Source: Vicinamibacterales bacterium (GTDB lineage Bacteria; Acidobacteriota; Vicinamibacteria; Vicinamibacterales; UBA2999). Taken from it: a stretch of DNA of 64,000 bases. Shown one piece after another: positions 1 through 64,000 of this stretch. The stretch spans positions 9,394 through 73,393 of the forward strand of contig DATJFF010000009.1 of NCBI GenBank assembly GCA_035495795.1. The letters run 5' to 3'. Both the position numbers and the translations under genes were made by a program. Every line of letters begins with the position of its first letter. The first letter of the stretch is position 1. Below the pieces are notes generated by a model. That model was not told the DNA's origin, made no database searches, and was given only the letters and a program-made list of their open reading frames with translations.

Positions 1-87
1 AAACTGGAGAGCGCAAGCGCGCTCGAGGAGCGGCGCGCGCAGTGGCGCGCCGCGCTTGCCGTCCTCTCACGTCTGTTCATGGAGTGA
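1..87 (+). CDS. 3' end of an unidentified gene entering from the left edge (partial)
   Basis: Frame 1 is open from base 1 to TGA at 85-87 (KLESASALEERRAQWRAALAVLSRLFME*). 23 of 28 third positions are G/C, like confident genes here. It converges on the kinase gene that ends at 99. Too short to name. Confidence 0.3.
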   Translation, partial: KLESASALEERRAQWRAALAVLSRLFME

Positions 88-98
88 TTTCGGATCCT

Positions 99-2369
99 TC
101 AGGCGGCAGCGGCCAGGCCGAGCAGCCGCTCGCCGCCTTCGCTTCGGAACACCGCCACAGCTTCGGCGTGGCGCGCCTGCGCCAGGCGCACGATCTCGCC
201 GTAGCGCGCGTGATGACGCAACGGTGCCAGCCACGGGTCGTGCAGCAGCGTGTGCGGCACGTGGAAACCGCCGTCCACTGCCATCTGGAGCGCGCGTAGC
301 GCCAGTTCGTCGCTGCCGAGCCGGCTGAGGATCAGGCCGTTGGTCATGTAACCCTCGGGGTCCTTCCACATCGAGTGCGCCAACACGTGTTCGGCGAGCG
401 CGCGAGCCTCGCGTGCCTCTCTGAGGCAGGCCACAATCATCTCGCTCCACGCCTTCAGCATCGGGGTCGCGGCTGGGCCGGGCCCTTCCCAGACCGCCAG
501 CGCCTCCTCTCTGCGCCCGGCGCGATACAAGGCCATGCTTCGAGCGTCGGCATCGTGCAGGTCCGGGTCTCGCAGGATGCGCTCGTGATCGCCGAGCGCT
601 GCATAGGTGTTGAGCACGCTGGTCTGAATGTGCGGGTCGAGGCGCCGCGCTTCTTCGTGTGCGGCCACCGAAGCATCCAGCAGCCCGACGTAGCGGCACG
701 CGTGCACGAGTCCGGCAAACAGCTCGGGATCCGTGACGGCTCGCGCGCGGCGAAGCAGGCGCCGCGTGGCGTCCACGCCGCGGCCGGCGTCGCACTCGAG
801 CTGCGCGTAGTACTTGTGGAGCACGGGCAGCTCGGGATTGAGCGCGAGCGCCCGCTCGAAGGCGCGTTCCGCCAGCTCGGCGCCGTCGGCCACATCGAAG
901 TACTTGCCGATTACCCGGTGACACCGGCCGAGCCCGGCCCACGCCGGCGCAAAGCTCGGATCGAGTTCGGTGCAGCGCAGATACACGTCGCGGGCTTCGG
1001 CGAGGCGATCCCAGTCGCGGGCCAGCTCGTTGCCGCGTAAGTAGAGTTCGTAGGCGGCGCCATTCCGCGGCACGTCGAGCGGCGGGGCGGCGGCGCCGCT
1101 GCCGGGCTCGCCGATCGAGCGCGATAGCGAGCGGACGATGCCGCTGGATAGTTCATCCTGTAATGCGAACACATCGTGAAGCGCATGTTGGGAGGCATGC
1201 GACCACAGGACGGTGCCCGCGGGTGTCTCGACCAGCTGCGCGGTTACCCGGAGCTGCGGCCCGGCGCGCAGGATGGTGCCCATCAGCGCGACATCGACAT
1301 CGACGTCGGCAGCCAGCCGCCGCAGGTCGGGCGCTTGCGGATCGAAGCGCGCGGCCGCCGCACTCGACCGCACCAGCAGGTTGCGGGTCCCGGTGAGCGA
1401 CATCGTGATCGCATCGGGCAGGCTGAAGGCCAGGAAGTCGGTGTCAGCGTCGGGCCGCAGGACGCGGAAGGGCAGGGCGATGAACCGCGTCATCGCCCGG
1501 GCTGCGGTCAGAGTCATCTCGCTCGAGTCGCGATCGGTCGTGACGGCTCGTATCTGCTCGGCCATCGCCGCCGCGGACTGGTAGCGGTCGGCGGCGCGCT
1601 TCTGCAGGCCCTTGTGAATGACGCGGTCGAGGCCGGCCACCGCCCCGCCCCCCGCCAGCGCCGGAGGCTGCTCGTGCAGCACGGCATGCAGGACGTCCAC
1701 CATCGTCGCGCCCCCGAACGCCATCTCGCCGGTCAGCATCTCGAAGAGCAGCGCGGCCACGGCGAACAGGTCGGCCCGTCCGTCGAGCACTTCGCCGCGC
1801 GCCTGCTCCGGCGCCATGTAGTTCGGGGTTCCGACGAGTGCGCCGGCCGCAGTCAGTATCGTGCCGGTATGGCCGGTCTCGCGGTCGCTGGCCATCGGTC
1901 GCGCCAGGCCGAAGTCGAGCAGCTTCACCCCGTGCGGAGTGAGGAACAGGTTCGACGGCTTGAGGTCGCGATGGATGAGCCCGCGCGTGTGCAGGGCCTC
2001 GAGCGCCGCGAGGGTCTGTAGCGCGATCGCGGCTGAATCGGCGTTACTGAGCGCCCCGCGGTTCAGGCGGGCGTCGAGCGATTCGCCGGCCAGCAGCTCC
2101 ATCGCGATGAACAGCCCGCCCTCGGTCTCCTCCACCTCGAAGAGCTGGCAGATGTTCGGATGCGAGATGCCCGCCGCCGCTCGGGCTTCGCGCCACAACC
2201 GCTTGCGCGAGGTGTCGTCGCTTTCGCCGCGAATGGTCTTGAGCGCGACCGCACGGTCCAGGCGCTCGTCGTGGGCCGCGTAGACAACGCCCATCCCGCC
2301 TTCGCCGATCTTGCGCTCGATCCGGTAGCGCCCGATCCGATCGGGAACTGGTGGCGCCGGGAAGGACAT
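99..2369 (-). CDS. Ser/Thr protein kinase with C-terminal helical-repeat (TPR-like) region
   Basis: 756-aa ORF. Hanks-type motifs read directly: GEGGMGVVY glycine loop, AVALK lysine, HRDLKPSNLF catalytic loop, DFGLAR, PNYMAPE. The C-terminal half is helical-repeat-like. ATG at 2369-2367, only 6 nt after the stop of the upstream molybdoenzyme gene. Confidence 0.9.
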   Translation of the reverse strand: MSFPAPPVPDRIGRYRIERKIGEGGMGVVYAAHDERLDRAVALKTIRGESDDTSRKRLWREARAAAGISHPNICQLFEVEETEGGLFIAMELLAGESLDARLNRGALSNADSAAIALQTLAALEALHTRGLIHRDLKPSNLFLTPHGVKLLDFGLARPMASDRETGHTGTILTAAGALVGTPNYMAPEQARGEVLDGRADLFAVAALLFEMLTGEMAFGGATMVDVLHAVLHEQPPALAGGGAVAGLDRVIHKGLQKRAADRYQSAAAMAEQIRAVTTDRDSSEMTLTAARAMTRFIALPFRVLRPDADTDFLAFSLPDAITMSLTGTRNLLVRSSAAAARFDPQAPDLRRLAADVDVDVALMGTILRAGPQLRVTAQLVETPAGTVLWSHASQHALHDVFALQDELSSGIVRSLSRSIGEPGSGAAAPPLDVPRNGAAYELYLRGNELARDWDRLAEARDVYLRCTELDPSFAPAWAGLGRCHRVIGKYFDVADGAELAERAFERALALNPELPVLHKYYAQLECDAGRGVDATRRLLRRARAVTDPELFAGLVHACRYVGLLDASVAAHEEARRLDPHIQTSVLNTYAALGDHERILRDPDLHDADARSMALYRAGRREEALAVWEGPGPAATPMLKAWSEMIVACLREAREARALAEHVLAHSMWKDPEGYMTNGLILSRLGSDELALRALQMAVDGGFHVPHTLLHDPWLAPLRHHARYGEIVRLAQARHAEAVAVFRSEGGERLLGLAAAA

Positions 2370-2375
2370 CAGCTA

Positions 2376-4781
2376 TCACTCATTGGACTGGGCTGCGCCG
2401 AGGGCCGCGAGCACCCTGGCTGGAGTGAGCGGGACGCGGCGCAACCTCACTCCAGTGGCGTCGAACACGGCGTTGGCAACGGCGGCCAGCATCGGCTTGC
2501 AGATCGTCTCGCCAGCGCCGTAGTGCGGCAGGTCGGGCCGGTTCGGGTCGGGATCGCCATTGACCTGGACGATGTCGATCCGTTCCGGCACGTCGGCGTG
2601 GGTCAGGGTGGGCGAGGTCACCCAGTCCACGGTCGTCATCTTCTGGCCGTCGAACCTCGCCTCTTCGTGCAGCGCGCGGCTGAGCGCGTGGAGCAGCCCA
2701 CCCTCGAGCGTGCGCGTCAGCGCCTCGGGGTTGATGACCAGCCCGCAATCGTGGGCGCAGACGATTCGCTTCACCCAGACGCGGCCGGTCTTGCGGTTCA
2801 CTTCGACCTCGACGATCTCGGCGACGACGGTCTGACTGCGATAGGCGTAGGCGGCGCCGCGGCCGGTGAGGATCTCGCCGCTCGCGCGCGGGCCCGGTGC
2901 CGGGCGGGGTTGCCAGCCGAACTTCTCGGCTGCCGCCTTGATGCAGGCGATCGATCTGGCGCGCTTGAAACCGCTGTCGTCGCCCGTGCCGGCTTCGATC
3001 AACTTCAGCCGGAACGCAATCGGGTCCGCCTTGGCCGCGGCCGCGAGCTCGTCGATGAAGCTCTCCGACGCGAACGTGACCTGCGGGCCATCGGGATCGC
3101 GCAGGTTGCCGGTCCTGAGCGGCGTCTCCCACACCAGCGGCAGCGGAATCACGCTGCCGGCCATGCGGCGGTTCGGCACCGCATACATGTCGGAGGGATA
3201 CGACGCGCGTCCGGCCGCCGGCTCCTGTCTCCGTTGTCCCGTGAGCTGCGCGATCAACACCGTGTCGTGCTCGTTGTAGCCGAGGTGATTGTGGTCGGCG
3301 GCCTTGAGGTCGTAATCGAGGGCGACAACGGCCCCCTGCGCGTCGAGTGCGCCGCGCATCTTCGCGGCATAGGCCGGGCCCTTGGTGTCCCATGCGGTTT
3401 CTTCCTGCCGCATCCACTGCACTCGTACCGGCCGGTTCAGCTCCTTCGCCAGGAATGCCGCCTCAAACCCGGCATCGTCGGCGGCGGTGCGCCCGTAGGC
3501 CTGTGGCCCCTGCATCCACACCACGCGCACGCGATCGCGCGGCATACCGAGGAAGCGGGCAACGCCGGACCGCAGCCCGTAGGACTTCATGTCGTTCGAG
3601 TAGATGGTCAGCTGATCGTTCGACGGATCTGCCAGGGCGTGCGCGGGACCGAACGCGGTGTGCCCCTGGAACGGTACGTCGTATTCGGCTTCGACCACTG
3701 ACGCTGCCTTCGCGAACCCGGTCTCGACGTTGCCGACCACAACCGGACGGCCGGTCGAAGACGCCGCCGTGCTGCGCATGTACTTGAAGAGCTCGTCCGA
3801 CGGCGGAAACGCCGGAGTCGCCGGCAGCTTCCAGTTCACCTTGAGCTGTCGCGCCGCCAGCACCGCCTGCTCCTCGCGCTCGAACACGACCGCAACATAG
3901 TTGCCTTTCGTGACCACGCGCACGAATCCAGGGCGGCCGGTGACCGACGACTCGTCGACGCTGACCAGCGTCGCGCCGGCCACAGGCGGACGCACATTGC
4001 GAGCGTGGACCATACCCGGCACCTTCACGTCCACAGCCCACTTCTGCGTGCCGTCCACCTTTGGCGGGATGTCGTAGCGCTGCGGCGACTGCCCGACGTT
4101 TTTCATCTGCTGCACCGGCTTGAGCGGCGCCTGGCCGGTGGTGTCGTCGATGCTCTTGCCGGTCAGCGTGACGTTGAACTTCCTGCCGCCGATCAGTTCC
4201 CCGTAGGTGACGCTCTTCGCCGGCGTGCCCTGGCCGCCGCCGGCCGAGACGACGCCGTCGCTGACGGTGAGCGCGGAGACGGGTGCGCCGAGCCGCTCGG
4301 CAGCCATGTTCAACAGCACCCGGCGCGCTTCCGCCGCGACCCGACGCATCGGGTAGCCGTCGGTCTGGAGTGCGTCCGATCCGCCGGAGCCGCCCTGATC
4401 CACGGTGATGTCCGTGTTCCCCATCACGCACGTGGTCTTGTCGAACGCGATGTCGAGCTCGTCGGACATGATCTGGCGGAACGCAGTGCCGGTGCCTTGT
4501 CCGAGATCGGTCTTGCCGACGAAGAACGTGGCGGTGTTGTCGGGGCGGATGACGATCCACGAGTCGAGCTGATGGAAATCGGGATCGGGATACGGGCCAG
4601 AGCCCTGCGATGCCCGATCCAGGAACGCCTCGACGCCGTCGACCGAAATTGCCGCGACCGAGGCGACGAGAATCCCGGAGGTCTTGAGGAAGTCGCGCCG
4701 TGCCACTTGCCCCGCCGAAGCCGTCCTGGCACGTTGGCGGGCTGGTCTCGCCGAAGCCGTTTTCCTTCGAAGGCGGATCAT
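2376..4781 (-). CDS. Xanthine dehydrogenase-family molybdopterin-binding subunit (IorB / aldehyde dehydrogenase large-subunit type), Tat-exported
   Basis: The ORF track extends to 5351. The product most likely starts at the internal ATG 4781-4779 (MIRLRRK...), which forms an ATGA overlap with the stop of the 2Fe-2S gene. Twin-arginine signal ARRDFLKTSG. 801 aa, with length and sequence typical of IorB-like Moco subunits. Confidence 0.85.
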   Translation of the reverse strand: MIRLRRKTASARPARQRARTASAGQVARRDFLKTSGILVASVAAISVDGVEAFLDRASQGSGPYPDPDFHQLDSWIVIRPDNTATFFVGKTDLGQGTGTAFRQIMSDELDIAFDKTTCVMGNTDITVDQGGSGGSDALQTDGYPMRRVAAEARRVLLNMAAERLGAPVSALTVSDGVVSAGGGQGTPAKSVTYGELIGGRKFNVTLTGKSIDDTTGQAPLKPVQQMKNVGQSPQRYDIPPKVDGTQKWAVDVKVPGMVHARNVRPPVAGATLVSVDESSVTGRPGFVRVVTKGNYVAVVFEREEQAVLAARQLKVNWKLPATPAFPPSDELFKYMRSTAASSTGRPVVVGNVETGFAKAASVVEAEYDVPFQGHTAFGPAHALADPSNDQLTIYSNDMKSYGLRSGVARFLGMPRDRVRVVWMQGPQAYGRTAADDAGFEAAFLAKELNRPVRVQWMRQEETAWDTKGPAYAAKMRGALDAQGAVVALDYDLKAADHNHLGYNEHDTVLIAQLTGQRRQEPAAGRASYPSDMYAVPNRRMAGSVIPLPLVWETPLRTGNLRDPDGPQVTFASESFIDELAAAAKADPIAFRLKLIEAGTGDDSGFKRARSIACIKAAAEKFGWQPRPAPGPRASGEILTGRGAAYAYRSQTVVAEIVEVEVNRKTGRVWVKRIVCAHDCGLVINPEALTRTLEGGLLHALSRALHEEARFDGQKMTTVDWVTSPTLTHADVPERIDIVQVNGDPDPNRPDLPHYGAGETICKPMLAAVANAVFDATGVRLRRVPLTPARVLAALGAAQSNE

Positions 4782-5242
4782 GCCATCCTCCGCGCCGCCA
4801 GCTTCACCGCGGCGTTGATCCGGTAATAAGTCATGCACCGGCAGAGCGTGTTCTTCATCCCCTCGCGGATCTGCGCGTCGGTCGGGTTCGGCGTCTTGTC
4901 GAGCAGCGCCTTGGCCGTGAGGATCTGCCCGTTCTGGCAGAAGCCGCAGGCCGGCACCTGCTCGTCGATCCATGCCTGCTGAATCGGGTGGAGCTTCCCG
5001 CTCTGTGCCAACCCCTCGAGCGTGGTGATCTCGACGTTCTGCGCCTGCGACACCGGCCTCACGCATGAGCGCACCGCCTCGCCCTTGATGAGCACCGTGC
5101 ACGCCCCACATTGACCGAGACCGCAGCCGAAGCGTGGGCCGGAGAGGTCCAGGTCGTTGCGCAGCACGTAGAGGAGCGGTGTCGACGGCTCGACGTCTAC
5201 CGTATGCCGCTTGCCATTGACGATCAAAGTGATGGCGGCCAT
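4778..5242 (-). CDS. (2Fe-2S)-binding small subunit of the molybdoenzyme (IorA-like)
   Basis: 154 aa. Both cluster motifs are present: CGLGQCGACTV and CGFCQNG...CRC. Translationally coupled to the large subunit (ATGA). Confidence 0.92.
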   Translation of the reverse strand: MAAITLIVNGKRHTVDVEPSTPLLYVLRNDLDLSGPRFGCGLGQCGACTVLIKGEAVRSCVRPVSQAQNVEITTLEGLAQSGKLHPIQQAWIDEQVPACGFCQNGQILTAKALLDKTPNPTDAQIREGMKNTLCRCMTYYRINAAVKLAARRMA

Positions 5243-5408
5243 AGCCTGCCATCATAGACGAGGCGGCGACGGCCGTCAGCGCGGGGTCAACAAGGATGAG
5301 TTGACGATCGTCAAAACGCCAGTATCGTCTGGAGCATCGGCACCCAGCCACGCAGACCCGCTGTGTACGGAGTAAAGGCCCCGCCGTAAGGCGCGTTGTG
5401 GACTCGCA

Positions 5409-5849
5409 TCAGCTCGCCGGTGAGCCAGAAACGCTCGGTCGGAAGGAAGTACCGCTGCGGTTTTTCAACGGATGCTTGCGGCGGTAAAGCAGCGTCCGCG
5501 GCAGCCACCGGCAACGGAGAACTTCCTCGCTGGCCAACGACGCCCCGACGTCCGCCGCGGCCTCCCCTTGGTCTGCGAGTTGCGGCTGATCGCTGAATTG
5601 CACCGCCGGGATCGCGCCCTCGTCGAGCCGTCGCTGCAAGCGATCGACTTGTTCGAGCAGCGCCCTTTGCTGCTCCTCCATTTTGCGAAGGAGCTCTCGC
5701 ACGACGGCATTCTCTGCCTTCAGGGTGAGGACTTCGCCCTGGAGATCGTTCACCTGCGGGCCCTGCGCGAATGCGCGACCCGCCAACGAGGTCAGCAAGG
5801 TCAATACCAGTGCGGCACAGACGTTGATTCGCGCAGCGTATTTGGGCAT
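5409..5849 (-). CDS. Hypothetical exported coiled-coil protein (C-terminus uncertain)
   Basis: ATG 5849 is preceded by GGAG 8 nt upstream. Signal peptide ALVLTLLTSLAGRAFAQG, then a heptad-like segment (LQGEVLTLKAENAVVRELLRKMEEQQRALLEQVDRLQRRL). The last ~40 codons are Arg-rich and unconvincing, and another frame continues to 5311 (see findings). Confidence 0.5.
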   Translation of the reverse strand: MPKYAARINVCAALVLTLLTSLAGRAFAQGPQVNDLQGEVLTLKAENAVVRELLRKMEEQQRALLEQVDRLQRRLDEGAIPAVQFSDQPQLADQGEAAADVGASLASEEVLRCRWLPRTLLYRRKHPLKNRSGTSFRPSVSGSPAS

Positions 5850-5927
5850 GGAGAATCTCCGTTCGGGCCGGAGAAAGGCTGGTCCGTTCGAGCGATCGAT
5901 AAGGGCCCGTCGGGCCGGAGACGCGGT

Positions 5928-6176
5928 CTACTTGAAGATGCCGAGCGCCTTCAGGATCACGATGAGAATGGCGGCACCGACGATCGACACCAACCACTGC
6001 GCCACGGGGCCCGAAGCGCCCAGCCCGAGCATCCCGGCCAACCAGAAGCCGAGGCTCGAGCCGACAATGCCGACCAGCACATTGGCGATGAGGCCCATCT
6101 GCGCATTGGTCTTCATCACGATGCTGGCGAGCCAGCCGACGATGCCGCCGATCACGATAGTCACGAGCCAATTCAT
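5928..6176 (-). CDS. GlsB/YeaQ/YmgE-family stress-response membrane protein
   Basis: 82 aa. Gly-rich three-TM pattern typical of the family (MNWLVTIVIGGIVGWLASIVM...GIVGSSLGFWLAGMLG...). GGAGG Shine-Dalgarno just upstream. Confidence 0.88.
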   Translation of the reverse strand: MNWLVTIVIGGIVGWLASIVMKTNAQMGLIANVLVGIVGSSLGFWLAGMLGLGASGPVAQWLVSIVGAAILIVILKALGIFK

Positions 6177-6317
6177 CTGAGCCTCCGGATGTTGACTTCC
6201 TGCCGCCTGCGGGCCTCAGTCTACACCCCCAACCCGTTCAAACGGCTGATTCGCAAGCCATCCAGTTACCCCGAAAGTGCGGGGGCATGACACTCCGCGC
6301 TTCGGGGCCGCAATGGC

Positions 6318-6980
6318 TCAACCCCCGAGCGCGATCGTGAGGCCGACCAGGACCAGGCCGAGCGCCACCATGCCGACGCCGAAGAGCCACGCCCGATGGC
6401 CGCTCAGGCGGCCGAAGACATAGCCGGTGAGGAAGAGTGAGATCACCGCGACGGTGTTCGACAGCCGCATGGCCGGCCGCACGTCGGCCATCAGCACGAA
6501 AGGGAGGGCCACTGGAAAGGTGGACAGGAACACCAGCAGGAAAACGCCGAGCGCGCCAAGGTAATCGTCATGCGTCAGCCGGCCGGCGCCGTCGGGCTCC
6601 GGCATGCGCTGCAAGCGAGCCCGGATGTCATCGAGTTCTGCCTCGCCGAGCAGCGACGCGACGATTGGCGGCAACGCGTCGGCGACGATCCGGCGCGCGA
6701 CCCGCTCGTCGCGCGCGTCCTTCACCGCGCGGAACGTCGCCAGGTTGCGACCGTGCTCGGCAATGCATCCCATCAGGTAGAAGATCGCGTCGATCAGCCC
6801 CCAGGCCAGGTTGCAGCCCAGCGCCCCGACGAGCATCGTCTTCACGTCCTCGCGGCCGGCTTCGGCCACGCTGAGCGAGCCGGTGAACGTCAGGACCATG
6901 ATCAGTCCGAAGAGCACCTCGGAGATCCGGTCGATCGGCTCGAGGACGCGCGGCGACGAGGCCAGCGGAAGGCTGGCCAT
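6318..6980 (-). CDS. VIT1/CCC1-family (vacuolar iron transporter-like) membrane protein
   Basis: 220 aa. TM-rich N-terminal region, a soluble helical insert, and three C-terminal TM helices ending ...VLVGLTIALGG, as in VIT-family proteins. 1-nt gap from the upstream exchanger gene. Confidence 0.75.
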   Translation of the reverse strand: MASLPLASSPRVLEPIDRISEVLFGLIMVLTFTGSLSVAEAGREDVKTMLVGALGCNLAWGLIDAIFYLMGCIAEHGRNLATFRAVKDARDERVARRIVADALPPIVASLLGEAELDDIRARLQRMPEPDGAGRLTHDDYLGALGVFLLVFLSTFPVALPFVLMADVRPAMRLSNTVAVISLFLTGYVFGRLSGHRAWLFGVGMVALGLVLVGLTIALGG

Positions 6981-6981
6981 C

Positions 6982-8076
6982 TCACGCAGCCTTCGGCGGC
7001 ATCAGGTACAGCGTCATCGCGAAGATCGCGTAGACCATCAGCACCAGTACTCCGACGAACCACGCCGAGCGTCCGCTGTTCACCACCAGCGACGCGGTCA
7101 TCGTCGCGATCAGCATCATCGCGACCGCGCCGGGCCAGAACTGCAGATCCATCGGGGCCGGCCCGAGCGGGTAGCTGAGGAGCACGAGGATCGGCGCGAC
7201 GAACAGGGCAATCTGCGATGCGCTCCCGAGCGCGATGCCGACGCTCAGATCGAGCCGGTTCTTGCGCGCCCCCGAGAAGGCGGACGCCATCTCCGCCGCC
7301 GCGCCGACGATCGAGACGACGATGAAGCCGACGAACGCCTGGGTCATGCCGAAGGCGCTCGCTGCCTCCTGGACCGAGGCGACGAAGACTTCGCTGACCA
7401 GCGCCACCAGCACGGTGACGACCACCAGGATCGCGCCGGCGACACTGAGCGGCCATGGCGCCTCGTCCTCCTCACCATGAGCGGCGCTTCCGAACAGCTC
7501 TTTGTGAGTGCCAAGCGAGAAGAGCATTCCCAGTGCATAGGCGGCGATCAGCAGCACCGAGAGGCCGACGCTCAAGGTCTGGAGGAAACCGGAGCTGCGG
7601 GCTTCTTCGGCCGTCGCCACCGTCGACGGCACCAGCAGCGCGATGGTGGCCAGGAACAGCAGGCCGGACTGGAGGCGCGCGCTCGCCCGGTTGTACTCCT
7701 GCACGTGGTACTTGACCCCGCCGAGCAGGAATGACATGCCGAGCATGAACAGCGTGTTGGTGACGATTGCGCCCGCGATCGACGCCTTGACCAGCGTGTA
7801 CTCGCCAGCGCGAAGGGCGGCCAGCGCGATTACCAGCTCGGTGAGGTTGCCGAGAGTGGCGTTGAGCAGCCCGCCGGCGGCATCACCGGTCTTGGCTGCC
7901 ACCGACTCGGTCGCGTGGCTCAGCAGCGTGGCCAGCGGTACGATCGCGAGCACTGACAGCAGGAAAAGGAGCGTGTGCGACTCCGGCGCAAGCGATTCGC
8001 CCGCGAGAACCGCGGGCACGAAGATCAGCAGCCAGAGAATCGGGTTGTGCCGGATCTCGTGCCAGAGGAGCTGCAT
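6982..8076 (-). CDS. cax: Calcium/proton exchanger (CaCA family, ChaA/CAX type)
   Basis: 364 aa with about 11 TM segments. Paired alpha-repeat signatures LGNLTELVIAL and IVGAAAEMASAF...GIALGSASQIALFVAPILVL. Confidence 0.9.
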   Translation of the reverse strand: MQLLWHEIRHNPILWLLIFVPAVLAGESLAPESHTLLFLLSVLAIVPLATLLSHATESVAAKTGDAAGGLLNATLGNLTELVIALAALRAGEYTLVKASIAGAIVTNTLFMLGMSFLLGGVKYHVQEYNRASARLQSGLLFLATIALLVPSTVATAEEARSSGFLQTLSVGLSVLLIAAYALGMLFSLGTHKELFGSAAHGEEDEAPWPLSVAGAILVVVTVLVALVSEVFVASVQEAASAFGMTQAFVGFIVVSIVGAAAEMASAFSGARKNRLDLSVGIALGSASQIALFVAPILVLLSYPLGPAPMDLQFWPGAVAMMLIATMTASLVVNSGRSAWFVGVLVLMVYAIFAMTLYLMPPKAA

Positions 8077-8291
8077 GCGGCTAGTCTACGCACGAGGCGG
8101 CATCGTGGTACGATCTTTCGGATGGAATCCGCTGCCGAGCGGCGTACCCGGATGCAGGTCGCTGTTCCCGTCACTGGCTGCGCACCAGAAAGACGATCGT
8201 GCGTTCTGGGCGGCGGTTCCCGTGTCGACACGTGTGCTCGAAGTCTGGGCCTTGAGCGAGGAGCAGTGGCGTCTGAGAGGCGAGTTCCCCG

Positions 8292-8533
8292 ATGAACCCG
8301 GACTTTGTCGATCTGTTGCGCGTCTTTATCGGCCGTGATGTCCGCGGCGCATCGATGTGCTGACCGAATTGAGTGGCATCACGTGTGGCGAGGCATGGCC
8401 CACTCGCTTGCGGGCGCCGTTTGGACCGATTGAAGCCGACTACCTCGGACGAGAGGCCTTCATCCGAAACAAGCGGGTGACCGGCCGGACGAAAGACCTG
8501 GCCGACATCGAGGGAATCGAGGGGGAAGCCTGA
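8292..8533 (+). pseudogene. Remnant of a small nucleotidyltransferase-like (toxin-antitoxin-associated type) gene with an out-of-frame internal deletion
   Basis: ATG 8292 opens MNPDFVDLLRVFIGRDV and then hits a stop at 8361. From 8348, in another frame, RIDVLTELSGITCGEAWPTRLRAPFGPIEADYLGREAFIRNKRVTGRTKDLADIEGIEGEA* runs to TGA 8531-8533. These match the N- and C-terminal ends of a family I recall as about 140-150 aa. The catalytic middle is missing. Neither piece reaches 60 aa, so neither appears in the ORF track. Confidence 0.55.
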
Positions 8534-8545
8534 CGGAGCCCGGCG

Positions 8546-9508
8546 TCATGGCCGGAAAAACAGCCACTGCCAGCCGACCGCGAGTGTGTGGAAGTCGGTG
8601 CCGGTCCGCACGACGACGCCGGTGCTGTAGGAGATCTTGAACGACTGGCGCTGTCCGACTGGCAGCGAGAGGGTGGTGCCGAGACGTGAATTGCTGACGG
8701 CCCCCGCCGGCGCGCCTCCCTCCACCTGCGTGCTGCCACCGGAATACCAGGTGCCATCGGCCGCCAGCCAGAGCCGCGGCTTGAAGGTGTAGCTGACGTG
8801 GCCCTGGATCGCCACGACCGGATCCTGGGTGCGGCGCAGCCCGCCGGGATAGAAATCGCCGTTGGGCGTGAACAGCCAGACGCCGGCGTAGGCATCCACG
8901 TCCCACGGCCCGATCGGTACCGACACCCCGGCTTCGGGTTTGAACCCCCACCGGTGCGCGCCGAGGTTGATCAGTTTGCTGTCGTCGTACTGGCCGGTCG
9001 GTGCGATCACCGTCAGGCTGGCGCCGACGATGGTGCGGGACGGCGCCTTGATGAATTCGCGAAGGCGCATGGCGTCGTTGCCGCGCAGGTTCATCGACAG
9101 CTTGAATCGCGAATCGGCAAGGCCCTGACGTTCTATACGCCGCGCGTCTTCTCCCACGATGCCGGTCATCGTGCCCCACGCGACGGGCAGCACGGCGGAG
9201 GCCAGCGCCAGCTTTCCGAACAGTCCGAACGTCGTGCCGACACCGAATCCGACGCCGCCGATTCGCGCGTCGACGTCCCTTATCGGGAGCGTTGGATCGA
9301 ACACCACCGACCCCGTGTTCCGGGATCCGGCCACCACCACGAACGTGGTCCCGACCGGACTGGCGGAGTATGCCTTCGGCTCCATGTCCTGCGCGGACAC
9401 GGGGACCGCGACGATCAACAGGAGCGCCGGGAACGTGAAGCGCGAGAGGGGCAACAAGCTGGAGTGTAACTCGCGAGCGGCCGTTTTCCGTGTTGTGAGC
9501 GACGCCAT
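8546..9508 (-). CDS. Outer-membrane beta-barrel channel (MetA-pathway/phenol-degradation transporter-like)
   Basis: 320 aa. Signal peptide ...ALLLIVAVPVSAQD. Alternating beta-strand pattern, aromatic girdles, and a C-terminal ...LAVGWQWLFFRP. The family name comes from overall resemblance only. Confidence 0.7.
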   Translation of the reverse strand: MASLTTRKTAARELHSSLLPLSRFTFPALLLIVAVPVSAQDMEPKAYSASPVGTTFVVVAGSRNTGSVVFDPTLPIRDVDARIGGVGFGVGTTFGLFGKLALASAVLPVAWGTMTGIVGEDARRIERQGLADSRFKLSMNLRGNDAMRLREFIKAPSRTIVGASLTVIAPTGQYDDSKLINLGAHRWGFKPEAGVSVPIGPWDVDAYAGVWLFTPNGDFYPGGLRRTQDPVVAIQGHVSYTFKPRLWLAADGTWYSGGSTQVEGGAPAGAVSNSRLGTTLSLPVGQRQSFKISYSTGVVVRTGTDFHTLAVGWQWLFFRP

Positions 9509-9528
9509 CGAGTGTCGCCCCGGCGTGA

Positions 9529-10578
9529 TCAGACCCCGGCAAACTCCACGATGACCTTGATGTCGTCCGGATCCCGGTGCAGGGCAGGGAGGAACCGCTC
9601 CGGAGGTTCACGCCGCGTAATCAGCCGCGACAGCCAGGTGCGGTCGGCGCGGGCGAGCACCTCGCTGGCCCTGTACCAATGCCGCTTGTTGGCGTTCACG
9701 CTGCCGACGACGACGTTGTTCTGGAGCACCATGGTGGCCGCAACATCGGCGGTGGAGAATCCGGTCGTGCGGCCGCCGGTTCCGACTCCGGTCAGGCACA
9801 CTATCCCGCCGGCCCCAACCTTGCGGACCGAATCGGCGATCACCTGCCCGACGCCGGTGCACTCGACGATCACATCGGGCTCGAAGGGCAGCTCGGAGAC
9901 CGCGCCGCTGTGAAACGTCGCGCCAAGCGCGCGCACCAGCTCGGGTTTCAGTCCGGTTGAGACGCGGTCGAGCACATGGACCTCGAGGCCATGCTGCACG
10001 GCGACCAGCGCGGCGAGCAGCCCGATCGGCCCGGCACCCGTGACCAGGACGACATGCGGCTCCCAGAAGGCCCGCTGTCCGACCGCTGCCACCTGCTCCC
10101 AGGCCTTGGCGACGACCGTCGTCGGCTCGAGCAGCACTCCGAGAAGGCCCAGCGACCGGTCGACGCGGATCGCGTACTCCGGCTCGATACGCCAGCGCTC
10201 CGACATGAAGCCGTCGATCGCCTTGATGCCGCGTTCCGTGTACTGGCCGTTGCGGCACATGTCCCACTCGCCGACCGCGCAGTTCGGGCACGGTACGGGA
10301 TCAGGACGACGCACGATGCCGACGACCAGATCGCCGGCCCGAAGGCTGCGGCTGGAACCGGGGTCGATGACGCGCCCGAGTGATTCGTGACCGAGCACCA
10401 GGCGACTTCGACCGGGAGGCGCCCAGCCGTACTTGCCTTCGACCATCTCGACATCGGTACCGCAGACACCGACCGCAATGGCTTCGACCAGCACCGAGCC
10501 ATCGTGCGGATCCGGCTCTGGAATGTCTTCGAGGCGAGCGCTCCCGGCGGTGAGCGGTTCGACCGTGATTGCCTTCAT
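9529..10578 (-). CDS. Zn-dependent medium-chain dehydrogenase, glucose 1-dehydrogenase-like
   Basis: The ORF track extends to 11592. The real start is ATG 10578-10576 (MKAITVEP...), preceded by GGAGAGGG. 349 aa. Zn motif GVCGTD...GHE, structural-Zn cysteines CPNCAVGEWDMC, Rossmann GAGPIG. Confidence 0.85.
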   Translation of the reverse strand: MKAITVEPLTAGSARLEDIPEPDPHDGSVLVEAIAVGVCGTDVEMVEGKYGWAPPGRSRLVLGHESLGRVIDPGSSRSLRAGDLVVGIVRRPDPVPCPNCAVGEWDMCRNGQYTERGIKAIDGFMSERWRIEPEYAIRVDRSLGLLGVLLEPTTVVAKAWEQVAAVGQRAFWEPHVVLVTGAGPIGLLAALVAVQHGLEVHVLDRVSTGLKPELVRALGATFHSGAVSELPFEPDVIVECTGVGQVIADSVRKVGAGGIVCLTGVGTGGRTTGFSTADVAATMVLQNNVVVGSVNANKRHWYRASEVLARADRTWLSRLITRREPPERFLPALHRDPDDIKVIVEFAGV

Positions 10579-10634
10579 GTGGGGGTCCCTCTCCAGTTCA
10601 CCCGTGGATCCCGGTCGAACGCCTGAGCCTGGCG

Positions 10635-11924
10635 TTACTGAGCGCGGGCGCGCATCGCCGTGATCACACGATTGGTGACCTTCGCGCCGAGCAGCGTCTT
10701 GAGTCCGGCCGGCGAGAGATCGAAGCTCACGGCCTTGGCGCTGTTGATCGCGGCGATGAGGTTCTCCTCGTCCAGGCCAGCGGCGCGCAAATCGATTACG
10801 TCCTTGTTCGTCATCGTCACCGCGGATTCTGCGACCACCGGAGGCGCCGGAGGTGGTCCGGTCGGTGTTGCCGAGCGCTGCGAAACCGGACGCGCCGGCG
10901 TCATCATCTTGGCCTGCTGATAGAGCTCCGCCAGCCGCGCGTACGAGGCGACGCTCTGCTGAATGCGCGCGCCGGCGTCGACGACGTATTTCTCGTTCGG
11001 GTTCTGCTGGACGGCCTGCAGAACGAGGCGATGGGCGAGCGAGAGGCCCGTCGACTGATCCTCCACCTCGTTCGACTCGTAGGCGATGGCCTCGTGCGCG
11101 ACCGCGAGGTTGTGCAGGCGATATGAGTCCTTCTTCCGATCGCGATGCGGCTTGAGCGCCTCCAGCGCCGACAGCCACTCCTGCCAGCGCCGATTTCGCG
11201 CGATGTCGTTCAAGTCGTCCACCTCGTCGCTGCGCGCGAGCAGCACGCGCACTGGTTCGCGGCCCGGCGTCACGCGGCCCGCGGCCCGTCGGACCGCGTT
11301 GTCGATCAGTATGTCCTCGACCGCCGCACGCGACGGCGGACCAGCCTTCACCAGATGCTCTTCCTGCACCGTATAGCGCGCGCTCTCGTCGGCGAGCGGT
11401 GCGCCGCCAGCCCGGCGCTTCACCTCGATGCGGAGCCCTGCCGCGCCGTTGATCACGACCGAGGGCTCGTTGTGTCCGTATTCGTAGACGGGCTCCGTTT
11501 TGTAACGCCCGTCCTTGTCTCGCACTTGTTTGGTGCCGATCTGCCGCTGCTCTGACACGTATTTCGTGCTGCTGCGGCGCGACTCGTTCCATTCCGTCAC
11601 GGTTGCGGTCACGACGAAATCACCTGGGCTGGGCACCACGTCCAGGCGCGAATCGTTGTCAGTCAACTGACGGCCCAACAGCTCGCGCACACGGTCCACG
11701 ACGCGGGCCGGAGCCGGGCTCGTGTTCTGCACCTGCAGCTCCACGGTGCCCGGCGGCAGCAGCAAGGCCGGCGGCACGATTGGCGACAGCGTGATTTCGG
11801 CGGTCTCGGCAAAGATGCCGCGGCGGAACTGGGCGGAGGAAGGAGCCGCAAAGGCGAGCACCACGACGAGTGAGAGGAGCGCGCGTCGTTGAGTCACGAT
11901 CGAGCTGCGGACGGAGAATATCAT
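10635..11924 (-). CDS. Hypothetical exported protein
   Basis: The ORF track extends to 12890, but that part is antisense shadow of the divergent gene. ATG 11924-11922 gives 429 aa with signal peptide LSLVVVLAFAAPSSAQ. A Pro-rich linker (PTGPPPAPP) precedes a ~55-aa C-terminal helical module (DVIDLRAAGLDEENLIAAINSAKAVSFDLSPAGLKTLLGAKV). No family recognised. Confidence 0.7.
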   Translation of the reverse strand: MIFSVRSSIVTQRRALLSLVVVLAFAAPSSAQFRRGIFAETAEITLSPIVPPALLLPPGTVELQVQNTSPAPARVVDRVRELLGRQLTDNDSRLDVVPSPGDFVVTATVTEWNESRRSSTKYVSEQRQIGTKQVRDKDGRYKTEPVYEYGHNEPSVVINGAAGLRIEVKRRAGGAPLADESARYTVQEEHLVKAGPPSRAAVEDILIDNAVRRAAGRVTPGREPVRVLLARSDEVDDLNDIARNRRWQEWLSALEALKPHRDRKKDSYRLHNLAVAHEAIAYESNEVEDQSTGLSLAHRLVLQAVQQNPNEKYVVDAGARIQQSVASYARLAELYQQAKMMTPARPVSQRSATPTGPPPAPPVVAESAVTMTNKDVIDLRAAGLDEENLIAAINSAKAVSFDLSPAGLKTLLGAKVTNRVITAMRARAQ

Positions 11925-11984
11925 CGATGTCCGCGTGAAACGGTGTTCTGAACGATACTTCCAGGTCGTGCAATTAGGCATAAG

Positions 11985-12740
11985 GTGATGCCGATGAAGG
12001 CAATCCGCATTCTGGGTATCGCCCTGCTGGGCGGCACCGTCGGTATGGCGACAACTCTCAGCGCCGGGCGGCAGCTCGCGGCCGCTGCCGGGCAACCGGA
12101 TCCCGTGGCCGCTCTCAAGCAGTCGATTGGCGAGGGCACGAAGAAGCTCGCGCAGTACGAGTGGGTGGAAACCACCGTCATCAAGCTCAAGGGCGAGGAA
12201 AAGACTCGCAAGCAGAATCGCTGCTACTACGGCGCGGACGGCAAGGTGCAGAAGGTCGCGATCGGCGACGCGCCGAAGTCCGAGCAGGGCGCCGGCGGTG
12301 GCCGGCCCGGGAAGAGAGGCGGCGCGGTCAAGGCCAAAATCATCGAGAACAAGAAGGAGGACATGCAGGAGTACATGCAACAGGCCGCGGCGCTGATCCA
12401 CTCGTACGTGCCGCCGCAGCCGGAGCAGATTCAGGCCGTCAAGGATGGTGGCCGCCTCGCGGTGAACCCGCAGCCGGGTGGCAAGGCGCGCATCGAGATG
12501 AAGCAGTACCTCAAGCCGGGCGACAGCCTGACGATCGATCTCGATACCGCCGCCAACCGCTTGCTCGGCCTCGGAGTCAACAGTTACCTGGACAAGCCGG
12601 ACGAACCCGTCACGCTCGCCGTCGAGATGAACTCGCTGCCCGACGGCGCTCTCTACGCAGCGCAGACGACGCTCGACGCCAAGGCCAAGAACATCCAGGT
12701 CGTGATCACCAACTCGGGCCACAAGCCGGTGGCGCGCTGA
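11985..12740 (+). CDS. Hypothetical exported protein
   Basis: 251 aa. The listed start is GTG 11985. ATG 11988 or ATG 11994 (MKAIRIL..., AAGG 8 nt upstream) are at least as likely. Signal peptide, then a beta-rich mature part. Lies 52 nt upstream of the ADOP permease. Confidence 0.7.
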   Translation: MMPMKAIRILGIALLGGTVGMATTLSAGRQLAAAAGQPDPVAALKQSIGEGTKKLAQYEWVETTVIKLKGEEKTRKQNRCYYGADGKVQKVAIGDAPKSEQGAGGGRPGKRGGAVKAKIIENKKEDMQEYMQQAAALIHSYVPPQPEQIQAVKDGGRLAVNPQPGGKARIEMKQYLKPGDSLTIDLDTAANRLLGLGVNSYLDKPDEPVTLAVEMNSLPDGALYAAQTTLDAKAKNIQVVITNSGHKPVAR

Positions 12741-12792
12741 ACCGCGAGTCGGGCTTTCGAACGATCCGGGACCGTCCTCCGTCCAACTCCTG

Positions 12793-15219
12793 ATGCGAAA
12801 CATCCGATACGCTCTGCGCTCCTTCAGCCGGCAGCCGGTCTTCACCCTGGTCGCGGTCCTGACGCTTGCGATCGGCATCGGCGCGAACACGGCGATCTTC
12901 AGCCTGCTGTACCAGATTCTGCTGAAGCCGTTGCCTTACGCCGATCCGGATCGCCTGGTGTTCATCTGGAACAGCTACCCGAAGACGGGCCTGGGTCAGG
13001 CGAGCGTGTCGATCCCGGATTACCTGGACCGCAGGGAGCAGGCTCCAGCGCTGGCTGACGGAACACTCTTTACGCAGCGAAGCGTGAGCCTGGTCGAGGG
13101 TGGACCACCCGAGCAGGTCAGGGCCTTGCGGGTCACCCCCTCGTTCTTCTCGACGCTGGGCCGTGACCCGCTGCTGGGCCGGAGGTTTTCCGAGCAGGAC
13201 GCCCAACCCGGCGCCGATCAGTTCGCGATCCTCACCTACGGCCTGTGGAGCGCGCGTTTTGGCTCGGACCAGGGGATTGTCGGGCGCGACGTCCGCGTCG
13301 ACGGCACGCCCTACCGCGTTGTCGGCGTGCTTCCTGCTGACTTCGAGCTGCCCTCCCGCGATGTGTCCCTGCTGGTGCCCTTTGCCTTTTCCGACCGGGA
13401 TCGGTCCGACCAGAGCCGCGGCAACGAGTTCAGCGCCATGATTGGGCGCCTCGCACCAGGCGCGACGAGGGAGCAGCTGGACGCCCAGATGAAGGCCATC
13501 GTCGGGCGCGTGGCGGCGCGCCTGCCGGAGCGGCGCGGCTTCATCGAGACGAGCGGCTTCACGGGCTACACGGTGCCGATCCGCGATCAGCTCGTCGGCG
13601 ACATGCGGACCCCGCTCCTGGTGCTGCAGATCGGCGTCGCTCTCGTCCTCCTGATCGCCTGCGTGAACGTCGCGAACCTGATGTTGATGCGGGCCACCGG
13701 GCGGCAACGCGAGGTCGCGATCCGCACCGCAGTCGGCGCCGGCCGCGGCCACCTCGTCCGCCAGATGCTGACCGAAGGCCTGGTCCTTGCCGGCCTTGGC
13801 GCGGTGGGCGGGCTGCTCATCGGCTTCGCCGGCCTGCGTGCTCTGATTGCCCTGGTGTCGGCCCAGCTTCCGGTCGCGCCCGACGTTTCGCTGAATCTGC
13901 CGGTCCTGGCGTTCACCATCGTCGTCGCCGTCGCGACCGGATTGGTCTTCGGGCTCGTGCCCGCAGGGTCGGCTATCGGCACCGAGCTGGAAACCACCTT
14001 GAGGGACGAGAGCGGGCGCACATCGGCGGCACGGCACACCAGTGTGGCGCGCGCAGCGCTGGTCGTGTCCGAGGTAGCGTTTGCGGTGATGCTGCTCGTC
14101 GGCGCCGGCCTGATGGTCAAGAGTCTGGCGCGGCTGCAGGAGGTGAACCCGGGCTTCTCGGCGGAGAACGTGTTGACCGCCCAGCTCGCGTTGCCAGGGC
14201 CGCGCTATCCCGATCCCGCGGCGCGCAAGACGTTCTGGACCCGGCTCCTCGACGGGGTTGGCCGTCTCCCGGGTGTGACCGCCGTGGGTCTCACCACCAA
14301 CGTGCCGTTCAACGGCATGGTCGGCTCGGGCTCGTACGACATCGTCGGCTACACCCCGCCCGCCGGTCAGGCTTCCCCGCACGGCCGTCAGGAAATCGTC
14401 GGCGGTGACTACTTCCGGGCGATGCAGATCCCGCTGGTTCGAGGCCGCTTCTTCAGCGATGCCGACGATACCGACAGCCCGCCGGTCGTCGTCATCGACG
14501 AGTATCTGGTCAACCGCTACTTCAAGGACAAGGACCCGATCGGCCAGCAGATTCGCCGCGGAGGGCCGACCTCAACGGCGTTCACAATCATCGGCGTGGC
14601 CGGCACTATCAACACAATCGATCTCGGCCAACCGGTAGAGAAGGAGCGCATCTACTATCCGCTGCGCCAGCAGCCGTTCGCCAGCATGGGCCTGGTCGTC
14701 AAAACCGGCCTCGATCCCACGAGGCTGGTTTCGTCGGTTCGCGGGGCCGTCCGCGCGATCGATCCCGAGCAGCCGATCGCCGACGTACGGACGATGAACC
14801 AGTGGATCAGCCAGTCGCTGCAGACGCGTCAGGCGCCGGCGGTACTGCTGGCGCTCTTCGGTGGTGTCGCGCTGGTGCTGGCCGGCATCGGCATCTACGG
14901 CGTCCTGGCGTTCGGCGTCGCGCAGCGGACGCGCGAATTCGGCATCCGCCAGGCACTTGGCGCCAACCAGGACACGATCGTCGGGATGGTCCTGGCGCAA
15001 GGGGTGAAGACGGCCCTGGCTGGCATGGCCCTCGGGCTCGTCGGCGCGTTGGCGGTGACGCGCTTTCTCGAGAGCCAGCTCTTCGGGGTGGGGACACGCG
15101 ATCCAATCGTCTTTGCGGGAGCGGCTGGAGTTCTGCTTGCGGTCGCCCTCCTGGCCTGCTACCTGCCCGCCCGAGCCACGACCCGGATCGATCCTGTGAC
15201 GGCGTTGCGGGACTCCTGA
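12793..15219 (+). CDS. ADOP-family duplicated orphan permease (MacB/FtsX-like, no adjacent ATPase)
   Basis: 808 aa. The N-terminus MRNIRYALRSFSRQPVFTLVAVLTLAIGIGANTAIFS is the typical family signature. Two copies of TM + large periplasmic domain + FtsX 3-TM bundle. No ABC ATPase gene in the neighbourhood. Confidence 0.9.
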   Translation: MRNIRYALRSFSRQPVFTLVAVLTLAIGIGANTAIFSLLYQILLKPLPYADPDRLVFIWNSYPKTGLGQASVSIPDYLDRREQAPALADGTLFTQRSVSLVEGGPPEQVRALRVTPSFFSTLGRDPLLGRRFSEQDAQPGADQFAILTYGLWSARFGSDQGIVGRDVRVDGTPYRVVGVLPADFELPSRDVSLLVPFAFSDRDRSDQSRGNEFSAMIGRLAPGATREQLDAQMKAIVGRVAARLPERRGFIETSGFTGYTVPIRDQLVGDMRTPLLVLQIGVALVLLIACVNVANLMLMRATGRQREVAIRTAVGAGRGHLVRQMLTEGLVLAGLGAVGGLLIGFAGLRALIALVSAQLPVAPDVSLNLPVLAFTIVVAVATGLVFGLVPAGSAIGTELETTLRDESGRTSAARHTSVARAALVVSEVAFAVMLLVGAGLMVKSLARLQEVNPGFSAENVLTAQLALPGPRYPDPAARKTFWTRLLDGVGRLPGVTAVGLTTNVPFNGMVGSGSYDIVGYTPPAGQASPHGRQEIVGGDYFRAMQIPLVRGRFFSDADDTDSPPVVVIDEYLVNRYFKDKDPIGQQIRRGGPTSTAFTIIGVAGTINTIDLGQPVEKERIYYPLRQQPFASMGLVVKTGLDPTRLVSSVRGAVRAIDPEQPIADVRTMNQWISQSLQTRQAPAVLLALFGGVALVLAGIGIYGVLAFGVAQRTREFGIRQALGANQDTIVGMVLAQGVKTALAGMALGLVGALAVTRFLESQLFGVGTRDPIVFAGAAGVLLAVALLACYLPARATTRIDPVTALRDS

Positions 15220-15339
15220 ACTTGCTCGCGGCCTCTCTGGCTGCTTCTCGCCGCGCCCTAGTAGGCTCTGCGGCTCAGGCGTGGCATTGCATTTTCGTGG
15301 CGCAGTCTCATAAGCTCACTCACCGGCTAAACCCACGAT

Positions 15340-16626
15340 ATGAATGCACTGTTGAAGCTGTTCATGGTCGCCGCCGTGGCTGCAGGATCGGCAACGTCCG
15401 CAGCGGCACAGCCGTCAGAACCCCCTCCCCCTGCTCCAGCCGACACCACGATCGCGTCAGGGCTCGAGCAGTCCGCCGCCAACCCTGAGCAGTCGCCGCC
15501 GACGCGGCAGGCGGCGATCGAGGAGGAGCAGGCGGCGAAAGCGGCAAAGCCGGAGCCCTACACGCCGAGCAGGGCCGAGCTGATCTTTCGCCGGGTGGAC
15601 ACCATCCTGGAAGGCGGGACGCTGCGGTGGCACCCGTTCTTCGACAGTGCCTACAACGGCGGCGGGTTCACGCTCGGCGTCGGCCACGCCAGCTACGTGA
15701 GCGCGTACAACTACATCGACGTGCGCGGCAGCTACTCGATCCTGGGCTACAAGCGCGCCGAGGCGGAGTTCGTCGCGCCGCGGCTGTTCGACCGCCGGGC
15801 GCACTTGTCTGTGCTTGGCGGCTGGCGCGAGGCGACACAGGTCGGGTTCTTCGGCATTGGCACGAACACGTCGATTGACGACCGCACGAACTACCTGTTT
15901 CAGCAGCCGTACGGCTCGGCGCTCCTCACGGTTTTGCCGACCCGCAAGGTCCTGATGCTGCGCGGGGGTGTCGAGTTCACCCAGTGGTCCCAGCAGCCCG
16001 GTGAGGGTTCGTCCCCTTCAGTCGAGGAACGGTACACGCCCGAGACGCTCCCCGGACTGGGTGCGAAAGTGAACTACCTGCACACCCAGGGCACCGTCGG
16101 ACTCGACTGGCGCACCTCTCCAGAGTACAGCCGCCGCGGCGCCTTCCTCGGGGTAACCCTGCACGACTACAAGGATCGGGACAACGCATTCGGCTTTCAG
16201 ATGGTCCAATACGACGGGATTGCGCACGTCCCCATCCTGCGCGAGGCCTGGGTACTCTCGTTCCACGGCCGGGTCCAGACCGCAGTCGAGAAGGACGGTC
16301 AGCAGATCCCGTTCTTCATGCTGCCGTCGCTCGGCGGAGGGTCCAACCTGCGCGCCTACAGCAGCTGGCGGTTCCGCGACGACAACAGTCTGCTGCTCCA
16401 GGCGGAGTGGCGCATCATGGTCAATCGCTACCTCGACCTGGCCTTTTTCTACGATGCCGGCAAAGTCACCGCACACCGGTCGGATCTCGACTTCAACGGG
16501 CTGAAGGACGATTTCGGCGTCGGCGCGCGATTCCACGGGCCGTTCTCGACGCCCCTCCGCATCGAGGTGGCCAGCAGCCGCGAAACCCGATTCAATCTGA
16601 TCTTCGCGATGTCGGCCGCGTTCTGA
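15340..16626 (+). CDS. Omp85/D15-superfamily outer-membrane beta-barrel without room for POTRA repeats
   Basis: 428 aa. Signal peptide, Ala/Pro/Glu-rich linker, then barrel-like sequence with LPSLGGGSNLRAYSSWRFRDDN (the Omp85 LGG..LRGY-type motif) and an aromatic C-terminus ...LIFAMSAAF. Confidence 0.7.
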   Translation: MNALLKLFMVAAVAAGSATSAAAQPSEPPPPAPADTTIASGLEQSAANPEQSPPTRQAAIEEEQAAKAAKPEPYTPSRAELIFRRVDTILEGGTLRWHPFFDSAYNGGGFTLGVGHASYVSAYNYIDVRGSYSILGYKRAEAEFVAPRLFDRRAHLSVLGGWREATQVGFFGIGTNTSIDDRTNYLFQQPYGSALLTVLPTRKVLMLRGGVEFTQWSQQPGEGSSPSVEERYTPETLPGLGAKVNYLHTQGTVGLDWRTSPEYSRRGAFLGVTLHDYKDRDNAFGFQMVQYDGIAHVPILREAWVLSFHGRVQTAVEKDGQQIPFFMLPSLGGGSNLRAYSSWRFRDDNSLLLQAEWRIMVNRYLDLAFFYDAGKVTAHRSDLDFNGLKDDFGVGARFHGPFSTPLRIEVASSRETRFNLIFAMSAAF

Positions 16627-16636
16627 GGTCATTGCC

Positions 16637-18328
16637 ATGTTCATGTCGCATGTCTCGTCACGCGCACGCCGGGCCGGAATCCTGGCGCTGTCGGTTGCCG
16701 CGATTGGCGTGTTCGCTCCTGCCGCCTCGACCCAGAGCGTGCGCTTTTTTGCCGACGATCCGATCGCCCGCGAACCTGAATCGCAGGACGCCTCGAAGGT
16801 GTCCGTCTACGACCACTCGCAGATGTACGAGCTGATCTACAACCTGTTCAGCAACGCCGGCCACGAGCCGAGCGGCCTGCGGGCCAAGAACATCAACACG
16901 ATCGACGAGGTGCCCGACTCGAGCTGGTTCACCAACCGGATCGGGACCAGGACGCTCACGAATGAAGAGCTCGCCCGCGGCCCCAATGTCGGCGCGCCGC
17001 CCGACCCGTCGAAATGGGTGCTGATCCGGGAAAAGATCTCGGGCGTCCACCCGGGCTTCACAGCGACGGACGCCAGGGGCGAGACGTGGTTCCTGGAATT
17101 CGATCCGGATCACTACCCGGAAGGCGCCACGGCAGCCGTCCAGATCGCGACCAAGGTGTTCTGGGCGCTTGGCTACAACCAGGTGGAATCGTTCCTGACG
17201 ACGTTCGATCCCCGCAACGTCTCGGTCGACCCGAAGGCCACCATTCGCCGCCCGAACGGCAAGAGAACGCCGTTCACCCGAGACGACATGAACGCCGTCC
17301 TCGAGACCAGCGCCCGCAACCGGGACGGGAGCTATCGCGTGATCGCCGGCCGGCTGCTGCCCGGCAAGATACTCGGCCCCTACCGGTACGACGGCACGCG
17401 CGGCGACGATCCCAACGATCTCGTGCCGCACGAGCACCGGCGCGAGTTGCGGGGCCTGCGCGTCTTCGCGGCGTGGACGAACCTCACCGACTTCAAGGCC
17501 CAGAACACCCTCGACACCCTCGTCACCGAGAACGGTAAGGCGATCGTCAAGCACTACTTGCAGGACGTCGGCTCTACTTTCGGGATGTGCAACGACTATC
17601 ACGAGTGGGACCTCAGCTGGGAATACTTCTATGAGGGTGGTCCGTCCAAGAAGCGTCTCTTCACCCTCGGGTTCGGGCTGAGCCCGTGGCAGACCGTGCA
17701 CTATGAGGAGTACCCCTCTGTCGGCAAGTTCGAAGGCAAGGTCTTCGATCCGAGAAAATGGCGGCCACAGACGCCAACCCTGGCCTACATGGAGATGCGC
17801 GACGACGACGCGTTCTGGGCGGCGAGGCGGATCGCGGCCTTCACCGATGACATGATCAGGACCGCCGTCCACACCGGGCAGTTCAGCGATCCCGCGGCCG
17901 AGAAGTACCTTGCCGATACGCTGATCCAGCGTCGGGACACGATCAAGAAGATTTACCTGACGGCGGTGAATCCGATCGTCGCCCCGCGCCTCGACGCGAA
18001 GGGACTGACGTTCGAGAACGCGGCGGTCGCTGCCGGCGTTGCCCAGGGCGCCGTGGCGTACCGGGCCTCGTGGATGGTCTTCGACAACGCGACCGGGGCG
18101 ACCCGCCCGCTGGCCGAGACGAAGAGCGAGACGACGACAATCGCGGCGCCGAACGGCCTGCCGTCGACCGGCTTCGTGGCCGTGGACGTCGCCGCGGACA
18201 GTGACACGTACCCGACGTGGAAACAGCCGGTGCGCGCCTACTTCAGCCAGAACGGTGGCAACTGGAAACTGGTCGGCCTCGATCGGCTTCCGGAGAAACC
18301 GAGCGCGGCGCGCGACAAGACGCATTGA
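16637..18328 (+). CDS. Exported protein of unknown function with a protein-kinase-like catalytic-loop pattern
   Basis: 563 aa. Starts 10 nt after the barrel gene. Signal peptide ...VFAPAASTQS. Conserved-looking NTIDEVPDSSWFTNR. Segment AAWTNLTDFKAQNTLD...YLQDVGSTFG resembles D-x-K-x-x-N plus D-x-G. See findings. Confidence 0.75.
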   Translation: MFMSHVSSRARRAGILALSVAAIGVFAPAASTQSVRFFADDPIAREPESQDASKVSVYDHSQMYELIYNLFSNAGHEPSGLRAKNINTIDEVPDSSWFTNRIGTRTLTNEELARGPNVGAPPDPSKWVLIREKISGVHPGFTATDARGETWFLEFDPDHYPEGATAAVQIATKVFWALGYNQVESFLTTFDPRNVSVDPKATIRRPNGKRTPFTRDDMNAVLETSARNRDGSYRVIAGRLLPGKILGPYRYDGTRGDDPNDLVPHEHRRELRGLRVFAAWTNLTDFKAQNTLDTLVTENGKAIVKHYLQDVGSTFGMCNDYHEWDLSWEYFYEGGPSKKRLFTLGFGLSPWQTVHYEEYPSVGKFEGKVFDPRKWRPQTPTLAYMEMRDDDAFWAARRIAAFTDDMIRTAVHTGQFSDPAAEKYLADTLIQRRDTIKKIYLTAVNPIVAPRLDAKGLTFENAAVAAGVAQGAVAYRASWMVFDNATGATRPLAETKSETTTIAAPNGLPSTGFVAVDVAADSDTYPTWKQPVRAYFSQNGGNWKLVGLDRLPEKPSAARDKTH

Positions 18329-18402
18329 CGGAGTCGCGCCGCTGGTGCCCGAACCCGTCGGCGATGAGTAGCTGACGACACATCGATGTTTCCAGTCTAA
18401 CG

Positions 18403-18422
18403 AGCCCTTCGAGGAAGGGCTA
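18403..18422 (+). terminator. Possible stem-loop terminator after the 563-aa gene
   Basis: AGCCCTTC-GAGG-GAAGGGCT, an 8-bp perfect stem 75 nt after the stop. There is no following T tract, so this is weak. Confidence 0.3.
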
Positions 18423-18692
18423 TGCTCGTCGCGACGCTCTCCAGGCGACGCGCCGGCGCGACGGGCCTCCTGCGTCCTCTGTTGGCATGGGGGATGCCGG
18501 TGACGTCACACGGTGGTCGGTCTTCGGCCCTGGAGGGCGGCATCTTCCGCTACTTCGCGATACGGCAACCGGCGATCACTGAAAGAGTTGCGAGCAGCAC
18601 CGCGGCGTGGCGCTGCTCGAAGGTGCGGGAGGCGACCCCGGCCGGCCGGAGCGTCCCCCGGTTATTCGTGCGCAGTCCGAGGGGCAGCCATC

Positions 18693-21431
18693 ATGAAGAC
18701 GTCAAATCCGGCCATTTTCGACGATGTCAACGAACAGCGCCGCCTGAACGAAGCCCGCGAGAACGGTGTTCCCTGGAAGAAGTGGGGACCGTACCTGAGC
18801 GAGCGGCAGTGGGGAACCGTCCGCGAGGACTACAGCCGCGACGGCAACGCGTGGAACTACTTCTCGCACGACCAGTCCCGCTCGCGGACCTACCGCTGGG
18901 GCGAAGACGGGCTGGCCGGCGTCTCCGATGATGGCCAACGGCTGTGCTTCGGGCTCGCGCTCTGGAACGGCGAGGATCCGATTCTCAAAGAACGGCTGTT
19001 CGGCCTCACCAACAGCGAAGGCAATCACGGCGAAGACGTCAAGGAGTACTACTTTTACGTCGATTCGACGCCGACGCACTCGTACATGAAGTACCTGTAC
19101 AAGTATCCGCAGCGCGCCTTCCCATACGTCGATCTCATCGAGACGAACCGCCGGCGCACGCGCGAGGACTTCGAGTACGAGCTGATCGACACTGGTGTCT
19201 TCGCCGACAACCGCTACTTCGACGTCTTCGTCGAGTACGCCAAGGGCGGCCCCGACGACCTGCTGGTGCAGATCACGATCCACAACCGGGGACCCGAACC
19301 GGCGACGCTGCACCTCCTTCCGACGCTCTGGTTCCGGAACACCTGGTCCTGGGGCGACGATGTCGCCCGCCCCATCCTGCGCGAGGCCGACGGCGCCGTC
19401 GCCGTCGAGCACCAGGAGCTGGGGCCCTACACCCTGGCGTGCGACGGTTCGCCGGATCTGTTGTTCACGGAAAACGAATCGAATAGCGAGCGGCTGTGGG
19501 GAGAGGCCAACCGCACCCCTTACGTCAAGGACGCGTTCCACCGCTACGTGATCGACGGCGATGTCGGCGCCGTCAACCCGGAGCGGACCGGGACCAAGGC
19601 GGCTGCGCACTACATCCTCAGCGTGCCCGCGGAGGGAGCGCAGGTAGTACGGCTGCGGCTGGCGTCCGCCAAAGAGGAGACGCCGTTCGGCGCCTCGTTC
19701 GCGGAGATCTTCGGCAAGCGGCTCGCCGATGCCGACGAGTTCTACGACCGGATCACGCCGTCTTCTCTCAATGCCGATCAGCGCCGCGTCCACCGCCAGG
19801 CGCTGGCCGGCATGCTGTGGACGAAGCAGTACTACTACTACGACGTGGATCGCTGGCTGAAGGAGCGCGGCACCCACCCGCTCGCCGGCACGGGCCACCA
19901 GGCGCCACGGAACGCCGAGTGGTTCCACATGCTCAACGGGGACATCATCTCGATGCCCGACAAGTGGGAGTATCCGTGGTACGCGGCCTGGGACCTGGCG
20001 TTCCACACCCTGGCGTTGTCGCTCGTCGACTTCGACTTCGCCAAGGAGCAGCTGCTCCTGATGCTCCGCTCCCTCTACAGCCACCCCAACGGTCAGATTC
20101 CCGCGTACGAGTGGAACTTCAGCGACGTCAACCCGCCGGTGCACGCCTGGGCCACGCTGTTCCTTTTCACGATGGAGAAGGACCTCGGGCGCGAGGACAT
20201 CGATTTCCTCGAACGCTCGTTCCAGGGGCTGATGCTCAACTTCAACTGGTGGGTGAACCGCAAGGATCCCAATGGCCGCAACGTGTTCGCCGGCGGCTTC
20301 CTCGGCCTCGACAACATCGGCATCTTCGATCGCAGCGCGCGGCTGCCGACCGGCGGCTCGCTGGAGCAGGCGGACGGCACGGCGTGGATGGCGTTCTACT
20401 GCCAGAACATGCTCGAGATGGCGCTGATCCTCGCCGACAGGGACTCGGCCTACGAGGAATTAGCGTTCAAGTTCCTCGAGAACTTCATCTGGATCGCCTA
20501 CGCGATGGATCGGATCGGCGAGCACGGCGACGAGATGTGGGACGACGAAGACGGGTTCTATTACGACGTGCTGCGGCTCCCGAACGGCGACGCATTCAGG
20601 CTGAAAGTGCGCTCGATGGTCGGGCTGCTGCCGCTCTGCGCGAGCACGGTGATCGAGGGCAGCACGGCAGCGAGGCATCCGCGTCTGATGGAGTTGATTG
20701 CGTTGTTCCGGAAGCGGCACCCGCAGGTCGTGGCCAAGGTGGCGCCGACCACTGACGGGTTCGTCGGGGTCAACAACCGCCGCCTGCTGTCGCCGCTCTC
20801 GAAGGAGAAGCTGACCCGGATCCTTGGCTATCTCCTCGACGAGAACGAGTTCCTGAGCCCGTTCGGAATCCGATCGCTGTCACGCGTCCATCGCGATCAC
20901 CCGTTCGTCTTCCGCACCGGCGGCCAGGAGTACAGCGTCCATTACCTGCCGGCCGAGTCGAACACCGGGATGTTCGGCGGCAACTCGAACTGGCGCGGTC
21001 CAATCTGGATGCCGGTCAACGGGCTGATCGTCCGCGGCCTGCTGCACCTCTACTCGTTCTACGGAGACGATTTCACCGTCGAATGCCCGACCGGATCGGG
21101 GCACCGCCTGACGCTGTTCCAGGTGGCGGAGGAGATCACGCGGCGGCTGAGCTCGATGTTCCTGCGCGACGCGAGCGGCAAGCGGCCGGTATACGGCGGG
21201 ACGTCCGTGTTCCAGGACGACCCGCACTGGCGCGACTACATCCTCTTCTACGAGTATTTCCACGGCGACAACGGCGCCGGGCTCGGCGCGAGCCACCAGA
21301 CCGGCTGGACCGGGATCATCGCGCGGCTGATGGACGTCTTCGCGCGGATGAAGCCGGCCGACATCGTCGCCACGCCCATGCGCGAAGTCGCCGAGCGGCT
21401 GGTTCGCGAGCAGGTCGGGGGAAAGCGATAA
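18693..21431 (+). CDS. GH63-like glycoside hydrolase (MGH1-like glucosidase family)
   Basis: The ORF track starts at 18513. ATG 18693 (MKTSNPAIFDD...) is the likely start, giving 912 aa. The N-terminal block PWKKWGPYLSERQWGTVREDYS and the (alpha/alpha)6-type C-terminal half with ...YFHGDNGAGLGASHQTGWT are as I recall for this family. Confidence 0.8.
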   Translation: MKTSNPAIFDDVNEQRRLNEARENGVPWKKWGPYLSERQWGTVREDYSRDGNAWNYFSHDQSRSRTYRWGEDGLAGVSDDGQRLCFGLALWNGEDPILKERLFGLTNSEGNHGEDVKEYYFYVDSTPTHSYMKYLYKYPQRAFPYVDLIETNRRRTREDFEYELIDTGVFADNRYFDVFVEYAKGGPDDLLVQITIHNRGPEPATLHLLPTLWFRNTWSWGDDVARPILREADGAVAVEHQELGPYTLACDGSPDLLFTENESNSERLWGEANRTPYVKDAFHRYVIDGDVGAVNPERTGTKAAAHYILSVPAEGAQVVRLRLASAKEETPFGASFAEIFGKRLADADEFYDRITPSSLNADQRRVHRQALAGMLWTKQYYYYDVDRWLKERGTHPLAGTGHQAPRNAEWFHMLNGDIISMPDKWEYPWYAAWDLAFHTLALSLVDFDFAKEQLLLMLRSLYSHPNGQIPAYEWNFSDVNPPVHAWATLFLFTMEKDLGREDIDFLERSFQGLMLNFNWWVNRKDPNGRNVFAGGFLGLDNIGIFDRSARLPTGGSLEQADGTAWMAFYCQNMLEMALILADRDSAYEELAFKFLENFIWIAYAMDRIGEHGDEMWDDEDGFYYDVLRLPNGDAFRLKVRSMVGLLPLCASTVIEGSTAARHPRLMELIALFRKRHPQVVAKVAPTTDGFVGVNNRRLLSPLSKEKLTRILGYLLDENEFLSPFGIRSLSRVHRDHPFVFRTGGQEYSVHYLPAESNTGMFGGNSNWRGPIWMPVNGLIVRGLLHLYSFYGDDFTVECPTGSGHRLTLFQVAEEITRRLSSMFLRDASGKRPVYGGTSVFQDDPHWRDYILFYEYFHGDNGAGLGASHQTGWTGIIARLMDVFARMKPADIVATPMREVAERLVREQVGGKR

Positions 21432-21572
21432 GACGGGGGTTCAAAGCACGGGGGTTCAAAGCACGACGGGTTCAAAGCACGACGGGTTCAAAGCACGACG
21501 GGTTCAAAGGTACGTACGTTCAAGGCACGAAGTTCGAAGGCGCGAGCGTTCAAGGCCACGAAGGTTCTGCGT
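21432..21572 (+). repeat. Tandem array of about 9 units of a 15-16 bp repeat (GGGTTCAAAGCACGAC), sense to the GH63-like gene
   Basis: GTTCAA cores at 21439, 21454, 21470, 21486, 21502, 21518, 21532 (GTTCGA), 21548 and 21564 (GTTCTG). The array starts 1 nt after the TAA stop, and units decay with distance. Confidence 0.9.
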
Positions 21573-21642
21573 CGGGGGTGAGCTCAAAAGAGCGCTCTTC
21601 AGAATAGGGCAGCGCGAAGTGTCTCCGCGGCCGTCGCGCAGC

Positions 21643-21770
21643 TCTCAACGAACCCTCGCGTTGAACCTCCGTGCTTTTGAACTCCCGTGATTTGAACCTC
21701 CGTGATTTGAACCTCCGTGATTTGAACCCCTGTGATTTGAACCACCGTGATTTGAACCTACGTGAAAAGA
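21643..21770 (-). repeat. Tandem array of about 7 units (minus-strand GGTTCAAATCACGGA), sense to the FAD-oxidase gene and reverse complement of the 21432-21572 array
   Basis: The plus strand reads CCGTGATTTGAACCT repeated with a 15-bp period. The last unit overlaps the stop and last codons of gene 21758-23335. Confidence 0.9.
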
Positions 21771-23335
21771 ACGCCTGGCGCGAGTTTGCCCGTGGGGTCG
21801 AGCGCGCGCTTGACGGCTCGCATCTCCTCGATGCCTTGCTCGCCGTAGAGCTCTCTTAGCAGCTGCTGCTTGAGCCGGCTGCGGCCGACGCCGTGCTCGG
21901 CGAGCGGCGCGCCGCCCATCGCGATCACGCCGCGGGCGATGTCGTGGATCGCCTGCCGGCCGGCCTCGACGTCCGCGAGCGACCGCGGGATCAGGTTGGG
22001 GTGCAGGTTGCCGTCGGAGAAGTGGCCCCAGATGGCGCAGTCGAGACCCCGCCGGGTGAATGCCTCGCGGTAGAGCCGCAGCGAATCGGCGAGCCGATCG
22101 AACGGCACCACCGGATCGGCAGCCGTCTTCTGGATCTCGGGGTGGACGCGTGCTTTCGCGGCGCCGACCAGCGCGTTGACGCTCGCCGGCACCGCCTCGC
22201 GCAGTCCGAACAGCCGCTCGGCGCCGCGGTCATCGTCGGGGAGTGCCACGATCGGATCGTCGGCGACGCCGGCGCGCGCGAGCCGCGACGCTAACGTCTC
22301 GAGCGTGGTGTCTTCGCCGCCGGGCACCTCGATCTGGATCAGGAGCAGTACCGAACCCGCGCCCGGACGCGGAGTCTGGGCCCGCGCGAACGCCTCGTCG
22401 GGAACGGCAGCCAGCGAGCGCGCATCCATGTACTCGACGGCAGACACGTCGAGCGCTCCTGTTCCCCGGCTACCGGTGCCGACACGGGTTTGGGCCGCTG
22501 CCGCAAGATGGCGTCGTCCGATCGACTCCGAGCACAGCGCGGCTGTGAGCGCGATTGCCTGTTCATCCCCAGCACAGCGGACCAACGCCACCAGCCGCCG
22601 CGGCCGCGGCACGACGCGCAGTCGCGCGGCGGTGATCACGCCCAGCGTTCCCTCCGAGCCGATGAACAGGTCGATGAGATCCATCCCCGGCGCCGCGAAG
22701 TAGCCGGCGGAGAGCTTGGCGACCTCCGGCATGCGAACGGCCGGGACCCGAACCCGCACCGCCGCTCCGTCGCTCGCCTCGATCGTGAATCCGCGTTCTG
22801 AATCCGCGAAAATCTTGCCGCGTTCGAGATCCAGCACATCGCCGCTGGCGAGCACGACCGCGATCGCCTCCACCCAGTTGCGCGTCGAGCCGTACTTGAA
22901 CGTGGCTGCGCCGGCGGCGTTGGTCGCAATCGTGCCGCCGACAAAGGCGCCGTCGTAGGTCGGAACGGGCGGGTAGTACAGGCCCGACGCCGTCAGCGCC
23001 TGTTGCAGCACCGCCAGCGGAACACCGGCGCCAACGTGCACGCAGCCATCCGCGGGTGTGCCGATCGCCGAGAGCGCGCGGGTGCTGACGAGCACCTCGC
23101 CGCGTGGCGTGGCGCCCCCGGTCAGCGAGGACTGCGCGCCGATCGCAAGCACCCGACCGGATGCGGCAACGATGGCGGCGACTTCGGCTTCGTCGTGAGG
23201 GAACACGATGCCCGGCGATCTCCCGCCCGGCACATGTGCAGCGTCGCTCAGGAATGAGGCGAGGATGGCGGGATCACGTTCAATCGGAGGCACCGCCGCC
23301 GGCCGCGGCCGTCTCGCACGCAGGCGCGAAGTCAC
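21758..23335 (-). CDS. FAD-linked oxidase (GlcD / D-lactate dehydrogenase-like)
   Basis: 525 aa. N-terminal FAD-binding PCMH-type region (...VFPHDEAEVAAIVAASGRVLAIGAQSSLTGGATP...). C-terminal oxidase domain ending ...HGVGRSRLKQQLLRELYGEQGIEEMRAVKRALDPTGKLAPGVLF. Confidence 0.85.
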   Translation of the reverse strand: MTSRLRARRPRPAAVPPIERDPAILASFLSDAAHVPGGRSPGIVFPHDEAEVAAIVAASGRVLAIGAQSSLTGGATPRGEVLVSTRALSAIGTPADGCVHVGAGVPLAVLQQALTASGLYYPPVPTYDGAFVGGTIATNAAGAATFKYGSTRNWVEAIAVVLASGDVLDLERGKIFADSERGFTIEASDGAAVRVRVPAVRMPEVAKLSAGYFAAPGMDLIDLFIGSEGTLGVITAARLRVVPRPRRLVALVRCAGDEQAIALTAALCSESIGRRHLAAAAQTRVGTGSRGTGALDVSAVEYMDARSLAAVPDEAFARAQTPRPGAGSVLLLIQIEVPGGEDTTLETLASRLARAGVADDPIVALPDDDRGAERLFGLREAVPASVNALVGAAKARVHPEIQKTAADPVVPFDRLADSLRLYREAFTRRGLDCAIWGHFSDGNLHPNLIPRSLADVEAGRQAIHDIARGVIAMGGAPLAEHGVGRSRLKQQLLRELYGEQGIEEMRAVKRALDPTGKLAPGVLFT

Positions 23336-23357
23336 CAGCCGATTCTGTCGCAGTTCG

Positions 23358-23420
23358 GACGAACGCCCGTACGTTGAAGCCTCGGGCCTTGAAGCCGTGG
23401 GCTTTGAACCTCGATGAGAA
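23358..23420 (-). repeat. Degenerate third array of the GGTTCAA(A/G)G family, sense to the histidine kinase gene
   Basis: The minus strand reads ...GAGGTTCAAAGCCCACGGCTTCAAGGCCCGAGGCTTCAACGTACGGGCGTTCGTCCGAAC..., beginning about 8 nt after the kinase stop (23429). Confidence 0.7.
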
Positions 23421-23428
23421 CGGTCGCG

Positions 23429-25099
23429 TTAGCGGGTGGCCCCGCGCACTGCGAGCGCCGCTTCGAGCGCCTCCGGGCTGACGGGCTTCACGAGATGCTG
23501 GTCGAATCCGGCCGCGCGCGACGCGTCGATATCGGCCTGGCTGCCGTAACCGGACACGGCGAGGATGAGCGCCCCGGACGTCTCCGGCCGCGAGCGAAGG
23601 ATCGCGACCAGCTCGCGCCCGCTCATGTCGGGCAATCCGATGTCCAGCAGCATCGCATCGGGGTGGAACTGGGCGGCCGCGGTCAGCGCCGACCCCGCGT
23701 CGTAGCTGACCTGGGCCTCGTGCCCGTGAAGCTCCAGCAACATGCGCAGCGTTTCCGCGGCATCGACGTTGTCTTCGACGATCAGGACGCGGCGGCTCGG
23801 GCTCGCCTCGAGACGGGGCCGATCCGGAGCCGCGGCCGGCTCGTGCTCCGATGAGCACGGCAAGCGCATCTCGAACTCGGATCCCAGACCGGGGCCCGAG
23901 CTGCGCGCCAGTACCTGCCCGCCGTGGAGTTCGATCAGCCGCTTGACCAGGGCGAGGCCGATCCCGAGGCCGCCCTGGGTGCGGTGCAGCGAGTGATCCC
24001 CCTGGGTGAAGGGGTCGAACACGCGCGGCAGCAGCTCGGGGTCGATTCCCTGGCCGCTGTCACGCACCACGAGCGTCGCATCGCTGCCGTGGCGCTCCAG
24101 CTCGATGCCGATCGTGCCGCCCGGCTCCATGTACTTCGAGGCGTTGTTGAGCAGGTTCGCCACCGCCTGGGCGAGACGCTCGAGATCCGCATCGACGAAG
24201 AGCGGCTCGGGCCACTGCCGCCGTTCGACGCGATGATGGCGGGAGGCGATCAGCGGCGCGCTCATCTCGAGTGCGCGATCCACGGCCTCTTCCAGCCGCA
24301 TCGGCCGTCGTTGCAGCACGATCTTCCCGCGGGATATCCGCGAGAGATCGAGCAGGTCATCGACCAGCCGGCGCAGGTGCTCGACCTGCCGTTCGATCAC
24401 CGACTGGGCCCAGATGCGCGTCGCGGGTTCGAGCTCGTCCTGGCGCATCACCTCGAGGGCGTTGCGAATCGGGGCGAGCGGGTTGCGGAGCTCGTGGGCG
24501 AGGAGCGCGAGAAACTCATCCTTGGCGCGATCGGCGTCGTCGAGCTCCTGCATCCGGTGGCGCAGCTCGAGCTCGAGCACACCGCATTCGTCGATCTTGC
24601 TCCTCAACCGGTCGTTGGTCTGGGCCAGCTCACGGTTGCGCTCGCGGACGCGCAACTCGAGCTGTTCGCGCAATTTCGACAGGCGCTGCTCGGCGTTGCG
24701 GAGCTCCCGCAAGTCCTCGATCGCGAGCAGTACTAACACCTCGTCATTGTTCCGGACGAGGTCGGGCATCAAGCGGGCTTCGATCGCACTCTCGCGTGGG
24801 CGAAGCGTTACCAGAAATGACGTGCGTTCGTAGCGCAAACACCGCAGCCACTGTCCAAAGGCCTGCCCGTCCTGCGTAGACAGGAGGGCAATGAGCGGCA
24901 GTCGCGGTACGGCGACGATCTCTTCTCCGAGCAGCTCGACGGCGGCGTTGTTGGCGTTGAGGATTGCGCCATTCAACGACAGGATGAGGTAAGGGAACGG
25001 AGCCCGATTCAGCAGCTCGAACGCGAACTCGAGCAGCTCCGGCTTACGGTGGCCCGTTGCAACCTCGGGCCTGCGGTTAGGGAAGGCCGCGTCGAACAT
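23429..25099 (-). CDS. Hybrid sensor histidine kinase / response regulator
   Basis: 556 aa. PAS-like N-terminus and coiled coil. H-box FLALLAHELRNPLAPI. N box NLLNNASKY. G boxes DSGQGI and GGLGIGL. C-terminal receiver with LLDIGLPDMSG. Lies 24 nt downstream of the CheB-CheR gene. Confidence 0.9.
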   Translation of the reverse strand: MFDAAFPNRRPEVATGHRKPELLEFAFELLNRAPFPYLILSLNGAILNANNAAVELLGEEIVAVPRLPLIALLSTQDGQAFGQWLRCLRYERTSFLVTLRPRESAIEARLMPDLVRNNDEVLVLLAIEDLRELRNAEQRLSKLREQLELRVRERNRELAQTNDRLRSKIDECGVLELELRHRMQELDDADRAKDEFLALLAHELRNPLAPIRNALEVMRQDELEPATRIWAQSVIERQVEHLRRLVDDLLDLSRISRGKIVLQRRPMRLEEAVDRALEMSAPLIASRHHRVERRQWPEPLFVDADLERLAQAVANLLNNASKYMEPGGTIGIELERHGSDATLVVRDSGQGIDPELLPRVFDPFTQGDHSLHRTQGGLGIGLALVKRLIELHGGQVLARSSGPGLGSEFEMRLPCSSEHEPAAAPDRPRLEASPSRRVLIVEDNVDAAETLRMLLELHGHEAQVSYDAGSALTAAAQFHPDAMLLDIGLPDMSGRELVAILRSRPETSGALILAVSGYGSQADIDASRAAGFDQHLVKPVSPEALEAALAVRGATR

Positions 25100-25123
25100 T
25101 TGCCTGGCCGCGCAGGGGCAGCA

Positions 25124-28036
<2,913 letters not shown>

Positions 28037-28057
28037 CGGTTCCGGTTCACCCCGGCC

Positions 28058-28068
28058 GGGGGGGGGGG
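28058..28068 (-). repeat. Homopolymer tract, G11 on the plus strand (C11 on the coding strand of the CheB-CheR gene)
   Basis: Read directly: ccgg ccggggggggggg ttgttcat. It lies between an SD-preceded ATG (28076-28074) and the long ORF. Confidence 0.95.
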
Positions 28069-28280
28069 TTGTTCATGACGCCTCCGCCCCGAGCGTATCG
28101 CTCGAGGGCTTGTCGATTGCACCGGATCGTACACGGAAAATCATGCGACCAGACGTGGTGGCAATCGGTGTTCGAGCCGTCCTCTTGCATCCGGTCCTGG
28201 CCACTGCATCCGAGGACGAGGCCGCTGAACCGGCCGCGGACCGCGCCCTGAGCTGATGGGCTGGCCGCGCGTGCCACCGG

Positions 28281-30155
28281 CTAGCGCTTGCGGCAGCGAT
28301 CCTTTACCAGCGCCATCACCGACGCGATGGCTGTCTCGATCGACCAGGAGTCGGTATCGATCGTCAGGTCGGCGTGCTCGGGAGGTTCGTACGCCGTCAG
28401 CCCCGATAGCGTGGATTCCCGCGCGTACAAGCCCTTTACGTCACGAGCGCGCAGCGTGGACACGGAGGCCTTGACGTAGATCTCGGCGAACCGGCCCGGC
28501 GGAAAGAGCCCTCGCACCGCGTCTCGATCGCGCGCGAACGGCGACACGAACGTGCAGAGCACAATGTGGCCGGCCTCGAAGAACAGCCGCGCCACTTCGC
28601 CCGCCCGCCGGACGTTCTCGGCGCGGTCGCTCGGGCTGAACCCGAGATCGCCGTTGAGCCCGTGCCGGAGCTGATCGCCGTCGAGGAGCATCGTTCGATA
28701 CCCCTCCGAGAACAGCTGCCGCTCGACCGCGCGCGCGATCGTGCTCTTGCCCGCGCCCGACAGGCCAGTCAGCCAGATCACGCCGGCGGCATGGCCCTGT
28801 GCCTGCTCGCGCTCGGGACGGGGGACGTTCCAGTGATCCCACGTGACGTTCGGTGACCGGCGCGGCTCGGGCCGGACCTCGTGCCTGGTCTCGCCGCGGA
28901 TCATTCCCGCCGCGACGGTCACGTTGGTCCGCGGGTCGACCACCACGAAGCTGCCGGTCGCGCTGTTAACGCGGTAGCTGTCGAAGCAGAGCGGGTTGGC
29001 CGTCACCAGCTGGACGCGGCCGATCTCGTTCAACCCGAGCCGTTCGGCCGGCTCGCGGTGCATCGTATCCACGTCGACGCGGTACTCGATCCGATCGATG
29101 TAGGCCTGCACCTCACGCGAGGTGTGGAGCACGACGTAGCCGCGCCCCACTTCCAGCGCCTGGTCGTTCATCCAGCAGAGAAATGCGTCGAAGCGATCCG
29201 CGACGGTCGGCTGGTTCTTCCTGCGCGCCAGCATGTCGCCCCGCGCGACGTCGATCTCCGTGTCGAGGGTGATGGTGACGGCGTCACCGGCGACGGCCTC
29301 CTCGCGCACGCCGTCGAAGGTGGTAATCGCCCGAACCTTCGCGGCAACGCCGGAGGGGAGGCAGGTCAGCTCGTCGCCGACTCGGACCGAGCCCGACGCG
29401 ACCGTCCCGGCGTAGCCCCGGAACGACTGATTCGGGCGCACGACGTACTGGACAGGGAACCGGAAGTCGATCGTGTTCCGGCGCCGTCCGGGGATGATGC
29501 TTTCGAGCAGGTGCAGCAGCGGGCCGCCCTGGTACCACGGGGTGCGTGGAGAGGCGGCGACCACGTTGTCGCCGTCCAGCGCGGAGATCGGGACGAAGGT
29601 GATGTCGGCAACCGTCAGCTTGTCGGCGAAGGCGGTGTAATCCGCGACGATCGTCCGGAACACCGCTTCGGAGAAGCCGACGAGGTCCATCTTGTTGACG
29701 GCGACGATCACGTGGGGGATGCCGAGCAGCGAGGCGATGAACGAATGGCGGCGCGACTGGGTCAGGACGCCCTTCTGCGCATCCACGAGGACGATGGCAA
29801 CGTCGGCGGTGGAGGCGCCGGTCACCATGTTGCGCGTGTACTGGACGTGGCCGGGCGTGTCGGCGAGGATGAACTTGCGCCGGGGCGTCGCGAAATATCG
29901 GTAGGCGACGTCGATCGTGATCTTCTGCTCGCGCTCGGCGCGGAGCCCGTCGGTGAGTAGCGCCAGGTTCACCGACGACTCGCCGAGCCGCCGGCTGGCG
30001 CCCTCGATCTGCGCCAGCTGATCCTCGAAGATCGACTTGGTGTCGTAGAGCAGTCTCCCGATCAGCGTGCTCTTGCCATCGTCAACGCTGCCGGCAGTCG
30101 CGATGCGGAGCAGATCCATGCCGGCGTAGGCGGGCTGGTCCGGCGGCGGCGCCAT
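28281..30155 (-). CDS. cysNC: Bifunctional sulfate adenylyltransferase subunit 1 / adenylylsulfate kinase (CysN-CysC fusion)
   Basis: The ORF track extends to 30590. ATG 30155-30153 (MAPPPDQ...) shares one base with the cysD TAA (TAATG). 624 aa. GTPase motifs GSVDDGKST and DTPGH. C-terminal APS kinase with P-loop GLSGAGKST. Confidence 0.92.
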   Translation of the reverse strand: MAPPPDQPAYAGMDLLRIATAGSVDDGKSTLIGRLLYDTKSIFEDQLAQIEGASRRLGESSVNLALLTDGLRAEREQKITIDVAYRYFATPRRKFILADTPGHVQYTRNMVTGASTADVAIVLVDAQKGVLTQSRRHSFIASLLGIPHVIVAVNKMDLVGFSEAVFRTIVADYTAFADKLTVADITFVPISALDGDNVVAASPRTPWYQGGPLLHLLESIIPGRRRNTIDFRFPVQYVVRPNQSFRGYAGTVASGSVRVGDELTCLPSGVAAKVRAITTFDGVREEAVAGDAVTITLDTEIDVARGDMLARRKNQPTVADRFDAFLCWMNDQALEVGRGYVVLHTSREVQAYIDRIEYRVDVDTMHREPAERLGLNEIGRVQLVTANPLCFDSYRVNSATGSFVVVDPRTNVTVAAGMIRGETRHEVRPEPRRSPNVTWDHWNVPRPEREQAQGHAAGVIWLTGLSGAGKSTIARAVERQLFSEGYRTMLLDGDQLRHGLNGDLGFSPSDRAENVRRAGEVARLFFEAGHIVLCTFVSPFARDRDAVRGLFPPGRFAEIYVKASVSTLRARDVKGLYARESTLSGLTAYEPPEHADLTIDTDSWSIETAIASVMALVKDRCRKR

Positions 30156-31060
30156 TAGAAGTACCCGGCCTTCTTGCGGTCTTCCATCGCTGTTTCGGAG
30201 CGCTTGTCGTCGCTCCGCCCGCCGCGTTCCGTGACCCGCGCGGCAGCCGTCTCGAGGATGATCTCGCCGACGGTGGCGGCGCTGGACAGCACCGCGCCGG
30301 TGCAGGTTGCGTCGCCGATGGTGCGGAAGCGGACGAGGCGCCGCTCGATCGCTTCGCCCTCGATCAGCGGGATGAACTCGGAGGCCGCCAGGTAGATGCC
30401 GTCGCGGACGAAGACGTCGCGCTGGTGCGCGAAGTAGAGCGGGGGCATCGGGATCTGCTCGATCGCGATGTACTGCCAGACGTCCATCTCGGTCCAATTC
30501 GAGATCGGGAAGACGCGGAAGTGCTCGCCGGGATGCTTGCGCCCGTTGTACAGGTTCCACGGCTCGGGCCGCTGGTTCCTCGGATCCCACTGGCCGAACC
30601 GATCCCGGTGCGAGAAGATCCGCTCCTTGGCGCGGGCCTTTTCCTCGTCGCGGCGCGCGCCTCCAATCGCGGCGTCGGCCTTCAGATCCCTGAGCGCATC
30701 GAGCAGGGTCACCGTCTGCAGCACGTTGCGGCTGGCGGTCGGACCGGTTTCCTCCTTCACGCGTCCCTTGTCGATCGAGTCCTGGACGTAGGCGACCCTC
30801 AGATCCACGCCGAGCGACTTCGCGTATTCGTCACGGTAGACAATCGTCTCGGGAAAGTTGTGGCCGGTGTCGATGTGGAGGAGCGGGAAGGGAATCGACG
30901 CCGGATGGAACGCCTTGCGGGCCAGCCAGGCGACGACGATTGAGTCCTTTCCGCCGGAGAAGAGCAGCACTGGCCGTTCGAACTGAGCCCCGACCTCGCG
31001 CAGCACGTGAATCGATTCGTTCTCGAGGGCGGACAGGTGCCCTCGCACCTCGGTTTTCAT
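30155..31060 (-). CDS. cysD: Sulfate adenylyltransferase subunit 2
   Basis: 301 aa. PP-loop LFSGGKDS. Conserved HIDTGHNFPE and ...ISNWTEMDVWQYI. ATGA overlap with the cysQ stop. Confidence 0.93.
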   Translation of the reverse strand: MKTEVRGHLSALENESIHVLREVGAQFERPVLLFSGGKDSIVVAWLARKAFHPASIPFPLLHIDTGHNFPETIVYRDEYAKSLGVDLRVAYVQDSIDKGRVKEETGPTASRNVLQTVTLLDALRDLKADAAIGGARRDEEKARAKERIFSHRDRFGQWDPRNQRPEPWNLYNGRKHPGEHFRVFPISNWTEMDVWQYIAIEQIPMPPLYFAHQRDVFVRDGIYLAASEFIPLIEGEAIERRLVRFRTIGDATCTGAVLSSAATVGEIILETAAARVTERGGRSDDKRSETAMEDRKKAGYF

Positions 31061-31860
31061 GCGATCCCGGCGGCGCTGAAGAGCGGTGCCCAGCGGAACG
31101 CGCGGTCTCCGAGGGCGACGAAGTGCGGATTGAGCTGGCGCGGCACGAGGTAGCGGAGCGGCGCGCCCTCGAGATCGAACACTTCGCCTCCCGCGGCGCG
31201 CAGCACGCCGTGCGCCGCCGCGATGTCCCAGGGCATGGTCGGGCCATCGCGGAAATAGAGGTCGGCGCGCCCTTCAGCCAGCATGCAGAACTTGAGCGAG
31301 CTGCCCATGCTGACCGTCCGTGCGCCTGGCAGCTGCGCCAGCAGCGCTGCGACCTGCGGCCCGGCGTGATCGCGGCTGGCGACGATTCGCAGGGCCTCGG
31401 GCCGGGCCGGCGCGCAGACGTGAATCGGCGAGCGGCCGTTGTAATCCCATCGCTCGGCGCCGGCGTTGCTCGCTACCCACGACGCGCCGAGCGCTGGCGC
31501 GTGCACCACCGCCGCGACCGGCACGCCGTCGCACACGCGCGCGATGTTCACGGTGAACTCACCGGTGCGCTTGAGAAACTCCTTGGTGCCGTCGAGCGGA
31601 TCGACGAGCCAGTAATTCCCGGCCAGGAGCGCCGACCGGTCACCATCGAAGCCATCCTCTTCGGAGACGACCGGAATCTCCGGCGTCAGCCGTGCCAGGC
31701 TCTCGACGATGGCCGCATGCGCGGCGCGGTCGGCTTCGGTGAGCGGGGAGGCGTCGGGTTTGTACTCCACCGCCACCGCGCCGGCGCGGTGGTAGACGGC
31801 GAGAATCGCGGCGCCGGCCTCAACGGCGACTGCGTGCAGCTGGTCGGGGCTGACCTGCAT
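31057..31860 (-). CDS. cysQ: 3'(2'),5'-bisphosphate nucleotidase
   Basis: The ORF track extends to 31944. ATG 31860-31858 (MQVSPDQ...) overlaps the upstream TGA (TGATG). 267 aa. Inositol-monophosphatase-fold motifs VVSEEDG, WLVDPLDGTKEF and ...PWDIAAAHGVL. Confidence 0.88.
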   Translation of the reverse strand: MQVSPDQLHAVAVEAGAAILAVYHRAGAVAVEYKPDASPLTEADRAAHAAIVESLARLTPEIPVVSEEDGFDGDRSALLAGNYWLVDPLDGTKEFLKRTGEFTVNIARVCDGVPVAAVVHAPALGASWVASNAGAERWDYNGRSPIHVCAPARPEALRIVASRDHAGPQVAALLAQLPGARTVSMGSSLKFCMLAEGRADLYFRDGPTMPWDIAAAHGVLRAAGGEVFDLEGAPLRYLVPRQLNPHFVALGDRAFRWAPLFSAAGIA

Positions 31861-32960
31861 CAGCGCGGCTTGCGAGCCGCCTCCGCCTCCTGCGCGCGGG
31901 CGCCGCGCAGCACTCCCTCGAGCCCGTAGTTCGCCTCGTGACACGCGTACTCGTAGACCTGCTCACCCGGCGCCATGGCGCTGAAGACCAGCTCACCGGT
32001 GAACGGTGTCGCGAACGTCGTCGGATCCTCGACCGTGAAGCGGTAGTTGATGGTGTTCGCGTCGCGTCGATTCAGCCGCTCGACGACCTTCAGGTTCTCC
32101 CACGAGTTGCGGAACCCGTGCTGCTGGTAGAAGTTCGTCGTCTCGATCACCAGCGTGTCACCCTCCCAGCGCCCGATCGAATCGCCGAACCACTTGCGCA
32201 CGCTCGGGGGCGGGTGCGTGCCGCTCATCCGGACGACGCGCGCGTCGTGGACCATCTCGGTGAGGATGATGATGGCGTCCTTCGACTGCACGATCTGGTA
32301 GTTGTTGTTGTAGAAGTAGTTCGGCAGCATCGGCGGCCCGGCGTTGTTGCCGAACGAGGTGATGCAGCGCTCGCCGAGCGGGCGCAGTTCCGGGTGATCG
32401 AATTCGCCGCCGGCCGCCTTGCGCGCCGCCTGCACCGCCGCGATCCGCTCCCGGGCCGCCGCGGTGTACGCGGGGACGCGGCCGTCGGGCGGGTCGATGA
32501 TGATCGAGCTGCGCGGCTGGCCGTCCACCCGCAGCACCGACTCACCGGGAGCGATCCAGAACGCGTTGTAGCCGCCGACCACGCCGGCGCCAACCTGCCA
32601 GACGCGCTCCAGATACGTCGGCTCGGCGTTCGGGCTCTTGCGCGCCTCGCCGCCGACCGGCGGCGCGCTGCGATTCGGGTCGCTGTCCTGCTCGCGGGCG
32701 TCGATTGCGGCCTTGGTCTTCGTCTCGTCGTCGCGGGCCTGTTCCTCGGTGAGCACCAGAGGGCGGCCCTGGCCGAGCCGCTCGAACGGCGTGATCGTGG
32801 CGTTGGTCCAGTTGCCCTGCAGATCCGGTTTGCCGTCGGCGGTGCGAGGGACGGCGCCGGCGCGTGGTGCGGGCTTCTGCCCCGGCGCGGCAGGGGCCTG
32901 GGCGCCGGCGGCGGCGAGCGCGAGAACGGCGGCGGCGACGGTGGCTCCGATGACCCTCAT
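31860..32960 (-). CDS. Exported protein of unknown function, paralogue B
   Basis: The ORF track extends to 33431. ATG 32960-32958 (MRVIGATV...) forms an ATGA overlap with the upstream gene. 366 aa. Signal peptide AAVLALAAAGAQA. Shares GKPDLQGNW, GDSIGRWEGDTLVIETTNF and TVEDPTTFATPF blocks with the upstream paralogue. Confidence 0.8.
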   Translation of the reverse strand: MRVIGATVAAAVLALAAAGAQAPAAPGQKPAPRAGAVPRTADGKPDLQGNWTNATITPFERLGQGRPLVLTEEQARDDETKTKAAIDAREQDSDPNRSAPPVGGEARKSPNAEPTYLERVWQVGAGVVGGYNAFWIAPGESVLRVDGQPRSSIIIDPPDGRVPAYTAAARERIAAVQAARKAAGGEFDHPELRPLGERCITSFGNNAGPPMLPNYFYNNNYQIVQSKDAIIILTEMVHDARVVRMSGTHPPPSVRKWFGDSIGRWEGDTLVIETTNFYQQHGFRNSWENLKVVERLNRRDANTINYRFTVEDPTTFATPFTGELVFSAMAPGEQVYEYACHEANYGLEGVLRGARAQEAEAARKPR

Positions 32961-33811
32961 TTGATCGGCTCCTTCCGCAGGTGACCGTACATCAGCTCGG
33001 TCACGAACTCGACGCACTTGAACTGGCCGAGCTGCGCGTTCTTCTCGATCCGCCGGTAGAGCGGCATGCTCATCTTCCACGGTCGCGTGAACGTCTCCGG
33101 ATCGTCGATCGTCGCCTCGTACTGGATGTGATCCGCATCCACCATCGTATAGCGCTCGGTCACCTTCATGCTCGCGCTGTGATGGTTGCCGGCCCGATCG
33201 AACCAGCTCTGATCGTTGAAGCCGCGGACCTCGACGATGAAGATGTCGCCTTCCCAGCGGCCTACTGACTGGCCCATCCAGCTGTCGACCTGCGGCTCGC
33301 CGGGATCCTTGTAGAACACGTTGCGGACCGCGCCGGCGAATTCGTAGCTGATGAAGAACGCCTTGTCGCTCTGGACGATCTGAAATGGAAACGGCATGTA
33401 GGTGGCCCGCGGGACGCCGGGCAGGTAGCACTTGATTTCCGGATCCCGCGCCAGCCAGTTCTCCTGGTTCTCCTGCTTTGTCTTCAGTGCGTCCGGTTTG
33501 TAGGGGAGCTCGTCGCCCTCGACCACGCCGAGGCCGGCGGGGACGGCGCCGATGGCGCCGAACGCGAGCACTTCTTTCGCCGGCACCGGGACTACCGGCC
33601 CTTGCCGCATCGCGAGCGCAGCCTTCGCGCTGTGCGCCTGGATGTCCCAGTTGGCGGTAGTGAGCGTCTGCCAGATGCCGTTCAGATCGGGCTTGCCGTT
33701 CAACCGCGGAATCGCCGCGGCCCGCGATTGCCCGGTGAGCGATGGCAGGAAGGCCAGCCCGAGGATCAGGGTGGCGGCGGCGAGCGCGATCGTCTTGACG
33801 GCCGGGCGCAT
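32957..33811 (-). CDS. Exported protein of unknown function, paralogue A
   Basis: 284 aa. Signal peptide. Blocks GKPDLNGIW, GQSVGRWEGDIFIVEVRGF and TIDDPETFTRPW match paralogue B. First gene of the five-gene coupled operon. Confidence 0.8.
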   Translation of the reverse strand: MRPAVKTIALAAATLILGLAFLPSLTGQSRAAAIPRLNGKPDLNGIWQTLTTANWDIQAHSAKAALAMRQGPVVPVPAKEVLAFGAIGAVPAGLGVVEGDELPYKPDALKTKQENQENWLARDPEIKCYLPGVPRATYMPFPFQIVQSDKAFFISYEFAGAVRNVFYKDPGEPQVDSWMGQSVGRWEGDIFIVEVRGFNDQSWFDRAGNHHSASMKVTERYTMVDADHIQYEATIDDPETFTRPWKMSMPLYRRIEKNAQLGQFKCVEFVTELMYGHLRKEPIK

Positions 33812-34007
33812 GCGGTTACCCCTCAGGTCGCGGATTATACCTAGCGAGGCTTCGCCTTAGACCGGCCAAGCATGCAGAGCCGGCGCGGCTCCGCCTCGCC
33901 AGGGGCAGTGTTGTTTGGCCGCGCATCCGCGCGGCGGGGTCCCGGCCGATGTATGCTGGCGCCGCGGCGTGTGGTCTCTCGCCGCACCTTCATCACAGGA
34001 GCTCCCC

Positions 34008-35369
34008 ATGGCAGACATCAAGGCTGCGGCTGATGCGCTCCGCGGCAATTTTTCCGGTGACGTGCTCGTCGCGGCCGACCCGGCGTTCGACGCCTGCCGC
34101 CGTGTCCACAACGGCATGATCGACCGCCGGCCGGCCCTTATCGCCCGCTGCCGCGGCGTAGGTGACGTGCAAGCGGCGGTCCGGCTCGCCCGCGACCACC
34201 AGCTGGAGATCGCGGTCCGCGGCGGCGGTCACAACGTCGCCGGCAACGCCGTGTGCGAGGGCGGTCTGATGATCGACCTGGCGGGAATGCGCGGAGTGCA
34301 TGTCGATCCCGCGGCGCGCCGCGCTCGCGCCCAGGGCGGGGCCACCTGGGCCGACTACAACCGCGAGACGCAGCTGTTCGGCCTGGCCAGCACCGGGGGT
34401 GTCGTCTCGACAACCGGCGTCGCGGGGCTGACGCTCGGAGGCGGGCTCGGGCACCTGATGGGCAAGCACGGGATGGCTGTCGACTGCCTTCGTGGGGCCA
34501 CCATGGTCACGGCGTCGGGCGACGTGGTCCGCGCCGGCGCCGACGAGCACCCGGATCTCTTCTGGGCGATTCGGGGTGGCGGCGGCAACTTCGGCGTGGC
34601 GGCGTGGCTCGACTTCGAAGTGGCGCCGGTCGGACCGGTCGTGACCGGCGGACTGGTCGCCCATCCATTCGCCGCGGCCCGCGACGTGCTTCGTTTCTAC
34701 CGCGATCTCACGGCCAACCTGCCCGACGAGCTCATCGCGTTTGGCGGGCTCCTGCACGGCCCGGACGGCACCAGGTTGGCGGCCATCGCGGTCTGCCACT
34801 GCGGCGACCTGGAGAGCGGCCGCGCCGCGACCGATCCCGTCAAGCGCTTCGGGTCGCCGGCGATGGATGCGATCGGGCCAATGCCGTACTCGGTCGTCAA
34901 CACACTATTCGATCCCGGGTTCCCGCGCGGCGCGCTCAATTACTGGAAGTCCAACTTCCTCGCGGCCCTGACCGACCAGGCCATCGACGGCATCATCGCC
35001 CAGTTCGAGTCCTGTCCGTCGCCAATGAGCGCGCTGCTCCTCGAGCACTTCCACGGCGCAGCCACGCGCGTCGCGCCGACCGCCACCGCGTTTCCGCACC
35101 GCAGCGTCGGCTACAACTGCCTGATCATCAGCGAGTGGATGGATCCGGCCGCGACCGATGTCAACGTGAAGTGGGCGCGCGACACGTACACGGCGATGTC
35201 GCCGCACTTTGCCAGCGGGCGGTATGCCAACTACCTCAACGCCGATGAAGTCGGGCAGGCCGATGCCGTGTCCGCGGCCTTCGGCCCGAACGCGGCGCGC
35301 CTGCGCGAGGTGAAGCGCAAGTACGATCCGGACAACGTGTTTCACTTGAACCAGAACATCCGGCCGTGA
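34008..35369 (+). CDS. FAD-binding oxidoreductase with BBE (berberine-bridge-like) C-terminal domain
   Basis: The ORF track starts at 33915. ATG 34008 is preceded by AGGAG. 453 aa. FAD_binding_4-type region (IAVRGGGHNVAG...). C-terminal YANYLNAD...LREVKRKYDPDNVFHLNQNIRP. Confidence 0.88.
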   Translation: MADIKAAADALRGNFSGDVLVAADPAFDACRRVHNGMIDRRPALIARCRGVGDVQAAVRLARDHQLEIAVRGGGHNVAGNAVCEGGLMIDLAGMRGVHVDPAARRARAQGGATWADYNRETQLFGLASTGGVVSTTGVAGLTLGGGLGHLMGKHGMAVDCLRGATMVTASGDVVRAGADEHPDLFWAIRGGGGNFGVAAWLDFEVAPVGPVVTGGLVAHPFAAARDVLRFYRDLTANLPDELIAFGGLLHGPDGTRLAAIAVCHCGDLESGRAATDPVKRFGSPAMDAIGPMPYSVVNTLFDPGFPRGALNYWKSNFLAALTDQAIDGIIAQFESCPSPMSALLLEHFHGAATRVAPTATAFPHRSVGYNCLIISEWMDPAATDVNVKWARDTYTAMSPHFASGRYANYLNADEVGQADAVSAAFGPNAARLREVKRKYDPDNVFHLNQNIRP

Positions 35370-38300
35370 TCCGGCGAGATCGAACCATGTCGATGCAGAA
35401 GATCGGAAACGGCCGGAGTGCGCTCGGCCGGACGCTACTCGGGTTGGTTGTCATTGCTGCCTGCGGTGCCCTGCTCCGGGGCCAGGCGCAGGGGCGCGAG
35501 GTCCGGCTGGCCATCCGCGAGGGCACCTCGATGGCCGCCGCAGTGTCGCCGGACGGCAAGACCATCGTGCTCGATCTGCTCGGCGCCCTCTGGACGACGA
35601 GCGGGGACGGCGGCCCGGCGCGGCGAATCCTCGAGGACGGGTACGACGCGCATCTGCCGGCGTGGTCGCCGGACGGACGGCGGCTCGCGTTCCAGGCCTA
35701 CCTCCGCGACACGTGGCACATCTGGGTGATGAACCCTGACGGCAGCGGGCTGCAGGAGGTGACCACCGGTCCGTTCGACGATCGGGAGCCGTACTGGTCG
35801 CCGGACGGCACCCGCCTGGCGTTCTCCTCCGATCGCAGCGGCAACTACGACATCTGGACGTTGACGCTCGCCTCCGGCGAAGTGAAGCGCCTCACCAACA
35901 GCGGCGCCAACGACAGCATGCCGGCATGGTCGCCGGACGGCCGCGAGATCGCGTTCGTCTCCGATCGCCAGGAGCGGGGCATCTACGCCCGCACCGTGGA
36001 CTCGGACGCCGAGCGGCTGCTCGTCCGCGACGCGACCACTGTCTGGTCGCCGATGTGGACCCCTGACGGCAAGGCGGTGGCCTACGTGTCGGTCAGCGGC
36101 GCGACCAGCAAGCTGGTGATGGGCGGCACGACGATCAGCGACTCGGGAGAGGATGTGTTCCCGTTCCGGCCGACATGGGTCGGCGCGGACATGGTCTATA
36201 CCGCCGACGGCGTGATCAAACGCCGGCCGCAGAGCGGCGGTGCCGCTCGGCCGGTACCGTTTGCGGCCGACGTCGCATTCACTCGCGCGGCGTTCACGCC
36301 GAAGGCGCCGGTCTTCGCGCCGGACGGCCCGCAGAAGGTCCGCGGCCTGATGCATCCGGTCGTTTCACCGGATGGCGCGCGGGTGGCATTTGCCGCGCTC
36401 GGCGATCTCTGGGTGCTGTCCACCTCCGGCGGCGAGGCGACGCCCGAGCGCTTGACCAATGACGTCTTCGTCGAGATGCACCCGATGTGGTCGCCCGACG
36501 GCAACCTGCTCGCCTATTCGTCGGACCGCGGCGGTGAGATGGCCGTATGGGTGCGCGACATGCGGACCGGCCAGGATCGGAAGATCATCGGCGGTGGCGG
36601 CACCGCGTCGTTCTCGCCGGACGGAGGGCGCCTGGCGTACCTCGACTCCGCTTCGCAGCTCCGCGTCGTGGACGTCAAGACCCTCGAAGGACGAAAGGTG
36701 CACGAGCGGCTGATGGAGCCGGGCCGACCGAGCTGGTCGCCGGACGGGCGCGCGGTGGTGATGTCGGCGCTCCACCCGTACTCGACGCGCTTTCGAGAGG
36801 GCACCAACGAAGTGCTGTGGGTGCAGGTCGAGCCGAACCCGTCGGCGACCGGGCGGGACGCGTTCGCGCCGGACCGCTGGTTCGATCCGCTGCCGCACAA
36901 GTCGATCGGGATGCGCGAGAACCTCGGTCCGGTCTGGTCGCCGGATGGGACGCAAATGGCCGCGATCATCGACGGCTATCTCGCCACGTTCCCGGTCGCG
37001 CGCGATGGCACGCCGGCCGGCCCGCCCCGGCGCGTCTCGTCCGACATGGCGAGCTCGCCGTCATGGGCCGGCGACTCACGCCGCGTGCTCTACCAGGCGC
37101 TCGATCGGTTCCGGCTCGTCGATCTTGCCGACGGCAGCGTCCGCGACATCGTCCCGCGCATGACGTGGGAGGCGCGAAAGACAACCGGCGCCGTGACGGT
37201 GCACGCCGGCCGCCTGTTCGACGGGCGCGGCACCGAGACGCGCAGCGGCGTGGACATCGTCATCGATGGAAACCGGATCCGGCAGGTGGAGCCGCACCGC
37301 GACGATCTGCACCGCGGCACCGTGGTCGATGCGCAATCCGGAACGGTGGTGCCGGGGATTATCGAAAGCCACACCCACCTCTCGAAGGAGTACGGCCAGG
37401 TTCTCGGGCGGATCTGGCTGTCGTTCGGCATCACGACGGTGCGCAACCCGGCGACCAATCCGTTCGAAGCCAACGAGGAGCGGGAGTCGCTCGCCTCCGG
37501 CGTCAGGATCGGTCCGCGGGTCGTCACCACCGGCGAGCCGCTCGATGGCACGCGCATCTACTACCCGGGCGGCGTGGCGCTCGACGGCGGCGCGATGGTG
37601 GACAACTACATGAGCCGGGCCCAGGCCCTCGGCTTCGACTTCGTCAAGACCTACGTGCGCCTGCCCGACCTGCTCCAGAAGCGGATCATCGCCGCCGCCC
37701 ATCAGGCCGGGATGCCGGTCACCTCGCACGAGATTTATCCGGCGGTGGCCTATGGCGCCGACGGCGTCGAGCACATTCGTGGCACCAGCCGGCGCGGCTT
37801 CACGCCGAAGAACAGCGAGACCCGTCACACCTACCACGATGTGATCGATCTGCTCGCGGCAAGCGGCATGACGCTGACGCCGACGATCGGCATCCAGGGC
37901 GGGCACCAGCTGCTGACGCTCAAGGACGGCTCGTGGCTGGACGACGCGCGGATCAAGACGCTGTTTCCGGCGACGGCATCCGAGCCCTCGCGCGCGCTGC
38001 GTGCGAAGCCGTCGACGCCGGCCGACATCGCCGCGCGGGAAGCGCTGGTCGCGCCGCAGGAGCGGCTGGTCAGCGCGCTGCACAAGGCGGGCGGCCGGAT
38101 CATCGCCGGGACCGACTCGCCGATCAATCCGTACGGGTTGTCGCTGCTGCTCGAGATCGAGCACTACGTCCGCGGCGGGCTGACGCCGGCCGAGGCGCTG
38201 CTCACGGTGACCGCGGTCCCGGCGCAGGCGATGGGCCTCGGCGCGGAGCTCGGCACGATCGAGCCGGGCAAGCTCGCGGACCTCGTCGTCGTGGACGGGA

Positions 38301-38395
38301 ACCCGCTGGAGAACATCGCCGACATCCGCAAGACCCGGACGGTCGTGAAGGACGGCGTCGTGTATCAGCTCGACGCGTTGCTGAAGCGGCCTTAG
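35366..38395 (+). CDS. PD40/TolB-type beta-propeller fused to a metal-dependent amidohydrolase domain
   Basis: About 1000 aa. The listed start GTG 35366 overlaps the upstream stop (GTGA). ATG 35387 is an alternative. Signal peptide. Many PD40-like repeats (AWSPDGRRLAF, YWSPDGTRLAFSS, AWSPDGREIAFVS...). C-terminal amidohydrolase with PGIIESHTHL. Confidence 0.88.
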   Translation: MIRRDRTMSMQKIGNGRSALGRTLLGLVVIAACGALLRGQAQGREVRLAIREGTSMAAAVSPDGKTIVLDLLGALWTTSGDGGPARRILEDGYDAHLPAWSPDGRRLAFQAYLRDTWHIWVMNPDGSGLQEVTTGPFDDREPYWSPDGTRLAFSSDRSGNYDIWTLTLASGEVKRLTNSGANDSMPAWSPDGREIAFVSDRQERGIYARTVDSDAERLLVRDATTVWSPMWTPDGKAVAYVSVSGATSKLVMGGTTISDSGEDVFPFRPTWVGADMVYTADGVIKRRPQSGGAARPVPFAADVAFTRAAFTPKAPVFAPDGPQKVRGLMHPVVSPDGARVAFAALGDLWVLSTSGGEATPERLTNDVFVEMHPMWSPDGNLLAYSSDRGGEMAVWVRDMRTGQDRKIIGGGGTASFSPDGGRLAYLDSASQLRVVDVKTLEGRKVHERLMEPGRPSWSPDGRAVVMSALHPYSTRFREGTNEVLWVQVEPNPSATGRDAFAPDRWFDPLPHKSIGMRENLGPVWSPDGTQMAAIIDGYLATFPVARDGTPAGPPRRVSSDMASSPSWAGDSRRVLYQALDRFRLVDLADGSVRDIVPRMTWEARKTTGAVTVHAGRLFDGRGTETRSGVDIVIDGNRIRQVEPHRDDLHRGTVVDAQSGTVVPGIIESHTHLSKEYGQVLGRIWLSFGITTVRNPATNPFEANEERESLASGVRIGPRVVTTGEPLDGTRIYYPGGVALDGGAMVDNYMSRAQALGFDFVKTYVRLPDLLQKRIIAAAHQAGMPVTSHEIYPAVAYGADGVEHIRGTSRRGFTPKNSETRHTYHDVIDLLAASGMTLTPTIGIQGGHQLLTLKDGSWLDDARIKTLFPATASEPSRALRAKPSTPADIAAREALVAPQERLVSALHKAGGRIIAGTDSPINPYGLSLLLEIEHYVRGGLTPAEALLTVTAVPAQAMGLGAELGTIEPGKLADLVVVDGNPLENIADIRKTRTVVKDGVVYQLDALLKRP

Positions 38396-38679
38396 GCTTC
38401 GCTGGAGGGCCGTTTCCCGGGCCTCGCGGCTTCCGCCGCTCGGCAGGCGCCCGCTTCGCGGGCGTAGGCTGCGCTTCGCGCATCGGGCGCGGCTTCGCCG
38501 CGTTACACGCCTCGCGGAGTGCGCCGCTCGGTAGGCGCCCGCTTCGCGGGCGTAGGCTGCGCTTCGCGCATCGGGCGCGGCTTTGCCGCGTTACACGCCT
38601 CGCGGAGTGCGCCGCTCGGCAGGCGCCTGCTTCGCGGGCGTAGGCTGCGCTTCGCGCATCGGGCGCGGCTTCGCCGCGT
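38396..38679 (+). repeat. 88-bp tandem repeat, about 3.2 copies, built from GCTTCGC/GCGAAGC mini-palindromes (hairpin module of composite element, copy 1)
   Basis: GCCGCTCGG anchors at 38435, 38523 and 38611 give a period of exactly 88 bp. Each unit contains CGCCCGCTTCGCGGGCG, GCGCTTCGCGC and CGCGGCTTCGCCGCG. The array begins right after the TAG at 38393-38395. Confidence 0.92.
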
Positions 38680-38806
38680 AGGGATTGGTGATTGGAAATT
38701 GAGGATTGTCGAGGCGCCAGGAGCGGCAATCCCGAGGGCCGCGAGCCTCTCCCGATCGACGCAACGTCCTCCCGAAGCAGCGCAAGCGTCCTCCCGGCGC
38801 AGACGC
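38680..38806 (+). repeat. GATTGG module and phased CTCCCG module of composite element, copy 1
   Basis: GGGATTGGTGATTGGAAATTGAGGATTG, then CTCCCG boxes at 38749, 38769 and 38791 (20- and 22-bp spacing). The module abuts the stop of the convergent gene at 38810. Confidence 0.8.
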
Positions 38807-38809
38807 CGC

Positions 38810-40306
38810 TCACGGTACCGTCAACACGATTTCGGGGGAAACACCGCTGGTCGCGCAGCTTCCCGCCGCGGCGACACGCAGGAAGTAGAAACCCGGCGGT
38901 ACGCCTGCGAGGGGGAAGGAGATCCGTGGCTGCGCGCCGACATTTCCATTGAAAGCGTTGCTCAGGCCGGTCGCGGTTCCTGCCTGGAGCACGTACGACG
39001 CCGCGCCGAAGGAGCGGCTCCACGAGATCGTGAGCACGCCGTTGATCTTCGTGAACGTGAGATCGGCCGGCACCGCCGGTGCGGTGCATCCGACGGAGAA
39101 CGACACCTCGTTGGAAGCGGCTCCGATACCGCACGCGTTCACGCCGCGAATCCGGGTTACGTAGTTCCCGCCCGGCGCCGCGGCCGTCAACTGCATTCGC
39201 CCGCCGACGTTCTGGTTGAACAGGTTGGCAAGTCCGCTCGCGCTGCCCGCTTCGACGATGTAGGAGGTGGCGCCGGCCGTGCCGTCCCAGTCGAGCGTGG
39301 CGCTGAGACCGATCGAGCGTACGGTGTGGGCATTCGGCGCTGCCGGAGCCGCCGTGCAGCCAGGATTGCCCACCGCGAAGGTTCGCTCGATTGAAACCGG
39401 GCCGATTGCGGCGCCCTGGCGGCTTCGCAGGCGCACGTAGTAGATGCCAGCAGGCACCGGCGATTGCAGCGCAGTCGTGTTGCCGATGTCGGCATTGAAG
39501 ATGTTCGTCGCACCCGGGGTCGAGCCGGCCTCGAGCACGTAGGACGTCGCGTCGACGGACGCGTCCCACGTAACAGCGGCCGACAGGCCGGTCGTGACGA
39601 TCTGGAGGTTGGTCGGCGGCAGCGGTTTGCGGAGCACGAGCCGCACGTGGCCGGATGCCGCGGCGGCCCCGGCCTGATCCACGTCGCGATCAGAGGATTC
39701 GAGCTCGTAGTTGAACTCGTAGGTGCCCGGTGGCAGCACGCCGCGCCGGGTGCCGAGCTGGTTGAAGGATCCGTACACGCCATCGTTCGACAGGTTGACG
39801 TAGAGCCAGCGCGCCAACCCGAAGGCGGTCTCGTCCTCGAGATACGCCGTCGTGAAAGGCGAGAGGAACTGGCGGAGGAAGGTCCGCTGGTGATAGGCGT
39901 CGCCGGCATCGGTGCTCGAACCGAACAGGTGCCCGCTCAGCTCGTAGACGTACGGTTCATCGAGCGTGATCTGAATGAAGCCTTCCGCGAGGTTGCCGTT
40001 CGACCCGACGCTGTAACTCTGCTCGGTCTGTATGTCGAACACCGCGGTGGTGCCGGTCAGGCTGATCTCGTAGGTGGCGCTGGTTGTCGCCGTCGCCGCG
40101 GTGCCGATCTCGGTATCGGTAATGCTGTCGCCGAACGTACCCGGGCCGAATACCGGCACGATGTCGTGCGAATCGACGACGCCGAAGTGATTGTCGGCGC
40201 GAACCCGGATGAGCGACGTCGGAGCGATGACCGGCGGCCCCGCTTCCACCGCGGATGGCAGGCAAGCCAGGAACGCACCGAACGCGAGCACGCGAATCCG
40301 CTTCAT
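38810..40306 (-). CDS. Exported protein with unknown N-terminal domain and three FN3-like repeats
   Basis: 498 aa. Signal peptide AFLACLPSAVEA. Three ~85-aa repeats each contain ...SYVLEAGS/T..G..N.F... and ...YYVRLR / YVTRIRG / YFLRVAA.... Confidence 0.8.
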   Translation of the reverse strand: MKRIRVLAFGAFLACLPSAVEAGPPVIAPTSLIRVRADNHFGVVDSHDIVPVFGPGTFGDSITDTEIGTAATATTSATYEISLTGTTAVFDIQTEQSYSVGSNGNLAEGFIQITLDEPYVYELSGHLFGSSTDAGDAYHQRTFLRQFLSPFTTAYLEDETAFGLARWLYVNLSNDGVYGSFNQLGTRRGVLPPGTYEFNYELESSDRDVDQAGAAAASGHVRLVLRKPLPPTNLQIVTTGLSAAVTWDASVDATSYVLEAGSTPGATNIFNADIGNTTALQSPVPAGIYYVRLRSRQGAAIGPVSIERTFAVGNPGCTAAPAAPNAHTVRSIGLSATLDWDGTAGATSYIVEAGSASGLANLFNQNVGGRMQLTAAAPGGNYVTRIRGVNACGIGAASNEVSFSVGCTAPAVPADLTFTKINGVLTISWSRSFGAASYVLQAGTATGLSNAFNGNVGAQPRISFPLAGVPPGFYFLRVAAAGSCATSGVSPEIVLTVP

Positions 40307-40345
40307 CGACAGTCCTCCGTATTCAACGACCGGGACGGCATGCTA

Positions 40346-41407
40346 TCACCGGTTCCGGTGGCGGCTGGCAAACACAGCCAGGCTCGTCGCCACCGCGCGC
40401 CCGCCGGGCGTGTTATCGGACGTCGTGTTCACGAGTTCGGCATCTCCGGTTGCGGGATTCTGCCAGGCCATGGTGGTCGAGCCGCCGCCGTCCAGGTTGA
40501 GCGCATCCCAGACGCCGTACTCACGCACCAGCAACGCCGCGATCTCACCGAGCGTCATCCCCTGGCTGCCGCCGCGCACGTCCACGGTGAAGAAGGTCAC
40601 GATGCGCCGGTCCTTCGAGAGCCCGATCGCCGTCCGAGCCGTCGCGACGTCGTTCCACGACTTGTCGTTCGAGTAGTTCGACGGTCCCCCGGCGGTCAGC
40701 GTGCCGCGTGGGTGCTCCGCGTCGCGGTAGGCAGGCATCGTCACCGCACCGCTGGTCGCGATCTGCGACGATCCTGCGACGGTGTTCCAGAGCCGCACGC
40801 GCTCGCGAACGTGAATCGCATCGGGTTTCAACGGGTCGCGGTGCACGAGCCTGGCCCGCTGACTGCGATCGAAGTTGATCGCCGGCGCGTCGGCCACCAG
40901 CGCGAAGCTCTGCTCGGGTGACTCGAAGGCCGAGAAGACGCGCCCCTCCGATGCGCCGAGGCCGATGATCCACGCTTCGCTGTCGGGCGACGGAAACGGC
41001 AGGAAGAAGTGCGCGTTGATCGCGAGCTGCGCACCGACTGCACGCAGAAACTCCAGCGTCTGCTGCCGCGGCACCTCGCGGCTGCCGCCCGGCGCCGAGA
41101 CCATGAAGCGGATTCCCGGTGCCTTGGTATCGATCTGCGCGATGTGCATGCGAACCGGGCGAGGTCTCTGCTCCGATCGATCGACGAGCGTGATCCCGAC
41201 ATAGGGCGAAGGAGCGCTGGACTGGGCTCGCGACGGAATCTGTCCCGCGAGCAGCAGGGCGAGCACCGCCGCAATCGAGAGGACTCGGCAACGTCGAGAA
41301 CCGGCAATCACGCGCCGCAGAATACGCCACCGCGCGTTCGTGCTCCTGCCGGGGCTCGGCGCCACGGATACCATCGCCACACCCATTCGGCGGCGATTTG
41401 CGCTCAC
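40346..41407 (-). CDS. Phosphodiester glycosidase-family (DUF2233/NAGPA-like) exported protein
   Basis: 353 aa. Signal region ...IAAVLALLLAGQIPSRAQS. C-terminal hallmark ALNLDGGGSTTMAW. Confidence 0.75.
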   Translation of the reverse strand: MSANRRRMGVAMVSVAPSPGRSTNARWRILRRVIAGSRRCRVLSIAAVLALLLAGQIPSRAQSSAPSPYVGITLVDRSEQRPRPVRMHIAQIDTKAPGIRFMVSAPGGSREVPRQQTLEFLRAVGAQLAINAHFFLPFPSPDSEAWIIGLGASEGRVFSAFESPEQSFALVADAPAINFDRSQRARLVHRDPLKPDAIHVRERVRLWNTVAGSSQIATSGAVTMPAYRDAEHPRGTLTAGGPSNYSNDKSWNDVATARTAIGLSKDRRIVTFFTVDVRGGSQGMTLGEIAALLVREYGVWDALNLDGGGSTTMAWQNPATGDAELVNTTSDNTPGGRAVATSLAVFASRHRNR

Positions 41408-41432
41408 GCCCGGCGAGCGGTTCGCTTAGCCG

Positions 41433-42389
41433 TCACCCCCGTGACTCCAGCGGGAACAGTTTCTCGAAGTTGCCGCTGAAGATCTGCGTCTGCTGCGCGT
41501 CGGACACGCCCAGATCGACCAGCGCGGCGCGCTGCACGTTGTAGATGGCGCGGTGCCAGCCGCGCGGGAAGAACGAGGAGTCGCTGCCGAAGAGCAGCCG
41601 ATCGACGCCGGCGACGGCCAGCGCGGTCTCGAAGACCTGTTCGAGCGTCAACCCCGGCTGGTATTTCATCCACGCATTCGAGCTCGAGGTGTCGAAGCAG
41701 ACGTTCGGGCACTGGTCGGCCAGGATCAGCGCCTCTCGGAACAAACCGGCACCGAAGTGCGGAACCACGATCGGCATCCGCGCATGGCGCATCGCGATCG
41801 TCCCGACGTCGAGCGGGTTGCCGAAGCGGATGTCGAACGGACTTGGCAGCCCGAGCTTCTGCCGCGCGCCGACCGACAAGACGCCGCAATGCACGAAGAG
41901 GACGGCGCGGTGGTGAGCGGCGACGATCTCGGCGAGGTGCAACACGCGCGGGTCGTGCAGCGAATAGCCCTGCATCGCCGGGAACAGGCAGACGCCGCGG
42001 AGCCCGCGTTCGAGTGCCGACCGGACCCGGTTCTCGGCATCTTCGTTCGTCGGATCGACCATGAAATAGCCGATGAAGCGCGATGGATGCCGCTCCCGAG
42101 CCGTCGCCACCGAGGCTTCGTCGCCGGGCACGCTGGCGATGAGGGCGACGCGCGACACGCCCTGGGCGTCGAGCTCGGCGATCCACCGATCGGCGAGCGC
42201 CTCGGCGGACAAGGGGTCGTCCCACCCCAGGTGCCGGATCGCATCAGCCGTCGCCACGTGGCGCTGCCCCGCCAGGGTGGCGAAGAAGGCCGGCGAGAAG
42301 AAGTGGACGTGGGCGTCGCAGATCACCGCGCCATTGTAGGCGCTCGCTGCGTCCGCGTCGCGCCAGGCCGGGAGGGCGGCTCCCTGCAT
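41433..42389 (-). CDS. Amidohydrolase-2 family metal-dependent hydrolase
   Basis: 318 aa from ATG 42389 (GAGG 6 nt upstream). An alternative GTG at 42326 would give MICDAHVHFF..., with the HxH motif at the extreme N-terminus, as is usual for this family. Later motifs ...VLFVHCG... and ...FGSDSSFFP. Confidence 0.82.
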   Translation of the reverse strand: MQGAALPAWRDADAASAYNGAVICDAHVHFFSPAFFATLAGQRHVATADAIRHLGWDDPLSAEALADRWIAELDAQGVSRVALIASVPGDEASVATARERHPSRFIGYFMVDPTNEDAENRVRSALERGLRGVCLFPAMQGYSLHDPRVLHLAEIVAAHHRAVLFVHCGVLSVGARQKLGLPSPFDIRFGNPLDVGTIAMRHARMPIVVPHFGAGLFREALILADQCPNVCFDTSSSNAWMKYQPGLTLEQVFETALAVAGVDRLLFGSDSSFFPRGWHRAIYNVQRAALVDLGVSDAQQTQIFSGNFEKLFPLESRG

Positions 42390-42394
42390 TCTTG

Positions 42395-42598
42395 CCTCGC
42401 CTATCTCGGGAAGAGGCTGGCGCCCGATCGGGAGGGTCTTACGGCTTTCGGGAGCGTCCCGCCCTCAACCGTTCCGATCCATCACTCTTAGATCATCAGA
42501 TCCCTGCGCGGCTGCCTGTCCGCCGTAGCCTTTGGCGAAGGCGGAAAGCCGCGCCTGACGCGCGTAGCGCGGCCTGCGGTCGCGAAGCGACCGCCTAC
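42395..42598 (-). repeat. Composite element, copy 2 (inverted): CGGGAG boxes, weak GATTGG-like part, hairpin module
   Basis: Plus-strand CGGGAA/CGGGAG at 42407, 42429 and 42449. Segment 42502-42600 is the reverse complement of 44191-44289 with about 92% identity by hand alignment. Confidence 0.85.
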
Positions 42599-42741
42599 CG
42601 AGCGCGAAGCGCGACGCCCGCGAAGCGAGGCCTATCGAGCGCGCAGCGTGAGGCCCGCGAAGCGAGGCCTATCGAGCGCGTAGCGCGACGCCCGCGAAGC
42701 GAGGCCTATCGGGCGCGCAGCGCCCGCCCGGCAAAGCGGCC
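42599..42741 (-). repeat. 37-bp tandem repeat, 3 full copies plus a fourth diverged copy inside the MATE gene 3' end
   Basis: Units CGAGCGCG(A/C/T)AGCG(C/T)GA(C/G)GCCCGCGAAGCGAGGCCTAT at 42599, 42636 and 42673. The next unit, CGGGCGCGCAGCGCCCGCCCGGCAAAGCGGCC, encodes the last 11 codons (GRFAGRALRAR) of the MATE gene. Confidence 0.9.
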
Positions 42742-44100
42742 CCACACCGTCGTGAGCACGACGCCGGCGACGATGAGCCCGAGCGACAGTCCCCACCACA
42801 GTCCGCGCGCGCCCCAGCCGGCCGAAAAACACAGCCAGTAGCCCACCGGGAGTCCGACCAGCCAATGCGCGGCGAGATTCGTGACCATCGGGGTACGCGT
42901 GTCCCCGAGGCCGCGGAGGGTTCCCGTGACCACGCCTTGCAGCCCGTCGAAGAGCTGGAACACCGCCGCGATGAAGAGCAGCGACGCGCCGAGCTCGAGC
43001 ACCGCGGCGTCCCTGGTGAAGAGCCCGATCAGCGTCCGCGGGATCGCGATGAACGCCGCGCCAGAACAGAGCATGAACACGACGCCCATGGCGATGACCG
43101 TCCATCCCGCGGCCGCGGCGCCGCGCGGGTTCCTGGCACCGATCGCATTGCCGACCCGAACCGCCCCCGCGGAGGCAAGCCCCAGCGGGATCATGAACGC
43201 GACCGCCGCGATGTTGAGCGCGATCTGGTGCGAAGCGGTGGCCACCGGCTCGAGCTTTCCCGCCAGTGCTGTTGCGACCGCGAACACGCCGACTTCCGCA
43301 GTGACGGTGGCCGCTGCCGGCAGACCCAGCTCGACGAGTCGCCGTATCGACGGATCCGATCGATCGGCGGAGCTGAGGGCCATGACACTCCCGTGTCCCT
43401 CCCGTAATTCCCTCCCGACGTCCTGCGCCAAAGGCGCAGAAGCTCCCGACCCCGCGTCGTCCGACGTCCACCACACTGCGATGCCGAGAATCGCGCTCAT
43501 GTAGATCCGGGCCGCGAGCGTCGCCAGCGCCGACCCCGGGACACCCAGCGCCGGAATGCCAAGCCGGCCGTAGATGAACACCCAGTTGAAGAACGCGTTG
43601 ATCGCGTTGGCGCTCACCAGGGCGAACATCACCGGCGCCACGTGGTGCGTGCTCTGGAGGTAGCGTCGAAGCGCCGCGTAGAGCAGCAGGAAGGGAGTAC
43701 TCAGGACCAGGATGGCGAAGTAGCCGCGGAGCAGGACCAGCGTGTCGTGGTGGAAGCCGAGCGCCGGCACGGCCGCCCAGACCGCAGCCAGGACCAGCAG
43801 GAGAGGGATGGCGCTGATCAGGGCGAGCTGGATGCCGCGCCGGAGCCATGACCGGCAGAGCCGCAGGTCGCCGGCGCCATACGCTTGCGACACGAGCGTG
43901 TCGAGGCCGAGCAGCAGGCCCATGCCGAAGATGACGAAGCCGAGGTGCAGCGAATTGGCGACGCCGGACGCGGCAATGGCCGCCGGGCCGAGCGGGCCCA
44001 CCATGATGGTGTCCACGATGCCCATGCCCATCCAGCCGAGCTCCGCCAGTATCACGGGGCCCGCCAGCCGCAGCGTTGGTTTGAGCTCTCGGCGCAGCAC
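42706..44100 (-). CDS. MATE-family efflux transporter
   Basis: 464 aa with 12 predicted TM helices. Family-typical N-terminus ...RLAGPVILAELGWMGMGIVDTIMVGPLG. Confidence 0.9.
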   Translation of the reverse strand: MLRRELKPTLRLAGPVILAELGWMGMGIVDTIMVGPLGPAAIAASGVANSLHLGFVIFGMGLLLGLDTLVSQAYGAGDLRLCRSWLRRGIQLALISAIPLLLVLAAVWAAVPALGFHHDTLVLLRGYFAILVLSTPFLLLYAALRRYLQSTHHVAPVMFALVSANAINAFFNWVFIYGRLGIPALGVPGSALATLAARIYMSAILGIAVWWTSDDAGSGASAPLAQDVGRELREGHGSVMALSSADRSDPSIRRLVELGLPAAATVTAEVGVFAVATALAGKLEPVATASHQIALNIAAVAFMIPLGLASAGAVRVGNAIGARNPRGAAAAGWTVIAMGVVFMLCSGAAFIAIPRTLIGLFTRDAAVLELGASLLFIAAVFQLFDGLQGVVTGTLRGLGDTRTPMVTNLAAHWLVGLPVGYWLCFSAGWGARGLWWGLSLGLIVAGVVLTTVWGRFAGRALRAR

Positions 44101-44111
44101 TGAACTGTCAA

Positions 44112-44446
44112 TGGTACTCGCGCTTCGCGGGCCTCGCCGCTACGCCGCTCGGGAGGCGCCCGCTTTCGCGGGCCTCGCGGCTACGCGGCTCGGGAGGCGC
44201 CCGCTTCGCGGGCGTAGGCCGCGCTCCGCGCGTCAGGCGCGGCTTTCCGCCTTCGCCAAAGGCTACGGCGGACAGGCAGCCGCGTAGGGGCGGACGATTG
44301 CGGATTCGCGATTGGGATTTGGCGATTGGGATCGGGCGAGTGAGGGACTGAGGGACGGACACTCCCGCTCGGCGAAGCCGCTCCCGATCAGGCGCCAGCC
44401 GCCTCCCGAGAGACGCGAGACAAGAATGTAGCGAGCGCCGCTCCCG
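44112..44446 (+). repeat. Composite element, copy 3: hairpin module, GATTGG module, phased CTCCCG boxes
   Basis: Two ~42-bp units (CGCTTCGCGGGCCTCGC(C/G)GCTACGC(C/G)GCTCGGGAGGCGCC), then the 88-bp-type unit. GATTGCGGATTCGCGATTGGGATTTGGCGATTGGGATCGGG follows. CTCCCG boxes at 44362, 44381, 44403 and 44441. Confidence 0.85.
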
Positions 44447-44490
44447 GACAAGGTGTTGGGGGAATACCGGATTGGTGATTCACTATCCCT

Positions 44491-45039
44491 ATGTGCGGTG
44501 ATGTCGCGGCGGGAGGCAAGGCGCGGCTGACGTGTACCGTCAACGGGGAGCCGGTCGAGGTCCTCGTCGACGGCTACAAGACCTTGCTCGAGATGCTGCG
44601 CGAGGACCTGCAGCTCACCGGCACCAAGCACGGGTGTGAGCTGGGCGAGTGCGGTGCCTGTGCGGTGCTCGTCGACGGCGAGCCGGTGCTGTCGTGCCTG
44701 ACGCTGGCCGTGGAGTGCGATACGCGCCAGGTCACCACCGTCGAGGGGCTTGCCAGCGGCGGCGCACTGCATCCGCTGCAGGAGACGTTTGCCGATCTCG
44801 GGGCCGCGCAGTGCGGCTATTGCACGCCAGGGATCCTGGTCACGGCCAAGGCGCTCCTCGATCGCAATTCGAACCCGACCCGCGCGGAGATCAAGGAGGC
44901 GCTTGCCGGCAACCTGTGCCGATGCACGGGATACCTGCAGATTGTTGAAGCGGTGGAAAAGGCGAGTGCGATGAGGGGCGCTACGACTACGGGTGCGACA
45001 GGTGTGTCGGGTGCGACGGGTGCGGAGGAACTGGCGTGA
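44491..45039 (+). CDS. (2Fe-2S)-binding small subunit, CoxS/HcrC-like
   Basis: 182 aa. Motifs CELGECGACAV and CGYCTPG...CRCTGY. The C-terminal tail GATTTGATGVSGATGAEE is encoded by a 9-bp repeat (44989-45024). Confidence 0.9.
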   Translation: MCGDVAAGGKARLTCTVNGEPVEVLVDGYKTLLEMLREDLQLTGTKHGCELGECGACAVLVDGEPVLSCLTLAVECDTRQVTTVEGLASGGALHPLQETFADLGAAQCGYCTPGILVTAKALLDRNSNPTRAEIKEALAGNLCRCTGYLQIVEAVEKASAMRGATTTGATGVSGATGAEELA

Positions 45040-47504
45040 GCGTGATTGGCAAGGCGCGGCGCCGCGTGGACGGGCGTGCGAAGGTCACGGGGCAGACGCG
45101 GTTTGCCGATGATGTGGCGCTTCCGCGGATGGCGCACTGCAAGCTGCTGCGCGCCAGCGTGCCGCACGCGCGAATCGTTCGCGTCGATACCTCGCGCGCG
45201 GCCTCGCAGCCCGGCGTGTACCTCGTACTCACCGGCGACAGCTTTCCGGTGCCCTACGGCGTGCTGCCGGTGAGCCACGACGAGCACGCGCTCTGCCGCG
45301 ACAAGGTGCGCTTCGTCGGCGACCCGGTGGCCGCCGTGATCGCGCGCGACGAGGCCACAGCCGCCGAAGCCGTGCACCTGATCGACGTCGAATACGAGCC
45401 GCTCCGGACCTTCGCCGGTCCGGCGGACAGCCTCGCCCACTCCGAGCCGCGGATTCACGATTACGGCGACGGCGGCAACGTCCACAAGGCGGTGTCACTC
45501 CAGTTCGGCGACGTGGACGCGGCAATCGCCGGCGCCGACCATGTGTTCGACGACGTGTTCTTCTTCGAGGGGAGCACGCACCTGCCGATCGAGCAGCACG
45601 CCGCGGTCGCCGTGAAAGATCCCGACGGCAAGCTCGTCGTCTGGTCCAGCACCCAGACTCCGCATTACCTGCACCGCGCGCTCGCCAAGGCGCTGCAGAT
45701 GCCGGCGGCGCACATCCGCGTCATCGCCACGCCAAACGGGGGCGGCTTCGGCGGCAAGAGCGATCCGTTCAATCACGAGATCGTCGTGGCGAGCGCGGCG
45801 CTGACACTGGATCGTCCGGTGAAGATCTGCCTGACCCGCGAGGAGGTCTTCTACTGCCACCGCGGCCGGCATCCGGTGCTGATGCGTTTCCGCACCGGCG
45901 TGAACAGGGATGGCCGCATCACTGGCGTCGATCTGCAGACGCTGCTGGATGGGGGCGCGTACGGCTCCTACGGAGTGGCGAGCACCTTCTACACCGGCGC
46001 CTTGCAGACGGTAACCTACGAGATTCCCTCTTACCGGTTCCGCGGCGCGCGGGTGTTCACGAACAAGCCGCCATGCGGGCCGAAGCGCGGGCATGGTACG
46101 CCGCAGGGACGATTCGGACAGGAAGTACAGCTGGACAAGATCGCCGAACGGCTCCACCTCGATCCGGCCGACCTTCGGCTGAAGATCCTCGCCCGGCCCG
46201 ACTCGCTCACCGCGAACTACCTCCGCATCAGAACCATCGGCCTCGGCGAATGCCTCCGGCGCGTCGTCGCCAGCTCCGGTTGGTCAGGGAAGTTTCGCAA
46301 GCTCCCGCACGGCCGAGGCGTCGGGCTCGCCTGCTCGTCCTACCTGTCGGGCGCGGGACTGCCGATCAACTGGAACGACCTGCCGCACTCCGGCGTGCAA
46401 CTGAAGCTGGATCGCAGCGGCGGCGTCACGGCGTTCTGCGGCGCTACGGAAATAGGCCAGGGATCGGACGACGTGCTGGTGGCGTCGATCGCCGAGGTGC
46501 TCGGCGTCGATCCGTTCGACATCCGGGCGGTCACCGGAGACACCGACCTGACGCCCGTGGACCTCGGGTCGTATTCGAGCCGCGTGACGTTGATGATGGG
46601 GAACGCGGCGATCGAGGCGGCGACCCGGGCCCGCGACCTGCTCGCCAAGGCGGTCGCGCGGACGCTGGAGGTTCCCGTTGAGCGCGTGTCGTTCGGCGAA
46701 CGGCGGGTGTTCGATGCCGAAGCGCCCGAGCGCGGTGTCACGTTCCAGGAGGCGGTCTGCATCGCGGAGGCGCAGTTCGGGACGATCGGTACCACCGGTT
46801 CGTACACGCCGCCGAAATCCGCGGCGAAGTTCAAGGGCGGCGGCGTCGGGCCGTCGCCGACCTACTCGTACACCGCCGCCGTCGTCGAGGTGGAGGTGGA
46901 CCCGGAGACCGGCTGGATTGCGGTGCCGAGCGTGTGGATTGCCCACGACATCGGGCGATCGCTGAATCCGACGCTGGTGCGCGGGCAGGTCGAAGGCAGC
47001 GTCTACATGGGGCTGGGCGAGGCGCTGATGGAGGAGCAGGCATTCCGGCGGCTGCCGCCGCGTTTGTCGCAGGCGCTGGTCCACAAGTTTCCGTCGATGC
47101 TCGAGTACAAGAGCCCGACCTTCCTCGAGATGCCTGACGTCCATACCGATCTGGTCGAGTCGATGGATCCGGCCGGACCGTTTGGCGCGAAGGAAGTGGG
47201 GCAAGGACCGCTCCTGCCGATCATGCCGGCTGTCGCCAACGCGGTGTACGACGCCGTGGGTGTACGGATCGACGAAGTGCCGATAACGCCGGAGAAAATC
47301 GTCAAGGCGTTGCAGGCAAAGGCGGCCGGCAAGCCGCCGCGGGTCGGACCGCCGGCGTTTCCAGACGACGTGCCGTGGCCCGAGACGCTTCTGGTGGCGC
47401 CGCCGTGGGAAGGCGGCGATGGGAGGGCTTCGAACGAGCCGGCGAAGAAGTCGGCACGCAAGGCGGACGCCGGCGTCGAGGCGACTGCGGGTCTGCGCCG
47501 ATGA
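45036..47504 (+). CDS. Xanthine dehydrogenase-family molybdopterin-binding large subunit, CoxL/HcrA-like
   Basis: 822 aa. GTG start overlaps the upstream stop. N-terminal ...RVDGRAKVTGQTRFADD... and typical Moco-subunit blocks (GGGFGGK, ...EVGQGS...). Confidence 0.9.
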   Translation: MSVIGKARRRVDGRAKVTGQTRFADDVALPRMAHCKLLRASVPHARIVRVDTSRAASQPGVYLVLTGDSFPVPYGVLPVSHDEHALCRDKVRFVGDPVAAVIARDEATAAEAVHLIDVEYEPLRTFAGPADSLAHSEPRIHDYGDGGNVHKAVSLQFGDVDAAIAGADHVFDDVFFFEGSTHLPIEQHAAVAVKDPDGKLVVWSSTQTPHYLHRALAKALQMPAAHIRVIATPNGGGFGGKSDPFNHEIVVASAALTLDRPVKICLTREEVFYCHRGRHPVLMRFRTGVNRDGRITGVDLQTLLDGGAYGSYGVASTFYTGALQTVTYEIPSYRFRGARVFTNKPPCGPKRGHGTPQGRFGQEVQLDKIAERLHLDPADLRLKILARPDSLTANYLRIRTIGLGECLRRVVASSGWSGKFRKLPHGRGVGLACSSYLSGAGLPINWNDLPHSGVQLKLDRSGGVTAFCGATEIGQGSDDVLVASIAEVLGVDPFDIRAVTGDTDLTPVDLGSYSSRVTLMMGNAAIEAATRARDLLAKAVARTLEVPVERVSFGERRVFDAEAPERGVTFQEAVCIAEAQFGTIGTTGSYTPPKSAAKFKGGGVGPSPTYSYTAAVVEVEVDPETGWIAVPSVWIAHDIGRSLNPTLVRGQVEGSVYMGLGEALMEEQAFRRLPPRLSQALVHKFPSMLEYKSPTFLEMPDVHTDLVESMDPAGPFGAKEVGQGPLLPIMPAVANAVYDAVGVRIDEVPITPEKIVKALQAKAAGKPPRVGPPAFPDDVPWPETLLVAPPWEGGDGRASNEPAKKSARKADAGVEATAGLRR

Positions 47505-48571
47505 TGCGACTGCCGACGTTCCGGTATCGCGCGCCGCGCACCCTGGCGGAAGCGTCGGCGTGGCTGGCCGAATCTCCCGACGACACGATGCTCGTCGCGG
47601 GCGGGACCGACGTGCTGCCGAACATGAAGCGCCGGCAGCAAGTGCCGGGAACGCTGATCGCGCTTCGCTCGCTGGGCGAGCTCAGCGCGATCGCAACGGG
47701 TGAGGCTGGCGCCAGTTCGGGACGACACGCCTCGCTTCGCTCGGCGGCAGGGGGGACAGTCATTGGCGCAGGCGTGACTCTTGCCACCCTGGTGCGTGAC
47801 GAACACATTCGAACGACGATCCCCGGGCTGTGTCAGGCGGCCATCCAGGTGGCGACGCCGCACTTGCGCAACATGGGGACGCTTGGCGGCAATCTCTGCC
47901 TCGACACGCGCTGCACGTATTACGACCAGACTTACGAGTGGCGGAAAGCAATCGACTTCTGCCTCAAGAAGGACGGGACAATCTGCTGGGTGGCGACGTC
48001 GAGCCCGCGATGCCTGGCGGTGTCGTCCACCGATACCGCGCCGATGCTGCAGGCGCTCGGCGCACGTGTGCGGCTCGTCTCGGCGCAGGGCGCGCGCGAA
48101 TTGTCAGTGGCGGATCTCTACCAGAACGATGGCATGCACTACCTCGCTCGCCGTCGCGACGAGATCCTGGCCGACGTGACCGTGCCGGATCAGACCGGGT
48201 GGCGCAGCACCTACTGGAAGTTGCGCCGGCGCGGCTCGTTCGACTTCCCGGTTGCCGCCGTGGCCGCGGCGGCGCGCCTGGACGCGGGCGGACTGGTCGA
48301 AGAGGTTCGCCTCGTCGCGGGCGCCGTGGCTTCGCGCCCGCTCGGCGCGCCGAAGGCCGAGGCGCTCCTGCTCGGCCAGTCCCTGACCGACGAGCGCATT
48401 GCCGCTGCCGCGCACGCGGTGTACGACATCGCCAAGCCGATGGACAACACCGACTTCGAGCTCGTCTGGCGCAAGCGGATGATCACCACCCTCGCCACCT
48501 GCGCGTTGCGGGAGATCCGCGGTGACGACATGCGTGCGGCGAGACAACGTCTCGCGCGCCAGCTTGTCTAA
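47501..48571 (+). CDS. FAD-binding medium subunit, CoxM/HcrB-like, with a Cys-rich insertion
   Basis: The ORF track starts at 47375. ATG 47501 overlaps the large-subunit TGA (ATGA). 356 aa. FAD motif LVAGGTDVLPNMK and GTLGGNL. About 40 aa are inserted, with Cys codons at 47897, 47912, 47960, 47984 and 48011. Confidence 0.88.
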   Translation: MMRLPTFRYRAPRTLAEASAWLAESPDDTMLVAGGTDVLPNMKRRQQVPGTLIALRSLGELSAIATGEAGASSGRHASLRSAAGGTVIGAGVTLATLVRDEHIRTTIPGLCQAAIQVATPHLRNMGTLGGNLCLDTRCTYYDQTYEWRKAIDFCLKKDGTICWVATSSPRCLAVSSTDTAPMLQALGARVRLVSAQGARELSVADLYQNDGMHYLARRRDEILADVTVPDQTGWRSTYWKLRRRGSFDFPVAAVAAAARLDAGGLVEEVRLVAGAVASRPLGAPKAEALLLGQSLTDERIAAAAHAVYDIAKPMDNTDFELVWRKRMITTLATCALREIRGDDMRAARQRLARQLV

Positions 48572-48718
48572 AGGAAACCACGAAGGCACGAAGGACACGA
48601 AGGAAACCACGAAGCTATTCTTGGGAAGCACGCGGGATCCAAGTCACGACACACGCGTGACACCCCCAAGAATCTTCGTGTCTTCCTTCGCGCTCTTCGT
48701 GCCTTCGTGGTTTCTTTT
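48570..48718. repeat. 149-bp composite palindrome whose arms are tandem CACGAAGG-type decamers (probable bidirectional terminator)
   Basis: The left arm 48570-48625 and the reverse complement of the right arm 48665-48718 align at about 85% identity. The 39-nt centre contains a sub-palindrome GTCACG...CGTGAC (48643-48661). The arms touch the stop codons of both convergent genes. Confidence 0.85.
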
Positions 48719-50729
48719 ACTTCGCCGGGAGGCGGTACGCGACCAGCTCCCCCGAGTAGGTGCCGCCGCTGATGGCCACGACGAGATACTGACGGCCGTT
48801 CAGCATGTAGGTCATCGGCGAGCCAGTCTGGGGCGCGGGCATGTACACGGCGCCGACCTCCTGGCCGGTCGCCTTGTCGTAGGCGCGCAGCATTGCGCCG
48901 CGGACGCCGGAGGGCGTCGGTCCGAAGCTGCCCTCGCCGGCTATCACCAGCGTCTTCGTGACCAGCGTTCCGACGCTGCCGGTTCGCCCGGTGCGCGGGA
49001 TCTGCAGGCCCTTGAGCGCGGGGTGGTTGCGAATCACGTCCGGCGTCTCGCCGTGCGGGACCTGCCAGAGGAACTCTCCCCGTTTGAGATCGATGGCGGA
49101 GATTTGCCCGTACGGCGGCTTGATCAGCGGCAGTCCCTGGACCGTGAGGGTCGTGACCGCACTGCCGCCGTCGCTGCCTGCCGATCCGGAACCGCCGCTC
49201 CGCCGCACGCCAGTGGCCACGGTGCCCTGGTGATAACGAAAGTCCGTGATCTCGGGCGGTGGGGGCATCAGGCCCAGCGCGCTGACTTGTGCCTGTGACG
49301 AGACGTACAGCACCTGGGTTTCGGGATCGTACGAACCGCCCTGCCAGTTCGTGGCGGCGCCCTGGGCGGCCAGCGTGAGGGTCGCGATCGGCCCCTCGGC
49401 GCGGCTCACCGACGGCGGCGTGAACATCGGGCCGATGCGGTAGTGGGCGATCAGCCGTTCGGCCTCGCCACGCAGCTCCGGCGTGAAGTCGATCAGGAAG
49501 TCCTTCGAAAAACCCTGCCGCTCGTAAGCCGGGGGCTTCGTCGGAAACGGCTGCGTCGGCGAGTACCACTCGCCGGGTGTGTCGCCGCCCGGCGCCGGCC
49601 TCTCCTCGATCGGCCAGACCGGTTCGCCCGTCTCGCGGTTGAACACGTACACGAAGCCCTGTTTGGTGAGCTGGGCCAGCGCCTTGATCGGCCGGCCGTT
49701 GACGACGATGTCGGCGAGGATCGGCGCGCACGGAATGTCCATGTCCCAGATCCCGTGGTGCACGAGCTGGTAGTGCCATTTCCGCCGGCCAGTCCGGATG
49801 TCCACTGCGACAATGCTCTCGGCGAAGAGGTTCGCGCCGGGGCGGTGCCCGCCGTAGTAGTCGCCGGTCGGAAGCTCCACCGGCAGGTACGCAAGTCCGA
49901 GCGATTCATCGGCCGAGATCTGCGCCCAGACGCCGGTGTTGCCGGAATAGGCGTTCGAGCCGTCGAGCCACGTGTCGGCGCCGAACTCGCTCGGCCGCGG
50001 AATGGTGTGAAAGGTCCACAGCCGCTTGCCGGTGCGCACGTCGTAGCCGCGGACGTACCCCTTCACGTTGGTCTTGCTCTTGGGGTTCGCGCCGGTCTGG
50101 AACGCGGCGCCAACGATGATCACGTCGCGCGTGACGAGCGGAGTGGCGTGCAGGCCTACCGCGCCGCTCAGGGGATCGACGTCCTGATCGAAATCGCGCA
50201 TCAGATCGACCTGTCCGTCCAGGCCGAATCCGCCGAGCCGCGCGCCGGTCTGCGCGTCGAGCGCAACCAGGCGATAGCCCGGCGTGACGTAGTAGATGCG
50301 CGCGTCTCGACCGTCGGTCCAGTACGACAAGCCGCGCCCCGAGAACTGCCGCGGCGCGACGCTGCCGCGCTCGCCTTCGTCGAGGCTGTGCACCCACTTC
50401 AGCTCGCCGGTTGCAGCATTGAGCGCCACCACCGCCCGGCGCGTCCCGGCGGTGGAGTAGAGCATGCCATTCACCATCAGCGGCGTGGACTGGAAGACGT
50501 ACTCGGGCCGCGGTCCCAGGTTGTCGGTCTTGAAGCGCCACGCGACTTCGAGCCGGCCGAAGTTCGAGGCGTCGATTTCAGACAGGGGCGCGTAGCGCGT
50601 GTGGCCGAGATCGCCTCCGTACGATCGCCACTCCTGGCCGCTCGTGCCCGATTGAGCGCGCGGCGCGGCGGTGAGCGCCACTGCCGTCAGCGCGATCGCA
50701 ACGATTCGGGACAGTGGTAGACGCTTCAC
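48717..50729 (-). CDS. PQQ-dependent dehydrogenase (quinoprotein, glucose/sorbosone dehydrogenase-like beta-propeller), exported
   Basis: 670 aa. Signal peptide. N-terminal WRSYGGDLGHTRYAPL...VAWRF...STPLMVNGMLY and repeated W-motif propeller blades. Confidence 0.85.
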   Translation of the reverse strand: MKRLPLSRIVAIALTAVALTAAPRAQSGTSGQEWRSYGGDLGHTRYAPLSEIDASNFGRLEVAWRFKTDNLGPRPEYVFQSTPLMVNGMLYSTAGTRRAVVALNAATGELKWVHSLDEGERGSVAPRQFSGRGLSYWTDGRDARIYYVTPGYRLVALDAQTGARLGGFGLDGQVDLMRDFDQDVDPLSGAVGLHATPLVTRDVIIVGAAFQTGANPKSKTNVKGYVRGYDVRTGKRLWTFHTIPRPSEFGADTWLDGSNAYSGNTGVWAQISADESLGLAYLPVELPTGDYYGGHRPGANLFAESIVAVDIRTGRRKWHYQLVHHGIWDMDIPCAPILADIVVNGRPIKALAQLTKQGFVYVFNRETGEPVWPIEERPAPGGDTPGEWYSPTQPFPTKPPAYERQGFSKDFLIDFTPELRGEAERLIAHYRIGPMFTPPSVSRAEGPIATLTLAAQGAATNWQGGSYDPETQVLYVSSQAQVSALGLMPPPPEITDFRYHQGTVATGVRRSGGSGSAGSDGGSAVTTLTVQGLPLIKPPYGQISAIDLKRGEFLWQVPHGETPDVIRNHPALKGLQIPRTGRTGSVGTLVTKTLVIAGEGSFGPTPSGVRGAMLRAYDKATGQEVGAVYMPAPQTGSPMTYMLNGRQYLVVAISGGTYSGELVAYRLPAK

Positions 50730-50760
50730 GGCGTCATCCTACACCCCGGCGGTGGTGGGG

Positions 50761-50829
50761 GAAGGCAAACACGGAAGGCAAAAGGCAAAAGGCAAAAGGC
50801 AGAAGGCAGAAGGCAGAAGGCAGAAGGCA
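50761..50829 (-). repeat. Heptamer array, 9 units of (A/G)AAGGCA on the plus strand (TGCCTT(C/T) on the minus strand)
   Basis: GAAGGCA aacacg GAAGGCA AAAGGCA AAAGGCA AAAGGCA GAAGGCA GAAGGCA GAAGGCA GAAGGCA, read directly. Confidence 0.92.
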
Positions 50830-50943
50830 ACGCCCCGGTTGCTGACCACACGGGGCGTCGATCGAACCAGAGCGAAAAGAACCTGCGGAAGACAGCGACT
50901 GCGGGCCGGAAGGACCGCGTTCGGGACTGCTCAGTCCCGCCCG

Positions 50944-51022
50944 TGGTCCCCTCCCGATCAGCGAAGTCCCTCCCGGCCAGCGAGGCCCCTCCCGATTTGC
51001 GAAGCCAACCTCCCGGCTGGCG
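50944..51022 (+). repeat. Phased CTCCCG-box module (fourth occurrence)
   Basis: CTCCCG at 50951, 50970, 50989 and 51010 (spacings 19, 19, 21), each followed by a ..GCGAAG-like segment. It abuts the stop of gene 51027-52190. Confidence 0.8.
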
Positions 51023-51026
51023 CGCG

Positions 51027-52190
51027 TCAGCGTGAAGTGCGGGCGCGAACGTTGAGCGTCACGTTGAACTCCCCGCGGTTATCGGGAAGGTGGTCGTCGT
51101 TCACGCCAAGGTAGATCCTGCCGCTCACCGGCGCTGTCACCGTCGTGCGGTTGCCGATGAAGATCGGCGGGTACTCGTCGATCTTCGCAATCAGACCCCC
51201 GGCGAGCTGTCCCTGGATGGGCGCATCCGGCGCGGTCCGGCCGCGTCGCGATCCGGCCGGCGTCGCCGTGTCTCCGGCATCGTCGCTCATCTGGATTTCG
51301 CCCGAGGCGTTGATGGTGACGACCTCGCCGGCGCGGACGGTGACGCCGGTGTCGGTCCAGCGCTGCTGGGCGTTGACGCGGACCTGCTGCGGCCCATAGG
51401 ACTGCTCACCGCTCGTGCCCGTCACGCCAGCGGCCGAGAACTCACGTCGCGAGATCACGCCGTTCCGGTCGGCGTCGATCTCGGCAAAGCTCGGTCGCGA
51501 CCAGTGCCACTCGTTGCGCTCGAGGCTTCCGTTCCGGTTGTAGTCGAGGGTCTGGAACTCGTCGTAGTTCTCGAAACTGGGCTGCTGCCCGACTACTTCG
51601 TAGCGGCTCAACACCCCGTCGTTGTTGCGATCGAGCCAGCGGAAGTCGTCGAGGCTGCCATGCCATTCGTTGCGCGTCACCCGGCCGTCGTTGTTGGAGT
51701 CCAGGTCGTCAAATCGGTCGTCGCGATCATCGTCTCGATTCGCGCCCAGGAACTCGCCGACCGAGATCGCGTTGTCGCGATTGCGGTCGATCCGGCGGAA
51801 CGTCTCGAGATCGAAGTGCCACTCGTTAGCGGTCAGGCGGCCGTCGCGATTGTGATCGAGATCGTGAAACCCCTGCTCGGTCCAGCTGATCTCCCCCTCG
51901 TAACGGTTGGGCGGATGATCCGCCGTTCCGTAGTCGGTGGTGCGCTGGCCGCCAATGCGCAGTTCGTCGCCGCTCAGCACGCCATCGCCGTTCCAGTCGT
52001 GGTTGACGAAGGACTGGTTGGAGCCCGTCCACTCGTCGCGGGTAATACGACCGTCGTGGTTGGTGTCCATCGCTTCGAAGCGCATGCGCGAGGACTGTTG
52101 CCCTTCTGCGGAGGCAATCGGCCCTGCGGCCATGCCCACGGTCAGCAGAGTGGCGATCGAGCACGTCAGCACCAAAGGACGAGCACGCAT
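51027..52190 (-). CDS. Exported protein with eight EF-hand Ca2+-binding loops and a C-terminal PA-IL/LecA-like lectin-type domain
   Basis: The ORF track extends to 52241. ATG 52190 is preceded by GGGAGGAA. 387 aa. Loops DTNHDGRITRDE, DWNGDGVLSGDE, DHNRDGRLTANE, DRNRDNAISVGE, DSNNDGRVTRNE, DRNNDGVLSRYE, DYNRNGSLERNE and DADRNGVISRRE. The C-terminal ~110 aa (...VTVRAGEVVTINASGEIQMS...GRIYLGVNDDHLPDNRGEFNVTL) look lectin-like. Confidence 0.85.
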   Translation of the reverse strand: MRARPLVLTCSIATLLTVGMAAGPIASAEGQQSSRMRFEAMDTNHDGRITRDEWTGSNQSFVNHDWNGDGVLSGDELRIGGQRTTDYGTADHPPNRYEGEISWTEQGFHDLDHNRDGRLTANEWHFDLETFRRIDRNRDNAISVGEFLGANRDDDRDDRFDDLDSNNDGRVTRNEWHGSLDDFRWLDRNNDGVLSRYEVVGQQPSFENYDEFQTLDYNRNGSLERNEWHWSRPSFAEIDADRNGVISRREFSAAGVTGTSGEQSYGPQQVRVNAQQRWTDTGVTVRAGEVVTINASGEIQMSDDAGDTATPAGSRRGRTAPDAPIQGQLAGGLIAKIDEYPPIFIGNRTTVTAPVSGRIYLGVNDDHLPDNRGEFNVTLNVRARTSR

Positions 52191-52294
52191 GAGTTCGTTC
52201 CTCCCAGTTGGGACGATGCACAGTTCGTACCTGCATGGCACAGCCGAAGGGCTTCGCAGTTGACGAGCCGGGTCGATCGCCGCCAGACTTTCGC

Positions 52295-52930
52295 ATGCGC
52301 CAGATGTTCCGTTTCCTGTCTCTCGTTGCCGGACTCGCGGTTACGGCCGCGCCGGCATTCGCACAACAGTTCGAAGGCGTGGTGACGCTCAAGTTGGGCG
52401 GCGCAGCTGCCGCCGCTACCGTCTACGCAAAAGGCAACCGTGCTCGATACGAGATGGCCGCCGGCCCCAGGCAGATGGTGATGCTCGTCGATGGCACCGG
52501 CACGATGACCATGCTGATGCCGGAACAGAAGATGTACATGGTGATGAACCTCGCCGAGCAGGCGAAGAAACAGGCGGCAACCGGCACGATGGAGTTCAAG
52601 AAGACCGGCAAGCAGGGGAACTACGCCGGCTACGCGTGCGAGATGTACACGATGACTCACCCTCGCGGGGAGTACCAGTCGTGCATCACGAGCCAACTCG
52701 GCTTCCTCGGCGCCGACCTGACCGCTGGCTCCGGCTCCGGCCTGATCTCACCGGACGACGTGAAGCGGCTGCGCGCGCAGTTTCCGAACGGGTATTTCCT
52801 GCTGTGGATGTCGAGCGCCGACGGGAAAGTGCTCTTCGAAGTGACGAAGGTGGAGAAGACCCCGGTCGCCGACGACCGCCTGGCCGTTCCCGCCGGTTTC
52901 ACGGAGATGAAACGCCCCGGCCAGCACTGA
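52295..52930 (+). CDS. Exported hypothetical protein (DUF4412-like)
   Basis: The ORF track starts at 52208. ATG 52295 (MRQMFRFLSLVAGLAVTAAPAFAQ) gives 211 aa. Met-rich beta-type sequence with GNYAGYACEMY. The family name is from memory and tentative. Confidence 0.7.
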   Translation: MRQMFRFLSLVAGLAVTAAPAFAQQFEGVVTLKLGGAAAAATVYAKGNRARYEMAAGPRQMVMLVDGTGTMTMLMPEQKMYMVMNLAEQAKKQAATGTMEFKKTGKQGNYAGYACEMYTMTHPRGEYQSCITSQLGFLGADLTAGSGSGLISPDDVKRLRAQFPNGYFLLWMSSADGKVLFEVTKVEKTPVADDRLAVPAGFTEMKRPGQH

Positions 52931-52988
52931 TCCTGAATCCCATCACATCGCTGGTCACCGGCCCACGCCGGCGCTCCGCCGCCGACGC

Positions 52989-52994
52989 TAGAAT
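52989..52994 (+). promoter_or_regulatory. Candidate -10 box TAGAAT 6 nt upstream of the pepF ATG (possible leaderless transcript)
   Basis: gacgcTAGAATcgggggATG. No convincing -35 box and no Shine-Dalgarno at a usable distance. Confidence 0.25.
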
Positions 52995-53000
52995 CGGGGG

Positions 53001-54893
53001 ATGCTGACCACAGATGGGTTGATCCCCTCCCTCGCCCTGGCTGGACTGGCGCTGACCGCCGTGTCGCTCACCGCCGTGGCCCAGGAGCGCGACCGGACGA
53101 AGATCGAAGACAAGTACAAGTGGAACCTCGCCGACGTCTATGCGAGCGAAGCGGCGTGGCGCGCGGCCAAGGAGAAGCTCGCGGCCGAGATCCCGTCCCT
53201 CGACCAGTTCCGCGGCAAACTGACCTCGTCGGCGACGACCCTGGCCGATGCGCTGGACCGCCTCTACGCGCTCGACAAGGGACTGTCACGGCTGTCCGTC
53301 TACGCCGGCTCGCTTGCCGACCAGGACACCCGCGACCAGTCACACCAGGGGATGCAGCAGGAGATCGTTCAGCTCGGCGCCGCGTTCGGCGCCGCCGCGT
53401 CCTACGTCGAGCCCGAGATCCTCCAGGCCGACAAGACGAAGATCGAGTCGTTCATCTCGAGCGAGCCGCGCCTGAAGACCTACGCCTTCTACCTGCAGGA
53501 CGTGCTCCGCCGCGCCGCGCACACGCTCAGCCAGTCCGAGGAGAAGCTGCTCGCCGATGCCGGCCCCGCGATTGGCACGGCCGACAACGCCTACAACATC
53601 CTGTCGAACGCCGATTTTCCGTACCCGTCGGTGACGCTGAGCGACGGCAAGACCGTCAAGCTCGATCAGGCCAGCTTCACGGCGCTTCGCGCGCTCCCGC
53701 AGCGGGCCGATCGCGAAAAGGTGATGTCGTCATTCTTCACCGCGATCGGATCGTTCAGCCGTACCTACGGCACGACGATGAACGGGGAGGTGCAGAAGGT
53801 CCAGTTCCTCACCAAGGCCCGCAAGTACGCCTCGCCGCTGGAGTTCGCTCTCAACGGAGCGAATATCCCGACCGCGGTCTATACCCGGCTGATTGAAGGG
53901 GTGAACCGGAACCTGCCGGCCTTCCATCGCTACCTCAATCTGCGCAAGCGGATGATGGGGCTGAAGGACCTGCACTACTACGACCTGTACGCCCCGCTGG
54001 TCGGCTCCGTGAACTTGAAGTACACGCCTGACGAGGCTCAGGCGCACATCCTCGCGGCTGTCGCTCCGCTCGGTGAGGACTACCAGTCAACGATCAGGAA
54101 GGCGTTCAACGAACGGTGGATCGACCTGTATCCGAACGAGGGGAAGCGCTCCGGCGCCTACTCCAACGGCGGCGCGTATGACGTCCACCCCTACATGCTC
54201 ATCAACTACAACGGCCAGTACTCGGATGTCAGCACGCTGGCCCACGAGCTCGGCCACACGATGCAGAGCTACTACTCGAACAAGACGCAGCCCTACGCGC
54301 TTGCGAACTACCCGATCTTCGTCGCGGAGGTGGCCTCCACGTTCAACGAGTCGTTGCTGATCGATCACATGCTCAAGGCGATCAAAGACGACGACACCCG
54401 ACTGTCGATCCTCGGCAACTACCTGGAGAACATCAAGGGCACGGTGTTCCGCCAGACCCAGTTCGCCGAGTTCGAGCTGCGCATGCACGAGATGGGGCAG
54501 AAAGGCGAGCCAGTCACCGGAGACGCGCTGTCGGCCCTCTACATGGAGATCACGAAGCGCTACTACGGCCACGACCAGGGCGTGTGCATCGTGGACGACT
54601 ACATCCGCCACGAGTGGAGCTACGTCCCGCACTTCTACCGCGACTTTTACGTCTTCCAGTACGCCACGTCGTTCACCGCATCTGAAGCGCTGGCCCAGAA
54701 GGTGAAAGCCGGGAGCGCCGAGGCGACGAAGAAGTATCTGGCGTTCCTTTCCGCCGGCGGCTCGAAATACCCGATCGACCTGCTGAAGGACGCCGGCGTG
54801 GACATGACCACTGACGAACCGCTCGACCTCACCGTGAAGGAGATGAACCGGGTAATGGACGAAATGGAGCAGATCCTGTCGCGGCGGAAATAG
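53001..54893 (+). CDS. pepF: M3B oligoendopeptidase F, with signal peptide
   Basis: 630 aa. Zinc site [11 protein letters not shown] with a downstream E (...[11 protein letters not shown]). Family-typical N-terminal [10 protein letters not shown]. Confidence 0.9.
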
Positions 54894-54895
54894 CC

Positions 54896-57463
54896 ATGGT
54901 CGATGCGGTCGTCGTCGGCGCCGGTTTCGCGGGCCTGTACCTGCTCCATCGCCTGCGGGAGATCGGATGCACGGCGGTTGCCCTGGAGAGCGCGGATGAT
55001 GTCGGCGGCACTTGGTACTGGAACCGGTACCCGGGCGCGCGCTGCGACATCATGACCGTGGACTACTCGTACAGCTGGGATCCCGACCTCGAAGCCGAGT
55101 GGCAGTGGTCCGAGAAATACGCGACCCAACCCGAGATTCTCCGATACCTGCAGCACGTCGCCGACAAGCACGATCTGCGGCGTGACATCCGGTTCTCGAC
55201 ACGTCTCGAGCGCGCCGAGTGGCGTGACGACACCCAGTCGTGGACGGTGCGCACCAGCCACGGCGACGACATCACATGCCGCTTTCTCGTCATGGCCAGC
55301 GGATGCCTGTCGGTGCCAAAGGCCGCGGACGTCCCAGGCGTCGAACGGTTTGGCGGCGCCGTGTACTACACGTCGCGCTGGCCGCACGACGGCGTGGATT
55401 TCACCGGCCGCCGTGTTGCCGTGATCGGCACGGGATCGTCAGGGATCCAGTCGATTCCAATCATCGCGAAACAGGCCGCTGCGCTGACGGTGTTCCAGCG
55501 CACGCCGAACTTCTCGCGGCCGGCCAGGAACGGCCCGGTTCCGGAGGCGAAGATCGAAGCCTACCGCCGCGATCCCGCCGCCTACCGCGAGGCGGCGCGG
55601 TGGACCCGGCTGGGCGTGACGGTCCCGTCGATCGAAAAGAACACCCTCCAGGCGTCGGAAGCCGAGCGGCTCGCGGTTTACGAGGCGATGTGGGAATCCG
55701 GCGACCTGCTGCCGCCGCTCTTCCCGGACGTGCTGCTGAACGAGGCCGCCAACGAGACGCTGTGCGAGTTCCTGCGCGGCAAGATCCGATCGATCGTCAA
55801 GGATCCGGTGACGGCCGACACGTTGTGTCCGAAGGACCACTATTACGGCACCAAGCGGCCCTGCCTCGACTCCGGGTACTACGAGACGTTCAACCTTCCG
55901 CACGTCAGGCTCGTCGATCTGCGGACTACGCCGATCGTCACGATCACCGACGCCGGCATCGACACCACTGCGGGCTCGATCCCGTTCGACGCGATCGTGT
56001 TTGCGACCGGCTTCGATGCGATGACCGGGGCGGTCGTGTCGGCCGACGTCCGCGGCCGGAACGGCATGTCGCTGGCAGCGAAGTGGGCGGACGGGCCGCG
56101 GAATTACCTCGGACTGATGTCGGAGGGTTTCCCGAACTTCTTCACGATCACCGGACCTGGAAGTCCCTCTGTGCTCTCCAACATGGTGGTCTCGATCGAA
56201 CAGCACGTGGACTGGGTGATCGACTGCGTGCGTCACATGCGCGACCAGGGCGTGGTGATGGTCGAGCCCACCACCGCAGCCGAAGACGGCTGGGTGCAGC
56301 ACGTCAACGACTTCGGCGACCTGACGCTGTACCCGCGGGCGCGATCGTGGTACACGGGCGCCAACGTTCCCGGAAAGCCGCGAGTGTTTCTTCCATATGT
56401 CGGCGGCGTCGATGGCTATCGGCGCGTCTGCGGGGAGGTGAGCAGGCGCGGCTACCTGGGCCTGGCCTTCGACGGGCCGGGTGGGAAACGCTGCAACGAC
56501 GGCGTCATCTGCCGGTTGAAGCCCGACGTGCAGCTGATGCTGACGATGATCCAACGGCTGGGACTTCCGTCGTACGAGACGCTTCCCGTCGATGCCGCAC
56601 GCGCGCAGGCGAGAGCCGTTGCCGCGGCGCGTCCACCCGGACCAGAAGTCGGTGCGATCGCGGACGGGACGTTTCCGGGCGCAGCTGGCCAGCTGAGCTA
56701 TCGCGCCTATCGGCCTCCCACGCCCGGACCGCACCCGATCGTGGCGTACTTCCACGGTGGTGGGTGGGTGCTCGGTAGCGCCGAGTCCGACGCCCCTTTC
56801 TGCCGCGATCTGTGCGTGCGCAGCGACGCGATCGTGATGTCGATGAACTACCGCCATGCGCCAGAAGCGCGCTTCCCGGCGGCGGTGGAGGACGCGTGGG
56901 CTGCGGTCCGATGGATTGCCGCGCATGCGGAATCGCTCGGCGGCGCACCGGGGCGCCTCGCAGTGTGCGGATGGAGCGCCGGCGCAAATCTCGCCGCCGT
57001 CGTCTGCCAGCTCGCGCGCGACGCCGGAGCGCCGCGGATTGACGGGCAGGTGCTGGTCGCGCCGGTGATCGACGCCGATTTCTCGCGTCAATCCTGTACG
57101 GTCAACGGCGACGGTTACGGCCTCACGTCGGCGTTGCTGCGCTGGTTCTGGGATCAGTATGCCGACGAGCCCGACCGCACCGATCCGCGCGCCTCACCGC
57201 TGCAGGCGGCGGAGCTCGGCGGCCTGCCGCCCGCGCTCGTCGTAACTTGCGAGTTCGATCCGCTCCGCGACGGGGGCGCGGCCTATGCCGAGGCGATGAT
57301 TGCCGCCGGCGGCGACGTGCGGCACCTCGATTGCGCCGGGCAGATTCACTCGTCACTGCTGGCCGTCGGCGCGCTCCCCTCCGGCGCCCCGGCCCGGGAG
57401 GAGATGGCAACCGTACTCCGCCGCTTCCTTCGCGACACGATGGTCGCGTCGACCGCCAGCTGA
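54896..57463 (+). CDS. Fusion of a type I Baeyer-Villiger (flavin) monooxygenase and an HSL-family (family IV) esterase
   Basis: 855 aa, starting 2 nt after the pepF stop. BVMO part (about aa 1-530): [21 protein letters not shown], fingerprint [12 protein letters not shown], second Rossmann GTGSSG. Esterase part (about aa 545-855): HGGGW oxyanion motif, GWSAG nucleophile elbow, DPLRD, GQIH. Confidence 0.88.
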
Positions 57464-57470
57464 ATCCGCG

Positions 57471-57505
57471 TTTCTGCCTTCCGCCTTCTGCCTTTTGCCT
57501 TGCCT
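57471..57505 (+). repeat. Heptamer array TGCCTT(C/T), about 5 units, sense to the BVMO-esterase gene
   Basis: tttcTGCCTTCCGCCTTCTGCCTTTTGCCTTGCCtcc starts 8 nt after the stop. It is the reverse complement of the array at 50761-50829. Confidence 0.85.
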
Positions 57506-57537
57506 CCAGGTTGCTGGTTTTCCAGCAACCTGTTCGT

Positions 57538-58671
57538 TCATCGGGTCGCCGTGGCCGGCTCGCCGACGACTGGGTGCGACTGCGTGCCGATGCCTTCGAT
57601 GGCGCAGACCGCGGTGTCGCCGGCGCGCATCCAGCGCGGCTCGGCGCGCTCGATGTTGGTGCCCGCCGGGCTGCCGCCCGAGATGACGTCACCCGGCGAC
57701 AGGGTCAGGATGTTCGACGCGAACTCGAGCAGCTCGAAGATGTTGTGGCTCATCCGGCTGGTGTTCGAGTCCTGCATCACCTGGCCGTTCAGCGTGAACG
57801 TGTGGCGCACGTTCATCGGGTCCTTGACGAACTCCTTGGGCACGATGAACGGACCGAGCGGCCCGAAGGTGTCGTGGTTCTTCCCGACCAGCCAGTCCGA
57901 TCCGCCCATCTTCCGATCGCCGCGACCGCCGCGGTCCGAGACGTCGATCTGCACGGTGTAGCCGAAGATGTGATCGAGGGCGCGATCGGCGGACACGTAC
58001 TTCGCCGTCTTGCCGATCACCACGTCGAACTCGCATTCGAAATCGATGTTGGTGCGGCCGCGCGGCATCACGATTGGATCGTTGGCGCCGATCACCACCG
58101 TGGGTGATTTCTGGAACAGATACGGATTGTCGCGCTTGTCGCCGGCCTTGCGCTCCCAGATGCCTGGCGCTGAGGCCGCCGCAGACGCCGGCGTCGGCGC
58201 GGCGCCGGCGCGCTGCTGCTGAGCGGCGATGCCGTCGGAGTGTTCGACGTAGTTGCCGCCGGCATTGAGGATCAGCGTCGGCCGCACCGGCGGAAGAACC
58301 TTCAGAGTGTCGAGAGCGAAGACGTACGGCGGCGCGGTCTTCGCCGTGGAAACGTCTCGCGCGATTGCGCCAAGCCGATCCTTCCACCCCGTCTCATAGG
58401 CCGCGATGAGCAGCTTCATGTCGCCCGGGGCCGCCATCTTCGGCGCCGATGCATTGGCCGACTCGAACGCGGCATTGGCCGGTCCGATGTCCGCGATCTG
58501 GCTGTCCTTCAGCACGAGTCCGACAAACGCCTGCCCGCTGCGCTCGAAGGTGCCGAGCTTGAACGGCACCGGCGGCCCACCCGACTGGGCGTCGGTGTCG
58601 GCGCTGCAGGCCGCGGCCGCGGCTAAGGCAAGCGCGGCAAGGGAGACATTGAAGATTCGGGTCCTGGTCAT
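57538..58671 (-). CDS. Fumarylacetoacetate hydrolase (FAH)-family protein with an N-terminal export/lipoprotein-like signal
   Basis: 377 aa. Signal LAALALAAAAACS. FAH-family C-terminal domain (...IDFECEFDVVIGK...DVSDR...GKNHDTFGPLGP...LSPGDVISGGSPAG). Confidence 0.8.
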   Translation of the reverse strand: MTRTRIFNVSLAALALAAAAACSADTDAQSGGPPVPFKLGTFERSGQAFVGLVLKDSQIADIGPANAAFESANASAPKMAAPGDMKLLIAAYETGWKDRLGAIARDVSTAKTAPPYVFALDTLKVLPPVRPTLILNAGGNYVEHSDGIAAQQQRAGAAPTPASAAASAPGIWERKAGDKRDNPYLFQKSPTVVIGANDPIVMPRGRTNIDFECEFDVVIGKTAKYVSADRALDHIFGYTVQIDVSDRGGRGDRKMGGSDWLVGKNHDTFGPLGPFIVPKEFVKDPMNVRHTFTLNGQVMQDSNTSRMSHNIFELLEFASNILTLSPGDVISGGSPAGTNIERAEPRWMRAGDTAVCAIEGIGTQSHPVVGEPATATR

Positions 58672-58692
58672 CCTGAGTTCTCCGTTCCTGGT

Positions 58693-59793
58693 TCAACGCG
58701 TGCTGTGATTCAGGAACGTGGCGACCTGGTCGTTGATGAACTGGTTGTCGACCGGATTGCCACCGCTCCCCGCCGAGTGACCCCACAGCGAAGGAACCGG
58801 CGTGAAAGTGACGCCCTTGATGAACTGAGCCTCGTAACGGAAGTCGCCGATCGGGAAGTACAGATCGGTTTCGCACGGCATCGACAGGACACGGGCCTTG
58901 ATCGACGCGAGTGCCTTTTCGTGATCGCCGGCAAAGCCGGGCGAGTCGCCGACGTTGTGGCGCTGCCAGGTCCTGGCCTGCGAGATCAGGTTGTTGGGAT
59001 CGCGCCCGGCGTCGCGCGCGGTGCGGTTCGCCAGGACCTCGTCCACCGTCTTGAACTGCGGCTTGAACAGCTCACGCCGCCACCACTCCTGCGACCAGAC
59101 CCACCCGGCCCAGTGCCGCGACCAGGCCGCGAGCCCTTTCAGCGGCGGCGACGTGTAATTCCCGTCGTTGAAGGCCGCGTCGGCGGTCAGCGCGCTGATC
59201 GCGCCTTCGAGGCGGACGATACCGTGCGGATATGTTTTCGCCGTGCCGCAGTAGCCGACGATGGCGTCCACGAAGGTGGGATGTGAGACGGCCCACTGGA
59301 ACGCCTGCTGTGCGCCCATCGAGAATCCGACGATGGCGCGAAGATGCGTGACCTTGAACTCGTCGGCGAGCAGCCGGCGCGCCGCCTCGACGTTGTCGCG
59401 GATGGCGATGGCCGGGAACCGGGGTCGGTCGAACGGCGGCGGAGTGTTGCTCGGCGACGACGAGAAGCCGTTGGCGAACATCTCGGTTGCGATGATGAAG
59501 TCGCGGGCCGGGTCGAGGGCCTTGCCCGGCCCGATCATGAAGTCGTAGCCGTGATGGTCCGAGCCGTACCAGGACGGGATCAGGACGGCGTTGTCGCGCC
59601 GCTCGTTGAGTGTGCCGAAGGTCGCGTAGGCGAGCTTCGCATTCGGCAGCGTGCCGCCGCTCTCGAGCCGGAAGTCGCCGAGAACGAAGAAGCGGCGATG
59701 TTCGTCGGGAGTCGCCTGTGCCGCGGCGAGGACGCCGGCCACGACCAGCAGGCCGGTGAGCGTGATCAGGCTGGAAGCGTTCGGCATCAGCAT
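58693..59793 (-). CDS. Alpha/beta hydrolase, homoserine O-acetyltransferase (MetX)-like, with signal peptide
   Basis: 366 aa. Signal LTGLLVVAGVLAAAQA. Nucleophile elbow GFSMGAQQA. MetX-like N-terminal LESGGTLPNAKLAYATFG. Confidence 0.8.
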   Translation of the reverse strand: MLMPNASSLITLTGLLVVAGVLAAAQATPDEHRRFFVLGDFRLESGGTLPNAKLAYATFGTLNERRDNAVLIPSWYGSDHHGYDFMIGPGKALDPARDFIIATEMFANGFSSSPSNTPPPFDRPRFPAIAIRDNVEAARRLLADEFKVTHLRAIVGFSMGAQQAFQWAVSHPTFVDAIVGYCGTAKTYPHGIVRLEGAISALTADAAFNDGNYTSPPLKGLAAWSRHWAGWVWSQEWWRRELFKPQFKTVDEVLANRTARDAGRDPNNLISQARTWQRHNVGDSPGFAGDHEKALASIKARVLSMPCETDLYFPIGDFRYEAQFIKGVTFTPVPSLWGHSAGSGGNPVDNQFINDQVATFLNHSTR

Positions 59794-59805
59794 CGGATCG
59801 CGGGC

Positions 59806-59811
59806 ATTATA
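59806..59811 (-). promoter_or_regulatory. Perfect -10 hexamer TATAAT, 12 nt upstream of the hydrolase ATG
   Basis: The minus strand reads ggtgcaTATAATgcccgcgatccgATG. A perfect TATAAT is conspicuous in this GC-rich DNA. No clear -35 box. Confidence 0.35.
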
Positions 59812-59847
59812 TGCACCAGCCGTCCGACGCGATCGGCCGAACGCGTC

Positions 59848-60966
59848 CTACCGTGAGGCGGTCCCCGCCTCGGCGGCCGAGACGATGACGAACGTGCCGT
59901 ACATCATGTCGGCGTCGAGCGCGAGGGTGCGGAGCTTCTTCGACGCGTCGGCGCTGTACATCTCGATCAGGCGCCCCGCTTCGTAGACGTAGAGCATCTG
60001 GCCGCTCGAGCTCGCCCGCACCTGCATGCGGGGCCGCGACGGTATCGGGACGCGGCTCACCACCCGGTGCGTGGCCATGTCGATGGTCCAGAGCTCGTGG
60101 CGGCCGATCTGCTCGTGCAGCACGTGCGCCAGCTTGCGGTCGGGTGAGATGGTGAAGCTCACGTCGCCGCCGACCGGTGCGGGCCCGAGCGGGAACGTCT
60201 CCACCGTCTTGGCCATCAGGTTGACCTGCCCGATGACCAGCAGGGCGCGATGCTGCACCGCGTCGTGCATGACGAACACGCCAGTCAGGAACCCAGGCTT
60301 GTCCGTCGATTCGTCGAGCGAGCTCGGATCGAGCCGCCCCATCCCCGATTCCACCGGCACCGACAAGTCCCAGCTGTCCACCTGCTGCATCGTCGCCGCG
60401 TCGAAGATCAGGATTTGATGGCCGAACACGTAGAGGAACTTGCCGTCCGGCGAGTAGCGCAGCGCCGTGCTGTAGTACGACGGCTCGAATTCGGCCGCCC
60501 ACGGGATCGTCCGGGTGACCTTGTGCTCGGCGAGATCGTACTGGATGAACTCCGGATTGCTGATCTCCCACCGATCGATCAGCCGGGTGGCCGTCCGGGC
60601 GACGAACATGATCGTCTTGTGCTGCGGATCGGCCTCGAACGCATACGGCCGGACGTGCTTGCGAGCGTCGCTCAGCGTGAAGCTGTCGAGGCTCTGGCGC
60701 TTCCGGAGGTCGACAATCTCGAAGTGCTCCTGGTTCGCGCTCTGGACGTAGAACCGCGAGCGATCCGGCGAGAGGCGGACGACGAACGGCGCGCCCGTCT
60801 TGAGCGGGATCTTCGAGACCTTCTCGGTGGCCTCTTCAACGGCGGTGATGTGCCCGCTGTAGGAGCCCATGAAGATCGTTCCGGTGCCGGCCGACGGCTG
60901 CTGGGCGATCAGCCGGGGCGCGGAGAGCGCGAGGACGACGAACAGCGGGGGCAGGATGCGGGGCAT
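59848..60966 (-). CDS. Exported beta-propeller protein (YVTN/YncE-like repeats)
   Basis: 372 aa. Signal PLFVVLALSAPRLIAQQ. Repeated ...SPDRSRFYV..., ...SPDGKFLYV..., ...SPDRKLAHV... and ...SSGQMLYV... blade motifs. Confidence 0.75.
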   Translation of the reverse strand: MPRILPPLFVVLALSAPRLIAQQPSAGTGTIFMGSYSGHITAVEEATEKVSKIPLKTGAPFVVRLSPDRSRFYVQSANQEHFEIVDLRKRQSLDSFTLSDARKHVRPYAFEADPQHKTIMFVARTATRLIDRWEISNPEFIQYDLAEHKVTRTIPWAAEFEPSYYSTALRYSPDGKFLYVFGHQILIFDAATMQQVDSWDLSVPVESGMGRLDPSSLDESTDKPGFLTGVFVMHDAVQHRALLVIGQVNLMAKTVETFPLGPAPVGGDVSFTISPDRKLAHVLHEQIGRHELWTIDMATHRVVSRVPIPSRPRMQVRASSSGQMLYVYEAGRLIEMYSADASKKLRTLALDADMMYGTFVIVSAAEAGTASR

Positions 60967-61051
60967 GGATGGACAACCTTTCCGCGAATTGTCCCATGGA
61001 TCGGCGATCGCGCGGCGCGATCGGCGATGATGACGAAGAAAGGGTATTTAC

Positions 61052-62020
61052 GTGAAGCAGATCCTCGTCGCAGAGCCCGGTGGTCCCGAACGGATGGCGG
61101 TATCGGAGGTCCCCACCCCCGCTCCCGGACCCGGACACGCGCTCGTTGCCATTCATGTCGCGGGCGTCAACTTCCTCGACGTCTACTTCCGGACCGGACT
61201 GTACAAGAGCGACCGGCCGATCGCGATTGGCAGTGAGGCCGCCGGCGTGGTCGAAGCGGTTGGCGACGGCGTCACCGATGTGGCGGCCGGAGATCGGGTT
61301 GCCTACGCGATGGTCCGCGGCACCTACGCCGAGTACGCGGTCGTGCCGGCCGTGAACCTCGTGAAGATCCCGGACGCGATCAGCTTCGAGATCGCGGCCG
61401 CGGTGTGCCTTCAGGGGGCGACCGCGCATTACCTGACGCGGACCACGTTTCCGCTGAACGCCACTCACACCTGTCTGGTTCACGCCGCCGCCGGCGGCGC
61501 CGGAGGCCTGGTGGTGCAGATGGCCAAGGCGGCCGGGGCAATCGTCATCGGGACCGCGGGGAGCGCCGAGAAAGCGCGAGAAGCGACGGCGCTCGGGGCC
61601 GATCACGCCATCGTCTATACGGAACAGGATTTCGAAGCCGAAGTGAAGCGGATCACGGACGGGCGCGGCGTACACGTCGTTTACGACTCGGTGGGGAAGA
61701 CGACATTCGACAAGGGGCTGCGGCTGCTGCGGCCCCGCGGGATGATGGCCCTGTTCGGCCAGGCGAGCGGCCCGGTGCCCCCGGTCGATCCCCTGACGCT
61801 GAATGCCGCGTCGTTGTTCCTGACGCGCCCCAGCCTGGGTCATTACCTCCAGCCGCCGGACGAGCTTCGCTGGCGTGTTGGAGAAGTCTTCGAGATGGTG
61901 ACGCGAGGCGCGCTGCGCGTGCGCATCTCGGGCAGCTACCCGCTGGCCGATGCGGCGCAAGCCCATCGCGATCTCGAGGGCCGCAAGACCCACGGAAAAC
62001 TGCTCCTCGCCGTCCGCTAA
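61052..62020 (+). CDS. qor: NADPH:quinone oxidoreductase (zeta-crystallin type MDR)
   Basis: 322 aa. GTG start with AAAGGG 7 nt upstream. GVNFLDVYFRTGLY, AAGGAGGLVVQMAK, and C-terminal ...AHRDLEGRKTHGKLLL. Confidence 0.88.
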   Translation: MKQILVAEPGGPERMAVSEVPTPAPGPGHALVAIHVAGVNFLDVYFRTGLYKSDRPIAIGSEAAGVVEAVGDGVTDVAAGDRVAYAMVRGTYAEYAVVPAVNLVKIPDAISFEIAAAVCLQGATAHYLTRTTFPLNATHTCLVHAAAGGAGGLVVQMAKAAGAIVIGTAGSAEKAREATALGADHAIVYTEQDFEAEVKRITDGRGVHVVYDSVGKTTFDKGLRLLRPRGMMALFGQASGPVPPVDPLTLNAASLFLTRPSLGHYLQPPDELRWRVGEVFEMVTRGALRVRISGSYPLADAAQAHRDLEGRKTHGKLLLAVR

Positions 62021-62030
62021 CCCGGCCCAG

Positions 62031-62078
62031 CTTCGAGAACCCCGAGAACCCCGAGAACTTCGAGAACCCCGAGAACCC
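62031..62078 (+). repeat. 9-bp tandem repeat C(T/C)(T/C)CGAGAA, 5 units
   Basis: CTTCGAGAA CCCCGAGAA CCCCGAGAA CTTCGAGAA CCCCGAGAA ccc, starting 10 nt after the qor stop. Confidence 0.92.
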
Positions 62079-62102
62079 GTATACTGGCCCCGGCTCACGC
62101 AG

Positions 62103-64000
62103 ATGGCCACCTGCTCGCGCCGCGCCCGCGCTGCCCTGTTCGCAGTCGGCGTGTGCGGATCGGTGGCGGTGGCGCTGACCGGCGCCCAGACCCCATCCCC
62201 GCCTCCGGCGCCTCAGGCGGCTGTCGCGGCTGTCACGCCGCGAGCGATGCTGGACACGTACTGCGTCGGCTGCCACAACCAGCGGTTGAAGACCGGCGGC
62301 CTCGCGCTCGACGCCATCGACGCCACGGCGCCTGAGGCGAATCCCGAGGTGTGGGAACGTGTCATCACCCGACTGCGTGCGGGATCGATGCCCCCAGCCG
62401 GAAGGTCTCGGCCGGAACCGGCGGTCTACGACGCCGTTGCCGGCACGCTCGAAGCGCGCCTCGATCGCGCCTGGAGCGCGAACCCGTCGCCAGGCCGCGT
62501 GAACGCGGTCCACCGTCTGAATCGCACGCAATACGCCAACGCGGTCCGAGATCTTTTCGCGCTCGACCCGCAGGCCTTCGACGTGATGTCGCTGCTGCCG
62601 GGCGACGAGACCGCCGACGGCAGCTTCGACAACTTTGCCGACGTGCTGACGATCTCGACCGCTCACCTCGAACGGTATCTGTCGGCGGCGCGGCAGGTGA
62701 CGCGGCTGGCGACTGGCCTGGCGCCGTCCCGCCCGTCGCTCGACACCTTCGAGATTCCACTCCATGTTGTCCAGGACGATCGCCAGAGCGACGATCTCCC
62801 GTTCGGCTCCCGCGGCGGCGTGGCGGTCCACCACGAGTTTCCAGTCGACGGCGAATACCTGATCAAGGTGCGGCTGCGGCGGCAGTATCAGGACTACCTG
62901 ATGGGCATGGGCTGGCCGCAGCAACTCGACGTGCGGCTCGATGGCAAGCTCCTGAAGCGGTTCAGCGTCGGCGGCCAGGCGCCAGGCACGCCCGCCGCGT
63001 CCAGTTACGCCGGCGACGGCGAGCCCGGCTTTGCCGGCGCTCCCGAGTGGGAAACCTACATGCAGTTGACGGGCGACGCCGGCCTCGAAGTGCGCGTGCC
63101 GGTGAAGGCAGGCCCTCGCGTCGTTGGCGTGTCGTTCGTGCGCGAGCTGTGGGAACCGGAAGGCCTGCCGCAGCCGCTGCAGCGCGGACGCGTGCTCACC
63201 GACGATCAGATCTACATGGGTAATGCGGCGGTCGGCGCGGTTCAGATCGGCGGGCCGTATCGAATCGAGAGTACGGCGGCGAACATGCCGAGTCGCCGCG
63301 CCATCTTTACCTGCCAGGCGTCCCCCGACTGCGCCTCGAAGATCCTGTCGAGGCTGGCGCGACGGGCCTACCGCCGGCCGATCACGAAGGCCGACGTCGA
63401 CACGCTGCTCGAGTTCTATGAGAAGGGCCGGGGTGACGGCGGCAGCTTCGAAGCCGGCATCCAGTTCGCGCTCGAGCGCATGCTCGTGGATCCGGATTTC
63501 CTGTTGCGCGTGCAACGCGATCCTCGAGAACCTCGAGAACCCCGAGAACCTCGAGCCCACCGCCTCACCGATGTCGAGCTCGCATCGCGGCTGTCGTTTT
63601 TCCTGTGGAGCAGCCTGCCAGACGAGGCGCTGCTGGACCTGGCCGAGCGTGGGGAGCTGTCGAAGCCGGCGGTGCTCGACCAGCAGGTGCGGCGCATGCT
63701 GGCGGATCCGCGCGCGACCGCGAACCTGGTGGACGATTTCGCGGCTCAGTGGCTCAACCTGCGCCGCGTCGGCGAAGTCACCGCGCATCCTGACGTCTAC
63801 CCGGACTTCGACGACAACCTGCTGGACGCGTTCAGGAAGGAGACCGCGCTGTTCATCGCCAGTACGCTCGACGAAGACCGCAGCGTCTCGGACCTGCTCC
63901 GCGCCGACTATACGTTCGTCAACGAGCGGCTGGCGCGCCACTACGGTATTCAAGGCATCTACGGGCCCCGCTTCCGCCGCGTCACGCTCCCGAACCCGGA
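62103..64000 (+). CDS. DUF1592/DUF1595/DUF1587-type protein with an N-terminal cytochrome c motif (partial, runs off the right edge)
   Basis: Absent from the ORF track because no stop is reached. ATG 62103 (MATCSRRARAALFAVGV...). Heme motif CVGCH. Family blocks LRAGSMPP, HRLNRTQYANAVRDLF, LASRLSFFLWSSLPDE, FAAQWLNLR. The large minus-strand ORF 61653-63953 is its antisense shadow. Confidence 0.85.
   Translation, partial: MATCSRRARAALFAVGVCGSVAVALTGAQTPSPPPAPQAAVAAVTPRAMLDTYCVGCHNQRLKTGGLALDAIDATAPEANPEVWERVITRLRAGSMPPAGRSRPEPAVYDAVAGTLEARLDRAWSANPSPGRVNAVHRLNRTQYANAVRDLFALDPQAFDVMSLLPGDETADGSFDNFADVLTISTAHLERYLSAARQVTRLATGLAPSRPSLDTFEIPLHVVQDDRQSDDLPFGSRGGVAVHHEFPVDGEYLIKVRLRRQYQDYLMGMGWPQQLDVRLDGKLLKRFSVGGQAPGTPAASSYAGDGEPGFAGAPEWETYMQLTGDAGLEVRVPVKAGPRVVGVSFVRELWEPEGLPQPLQRGRVLTDDQIYMGNAAVGAVQIGGPYRIESTAANMPSRRAIFTCQASPDCASKILSRLARRAYRRPITKADVDTLLEFYEKGRGDGGSFEAGIQFALERMLVDPDFLLRVQRDPREPREPREPRAHRLTDVELASRLSFFLWSSLPDEALLDLAERGELSKPAVLDQQVRRMLADPRATANLVDDFAAQWLNLRRVGEVTAHPDVYPDFDDNLLDAFRKETALFIASTLDEDRSVSDLLRADYTFVNERLARHYGIQGIYGPRFRRVTLPNP

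Follow-up and report, generated by a model that had tools for sequence, protein, structure and literature searches.

Omp85 barrels that lack a periplasmic domain have been described as the 'noNterm' class (Heinz & Lithgow 2014, PMC4104836), with LIC12252/12254/12258 of Leptospira among them (PMC11358297). These barrels are widespread, and their function is reported as unknown (PMC11358297). Two signature motifs characterize the Omp85 barrel, (V/L/M)RG(F/Y/W) in loop 6 and (F/Y)xDxG in strand 13 (PMC11358297). Among proteins with a kinase fold outside the cytosol, Fam20A is a secreted pseudokinase that lacks a cation-binding Glu, which binds ATP in an inverted orientation and without catalysis (PMC7948968).

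Here we describe two co-directional genes from a soil acidobacterium, located on a 64,000-nucleotide stretch of DNA that we refer to as the window. The first encodes a noNterm Omp85 barrel and the second an exported protein with a kinase-like fold, a partnership that was not found in the literature searched. Our preferred explanation, to which we give a probability of roughly 45%, is that the pair forms an autonomous two-gene envelope module in which the kinase-fold protein is a periplasmic nucleotide-dependent transferase at or on its cognate barrel, with nucleotide supplied by neighboring gene products in many lineages.

A two-gene unit with a POTRA-less Omp85 barrel

ORF analysis identified both genes and the 10-nt gap between them, in agreement with an earlier note made on this DNA (Table 1). 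The junction reads TGAGGTCATTGCCATG. Its GAGG, lying over the barrel stop codon, and the 10-nt spacing suggest that translation of the kinase-fold gene is probably coupled to that of the barrel gene. A hairpin past the second gene is a possible end of the two-gene transcript; it is not followed by a T-run, and the terminator scan therefore made no call there.

Table 1. Features of the gene pair, in window coordinates
Feature	Position	Strand	Detail	Basis
Barrel gene, POTRA-less ('noNterm') Omp85 family	15340..16626	+	428 aa	ORF, Pfam, AF2, Foldseek
Predicted signal peptide of barrel protein	15340..15408	+	aa 1-23; inferred cleavage between ...SATSAAA and QPSE	sequence; helix 2-21 in model
Periplasmic helical segment of barrel protein	15505..15612	+	aa 56-91, conserved, not POTRA	model and alignments
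16-stranded beta-barrel	15628..16623	+	aa 97-428	DSSP of AF2 model; Foldseek
Loop-6 Omp85 signature	16348..16359	+	L337-R-A-Y340	sequence, alignments
Strand-13 Omp85 signature (FxDxG)	16447..16461	+	F370-Y-D372-A-G374	sequence
SD-like GAGG	16625..16628	+	over barrel stop codon, 9 nt 5' of gene 2 ATG	sequence
Kinase-fold gene, Sec-exported protein of unnamed family	16637..18328	+	563 aa	ORF, AF2, Foldseek
Predicted signal peptide of kinase-fold protein	16637..16732	+	aa 1-~32; RARR, hydrophobic core, cleavage between AAS and TQ	sequence
N-terminal extension packed on kinase core	16733..17011	+	aa 33-125; DDPI..., DEVPDSSWFTNR with W97 and R101	pLDDT 80-96
Kinase N-lobe and following beta-region	17012..17386	+	aa 126-250	secondary structure, alignments
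Most conserved block	17393..17452	+	G253-T-R255-x-D-D258-P-N260-D261-x-x-P-H265-E-x-R-R269-E-L-R272; hinge/start of helix E	
Catalytic-loop equivalent	17483..17506	+	L283-T-D285-F-K287-A-Q-N290	alignments, model topology
DFG-equivalent	17564..17572	+	D310-V-G312	alignments
C-terminal beta-sandwich, FN3/Ig-like	17975..18286	+	aa 447-550; all-beta	pLDDT 92-96
Hairpin	18403..18421	+	AGCCCTTC-GAG-GAAGGGCT, ~75 nt past gene 2 stop	sequence

The two-gene unit is strictly conserved in order. The earlier note had proposed measuring the co-occurrence of the two genes, and the pair proved syntenic in all sampled sets: the barrel gene lies directly upstream of the kinase-fold gene in 68/68 genome loci, in 63/64 metagenome loci and in 7/7 distant places sampled, in which the kinase-fold protein shares 31-42% identity. 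At one locus (L158) two copies of the whole pair lie in tandem. The genes flanking the pair are otherwise unconserved.

The product of the first gene is an Omp85 barrel of the BamA/TamA type; that it has no POTRA domains agrees with the earlier note. PF01103 (Omp85) matches residues 124-412 with 29.6 bits, above the Pfam cut-off of 24. The AF2 model (pLDDT 69) contains 16 strands by DSSP, and Foldseek places BamA barrels on top (E=2e-11), with a TamA barrel (TMt 0.68) and Sam50 also among the matches; the C-terminal barrel is thus modeled as BamA-like. Both signature motifs are present: in loop 6 the family consensus is LRGY and the window barrel has Ala for Gly, and in strand 13 the alignments show no variation at F370 and G374 and at least 90% conservation of D372. 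Pfam searches returned no POTRA family and no PF03865 (ShlB/FhaC-type) at E<=1, and no match to DUF5982 or any additional domain. The 120 best homologues span 360-460 aa in length, and nearly all carry PF01103 with no further Pfam domain. The BamA, TamA and TpsB classes of Omp85 have between one and seven POTRA domains N-terminal to the barrel. We assign the barrel to the noNterm class because POTRA matches are absent and only ~70 residues, modeled as disorder and two helices, separate the signal peptide from strand 1.

The earlier note held that only a signal peptide and a low-complexity linker precede the barrel. Both are present, the linker at aa 24-55, but they are not the sole content, as they are followed by a conserved segment of ~36 aa with helices at 56-69 and 78-91 in the AF2 model. 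In close homologues R56, I60, E80, F83 and D87 are invariant, and R56, K67, P73 and E80 stay conserved at 90% or more even where identity drops to about 20-40%. This segment is a candidate plug or docking element.

Fold and site residues of the exported protein

The kinase-fold protein has no sequence match in Pfam, NCBIfam or PDB. In its AF2 model (pLDDT 89.9, pTM 0.88) this Sec-exported protein is composed of an N-terminal wrap, a HipA/CtkA/Fam20-like kinase-fold domain and an FN3-like sandwich. In Foldseek searches against PDB the significant matches are all kinases, which agrees with the kinase-like fold suspected from the sequence. The best is Fam20 (4kqb; E=1.4e-6, prob 1.0), at a TM of only 0.29/0.37 and 9% identity, indicating the same fold class and a different family; CtkA of H. 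pylori follows with E=4e-4 and TMt up to 0.55. Further matches include Fam20C/A, VPS34 (PI3K-type), alpha-kinase and SidJ, and in BFVD phage PI3K/PI4K-domain proteins and Ser/Thr kinases. A monobody (FN3) chain was also matched (prob 0.99, 171 columns). The modeled domain is bilobal as in PKL folds, with a beta-rich N-lobe containing helix C and a helical C-lobe. Strands 127-132, 140-144 and 150-155 form beta1-beta3 of the N-lobe, which carries the Gly-rich K133-x-x-G-x-x-P-G-F and has E154 in beta3; helices follow at 163-178 (helix C) and 269-281.

Profile searches place the protein outside named families. The HipA profiles PF07804/PF20613 gave no match to the window protein at E<=10, the Fam20 profile PF06702 gave no Pfam match, and hhalign against the single sequence of E. 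coli HipA produced no significant alignment. Relatives do show sub-threshold HipA_2 (10/62) and HipA_C (8/62) matches confined to the N-lobe, the best scoring 18 bits against cut-offs of 27-30.5. PADLOC defense models matched neither window protein at E<=0.01. The family is highly conserved and abundant in soil Acidobacteriota, comprising 3702 clusters at 50% identity and >7800 at 90%, and is absent from Pfam and NCBIfam.

A basic and hydrophobic N-terminus, read as a signal peptide, is found in 85/91 full-length representatives, and a conserved (Q)(K/P)F(Y/F)PDDP motif starts straight after the predicted cleavage site. In the N-terminal extension R101 is conserved in 122/123 and W97 in 120/125 representatives.

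These features bear on the possibility that the kinase-fold protein is translocated or anchored by the POTRA-less barrel so as to act on the cell surface or in the medium, in a system resembling type Vd or two-partner secretion but working in trans, with the mature N-terminus QKFYPDDP... as recognition signal. Strict pairing and gene order, the conserved motif beginning right at the cleavage site and the FN3-like C-terminal sandwich, typical of extracellular proteins, are consistent with export, and translocators such as FhaC and PlpD belong to the Omp85 superfamily (discussed for noNterm proteins in PMC11358297). However, the barrel is closest to the insertases BamA, TamA and Sam50, with no FhaC-type chain in the Foldseek top 50, and it has both lid-lock motifs, in L6 and beta13; the closed dome has been argued to speak against transport (PMC11358297). 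The partner is a compact three-domain globular protein rather than a beta-helix passenger, and TPS, ShlB and Haemagg_act gave no match at E<=1. ATP would be even scarcer outside the cell, where the inner-membrane nucleotide carriers encoded near the pair in relatives (see below) would be pointless. We consider export unlikely. The two-partner-type analogy of the earlier note is unsupported on the same points: the barrel is of the insertase type and has no POTRA to recognize a TpsA, and the partner is globular without a TPS domain.

The D-x-K-x-x-N and D-x-G motifs reported earlier correspond to the catalytic-loop and DFG equivalents of Table 1, with D310 25 residues past D285. In the model, helix E leads into the catalytic-loop equivalent, strand 291-298, a turn, strand 301-308 and D310. 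Judged from sequence and model, the protein has the PKL catalytic loop (H/Y)xDxxxxN with Leu for His, two strands and a DFG-type Asp; the beta3 Lys-alphaC Glu ion pair is absent (E154, V168). The pattern D.K..N.{15,30}D.G occurs once in the 77,405 residues of the window's six-frame ORFs. We base the weight of the motif on its conservation rather than on this rarity. Among 150 cluster representatives (clustering at 50% identity), D285 is conserved in 85%, K/R287 in 82%, N290 in 88%, D310 in 94% and G312 in 81%, and D-K-N-D-G is retained in 119/120 close homologues. Within the clade to which the window protein belongs (136 sequences that share 49-93% identity), K133, G136, P139, G140, D285, K287, N290, D293, D310, V311, G312 and S313 are at least 98% identical, a level reached by only 61/310 positions. 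The check on the D, K, N and D residues called for in the earlier note was thus positive, and of the outcomes that it had set against its own reading, namely an unrelated fold, unconserved motif residues and lost synteny, all were looked for and none was found.

The family consensus is KxxGxxPGF ... LKFD ... AE (helix C) ... NHxDx[KR]xxN ... IDFGS. No clear beta3 lysine had been seen in the window protein, and position 154 is indeed Glu, in contrast to Lys in 72% of representatives. In helix C the wider family has Glu/Asp, and the window protein has Val at position 168. The catalytic-loop His of the consensus is Leu in the window clade. This clade as a whole has jointly lost all three residues, the beta3 Lys, the alphaC Glu and the loop His, in line with the earlier suggestion of an atypical kinase or pseudokinase. 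We regard the protein as atypical rather than decaying, because K133, D285, K287, N290, D310 and G312 stay almost invariant, and judged from the alignments the clade is a derived, atypical version of the family. K133 in the Gly-rich region is near-universal and may substitute for the beta3 Lys. A site retained without the Lys/Glu pair and the loop His suggests that this clade probably binds nucleotide non-canonically, for which WNK, Fam20A, SelO and SidJ are precedents.

Conservation in the family is highest at R255, D258, D261, H265, R269, R272, R101 and R432, which are non-classical for kinases, an observation that counts against our preferred explanation. In the central block the counts are R255 141/141, D258 143/143, D261 142/144, H265 144/147, R269 147/147 and R272 146/147; the block G253-R272 may bind substrate or ligand. 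Counting against that explanation are also the Lys/Glu/His loss, which is the classical pseudokinase pattern, the modest Foldseek TM and the hhalign null result.

This raises the possibility of a non-catalytic pseudokinase serving as a scaffold or as a sensor of nucleotide or ligand; it would replace the POTRA domains and regulate or assist the insertase barrel for a subset of outer-membrane clients. The joint loss in the window clade would fit such a role, as would separate losses of the beta3 Lys (in L155 and in PKL2 of L158), a subfamily with degenerate catalytic residues (P0137, P0153, P0207, P0269) and the location of most invariant residues outside the classical motifs. Fam20A provides a precedent (PMC7948968), and Sam50 is functional without its POTRA domain (PMC4104836). 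Yet D285, K287, N290, D310, G312 and K133 are kept at 98% or more in the 136 clade sequences, which is unexpected for an unused pocket, and the TLC, PPK2 and Ppx neighbors described below suggest nucleotide turnover beyond mere binding. We find this alternative rather doubtful.

Genomic neighbors and a possible role

In relatives, TLC/NTT ATP/ADP-transporter genes were newly found within 6 kb of the pair in 28/158 loci, a raw count from which the genome background rate is not subtracted. Across these loci the kinase-fold protein spans 31-75% identity. The TLC genes match PF03219 above the gathering cut-off (56, 64, 36 and 26 bits); about half are no more than 600 nt away from the module, where several arrangements occur, and in three loci (L155-157) the TLC gene overlaps the kinase-fold gene by 4 nt. 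The next most recurrent neighbors are Ppx/GppA (10 loci), a membrane Pkinase (Ser/Thr; 9) and PPK2 (7). The TLC link gives a hint of reactions outside the cytoplasm that depend on nucleotides.

Under our preferred explanation of a periplasmic transferase, the kinase-fold protein would be periplasmic and would work at or on the cognate barrel, with D285 as putative catalytic base, N290 and D310 as metal ligands, and K287 and K133 in contact with phosphates. Its substrate would belong to the outer membrane or the periplasm, and the neighboring TLC/NTT carriers would supply or exchange nucleotide across the inner membrane in many lineages. A more specific version, which we think improbable, is that in Acidobacteriota, and possibly other diderms, ATP exported, or exchanged for ADP, by TLC/NTT carriers feeds periplasmic modification of proteins or lipids, carried out by a barrel-docked HipA/Fam20-like kinase that phosphorylates or nucleotidylates an outer-membrane component. 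Counting against the preferred explanation are the textbook absence of ATP from the periplasm, the lack of a TLC-like gene within the 64 kb of the window, and the flanks of about 80% of loci, which have no TLC gene.

The same neighbors could instead serve nucleotide scavenging: extracellular nucleotides would enter through the barrel, be bound or re-phosphorylated by the kinase-fold protein in the periplasm, and then be imported by TLC/NTT carriers. Characterized NTTs are importers, and free-living bacteria have NTTs whose role was left open (PMC5381601). TLC genes adjoin the module in some loci, and the many invariant Arg/His of the kinase-fold protein could bind phosphates. However, no solute channel is known among BamA-type Omp85 barrels that carry lid-lock motifs, a periplasmic kinase would still need a phosphoryl donor, and most loci lack TLC neighbors. 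Scavenging is therefore a very remote prospect.

A periplasmic kinase fed by TLC carriers, if it exists, would be a bacterial counterpart of eukaryotic secretory-pathway kinases and would give a function to noNterm Omp85 and to the NTTs of free-living bacteria. This small operon would make three questions testable: the role of POTRA-less Omp85, the reason for the retention of NTT/TLC carriers in free-living bacteria and whether kinase-fold enzymes operate in the bacterial periplasm. Naming the kinase-fold family would clear a sizeable block of 'hypothetical proteins', and the window clade is a natural experiment in kinase evolution, with the Lys-Glu pair gone and the other site residues strictly kept.

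Comparison with known systems

The window barrel shares with noNterm Omp85 the PF01103 domain, a size of about 400-450 aa, the lack of a periplasmic domain and the L6 and beta13 lid-lock motifs. It differs in lacking DUF5982, in its own two-helix N-terminal segment and in its obligate downstream exported kinase-fold gene.

Two-partner secretion (TpsB/FhaC with TpsA) and type Vd (PlpD) likewise couple an Omp85-superfamily barrel to an exported partner, here an enzymatically plausible one, whereas the window pair has no POTRA, no TPS domain (Haemagg_act, no Pfam match at E<=1) and no ShlB-type match, and its barrel is nearest BamA/TamA. Membership in two-partner secretion is not supported, as neither a TPS/beta-helix partner nor a PF03865 barrel with POTRA is present. 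In TAM (TamA and TamB) and BAM, as in the window, the gene for an insertase-type barrel directly precedes that for a Sec-dependent envelope partner. Three POTRA domains are present in TamA, and TamB belongs to the AsmA-like/DUF490 proteins, whereas the window barrel lacks POTRA domains and its partner is kinase-like in fold with no AsmA-like/DUF490 Pfam match, so the pair was not assigned to TAM.

The atypical Ser/Thr kinases HipA, HipT and CtkA, of which CtkA is secreted, share with the window protein a kinase-like fold, D-x-x-x-x-N and a downstream metal-binding Asp. The window protein differs in ~250 extra residues (the N-terminal wrap and the FN3-like domain), a signal peptide, the absence of an antitoxin partner, the missing beta3 Lys of its clade and relatives that stay below Pfam thresholds. 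Unlike Fam20, it comes from a bacterium and has an outer-membrane barrel as its partner, and the two kinase-fold families have no sequence-level relationship; the Golgi has nucleotide transporters, whereas for the periplasm only the TLC neighborhood suggests one. With Fam20C, Fam20B and Fam20A, the window family nevertheless shares a kinase fold placed outside the cytosol and the coexistence of active and altered-site members.

The gene pair and its conservation

The arrangement described in the earlier note, a barrel gene followed directly by a gene for an exported kinase-like protein, was confirmed, and the window contains one such pair (see the table). The junction between the two genes reads ...TTC TGA GGTCATTGCC ATG, so that 10 nt separate the genes, and the barrel stop codon shares bases with an SD-like GAGG. 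The GC content of the window is ~0.64-0.70, and a scan of the window for consensus promoters and terminators gave nothing above the shuffled expectation. The genes that flank the pair in the window are unrelated to it; beyond the hydrolase gene downstream lies one for an FAD-linked oxidase. Paralogs of the upstream ADOP-type permease occur in 13 related loci. As their position is not fixed, they represent an abundant Acidobacteriota family rather than a part of the module.

The hydrolase ORF begins with GTG and a 60-aa Arg/Ala-rich N-terminal extension, and translation probably starts instead at Met 61 (MKTSNPAIF...), at ~position 18693. Two further ORFs overlap on opposite strands. One encodes an exported 251-aa protein without a Pfam match, and the C-terminal two-thirds of the other look like a real exported protein (putative signal peptide, ...AFAAPSSAQ).

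Our results clearly indicate that the pair is syntenic elsewhere. A scan of species-representative genomes, which found close relatives only, gave 68 loci, all from Acidobacteriota MAGs (mostly Vicinamibacterales, one Bryobacteraceae). In 68 of 68, the kinase-like gene is immediately preceded by a barrel homolog in the same orientation, and the other window neighbors are conserved in the closest relative only. Among 80 metagenome loci, 64 have at least 300 nt of upstream sequence, and the barrel gene is directly upstream in 63 of these; the single exception has just 332 nt. Distant members (31-42% identity) were found in seven independent places, with a barrel homolog directly upstream or overlapping in all. 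The pair also duplicates as a unit, since one locus (L158) carries two tandem pairs. Some MAGs contain two unlinked pairs.

At one locus (L069), a single 843-aa ORF consists of a TLC-like N-terminal half (tblastn E=2e-10) and an Omp85 barrel; this topologically odd ORF may stem from loss of a stop codon or from misassembly. At the same locus, a gene for a purple-acid-phosphatase-like metallophosphoesterase overlaps the stop codon of the kinase-like gene.

Features of the window and of related loci (L-numbers)
Feature	Location	Strand	Remark
Omp85 barrel gene	window 15340..16626	+	428 aa
Kinase-like gene	window 16637..18328	+	563 aa
GC-rich hairpin without T-run	window 18403-18421		3' of kinase-like gene; from sequence
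ADOP-type MacB_PCD/FtsX ABC permease	window 12793..15219	+	directly upstream of barrel gene
GH63/MGH1-like glycoside hydrolase ORF	window 18513..21431	+	downstream of pair
ORF for exported 251-aa protein	window 11985..12740	+
Long overlapping ORF	window 10635..12890	-
Tandem barrel and kinase-like pairs	L158:4523-7737 and L158:7965-11159		whole pair duplicated; also L159
Two tandem Omp85 barrels before one kinase-like gene	L155:3412-5999		same in L155-157
TLC-barrel ORF	L069:2494-5025	+
Metallophosphoesterase gene	L069:6689-8095	+
TLC/NTT gene	L155:7698-9077	+	PF03219; 24 further loci
TLC/NTT gene	L155:9001-11205	-	PF03219
TLC/NTT gene	L086:834-3662	-	PF03219
TLC/NTT gene	L102:6721-8118	+	PF03219
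Ppx/GppA, PPK2 and Ser/Thr kinase neighbors	L036:7741-9339	+
	L015:2549-3469	-
	L059:7652-8647	-
	L031:2773-4542	-
	L059:8879-10534	-

The barrel protein

The first protein matched Omp85 in Pfam (PF01103, residues 124-412, 29.6 bits versus a cut-off of 24) and no POTRA domain at E<=1, which bears out the proposal of a POTRA-less Omp85 barrel. NCBIfam gave only sub-threshold Omp85 and BamA matches. The 120 best database homologs are all 360-460 aa long, with PF01103 as the sole domain in nearly all. An AlphaFold2 model built with homologs from databases was of moderate confidence (pLDDT 69); it consists of a signal-peptide helix, then disordered sequence rich in Pro, Ala and Gln (aa 24-55), a pair of short helices (56-69, 78-91) and 16 beta-strands. 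Foldseek matched this model to BamA barrels (E=2e-11), the TamA barrel (TMt 0.68) and Sam50, with no FhaC-type chain among the top 50 matches. Both Omp85 signatures, as defined in PMC11358297, are present: L337-R-A-Y340 in loop 6 (family consensus LRGY) and F370-Y-D-A-G374 in strand 13.

The earlier note saw only a low-complexity linker before the barrel. The linker is there, and the description is slightly incomplete because the two-helix segment that follows is conserved. R56, I60, E80, F83 and D87 are invariant in close homologs, and R56, K67, P73 and E80 are at least 90% conserved out to distant pairs.

The kinase-like partner and its active site

The 563-aa protein had no match in Pfam, NCBIfam or the PDB sequences. 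A search of PDB chains with this sequence and with a 62-sequence profile returned armadillo-repeat noise only and nothing relevant, and PADLOC gave no match to defense systems for either protein of the pair. The family is large, with >7800 matching clusters at 90% identity, all "hypothetical." In an exhaustive HMMER search, 3702 cluster representatives (50% identity) matched at E<=1e-3, and 1028 of these at E<=1e-30; the source names for ten distant clusters were all "hypothetical protein" or none.

The AlphaFold2 model from the 62-sequence alignment is confident (pLDDT 89.9, pTM 0.88). A signal-peptide helix and an extension (aa 33-125) packed on the core precede a beta-rich lobe with strands 127-132, 140-144 and 150-155, a long helix (163-178) and more strands. 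An unstructured yet confidently placed loop (248-268) leads to a helical lobe starting with helix 269-281, and the C-terminal domain (447-550) is all-beta. Every significant Foldseek match in the PDB was a kinase, in agreement with the kinase-like fold suspected from the motif: the Caenorhabditis elegans Fam20 Golgi casein kinase (4kqb; E=1.4e-6, prob 1.0), Helicobacter pylori CtkA (E=4e-4, TM up to 0.55 of target), and also Fam20C, Fam20A, VPS34, an alpha-kinase, SidJ and a bacterial kinase complex (7vkb). Query-normalized TM-scores were low (~0.3), partly because ~250 query residues fall outside the kinase core. Matches in a viral structure library were phage PI3K/PI4K-domain proteins and Ser/Thr kinases. 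In individual Pfam scans of 62 relatives, HipA_2 (10 relatives, best E=8e-4) and HipA_C (8 relatives) matched the N-lobe below threshold, and no other family recurred in more than two. On the strength of these Foldseek, viral-library and HipA-type matches, the kinase fold assigned to the predicted structure is solid. The partner does not qualify as a member of the HipA or Fam20 families. An hhalign comparison of the family profile with the single sequence of Escherichia coli HipA gave no significant alignment, so the putative equivalence of the active-site residues to HipA D309/N314/D332 is drawn only from motif, topology and fold search.

The family consensus is K-x-x-G-x-x-P-G-F in the Gly-rich loop, x-L-K-F-D in strand 3 and A-T-G-A-E in helix C, followed downstream by W-L-N-H-x-D-x-[KR]-x-x-N-T-L-D and H-Y-L-I-D-F-G-S. 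In the model these run in the order helix, H-x-D-x-x-x-x-N, strand, turn, strand, DFG, a hallmark of protein-kinase-like enzymes. Across 150 representatives, conservation is 85% for D285, 82% for K/R287, 88% for N290, 94% for D310, 81% for G312 and 72% for K154; K133 is a near-universal Lys of the family. The most invariant residues (R101, G179, R255, D258, D261, H265, R269, R272, D391, W394 and R432) sit outside the classical kinase motifs. Rich in Arg, Asp and His, this set may serve to bind an anionic substrate or a metal.

In the close homologs that form the window's clade, three positions have changed together: 154 is E/Q/S/A rather than Lys, 168 is V/I/L rather than Glu/Asp, and 283 is Leu rather than His (seen in 120 close homologs and in ~136 sequences taken from loci, with identities as low as 49%). 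The lack of a clear beta-3 lysine, pointed out in the earlier note, holds for the whole clade, and this Lys was lost more than once, also in the L155 protein and the second L158 protein. The motif residues D285, K287, N290 and D310 are retained throughout the clade, as are K133 and G312. In the clade, identity reaches 98% or more at just 61 of 310 core positions, and these include the Gly-rich loop, the D-V-G-S-x-F-G block and the residues of the catalytic loop. Judged from the alignment, a decaying site would not look like this, and such strict conservation argues for a pocket that would be altered but functional. A non-catalytic pseudokinase standing in for the POTRA domains, which the changes at 154, 168 and 283 would allow and the strict conservation speaks against, is unlikely.

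Family members of 685-1158 aa also occur, and fusion to a barrel or TLC domain was ruled out for them. A minority subfamily with degenerate catalytic residues includes long variants with a shared C-terminal extension. Four of these (P0137, P0153, P0207 and P0269; 742-1158 aa; loci L070 and L151), in which the extension has no Pfam match and the key positions read, for example, S-I-A-H-L-R-N-D-S, may form a pseudoenzyme subfamily.

The N terminus of the window protein consists of R-A-R-R, a hydrophobic core and A-A-S|T-Q. A basic and hydrophobic N terminus is found in 85 of 91 full-length representatives, immediately followed by a conserved (Q)(K/P)F(Y/F)PDDP motif, and nine of the 91 have a lipobox-like motif. 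Tat export, raised by R-A-R-R, was rejected because the family does not conserve the twin-Arg context, so the export route is likely Sec.

Neighboring genes and a proposed envelope module

Clustering of flanking ORFs gave no universal third gene. Leaving aside the ADOP permeases, which are ubiquitous in Acidobacteriota, the most recurrent neighbors by far are TLC/NTT ATP/ADP transporters (PF03219 scores of 56, 64, 36, 26 and 23 bits versus a cut-off of 21), some with C-terminal HEAT repeats. As a raw count, a TLC-like gene lies within the flanks (up to 6 kb) of 28 of 158 loci; kinase-like identities at these loci are 31-75%. It is downstream in 15 of the 114 loci with at least 1.5 kb of downstream sequence and upstream in 11 of the 95 with at least 1.5 kb upstream. 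About half of the TLC neighbors are no more than 600 nt away from the module. Some TLC genes follow it directly in the same orientation, some are divergent from the barrel gene, and some loci show both layouts; in L155-157 there is a 4-nt overlap between the TLC gene and the stop codon of the kinase-like gene. This bias toward adjacency and the varied arrangements argue against a chance association. The 64-kb window contains no TLC-like gene, and for this organism the link therefore comes by inference from the family.

Genes for Ppx/GppA also recur, at 10 loci (directly downstream in L036), as do those for a polytopic-membrane Ser/Thr kinase, at 9 loci, and for PPK2, at 7. The Ser/Thr kinase gene sometimes shares an operon with TLC, the order in L059 being TLC, Pkinase, PPK2. 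The theme of these neighbors is phosphate and nucleotide metabolism. A nucleotide-scavenging route, with which the TLC adjacency would fit, is very improbable.

Our preferred reading, with a probability of roughly 0.45, is an envelope module in which a Sec-exported HipA/CtkA/Fam20-like kinase-fold protein would work jointly with its dedicated BamA-type POTRA-less barrel, and in which TLC/NTT carriers would deliver periplasmic nucleotides in many lineages. From motif position and conservation, D285 would be the base, N290 and D310 the metal ligands, and K287 and K133 the phosphate contacts, and proteins of the window's clade would use nucleotides in a non-canonical way. WNK, SelO and SidJ are precedents for altered kinase sites. 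Another is Fam20A, which lacks the cation-binding Glu and binds ATP inverted (PMC7948968). For ATP-dependent enzymes in the periplasm, a precedent exists in Lig E, an ATP-dependent ligase targeted to this compartment (bioRxiv 10.64898/2026.03.22.713542). Periplasmic ATP-dependent modification is an improbable minority reading that would be categorically new if true.

The components of the module are of known kinds, a noNterm Omp85 protein and a PKL fold, and neither Pfam nor NCBIfam has a name for the kinase-fold family. We found no description of the obligate barrel-kinase pairing or of the TLC link in the literature searched. The NTTs of free-living bacteria are described as functionally unexplained (PMC5381601), as are the noNterm Omp85 proteins (PMC11358297).

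The analogy to two-partner secretion made in the earlier note fails, since POTRA domains, a TPS domain and an FhaC-type barrel belong to that system and the window pair has none of the three. Set between these differences and the constant pairing, a barrel that exports or surface-displays its kinase-fold partner is rather unlikely. The barrel architecture is the one that Heinz and Lithgow class as noNterm Omp85 (PMC4104836), and we rate the module among the Omp85-plus-partner systems.

Follow-up and report, generated by a model that had tools for sequence, protein, structure and literature searches.

In a bacterium of the order Vicinamibacterales, two convergent genes are separated by two arrays of a short tandem repeat that face each other, each of them anchored on the stop codon of the gene that it follows. 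The arrays lie in a 64,000-nucleotide stretch of DNA, referred to here as the window, and they raise the question of what such opposed repeats are and whether they serve the ends of the two genes or have accumulated where they are tolerated. Vicinamibacterales-type Acidobacteria are abundant in soil and, to our knowledge, their gene-end signals are essentially unstudied.

Opposed arrays between two convergent stop codons

The gap between the GH63-like gene and the FAD-oxidase gene measures 326 nt from stop to stop and is occupied by two opposed arrays of a 15-16-base repeat. On the plus strand, the gap is preceded by a gene for a GH63/MGH1-like glycoside hydrolase (18513-21431; open reading frame list, Pfam PF22422 and PF03200), whose start is uncertain, the codon model favouring 18693, and whose TAA stop is located at 21429-21431. 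The left array (21432-21567, plus strand, sense to this gene) starts one base after the TAA and comprises about 8.7 copies of the unit GGGTTCAAAGCACGAC; TRF reported a period of 16, 8.7 copies and 81% matches over 21433-21567. Its first 4.6 copies (21437-21509) are 96% identical, with decay in the inner units: four exact cores GTTCAAAGCACG, starting at 21439, 21454, 21470 and 21486, are followed by about four decayed units, GTTCAAAGGTACG, GTTCAAGGCACG, GTTCGAAGGCGCG and GTTCAAGGCCACG. GC and AT skew are both positive across 21400-21599, the region of this array.

On the minus strand, the gap follows a gene for a D-lactate-dehydrogenase-like FAD-linked oxidase (21758-23335; Pfam PF01565 and PF02913), the closest homologues of which carry the names Vicinamibacterales or Acidobacteria. 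The right array (21661-21765, minus strand, sense to the oxidase gene) exhibits about 6.9 units, inverted with respect to the left array (TRF: period 15, 6.9 copies, 86% matches; minus-strand reading GGAGGTTCAAATCACG). Read on the minus strand, the units GGTTCAAATCACG are found at 21746-21758, 21731-21743, 21716-21728, 21701-21713 and 21686-21698, and the inner units are decayed. The outermost unit contains the oxidase TAG (21758-21760) and overlaps the last codons of the gene, GTT CTT TTC ACG, which are themselves unit-like. The oxidase ends in ...APGVLFT, and among 45 homologues the conserved end APGVLF is followed by 0-10 variable residues, which indicates that the array begins exactly where the constraint on the protein stops. 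The initial annotation had placed two stop-anchored arrays here, each sense to the preceding gene; sequence inspection and TRF agreed with its coordinates and unit sequences, the TAA ending one base before the left array and the TAG lying inside the outermost right unit.

The two arrays enclose a central spacer of 93 nt (21568-21660), a unique sequence with small local stems that would correspond to the loop region of a hairpin. Attention had been drawn to AAGAGCGCTCTT (21588-21599) within the spacer. It is a perfect 12-bp palindrome, as described, but no special significance attaches to it: the window contains 40 such palindromes in total, and this one is unremarkable on its own. A further array had been reported after the stop codon of the hybrid histidine kinase gene, the next gene beyond the oxidase gene (minus strand, stop at 23429-23431). 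This third, degenerate array of the same family (GGTTCAAAGCCCACGGCTTCAAGGCCCGAGGCTTCAACG, 23374-23413, minus strand) does exist between the kinase stop and the oxidase start, in sense orientation to both genes, but it is weak (period 15, 2.7 copies, 76%). Allowing up to two mismatches, the 13-mer GGTTCAAAKCACG occurs 12 times in the window compared with 2.0 occurrences expected, and 0 of 100 shuffles reached 12. Five of these matches fall in each main array, one in the third array and one, at chance level, inside the GH63-like gene.

With regard to RNA structure, the sequence from stop to stop is predicted to fold into one hairpin of about -166 to -169 kcal/mol (z -8 to -10) with approximately 84-91 arm-to-arm pairs. 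For positions 21420-21780 (361 nt), the predicted fold has -168.6 kcal/mol (z -8.1) on the plus strand and -157.2 kcal/mol (z -7.0) on the minus strand, which is consistent with the long imperfect stem proposed initially. As the core variants differ between the arms (AAAGCACG versus AAATCACG), resulting in one G.A or C.U mismatch per unit, and as the linkers differ too, perfect pairing is not kept. The two exclusions made at the outset were also upheld. The units are contiguous, with linkers of only 3-4 nt and no spacers, and hence do not constitute a CRISPR; no hairpin-plus-T-tract or other terminator-like pattern was detected in 21000-23600, as expected if the structure is not a canonical terminator. 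T-runs downstream of either arm are never longer than 3, and a U-tract after the stem is absent. No sigma-70 promoter-like pattern was found in the region, and no Rfam family matched at gathering score in the whole window on either strand. A promoter role was discarded, given that the TTGAAC of the antisense unit lies 7 or about 22 nt from -10-like boxes at array edges and not 17 nt. Rho loading was likewise rejected: the sense strand has more G than C and is not rut-like, and the antisense strand is rut-like but base-paired in array pairs.

The same architecture is built from other units. A second stop-to-stop hairpin in the window (48569-48719) consists of units CACGAAGG[A/C], with a predicted energy of -92.3 kcal/mol (z -12.7), and separates a CO-dehydrogenase-flavoprotein-like gene (plus strand) from a PQQ-dehydrogenase gene (minus strand), both stops lying at the stem base. 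A hairpin of the unit GTCGGGAGGGGACAC (-144.5 kcal/mol, z -11.0) is predicted downstream of an oxidase orthologue with 69% identity in another genome (L231). Repeats or hairpins are present in each of the window's four convergent gaps. In each of these repeat families, the strand rich in purines is sense to the gene next to it. Convergent gaps that lack the 15-16-base family are likewise rich in purines directly downstream of each stop, with a fraction of 0.559 versus about 0.495 in co-oriented gaps.

A dispersed family anchored on stop codons

The repeat belongs to a previously undescribed family that is scattered through Vicinamibacterales-like soil Acidobacteria. One metagenome scan, using two adjacent exact cores as the pattern, yielded 106 contigs, almost all with 63-71% GC, and 124 arrays at 83 unique sites. 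The low-GC matches were set aside as unrelated coding repeats, (KFKSR)n, or two-unit chance matches. In a genome collection, the pattern GTTCAAA at 14-16-nt spacing proved too loose and was filled with (GTTCAAA)n heptamer arrays from many phyla; among the matches listed, L015, L055 and L065 are true relatives, and they show the same core across different species-level lineages. A viral collection of 2.9 million contigs contained no match to the family, and a search of a collection of papers revealed no exact 13-mer, no description of the motif or family and no paper on Vicinamibacterales repeats.

The family unit comprises the 12-nt core GTTCAAAGCACG and a purine-rich linker of 3 nt (n=169) or 4 nt (n=153), arranged head to tail, with about 40 linker variants across sites; the conservation of the core is unreadable from the metagenome set, in which the search pattern itself fixed the core. 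Stop codons are absent from all three frames of the sense unit, as are ATG, GTG and TTG from the unit as a whole. A tendency of arrays to be perfect at the stop and decayed at the far end, as seen in the window, was not general, mismatch profiles being alike on both flanks.

Genes on the metagenome contigs were called by a codon-usage model trained on their long open reading frames, with reliable stops and approximate starts. The initial annotation had suggested looking for a genome-wide association with gene ends and strand, and such an association is apparent on these contigs: among the 67 non-coding arrays with a known 5' neighbour, 45 lie next to a same-strand stop, 39 of them at a distance of no more than 28 nt, whereas the other 22 face a start. 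Unit and stop codon are in phase, in one of two forms. In the first, CACGG-TAG-GTTCAAAG, the unit extends into the last codons of the gene (7 of 8 flush sites); in the second, the stop and 0-3 nt are followed by CACGGNG-GTTCAAAG. Of 37 array-adjacent stops, 25 are TAG and 8 are TGA; elsewhere, TAG accounts for 167 of 454 stops (odds ratio 3.6, p=3.5e-4). Eighteen of the 25 TAG stops read GTAG; GC3-rich codon usage likewise favours a G immediately upstream of a stop. The right arm in the window reads CGTAG; the left arm uses TAA.

Both neighbouring genes were called at 41 sites, of which 22 are co-oriented, 12 convergent and 7 divergent, against a background of 301, 74 and 81, respectively. The co-oriented sites comprise 15 sense arrays, 6 antisense arrays and 1 pair. 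Seven of the 12 convergent sites carry an inverted pair, versus 1 of the 29 others (p=2.5e-4), and all pairs have their 5' ends outward (10:0, p=0.002). Since the mirror arrangement would pair equally well, the polarity of the arrays relative to the genes matters. The paired sites are all predicted to fold from stop to stop (z -6.4 to -14.6), and the unit counts of the two arms correlate across pairs (Spearman 0.68, p=0.02).

Most sites of the family are solo arrays, which as RNA are predicted to be less structured than shuffled controls (z +2.2, +5.0, +4.0 and +1.7). As solo arrays are both unstructured and in the majority, a hairpin cannot be the general role of the family. Given that they fold no better than shuffles, and mostly worse, and that pairing requires a second, opposed array, the unit is not a REP-type palindrome. 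At two loci (L205 and L220), a solo array is located between the stop codon and a canonical hairpin+T7 terminator, which places it inside the 3'UTR. Eight intragenic arrays were also identified, all in frame.

The contigs of the family are also rich in arrays of 7-9 nt, such as AAGGCAA, CCCAAGA, AGGAATC, GTCGGGA and CACGAAGGA. An association of heptamer arrays with start codons was not retained, CAT being present within 30 nt in 21 of 68 arrays and in 16 of 66 controls. At L225, inverted arrays flank a PF05635 gene (23S rRNA IVS/Avd-like four-helix bundle); a link to this gene was likewise abandoned, as the arrangement was found at one locus type only (L225 and L170).

Copy-number variation and low substitution divergence of the array gap

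The initial annotation had suggested a comparison of copy number in related genomes. Two JGI contigs (L120 and L121) carry the same convergent gene pair, with an oxidase that is 98% identical. In both, each arm has one 15-nt unit fewer than in the window and there is one substitution beside an indel; the gap is otherwise identical, including the unique central spacer. Unit counts also vary at orthologous sites elsewhere in the family (14/4/5/5, 12/8/3/12, 2/2/4 and 5/3), and orthologous sites have kept their arrays where the flanks have diverged by 15-30%.

Over the 12.6 kb shared by the window and L120, the divergence of the flanking genes is 1.9% across all sites and 3.6-4.1% at third-codon positions, that of the other intergenic regions is 1.7-9.6%, and that of the array gap is 0.3%. 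At the flanking third-codon rate of 3.8%, 11.7 substitutions would be expected in the 311 aligned bases of the gap, versus the 1 observed in this one strain pair (Poisson P=1e-4). The nearest substitutions outside the gap are 55 nt away on its left side and 19 nt away on its right side. Of segments of the same size, 10.6% are equally conserved, all of them coding.

In a relative with 88% identity (L122), the same gene pair has only 22 nt between its stops. The sequence TAG-CCCCCCGCGTGTCTGTTGAACC-TA corresponds to one unit abutting the oxidase TAG, and this single unit implies that the hairpin is dispensable. In the gap between the kinase and oxidase genes, the third array is kept in L120, and a (TGCCTTT)n array occupies its place in L122. 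Judging from these alignments, the arrays are young on the scale of 12% protein divergence, and they are length-variable between close strains while otherwise unusually conserved between them.

A putative shared 3' end and competing explanations

We consider the chances to be even that the hairpin acts as a bidirectional RNA 3'-end structure shared by both mRNAs and built of a REP/BIME-like or MIRU-like repeat. Each array begins at or runs through the stop of the preceding gene, with its purine-rich strand as the mRNA sense strand, and the transcript of either convergent gene would fold the stop-to-stop gap into one long imperfect hairpin. Its effect would be to curb read-through towards the opposing gene, to hold up 3' exonucleases and/or to provide a site for RNase III, which is the mode of action of REP/BIME elements and bidirectional terminators, the nearest functional models. 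The arrays gain and lose whole units by slippage, in the manner of minisatellites, and arm lengths tend to co-vary. We infer that the arrays are transcribed, that the hairpin forms in vivo and that it affects termination or stability. The structure, polarity and position of the arrays, together with their low divergence, point to selection on a transcribed hairpin. The absence of a U-tract, the mismatch in each unit, the majority of solo arrays, the lack of a hairpin in L122 and the single strain pair behind the divergence estimate are the reasons why we do not put this shared 3'-end structure any higher.

Several known systems resemble the one described here. REPs are reported to act as 3'UTR terminator-stabilisers and, between convergent genes, to be associated with higher expression of both (bioRxiv 10.64898/2026.03.23.713779); GTAG-tagged REPs have been reported to supply the TAG stops of flanking ORFs and to occur inside ORFs as well (PMC3733652). 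The present family resembles REPs and BIMEs in its many dispersed intergenic 3'UTR copies, single or as inverted dimers, in co-oriented and convergent gaps, in termini that may often supply the flanking TAG stop, in some copies inside ORFs, in strain-variable positions and in the proposed role as terminator and mRNA stabiliser. It differs in that the REP unit is a RAYT-linked palindrome of 20-40 bp, whereas the unit here is a non-palindromic 15-16-mer arranged head to tail; moreover, solo arrays are unstructured, a hairpin is predicted only from two opposed arrays, and no transposase is linked to the family. MIRUs are tandem, mobile and codon-anchored (PMC12548453). As in MIRUs, tandem head-to-tail units are found here at many intergenic loci with VNTR-type copy number, are gene-oriented and anchored on the codons bounding the flanking genes, and are apparently mobile. 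In contrast, the MIRU unit measures about 40-100 bp and carries a translation-coupling ORF that overlaps the start or stop codons of its neighbours, whereas the unit here has 15-16 nt, no frame and no start codons, and opposed arrays are predicted to form hairpins.

With bidirectional terminators, the locus shares one predicted hairpin common to two convergent transcripts; whichever direction is read, the 5' arm is purine/A-rich and the 3' arm pyrimidine/U-containing. However, the arms here are about 100-135 nt compared with 5-15 bp, an internal loop is predicted at every linker, and the only U-run is U3 once per unit, with no terminal U-tract. Cyanobacterial STRR heptanucleotide arrays, reportedly described by Mazel et al. 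in 1990, are said to comprise many short tandem families that fill non-coding DNA. A likeness to them is seen in the 7-9-nt arrays in non-coding DNA on the same contigs as the family, but the present unit has 15-16 nt, a fixed core with a free linker, and occurs in a different phylum; we know of no report that STRRs are defined by anchoring on stops or by pairing in convergent gaps. Correia and other MITEs, as well as foldback elements of Drosophila, possess inverted ends that flank a short intergenic spacer and give RNA hairpins, and in the Drosophila elements these ends are made of tandem subrepeats. Unlike them, the present family exhibits solo arrays and variable unit numbers, and neither a target-site duplication nor a transposase is evident.

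The most serious alternative, which we regard as possible although less probable, is that the arrays are selfish or neutral repeat DNA without a host function, REP- or minisatellite-like, that seeds sites and then expands by slippage. Seeding could be due to a Y1 (RAYT/TIRYT-type) transposase acting on a GTAG-tagged end or to template switching; position and orientation would reflect where arrays are tolerated, and the convergent hairpin would be a by-product. The prevalence of unstructured solo arrays fits this explanation, as do the arrays in divergent promoter regions (7 sites) and in frame within genes (8 sites), and the abundance of other 7-9-nt arrays on the same contigs. It would also account for the fast copy-number change and the turnover seen in L122, which lacks the arrays and has a different heptamer array at the neighbouring gap, and it is in line with the GTAG at 18 of 25 array-adjacent TAG stops, as GTAG-tagged REPs are known to provide flanking ORFs with TAG stops and to occur within ORFs (PMC3733652). 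Neutrality does not readily explain why the gap and the unique 93-nt spacer within it have diverged far less than the synonymous sites nearby and the other intergenic regions, nor why arrays persist at orthologous sites with 15-30% flank divergence. Convergent pairs are far commoner than independent acquisition predicts, and their polarity is constant. Furthermore, the unit is non-palindromic, so that solo arrays lack the hairpin substrate of a Y1 transposase, and no transposase was linked to the family in the 64-kb window or on the metagenome fragments.

A role for sequence-specific recognition was considered in two versions. In the more ambitious one, which we judge unlikely, the 12-nt core would be the site of a dedicated factor, such as an RNA- or DNA-binding protein or a Y1- or reverse-transcriptase-type enzyme, that places and maintains arrays at stops in the sense of the gene. 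The arrays would then constitute U-tract-independent termination or insulation modules tuned by copy number, of which the stop-to-stop hairpin would be the convergent-gene form. In the simpler version, which is also rather doubtful, the array would present several copies of a core, at 15-16-nt intervals, to a sequence-specific DNA- or RNA-binding protein, for instance a roadblock or termination factor, a nucleoid protein or a 3'UTR RNA-binding protein. The sharply defined core next to a free, purine-rich linker of 3 or 4 nt with about 40 variants, the importance of orientation relative to the gene and the recurrence of the same core in the species-level lineages L015, L055 and L065 would suit such a protein, to which solo arrays, predicted to be single-stranded as RNA, would be accessible. 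Yet the conservation of the core is largely an ascertainment artefact, as two exact cores were required by the pattern, and no candidate protein was found. In addition, the same architecture arises from other units (CACGAAGG and GTCGGGAGGGGACAC), an argument that what counts is structure and composition more than a particular site.

It is very unlikely that the paired arrays are a MITE or foldback transposon of a TA-targeting (IS630/mariner-like) transposase with inverted ends made of subrepeats. Such an element, on inserting at the TA of a stop codon, would restore TAG at either end, which could explain the enrichment of TAG at array-adjacent stops, the perfect ends TAGCACGGCGGTTCAAAGCACG ... 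CGTGCTTTGAACCGCCGTGCTA between two convergent stops at one locus (L142), and the 5' junctions, which nearly always contain TA (TAG, TATAG or GTAC) even where a stop is not needed. However, most sites are solo and without an inverted end, the two arms of a pair are unlike in their number of units and in their linkers, and TGA stops, which do not contain TA, also occur (8 of 37). The continuation of the unit upstream of the TAG into the coding sequence (CACGG-TAG) at 7 of 8 flush junctions is not predicted by TA insertion, and no clean empty site was found, L122 retaining one unit. Finally, a translated read-through tail, in which a partly suppressed stop, mostly TAG, would turn the array into a repetitive C-terminal extension, is compatible with the open frames of the sense unit, the TAG enrichment, the exact 15-nt period of the right arm in the window and the 15-nt array of L065 that encodes an (EGSKH)n tail, but is effectively ruled out by the intergenic periods, which are divided almost equally between 15 and 16 nt (141:149), compared with 15 nt in 25 of 26 intragenic intervals, so that non-coding arrays keep no reading frame.

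If the shared 3'-end structure is real, high-GC bacteria without hairpin-plus-U terminators would be able to build bidirectional gene-end insulators from expandable tandem repeats, and the strength of these insulators would be adjustable by the number of units. As the arrays supply or overlap stop codons and sit in frame in genes, they will confuse gene callers and assemblers. Their copy-number variation makes them potential VNTR-type strain markers for uncultured soil lineages.

Repeats at gene starts, within reading frames and around a PF05635 gene

Arrays of the family, the tandem repeat of 15-16 nt that fills the gap between the GH63-like and FAD-oxidase genes, were also found in positions other than gene ends. 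At least 11 of the 22 sites at which the 5' edge of an array faces a gene start carry a -10-like TAnnnT hexamer on the opposite strand, exactly at the array edge and facing the divergent gene (contigs L174, L185, L134, L170, L015, L189, L227, L197 and L225). Examples of these hexamers include CGTGCTATACT, TACACT and TACAAT, and they are followed on their 3' side either by ATG or GTG after 5-10 nt or by a Shine-Dalgarno sequence plus ATG. Judged from the sequence, they could represent leaderless promoters or a preference of the arrays for TA-rich junctions.

Other arrays lie within reading frames. In contig L055 (3889-3930), three family units are found in frame and antisense within the ORF of a protein of approximately 641 residues, and the antisense in-frame units are identical in six contigs (L055, L137, L159, L182, L193 and L226). 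Two features are found in L065 (2915-3095 and 460-606): an rpsO/pnp intergenic hairpin formed by inverted (GTTCAAR)n heptamer arrays, and a 15-nt family array that is translated in frame, resulting in an (EGSKH)n C-terminal tail. In E. coli, the rpsO-pnp position holds a stem that is cleaved by RNase III.

At one locus type only (L225 2239-3045 and L170 3-548), inverted family arrays of 12 and 11 units border a gene matching PF05635, the 23S rRNA intervening-sequence protein or Avd-like four-helix bundle (E=1.6e-17). This arrangement recalls that of rRNA intervening sequences, in which a PF05635-type gene likewise lies between stem-forming inverted repeats.

Stop-to-stop hairpins and clusters built from other units

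A second hairpin running from stop codon to stop codon was identified in the window at 48569-48719; it spans the gap that separates a CO-dehydrogenase-flavoprotein-like gene from a PQQ-dehydrogenase gene. Its arms consist of tandem CACGAAGG(A/C) units, and its predicted fold reaches -92.3 kcal/mol (z -12.7). As the stem base has an A-rich 5' side and a U-rich 3' side, the modelled structure resembles a classic bidirectional terminator. An oxidase orthologue of 69% identity in another genome is followed on its 3' side by a stop-to-stop hairpin composed of GTCGGGAGGGGACAC-type units (L231 3037-3253; predicted fold -144.5 kcal/mol, z -11), and the perfect outer inverted repeats of this hairpin, 15 nt in length (CGTACGCGCCACGGA), are flush with both stops.

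The window further comprises three longer GC-rich repeats, with units of 88 nt (2.9 copies, 38421-38679), 37 nt (4.2 copies, 42581-42738) and 41 nt (2.3 copies, 44121-44213); CGCTTCGCG and GCCGCTCGG.AGGCGCC are common to the 88-mer and the 41-mer. The 88-mer cluster is located between convergent genes. The 88-mer contains three small stem-loops, their loops reading TTC, as well as a GTAGGC tag, features that make the repeat resemble a GTAG-tagged REP cluster.

Short-unit arrays and exchange of families at one site

Arrays of the heptamer (GTTCAAA)n were found in at least 119 contigs of the genome collection scan (L001-L119) from many phyla, including, among the matches listed, Bacteroidota, Acidobacteriota, Verrucomicrobiota, Chloroflexota and Planctomycetota. 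Among those matches, 68 arrays had at least four units and sufficient flanking sequence, and 18 of them showed an inverted partner at most 150 nt away. No significant association with start codons was found among the matches listed.

Several gaps carry arrays of another heptamer, AAGGCAA (reverse complement TTGCCTT); in the window they are located at 50775-50830 and 57472-57501, the latter followed on its 3' side by a plain 10-bp hairpin (57509-57533) between two convergent stops. Five copies of the nonamer CGAGAACCC (62034-62078) begin 13 nt past a stop, and the next ORF contains 3.8 copies of the nonamer CCTCGAGAA (63522-63555). Further array families adjoin family arrays in L139 (482-602), L143 (1450-1493) and L217 (about 7450-7600), namely GCCTGGA/GCCTGAA heptamers (approximately 17 units), octamers of GACCTCAA and repeats of the CAATCGC type.

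Divergence between the window and the 98%-identical strain L120 forms a mosaic along window positions 11730-24357. Within the first two genes on the left (11985-15219), 13% of third-codon positions differ, compared with 1-5% to their right, a pattern suggestive of recombination between lineages. With regard to the gap between the hybrid histidine-kinase and FAD-oxidase genes, AAGGCAA heptamers fill it in L122, an 88% relative (847-899), whereas the window exhibits a degenerate GGTTCAAAG-type array. Unlike repeat families thus take each other's place at one site.

Follow-up and report, generated by a model that had tools for sequence, protein, structure and literature searches.

Tandem arrays past stop codons in a soil acidobacterial genome resemble arms of palindromic repeat elements

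Results

Arrays of the X family in the window

We analyzed a 64-kb stretch of DNA ("the window") from a soil acidobacterial genome. Tandem arrays were called across it with Tandem Repeats Finder (TRF), and stop codons were taken from GC3-based ORF calls (a home-made heuristic), which were backed by Pfam domains that reach the C-termini. TRF finds arrays where the original prediction had placed them.

At 21.5 kb there is a large palindrome. Its 5' arm (21432-21567, plus strand; TRF, sequence, motif scan, and folding) adjoins the stop codon (21431) of a GH63-like gene, and the array called there (21433-21567) begins 1 nt from that stop. The 16/15-nt units, GGGTTCAAAGCACGAC and then GTTCAAGGCACGAA, each comprise an X-type core (CACGRMG) and a TTCAAA spacer. 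A loop or central region defined by folding (21568-21660) leads to the 3' arm (21661-21765, minus strand; TRF, sequence, motif scan, and folding). As read from the minus-strand FAD-oxidase gene, this is the 5' arm again, in 15-nt units with the sense GGTTCAAATCACGGA. It overlaps coding sequence by 8 nt, taking in the final codons of gene 21758-23335 and its TAG stop.

At 48.6 kb, a complete gene-less X...X' palindrome (48569-48719; TRF, sequence, folding, and loci from relatives) occupies the whole space separating the XDH FAD-subunit gene from the PQQ dehydrogenase gene and includes both TAA stops. Each arm (48569-48634 and 48654-48719) has four CACGAAGG-type units, beginning AAACCACGAAGGCACGAAGG. 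The TRF arrays within them (48579-48604 and 48685-48709) are CACGAAGGA and its reverse complement, each 7 nt from a stop. On both strands UUUCUUUU comes after the stem, and the element has the look of a true bidirectional intrinsic terminator.

The unit sequences had been described as largely unrelated. Instead, each 21.5-kb unit joins CACGGAGG to a TTCAAAT spacer, which puts these units in the same family as the CACGAAGG units, with the core CACGRAG(R) in common; the 37-, 41-, and 88-nt units form another family (see below). The palindrome at 48569-48719 is a gene-less copy of X, and 21432-21765 is another in derived form.

Three other sites are probably fragments or variants of the X family. 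The first is a degenerate, unstructured single array of GGTTCAAAG/GCTTCAAGG (23374-23413, minus strand; TRF, sequence, and folding), 15 nt past the stop of a histidine-kinase gene (23429-25099, minus strand). The second (50762-50830, plus strand; TRF, sequence, and folding) has CACGGAAGG followed by (CAAAAGG/CAGAAGG)n, an X-like purine-rich array of 7-nt units whose 5' end points toward the PQQ dehydrogenase gene, 30-45 nt from its start; a hairpin follows (50832-50860). The array called there (50775-50830, AAGGCAA x8) is 196 nt from the nearest stop; the original prediction had put it 200 nt from its gene. The third (57472-57533, plus strand; TRF, sequence, a relative, and folding) is an unstructured, pyrimidine-rich TTCTGCC x4.3 array (57472-57501), 8 nt past the stop of gene 54896-57463, with an 11-bp hairpin (57507-57533) that is common to the convergent gene.

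A GC-rich composite element and a 9-nt array

A REP-like GC-rich module, 88 nt x2.9 (38396-38684, plus strand; TRF, sequence, and copy comparison), begins at the stop of gene 35366-38395; the array called there (38421-38679) lies 25 nt from the stop, or 0 if a partial GCTTCGC unit is counted. Every unit has GTAG motifs and three hairpins of 5-6 bp with TTC loops. Further modules of the composite element, GATTGG repeats and CCTCCCGA-N12 repeats (38685-38809, plus strand; sequence and copy comparison), abut the stop of the minus-strand gene 38810-40306.

Two inverted copies of the composite bracket a MatE gene. The minus-orientation copy (42337-42738; TRF, sequence, relatives, and copy comparison) carries a conserved 102-nt segment (42502-42603), a CTCCCGA module, and a 37-nt x4.2 array (42581-42738) that overlaps the CDS by 33 nt. 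The MatE gene ends within the 37-nt unit, which includes its TAG stop and the ~5 codons before it; the close relative L081 has only about one such unit there. These overlaps with coding sequence agree with the original prediction that arrays sometimes reach the last codons. The plus-orientation copy (44101-44440; TRF, sequence, and copy comparison) has a 41-nt x2.3 array (44121-44213), GATTGGG repeats (44295-44339), and CTCCCGA repeats (44362-44409), and its 102-nt segment (44188-44289) is 92% complementary to the other. It had been noted as an exception, and its array does adjoin a gene start in a divergent spacer, with no stop.

CCTCCCGA-N12 repeats also occur at 50948-51006 (19 nt x3.1, plus strand; TRF, sequence, and copy comparison), 20 nt from the stop of an EF-hand gene (51027-52241, minus strand), and the same module is found at 38741-38800 and 44362-44409. 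The 37-, 41-, and 88-nt units are copies of one dispersed GC-rich element. It is present in four spacers of the window, with local tandem amplification that in one case spans the MatE stop codon.

An unstructured array of CGAGAACCC x5 (62034-62078, plus strand; TRF, sequence, and folding) lies 13 nt past the stop of an ADH gene (62020) and 24 nt ahead of the next start. The relative L082 (87% identity) has a degenerate CGAACC precursor at the orthologous site. The same 9-nt unit recurs as CCTCGAGAA/CCCCGAGAA x3.8 at 63522-63555 (plus strand; TRF, sequence, and Pfam), within the CDS of a PSD-domain gene, where it is in frame and encodes PRE repeats, so this array is not intergenic.

Placement, structure, and orientation

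When free space was redistributed within each spacer, the window's arrays were nearer to stop codons than random placement predicts (Fisher combined p = 5e-4). Three spacers (21.4 kb, 42.4 kb, and 48.6 kb) drive this signal. In 1.39 Mb of related loci, array density per kb is 1.10 in convergent spacers, 0.57 in co-directional spacers, 0.52 in divergent spacers, and 0.04 in CDS; within the co-directional spacers, 11 arrays are nearer the stop and 5 nearer the start. In these related loci the preference for gene 3' ends is moderate and no strict rule.

The convergent array pairs had been expected to form long hairpins, and on folding they do (-165.6 kcal/mol, z -8.6; -90.3 kcal/mol, z -14). Single arrays in the window show no structure.

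The original prediction also held that arrays follow a strand-coupled rule. Polarity relative to neighboring genes is real, but the evidence is only partly independent. The two CACGAAGG cases are the arms of one inverted repeat, and two of the three GGTTCAAA cases are the arms of another; arms of an inverted repeat between convergent genes are "sense" to both genes by geometric necessity. Because four of the nine examples are arms of two such repeats, the evidence for orientation is weaker than it appeared.

The X family in other genomes

Each X arm has 2-4 tandem, purine-rich units of 8-9 nt (TCACCACGRAGR-CACGRAGR-N-CACGRAG in consensus) and is followed by a variable loop and the reverse-complement arm. 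A metagenome scan found 120 loci with the CACGRAG(R) core, with GC content from 0.37 to 0.72. The number of units per arm peaks at 3, although the scan demanded three perfect units, which biases both the unit counts and the sample. A Methylobacter contig carries the family, and one and the same 26-nt arm sequence is found in different phyla.

The core is nearly always part of a palindrome, and the polarity of X is fixed: the inverted partner lies downstream for 66 clusters and only upstream for 2. This polarity belongs to the palindromes and, contrary to what had been proposed, is not coupled to the transcription of each gene. X pairs are in 21 co-directional, 9 convergent, and 1 divergent spacers. 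Of the single arms, 15 are on the coding strand of the closest gene and 5 are not, and the tally for a purine-rich strand that faces the closest gene is 32 to 12; an arm that abuts a gene start still has its 5' end toward that start. Contig L202 has three copies of X, in both orientations, whose loops are 81-94% identical. Loops from different loci are mostly unrelated. Most X elements lack a U-tract. CACGRAG-type arrays also follow the orthologous XDH gene in genomes that are 60-70% identical in protein, which could reflect host-level selection. We found no matches to X elements among 72,556 plasmids, no target-site duplication, and no clean pair of empty and filled sites.

Comparing array turnover across genomes had been suggested along with the original prediction. 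At 93-94% identity in coding DNA, genomes differ strongly in their arrays, with arrays gained, lost, or replaced. Relatives L081 and L085 have the whole 48.6-kb spacer in the opposite orientation, and L081 lacks the TTCTGCC array at 57472.

A nuclease gene between the arms

In every gene-holding locus that we examined, the gene in the X loop encodes a 123-amino-acid GxxExxY (PDDEXK_3) nuclease of the PD-(D/E)XK type (TIGR04256, E = 2e-44; PF13366, E = 2.5e-43). X and X' enclose such a gene in L114, L117, L156, L089, and L183. In full-length copies, the ATG directly follows the last unit of the 5' arm, and the 3' arm follows the nuclease stop. The catalytic D, E, and K residues are invariant. 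The window's arms and the consensus align with the arms directly upstream of GxxExxY start codons, and this cassette is also flipped between close relatives.

In the reverse direction, loci fetched by protein similarity all had bracketing arms (P0308, P0337, and P0359). Among four more distant GxxExxY loci from IMG/VR, three (L206, L208, and L209) have the gene bracketed by inverted arms of short units, and L207 has complete ATCAGCG/CGCAGAT hairpins on either side of it. The sample comprises about 10 independent loci, as several are one locus resampled. We found no GxxExxY gene in the 64-kb window and no direct evidence tying the 57472 array, the 62034 array, or the GC-rich composite to the nuclease cassette.

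Discussion

Origin of the arrays

The best reading is that the window's repeats are at least two kinds of interspersed element and no single host system. We think it somewhat probable that the window holds gene-less copies of a selfish, REPIN/RAYT-like cassette, tolerated at gene 3' ends, along with a separate GC-rich REP-like composite. In most of the post-stop arrays we see what look like the arms or pieces of selfish palindromic repeats, one family of which wraps a nuclease gene elsewhere; a new host termination system is therefore improbable. Palindrome geometry and the 3'-end preference together account for the "sense orientation after each gene." Of the original interpretation, the 3'-end preference, the polarity, and the hairpins survive; the gene-coupled orientation does not.

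That the cassette moves, and how, we can only infer. The nuclease might act on the arms, as hairpins or cruciforms, and copy or maintain them, much as in REPIN/RAYT systems. Units could grow or shrink by slippage, and arms could recombine. Insertions at 3' ends would do the least harm; the cassette may sit just past a host stop codon because read-through from the host gene expresses it, and its GGAGG/GAAGG units may serve as the ribosome-binding site.

Alternatively, the arrays could be 3'-end elements selected by the host, as bidirectional factor-independent terminators, as 3'-end protection, or as a platform for an RNA-binding protein. (This is essentially the original prediction's own reading.) The highly stable hairpins between convergent genes agree with this, as do the UUUCUUUU runs, the depletion of X elements from divergent spacers, the coding-strand bias of single arms, and the CACGRAG arrays kept past the XDH gene in distant relatives. 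Also, canonical terminators are no more common than in shuffled sequence in the region that we checked (21-40.9 kb), which leaves the terminator niche open. Nevertheless, we consider host selection unlikely. Most X elements lack a U-tract, single arrays lack structure, and arms also abut gene starts. A selfish family better explains the turnover of arrays at 93-94% identity, multi-copy elements with conserved loops, and one 26-nt arm sequence that is found across phyla and that encloses a nuclease gene. Any terminator or RNA-stabilizing role would be secondary at most.

It is more doubtful still that the arrays are neutral by-products of slippage, arising or expanding at any short direct repeat or hairpin past a stop codon, in the least constrained DNA, with orientation due to chance and palindrome geometry. 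Copy number does vary among relatives, the 37-nt unit that spans the MatE stop is single-copy in a relative, L082 has the CGAACC precursor, and arrays are over 10-fold more common in spacers than in CDS. Against slippage stand the fixed polarity of X, an arm consensus conserved across phyla and GC contents, the preference for three units, the precise nesting of the nuclease gene, and the facing of the purine-rich strand toward the nearest gene. A known mobile class, either MITEs of DDE insertion sequences or REP/BIME elements mobilized by a RAYT (HUH Y1) transposase, would account for the terminal inverted repeats in several copies, for the composite's GC-rich hairpins and GTAG motifs, and for repeats at 3' ends that supply stop codons (PMC3733652), but it seems improbable given that the PD-(D/E)XK nuclease is the only gene found inside X elements, that the window ORFs scanned (several of which match no family) revealed no transposase or RAYT gene, that loops mostly differ between loci, and that target-site duplications and plasmid matches were not seen.

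Comparison with known systems

The 48.6-kb element, a long stem flanked on both strands by A-rich and U-rich runs, is similar to bidirectional intrinsic terminators and takes up an entire convergent spacer, from one stop to the other. In contrast to them, the stem is 60-130 nt long and made of tandem units, most family members have no U-tract, and X elements are also found immediately before start codons in co-directional spacers and around the nuclease gene.

Some MITEs have modular or tandem internal units, such as the BOX elements of pneumococci, with a variable number of tandem boxB units, and the Correia elements of Neisseria. Both are small non-coding palindromes in spacers, often at 3' ends, whose hairpins can terminate or process transcripts. 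X elements are alike in form and placement. In contrast to these MITEs, X elements showed no target-site duplication or related DDE transposase; their loops are mostly unrelated between copies, and the arm sequence recurs across phyla.

The REPIN/REP-RAYT system (Bertels & Rainey 2011, PMC3116915; PMC3733652) also has short extragenic palindromes in many spacers, often at 3' ends, one small enzyme gene flanked by inverted copies of the repeat, and units amplified in tandem (as in BIMEs). As in the window, the repeat sometimes supplies the stop codon, which is known for GTAG-type REPs (Di Nocera et al. 2013, PMC3733652). The differences are that the X partner, a putative mobilizer, is a 123-amino-acid PD-(D/E)XK (GxxExxY) protein instead of an HUH Y1 transposase, and that X arms are 2-4 tandem units of 8-9 nt instead of one GTAG-tagged hairpin. 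The window's GC-rich composite does resemble REPs; the search for RAYT covered the window.

The original prediction knew of no described system, but there is a published precedent (Rehm et al. 2015, PMC4692102). The GGGAATC/GGGGAYT heptamer arrays of Xanthomonas and Nostoc are enriched in non-coding DNA and seldom occur between divergent ORFs. They either overlap stop codons or lie no more than 50 bp from them on the coding strand, and the repeat strand has its 5' side toward the nearest ORF, whichever way that ORF points. Inverted pairs occur, copy number differs among close species, and no function has been assigned. All of this is like the window's arrays. The unit sequences are different, and G-quadruplexes cannot form from most of the window's units; a resemblance to those heptamers is seen only in the GATTGGG repeats (38681-38708 and 44295-44339). 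The preferred copy number is 3 per X arm and 4 for the heptamers. Finally, no associated gene was reported for the heptamers, whereas the X family has its nuclease gene.

Tandem arrays and their neighboring genes

The window has a GC content of 64-70%. We called genes with a third-position GC heuristic and checked them with Pfam. Their functions are ordinary ones of metabolism and signalling; two regions (9608-11951 and 31945-32956) contain no convincing gene, and their candidate ORFs have no match in Pfam. In the genes next to arrays, the Pfam domains extend to the C-termini, so we consider the adjacent stop codons to be reliable. A tRNA scan of the window found none, and Rfam covariance models gave 0 matches in the window at the gathering score.

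All of the arrays that the original prediction had listed were recovered by TRF, and we inspected their sequences directly. The array at 21433 is 1 nt from the nearest stop codon, those at 48579 and 48685 are each 7 nt away, and those at 57472, 62034, and 23374 are 8, 13, and 15 nt away, respectively. The array at 38421 is 25 nt away, or 0 nt if a partial unit is counted. The array at 21661 overlaps the stop-side coding sequence by 8 nt, and the array at 42581 overlaps the end of its coding sequence by 33 nt. The two exceptions that had been named are indeed exceptions: the array at 44121 lies in a divergent spacer and the array at 50775 is 196 nt from the stop codon. If the free space is redistributed within each spacer, the proximity of arrays to stop codons is significant (combined p = 5e-4), with most of the signal from three spacers. 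As predicted, the arrays at convergent genes form long RNA hairpins (computed at -165.6 kcal/mol, z -8.6, and -90.3 kcal/mol, z -14), while RNA folding of single arrays is no better than for shuffled sequence.

The unit types that TRF reported in the window include CACGRAGR, GGTTCAAA-type, TTCTGCC, CGAGAACCC, and others. These units had been described as largely unrelated, which is incorrect. The units at 21.5 kb are CACGGAGG/CACGACGG, which contain the core of the X family (see below), with a TTCAAA spacer, and the 37-, 41-, and 88-nt units are all from one dispersed GC-rich element. Among the other arrays, CGCGGCC is repeated 5.6 times at 11258-11298. The 9-nt unit CGAGAACCC forms both an intergenic array (62034-62078) and, 1.4 kb downstream, a coding array (63522-63555). 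The latter is in frame within a PSD-domain (DUF1587/1592/1595) gene and encodes Pro-Arg-Glu repeats.

Orientation of arrays in a broader set of loci

The original prediction also held that arrays have the same sense orientation relative to the genes that they follow. Arrays do have a polarity, but some of the cases are not separate events. An inverted repeat between convergent genes has the same orientation to both genes by geometry, so a pair of the three GGTTCAAA cases collapses into one event, and the two CACGAAGG cases collapse into another.

As a background set, we used about 1.39 Mb of sequence from MAGs both related and unrelated, in loci that were fetched with the XDH FAD subunit. In this set, arrays were over 10 times more common in spacers than in coding sequence. 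The expected preference for 3' ends is present but only moderate, with 1.10 arrays per kb in convergent spacers, 0.57 in co-directional spacers, and 0.52 in divergent spacers. Within co-directional spacers, 11 arrays were nearer to the stop codon and 5 were nearer to the start codon. The 5' end of the purine-rich strand points towards the nearest gene boundary for 32 of 44 arrays (p = 0.004, for cases that are not fully independent), and this polarity is the same at stop-type and start-type boundaries.

A family of palindromes with CACGRAG-type units

The spacer at 48569-48719 contains an inverted repeat of 66 nt that is 77% complementary. It aligned with the arms of 11 other loci, and ACCACG-AG was invariant. 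We will call these palindromes the X family: a 5' arm of tandem CACGRAG-type units (X) is followed by a loop and a reverse-complement arm (X'). By definition, the 5' arm of a member opens with (T)CACCACGRAG and carries 2-4 tandem CACGRAGR units, with its reverse complement further downstream, and the palindrome at 48569-48719 has this form. The consensus for the arms is (T)TCACCACGRAGRCACGRAGRNCACGRAG. The 21.5-kb arms carry the X core with a 7-nt spacer. The outer stem positions vary among loci yet remain complementary.

In several MAGs of distant Acidobacteriota, CACGRAG-type arrays are likewise found downstream of the XDH ortholog. More broadly, a scan of metagenomes identified 120 loci with GC contents of 0.37-0.72; the pattern was three CACGRAGR units, and the sample is biased by this pattern. 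One of these loci is a 460-kb contig from Methylobacter (assigned by proteins at 86-90% identity). The most common number of units per arm is 3, and the loops (8-445 nt) are mainly unrelated between loci. Across all of the collected loci, the inverted partner is downstream in 66 sense clusters and only upstream in 2. Among the 31 X pairs with both neighboring genes within 300 nt, 21 are between co-directional genes, 9 are between convergent genes, and 1 is between divergent genes (the background shares of spacers are 54%, 24%, and 21%, respectively). Of the single X arms, 15 are on the nearest gene's coding strand and 5 are on the opposite strand.

One metagenomic locus (L202) has three copies within 12.9 kb, in both orientations, with loops that are 81-94% identical. 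Such a pattern is characteristic of an element that disperses and duplicates. These copies bear extra outer AATCTCACCAC repeats (L202 470-660). In many loci, the TAA stop codon of the host gene precedes the start of the arm (CCACG) by 5-8 nt (48569 and 48719 in the window, and comparison loci L210, L220, L156, and L152). Given this recurrent spacing and the outer repeats of L202, the end of the element may provide the stop codon, as GTAG REPs have been reported to do.

We found no Rfam family and, using BLAST, no plasmid record that matches the X family, and no description of the repeat strings in the literature. For eight X loci, Rfam gave only sub-threshold matches to generic long hairpins (miRNA precursors).

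Nuclease genes within the palindromes

Three loci with long, similar loops encode a 123-amino-acid protein, which belongs to the GxxExxY family (TIGR04256, E = 2e-44; PDDEXK_3 in Pfam, E = 2.5e-43). The D...ExK residues are invariant. Using tblastn, we found five full copies of GxxExxY and two fragments among the 120 loci. In the full copies, the X arrays end 0-10 nt before the ATG, and X' arrays are present 3' of the gene in all five as well as in one of the fragments (L161). Another locus (L204) has the upstream arm only. Loci that were fetched by protein similarity have the same layout, such as host TAA, TCTCACCACGAAGAACACGAAGAGCACGAAG, ATG...TAA, and CCTTCGTGCCCTTCGTGGTGG, although many of these are one locus resampled across metagenomes. 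In particular, the cassette exactly occupies the convergent spacer between SMC_N and YaaH genes, and it has one orientation in some samples (L210-219) and the other in related samples (L220-228).

Four more distant GxxExxY genes from IMG/VR bear inverted arrays of other short units. The gene is bracketed by arms of CACAAAG in L206, CACGGAT in L208, and AAGGAT in L209. In L207, the gene has ATCAGCG/CGCAGAT hairpins on each side. A second scan of IMG/VR, using a wider profile, gave these four loci again. The CGCAGAT unit is common to the hairpins of L207 (1304-1378 and 1851-1969, on a low-GC contig) and to CATCTGCG/CGCAGAT arrays in a relative of the window at 85% identity (L084 3008-3142, 3821-3906, and 12005-12115). 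These shared repeats hint that CGCAGAT may be a second unit family that is linked to the GxxExxY gene family.

The window itself contains no GxxExxY gene (tblastn, E <= 1e-3). The loops of its X copies, which lack a gene, measure 19 nt and about 93 nt. A search of PDB sequences with the GxxExxY profile gave no match. For the nuclease, the confidence of the AlphaFold model was low (pLDDT 51). The sole survey of PDDEXK_3 that we found describes its function as unknown and reports multiple transfers between bacterial divisions (PMC3424549). We did not find any description in the literature that links GxxExxY or PDDEXK_3 to such repeats.

Turnover among close relatives

The relative L081, on a contig of 4.6 Mb, is syntenic with the window, and its coding DNA is 93-94.6% identical. 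L081 keeps only the CACGAAGG palindrome, with changed numbers of units. It lacks the TTCTGCC array and has a different spacer there; it has one unit each in place of the 37- and 41-nt arrays; and none of the composite modules is present. The 151-nt spacer at 48569-48719, which runs from stop to stop between the XDH FAD-subunit and PQQ dehydrogenase genes, aligns in the opposite orientation to the flanking genes in L081 (12011-12161) and in another relative (L085 4177-4333), so the spacer has flipped. The genomes that show this inversion are 93-97% identical. In a relative at 87% identity, mostly one arm of the palindrome is left, and in the relative at 85%, an unrelated GGCTTRCG/CATCTGCG array directly follows the same stop codon. 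The CGAGAACCC array has a degenerate precursor at the orthologous site in L082. At 42581, the 37-nt unit includes the last codons of the MatE gene and its TAG stop, which means that a local tandem duplication spanning the stop codon produced this array.

The GC-rich composite element, which is REP-like and distinct from the X family, occurs in the spacers at 38.4, 42.4, 44.1, and 50.9 kb and is locally amplified. Its 88-, 41-, and 37-nt units have 5-6-bp hairpins with TTC loops. Several of these hairpins are preceded by GTAG, and the tag is missing at some. On either side of the MatE efflux gene (42706-44100, minus strand) lie inverted 102-nt copies of the element, at 42502-42603 and 44188-44289, that are 92% complementary, and at both of these sites L081 has minimal single-unit versions only. 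GATTGG/GATTGGG repeats (38681-38708 and 44295-44339) resemble the GGGAATC/GGGGAYT G-quadruplex heptamers of Xanthomonas and Nostoc. At 50742-51022, the window has a 297-nt repeat-filled spacer, while L081 (8252-9622) has an extra gene for a 456-amino-acid glucose/sorbosone dehydrogenase (GSDH). This gain or loss falls exactly at the repeat-rich spacer.

Separately, the XDH-like operon of three molybdopterin oxidoreductase genes (44491-48571) has relatives in L001-L080 with 57-85% protein identity. The carriers are labelled as Acidobacteriota, Acidimicrobiia, Gamma- and Betaproteobacteria, Planctomycetota, and others. Beyond the operon there is essentially no synteny, except that L001 also has an adjacent MatE gene. 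The sharing of the operon by such diverse MAGs suggests that it may have spread horizontally.

GxxExxY proteins as putative partners of the palindromes

For the 48.6-kb element, and for the 21.5-kb element in a derived form, the best-supported reading is that they are gene-less copies of the GxxExxY cassette, by analogy to REPINs and their RAYT genes. It is plausible that fragments or variants also make up the arrays at 23374, 50762, and 57472. GAAGGCA units adjoin X units in L001.

More generally, and more tentatively, we propose that GxxExxY proteins are the partner enzymes of an unrecognised, cross-phylum, REPIN/RAYT-like group of tandem-repeat palindromes, with a PD-(D/E)XK nuclease at its base. 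The unit would co-vary with the nuclease lineage (CACGRAG, CACGGAT, ATCAGCG/CGCAGAT, or AAGGAT), the cassette would sit just after host stop codons, and many of the arrays in the window would be gene-less members. We view this as a real possibility that falls somewhat short of being probable, and for this genome it is drawn from 64 kb. The position after stop codons could be explained if insertions are tolerated there and if the cassette requires read-through transcription from the upstream gene. The GGAGG/GAAGG units 5-8 nt before the ATG would then be the ribosome-binding site.

If true, this would give PDDEXK_3/GxxExxY, a family of thousands whose function is given as unknown, a selfish or repeat-maintaining nuclease role. 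The REPIN/RAYT paradigm of persistent repeat populations in bacteria would gain a second class of enzyme. The proposal might also explain short 3'-end arrays of fixed polarity, including the different units that were left unexplained in Xanthomonas and Nostoc. X-type elements are relevant to the annotation of MAGs of soil Acidobacteriota: they break short-read assemblies, shift apparent gene ends, and can flip whole spacers, and they are probably terminators or RNase targets.

Comparison with known systems

Intrinsic terminators consist of a GC-rich stem-loop with a U-tract directly behind it, where a transcription unit ends. At 48.6 kb, UUUCUUUU comes after the stem on each strand, and some copies likely double as bidirectional terminators, as a secondary role. 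The 11-bp stem at 57507-57533 has UUCGUU after it. In contrast, the U-tract is absent at 21.5 kb and in most X members. In a scan of 21-40.9 kb for canonical terminators, matches were no more frequent than in shuffled sequence.

MITEs have terminal inverted repeats, duplicate their target site, and exist in many copies that are nearly identical throughout, internal sequence included. The X elements have inverted arms, and their internal sequence is conserved only among the three copies of L202 and between orthologous sites. No target-site duplication could be defined at X loci. Also, the sole coding sequence that we found between the arms is that of the GxxExxY nuclease, not a DDE transposase, and plasmids have no match. 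Since both arms start at TAA, we considered a TA-targeting MITE of the Tc1/IS630 type that restores TAA stop codons, and rejected it since the flanks elsewhere lack a consistent TA duplication. We also rejected Rho rut sites: only the TTCTGCC and CGAGAACCC units are C-rich and G-poor, and the other units are purine-rich. A platform for RNA-binding proteins such as CsrA, TRAP, or HutP was prompted by the GGA/GAG cores, and nothing here supports it.

REP/BIME-RAYT systems have GC-rich imperfect palindromes of 20-40 nt with a terminal GTAG (or CGTC) tag, and the X family lacks the tag. No gene for a RAYT (HUH Y1 transposase) was found among the Pfam-scanned ORFs of the window.

Finally, the original prediction knew of no described system with these properties, but Rehm et al. 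reported the same rule for GGGAATC/GGGGAYT heptamers in Xanthomonas and Nostoc (PMC4692102). Those heptamer arrays overlap stop codons and are depleted between divergent ORFs. The units (GGGNATC or GGGGAYT, typically in 4 copies that can form a G-quadruplex) differ from those in the window, of which only GATTGGG at 44295-44339 is close. [quoted passage not shown]

Follow-up and report, generated by a model that had tools for sequence, protein, structure and literature searches.

An 11-cytosine tract between the probable start codon and the reading frame of a CheB-CheR-PAS gene that carries other lesions in close soil relatives

Why does an ATG with a well-placed Shine-Dalgarno (SD) sequence stand out of frame with the large signalling gene that it precedes, separated from it by a long run of a single base? 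The question is raised by a locus on the minus strand of a 64-kb stretch of DNA (hereafter the window) from a Vicinamibacterales MAG (Acidobacteriota) that was assembled from a soil metagenome; the sequence is a population consensus, with no isolate behind it. The gene (25124-28036, minus strand) is deposited as HTM29855.1, a protein of 970 aa whose annotated start is the TTG at 28036, as found by exact look-up; the same look-up returned no database record for the versions starting at the GTG or at ATG 27979, or for a repaired version of 983 aa. Its product contains CheB (residues 22-197; Pfam CheB_methylest, E = 3e-52), CheR_N (223-272; 6e-12), CheR (286-476; 3e-52) and PAS_10 (743-848; 1.5e-25), and the presence of all four in one polypeptide places it among the chemotaxis-family CheB/CheR fusions (KEGG-style two-component class), an architecture common to thousands of homologues.

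Downstream lies a hybrid histidine kinase with PAS, HisKA, HATPase_c and receiver domains (23429-25099, minus strand), which is intact in relatives, and upstream are cysNC and cysD. An earlier reading, made from the sequence alone, had put the fusion gene at the head of an operon with this kinase; the gene order fits, and the two probably share one operon. In two contigs of a closely related population (L085 and L086) the kinase is called 10 codons longer, with a 4-nt overlap with the CheB-CheR-PAS stop (translational coupling). The window differs from both by a small indel at 25099-25127, and the first ATG of its kinase is 24 nt past that stop.

The start region reads, on the minus strand, GGGGCGGAGG-CGTC-ATG-AAC-AA, then 11 C (28068-28058; plus-strand G11) and finally GGCCGGGGTGAACCGGAACCGTTG. 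The SD core GGAGG (28081-28085) is 4 nt 5′ of the ATG (28076-28074). The tract begins with the third base of codon 3, and its remaining bases would encode Pro-Pro-Pro. With 11 C, the ATG frame is a nine-codon ORF, MNNPPPRPG (28047-28076), which ends at TGA 28049-28047, 10 nt before the TTG (28034-28036). The frame of the long ORF, which is +1 relative to the ATG frame, is open from a TGA (28075-28073) overlapping the ATG; its in-frame candidate starts are TTG 28036, GTG 28021 and ATG 27979. An in-frame tract would have 10 or 13 C, and the assembled version is one base too long (or two too short): when one C is removed (or two are added), the ATG joins the ORF and reads MNNPPPGRGEPEPLGAQPVQ.... 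All of the earlier statements about the sequence itself hold, namely the position of the SD and the ATG, the products of the 11-C and 10-C versions, and the TTG as the first in-frame start of the 970-aa ORF.

That an 11-mer tract is unexpected here, as had also been proposed, is borne out by counting. C11 is the sole homopolymer longer than 6 across the 64-kb window, where 0.02 are expected in dinucleotide-preserving shuffles and about 2e-4 by extrapolating the run-length decay of the window itself, and it falls exactly inside the 40 nt that separate the ATG from the first start in the frame of the ORF. Moreover, GGAGG-N3-9-ATG is rarer than expected in the window (7 occurrences vs. 13.6 in shuffles), four of the six other occurrences stand at plausible gene starts, and about half of the window's genes have no clear SD. 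The SD-ATG-C11 arrangement is not due to chance. Homopolymers are strongly avoided window-wide: G/C runs of 6 number only two (C6 and G6, at 1648 and 47750) and those of 7-10 are absent, against the dozens predicted from base composition alone.

Immediately upstream, the leader contains an imperfect palindrome, CCCTCGAGCG-ATA-CGCTCGGGG (28087-28108, minus strand), which abuts the SD and might serve as an operator or form an RNA hairpin. Folding of the whole leader gives no significant energy (z-score -0.73), and an Rfam scan and a promoter/terminator scan returned nothing significant. A 76-aa ORF in the ATG frame (28277-28047) was considered as coding and rejected, as no upstream frame is conserved; an upstream-open frame in the relative L088 was set aside on the same ground as evidence that the "intergenic" DNA codes. 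The SD-ATG spacers of the window and L088 are offset by a 1-nt indel, and this shows the DNA upstream of the ATG to be non-coding.

The most informative comparison for the start codon is with L088, a JGI soil contig of about 93% nucleotide identity to the window that was found with a codon-degenerate pattern. There the region reads GGAGG-CGCTC-ATG AAC GAA CCC GGA CCC ACC AAC CGG GGC GAA CCG GAA CAG CCG GGC GCC CAG ..., so that the SD is kept with a spacer of 5 nt and the ATG is conserved and in frame: GGAGGcgctcATG is followed in frame by the gene, translating to MNEPGPTNRGEPEQPGAQPAQVEQPASVPLMVVGVGASAGG, and the N-terminus from this ATG is MNEPGPTNRGEPEQPGAQP...MVVGVGASAGG. L088 has no homopolymer and carries CCCGGACCCACC in place of C11. 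The window's TTG and GTG are CCG and GCG in L088, which is left with no alternative start before the CheB domain. Measured across the tract, the window lacks 2 nt relative to L088, a difference that matches the frame defect exactly. The leader is more conserved than the coding region, with one position differing in the ~60 nt upstream of the ATG.

The earlier reading had held that orthologues lacking an equivalent N-terminal extension would speak against it; aligning the N-termini shows that L088 has one (MNEPGPTNRGEPEQP... vs. MNNPPPGRGEPEP... in the repaired window protein). The GVGASAGG motif begins at position 35 in the repaired window protein, 33 in L088 and 22 from the TTG start, and at 26-41 in the 14 nearest full-length homologues, many of which begin "MT..PP..". 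Family-wide, the disordered tail before this motif is variable (about 1 to 108 residues; median motif position 40). A weaker counter-indication comes from L081, a 77%-identical relative that has an in-frame TTG at the homologous codon behind GGGAGG, an SD that the window lacks. Because L088 keeps the SD and an in-frame ATG without the TTG, the GTG or the homopolymer, we consider it very probable, from this sequence comparison, that the gene's authentic start is the ATG, the tract being specific to the window lineage and the TTG annotation a workaround. The N-terminus of HTM29855.1 is then probably wrong as deposited, and the gene should carry a frameshift-at-homopolymer flag with its start at ATG 28076.

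The gene is broken differently in each close lineage sampled. In a population 98% identical to the window, a 388-bp segment corresponding to window positions 27736-28123 (minus strand) is missing between 5-bp direct repeats GATCC (28128-28124 and 27740-27736). The segment is absent in all contigs of this population (L083, L085, L086 and L087, from four JGI samples), which also includes further JGI and ENA proteins (P0244, P0252); at least six contigs from at least four samples carry the deletion. The deletion takes out the leader, the SD, the ATG, the tract and roughly 99 codons from the 5′ end of the gene, among them those of the GASAGG motif with the catalytic serine, and removes the first third of the CheB domain. 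We considered the gap as an assembly artefact and rejected this, given the identical junction in at least four separately assembled samples and in the ENA and JGI proteins. For these deletion alleles, gene callers make up a start (MQEDGSNTDCHHVWSHDF...) from formerly non-coding DNA.

Further damage is found in the same population. In the CheR motif region, GGG (27076-27078, minus strand) is GG in L083, L085 and L086, a 1-nt deletion; L087 has instead a change of the adjacent conserved Cys of the invariant GCSTGEE to Arg. The remnant shows pN/pS of about 0.7-2.2 (e.g., 14 non-synonymous to 4 synonymous), as under neutral evolution, against 0.15-0.34 for the neighbouring kinase and FAD-oxidase genes. 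The remnant in this population is a true pseudogene.

The other two lineages have lesions of their own. L088 carries a +1 insertion in the CheB domain (L088 ~1005; window ~27576), and it also has an extra C in a C-run of the APS-kinase region of cysNC (L088 ~1975; window ~28604), a 1-nt indel that probably reflects faulty assembly. Two SRA-run assemblies of the 77%-identical relative (L081 and L082) share an identical -1 deletion between the CheR and PAS parts (at ~3363-3372, CTCAACCTG -> CTCACCTG), which splits CheB-CheR from the PAS part. L081 also encodes a stand-alone CheB-like gene (149-1177, minus strand), divergent from the CheB-CheR fusion, where the window has cysNC upstream. The locus is a small, clean case of parallel inactivation, with four different lesions in four closely related soil lineages and the neighbouring genes intact.

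Selection on the window's own branch gives a different picture from that of the deletion alleles. With L088 as outgroup, 388 codons show 7 synonymous and 4 non-synonymous changes on this branch (dN/dS ~0.19), which indicates purifying selection (binomial P = 0.0076 against neutrality), and the window ORF carries no second lesion. By these measures the deletion alleles of the sister population rank as decayed pseudogenes and the window allele does not. Given this purifying selection and the lack of a second lesion, the gene must have been functional in the window lineage until very recently, which leaves the frameshift as recent, tolerated or artefactual. In comparisons of the window with its relatives, dN/dS is 0.22-0.34 for the gene vs. 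0.15-0.19, a mild elevation that alone is not decisive.

How, then, did the ATG come to be separated from its gene? We favour, with middling confidence, a real and recent slipped-strand allele at the authentic start of a gene that has been repeatedly inactivated in this clade, with no dedicated, conserved switch. An interrupted C-rich stretch, coding for a proline-rich and poorly conserved N-terminal tail, would have become pure poly-C in the window lineage, and a pure run of C10-13 is a hot spot for replication slippage. Under this reading the 11-C length would be real, perhaps as the majority form in a population of mixed tract length, and ribosomes starting at the ATG of this allele would terminate after nine codons. 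Some protein might still be made, either by reinitiation at TTG 28036, 10 nt past the stop of the short ORF, at the cost of no more than 13 residues of the tail, or by tRNA-Pro slipping +1 on CCC-C in about 1% of passages, which would yield exactly the 10-C protein. Selection on the gene in the clade is best read as weak or fluctuating. The locus would show a hypermutable tract born from an interrupted proline-coding stretch and, if mixed tract lengths prove true, would make a rare candidate case of heterogeneity driven by slippage among Acidobacteria, for which we know of no description of phase variation.

Searches for further alleles bear on the same point. Within the protein and DNA collections searched we found no second tract-bearing allele: a protein search with the N-terminus only gave no relative closer than 66%, a close-homologue profile search of genome contigs gave relatives of at most 51% identity among the matches listed and nothing on the tract, and a 22-mer common to the window and L083 had no match in the metagenome collection scanned. 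What is new here is the corrected start, the recent origin of the tract and the parallel decay in sister lineages; a frameshift at a 5′ homopolymer is a known kind of event.

Two alternatives to the recent slippage allele accept the ATG as the start and differ on what the tract is. The organism may have 10 (or 13) C and a gene that is intact from the ATG, in which case the extra base is a homopolymer-calling artefact and the TTG annotation its by-product; we regard this as possible, if on the unlikely side. Purifying selection on the window branch in an otherwise intact ORF is also the pattern expected of an intact gene with a miscounted tract, and the only lesion falls at the hardest-to-count sequence in 64 kb. 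Homopolymers of 10 or more remain a known problem for consensus calling, and long homopolymers are rare in bacteria (PMC9262707); this weakness, together with the indel in L088 cysNC, which is most simply an error and shows that such indels occur in related metagenome contigs, also counts against the reading that we favour. Published indel errors at homopolymers (e.g., PMC9262707) resemble our case in that a 1-base difference in a run of at least 10 splits or truncates a gene call, but they are normally accompanied by other frameshifted genes in the same assembly. No other frameshifted gene is evident in the 64-kb window, which argues against a generally error-prone assembly. Furthermore, majority-rule short-read assembly usually yields the dominant tract length, and with genuine lesions in every close lineage, some of them in several independent assemblies, a real lesion in the window would be unexceptional. 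The other alternative is a stronger form of what the earlier reading named, beside a sequencing or assembly error, as a phase-variation-like ON/OFF mechanism: a poly-C kept by selection, so that the CheB-CheR-PAS/hybrid-kinase pathway would flip at high frequency between an on state (10 or 13 C) and an off state (11 or 12 C). The part of that interpretation that stands is that the SD-ATG is the real start and that tract length alone separates it from the ORF, as L088 indicates; the evolved switch itself is unsupported, and we think it improbable. In its favour, the 5′-terminal position of the tract in the ORF makes a shift a clean on/off event, C11 exceeds the >8 threshold above which C/G runs in Bordetella are over-represented and polymorphic (PMC1891110), a signalling gene, bvgS, provides a poly-C frameshift precedent (cited in PMC1891110), and the gene is seemingly dispensable or costly in the clade given its repeated losses, a setting in which switching could pay. 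However, the tract is not conserved, since L088 at 93% identity has the interrupted sequence and the 98%-identical population has lost the region; no length polymorphism was observed; a single long tract in 64 kb gives no sign of a locus repertoire; and the sister lineages lose the gene irreversibly rather than switching it. The locus thus has a tract of unstable length at a place where expression would be altered, as contingency loci do, without the conservation in relatives. A variant of this view, that a newly arisen poly-C acts as a reversible off/on switch and has been caught at its origin in a clade that is losing the pathway irreversibly by deletion and frameshifts, strikes us as equally doubtful; if true, selection against the pathway would have been answered in one lineage by a reversible solution.

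Two further alternatives remain. In one of them the TTG (or GTG) is native and the SD-ATG heads a regulatory uORF, MNNPPPRPG, in which polyproline stalling or termination would govern initiation at the TTG, 10 nt further on. In favour of this, the NCBI annotation starts at the TTG, the homologous codon of L081 is an in-frame TTG with a strong GGGAGG before it, a tail of 22 residues fits the family range, and about half of the window genes do without a clear SD in any case. Against this, the two-ORF arrangement is not conserved at 93% identity, where the ATG is in frame and both TTG and GTG are absent; the window has no counterpart of the SD that precedes the L081 TTG; and neither the Rfam nor the fold analyses revealed a leader element. 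We judge a native TTG very improbable. In the other, 11 C is the normal state, and the full-length protein would come from programmed +1 frameshifting, with tRNA-Pro slipping on CCC-C, or from slippage during transcription. The offset between the ATG frame and the ORF is exactly +1, and at the slip site the ribosome would be slowed by three prolines in a row; consecutive prolines cause EF-P-dependent stalling. For E. coli, an unprogrammed +1 frameshift of tRNA-Pro at CCC-C near the start codon has been reported at about 1% (Gamper et al.; PMC4519876), in the same context close to the start and in the direction needed to reach the ORF; there, however, it is an error process and no gene-expression device, and for Acidobacteria it is an extrapolation. 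Known unprogrammed rates of about 1% or less, moreover, speak against it as the normal route to the protein. Programmed sites are conserved, yet the nearest undeleted relative, L088, has a single continuous frame and no slippery run. The window also lacks a stimulatory element: the SD is too distant, 13-19 nt 5′ of the slip site, the codon that follows (CGG) does not count as rare at 67% GC, and there is no significant structure (z-score -0.73). With neither a conserved two-frame arrangement nor a stimulator, programmed recoding seems to us scarcely credible.

The recent slippage allele that we favour has its nearest likeness in Bordetella, where C/G runs longer than 8 occur beyond chance, are mostly polymorphic between species and are lineage-specific (Gogol et al. 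2007; PMC1891110). Orthologues there often have interrupted tracts, as in kdpD (C10 vs. C2AC5), and in bvgS a poly-C (C6) frameshift switches a signalling gene (PMC1891110). Like the window tract, the Bordetella tracts are lineage-specific and interrupted in orthologues, and some lie in coding regions for signal transduction, where 1 nt shifts the frame. They differ in that length polymorphism was measured directly, from strain to strain and inside cultures, whereas the present case offers a single tract-bearing allele, and one such tract in 64 kb, from a free-living acidobacterium of soil that is known from a MAG alone. The poly-G/C loci of Neisseria, Haemophilus and Campylobacter are alike in having a G/C run of at least 9 a few codons past the start, where one unit toggles translation. 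In classical contingency loci, tracts are conserved across strains, number tens per genome, mostly affect surface structures and belong to host-adapted bacteria; none of these features was found here.

Long G/C runs also occur elsewhere near genes of this family. The 697 kb of fetched loci hold only 7 G/C runs of at least 8, and 6 of the 7 lie in non-coding DNA ahead of CheB-CheR fusion genes, at a distance of 27-230 nt, in three unrelated genomes (L008 3715-3770; L010 3871-3878; L016 3735-3742). As analogues of a general switch these runs were rejected on account of that position, outside the coding sequence and 27-230 nt before the starts. In an Anaeromyxobacteraceae MAG they form a cluster (G8, G8, G10, C9) that resembles a G-quadruplex or hairpin element, and the G/C runs upstream of CheB-CheR genes may be a coincidence or a tendency of these promoters.
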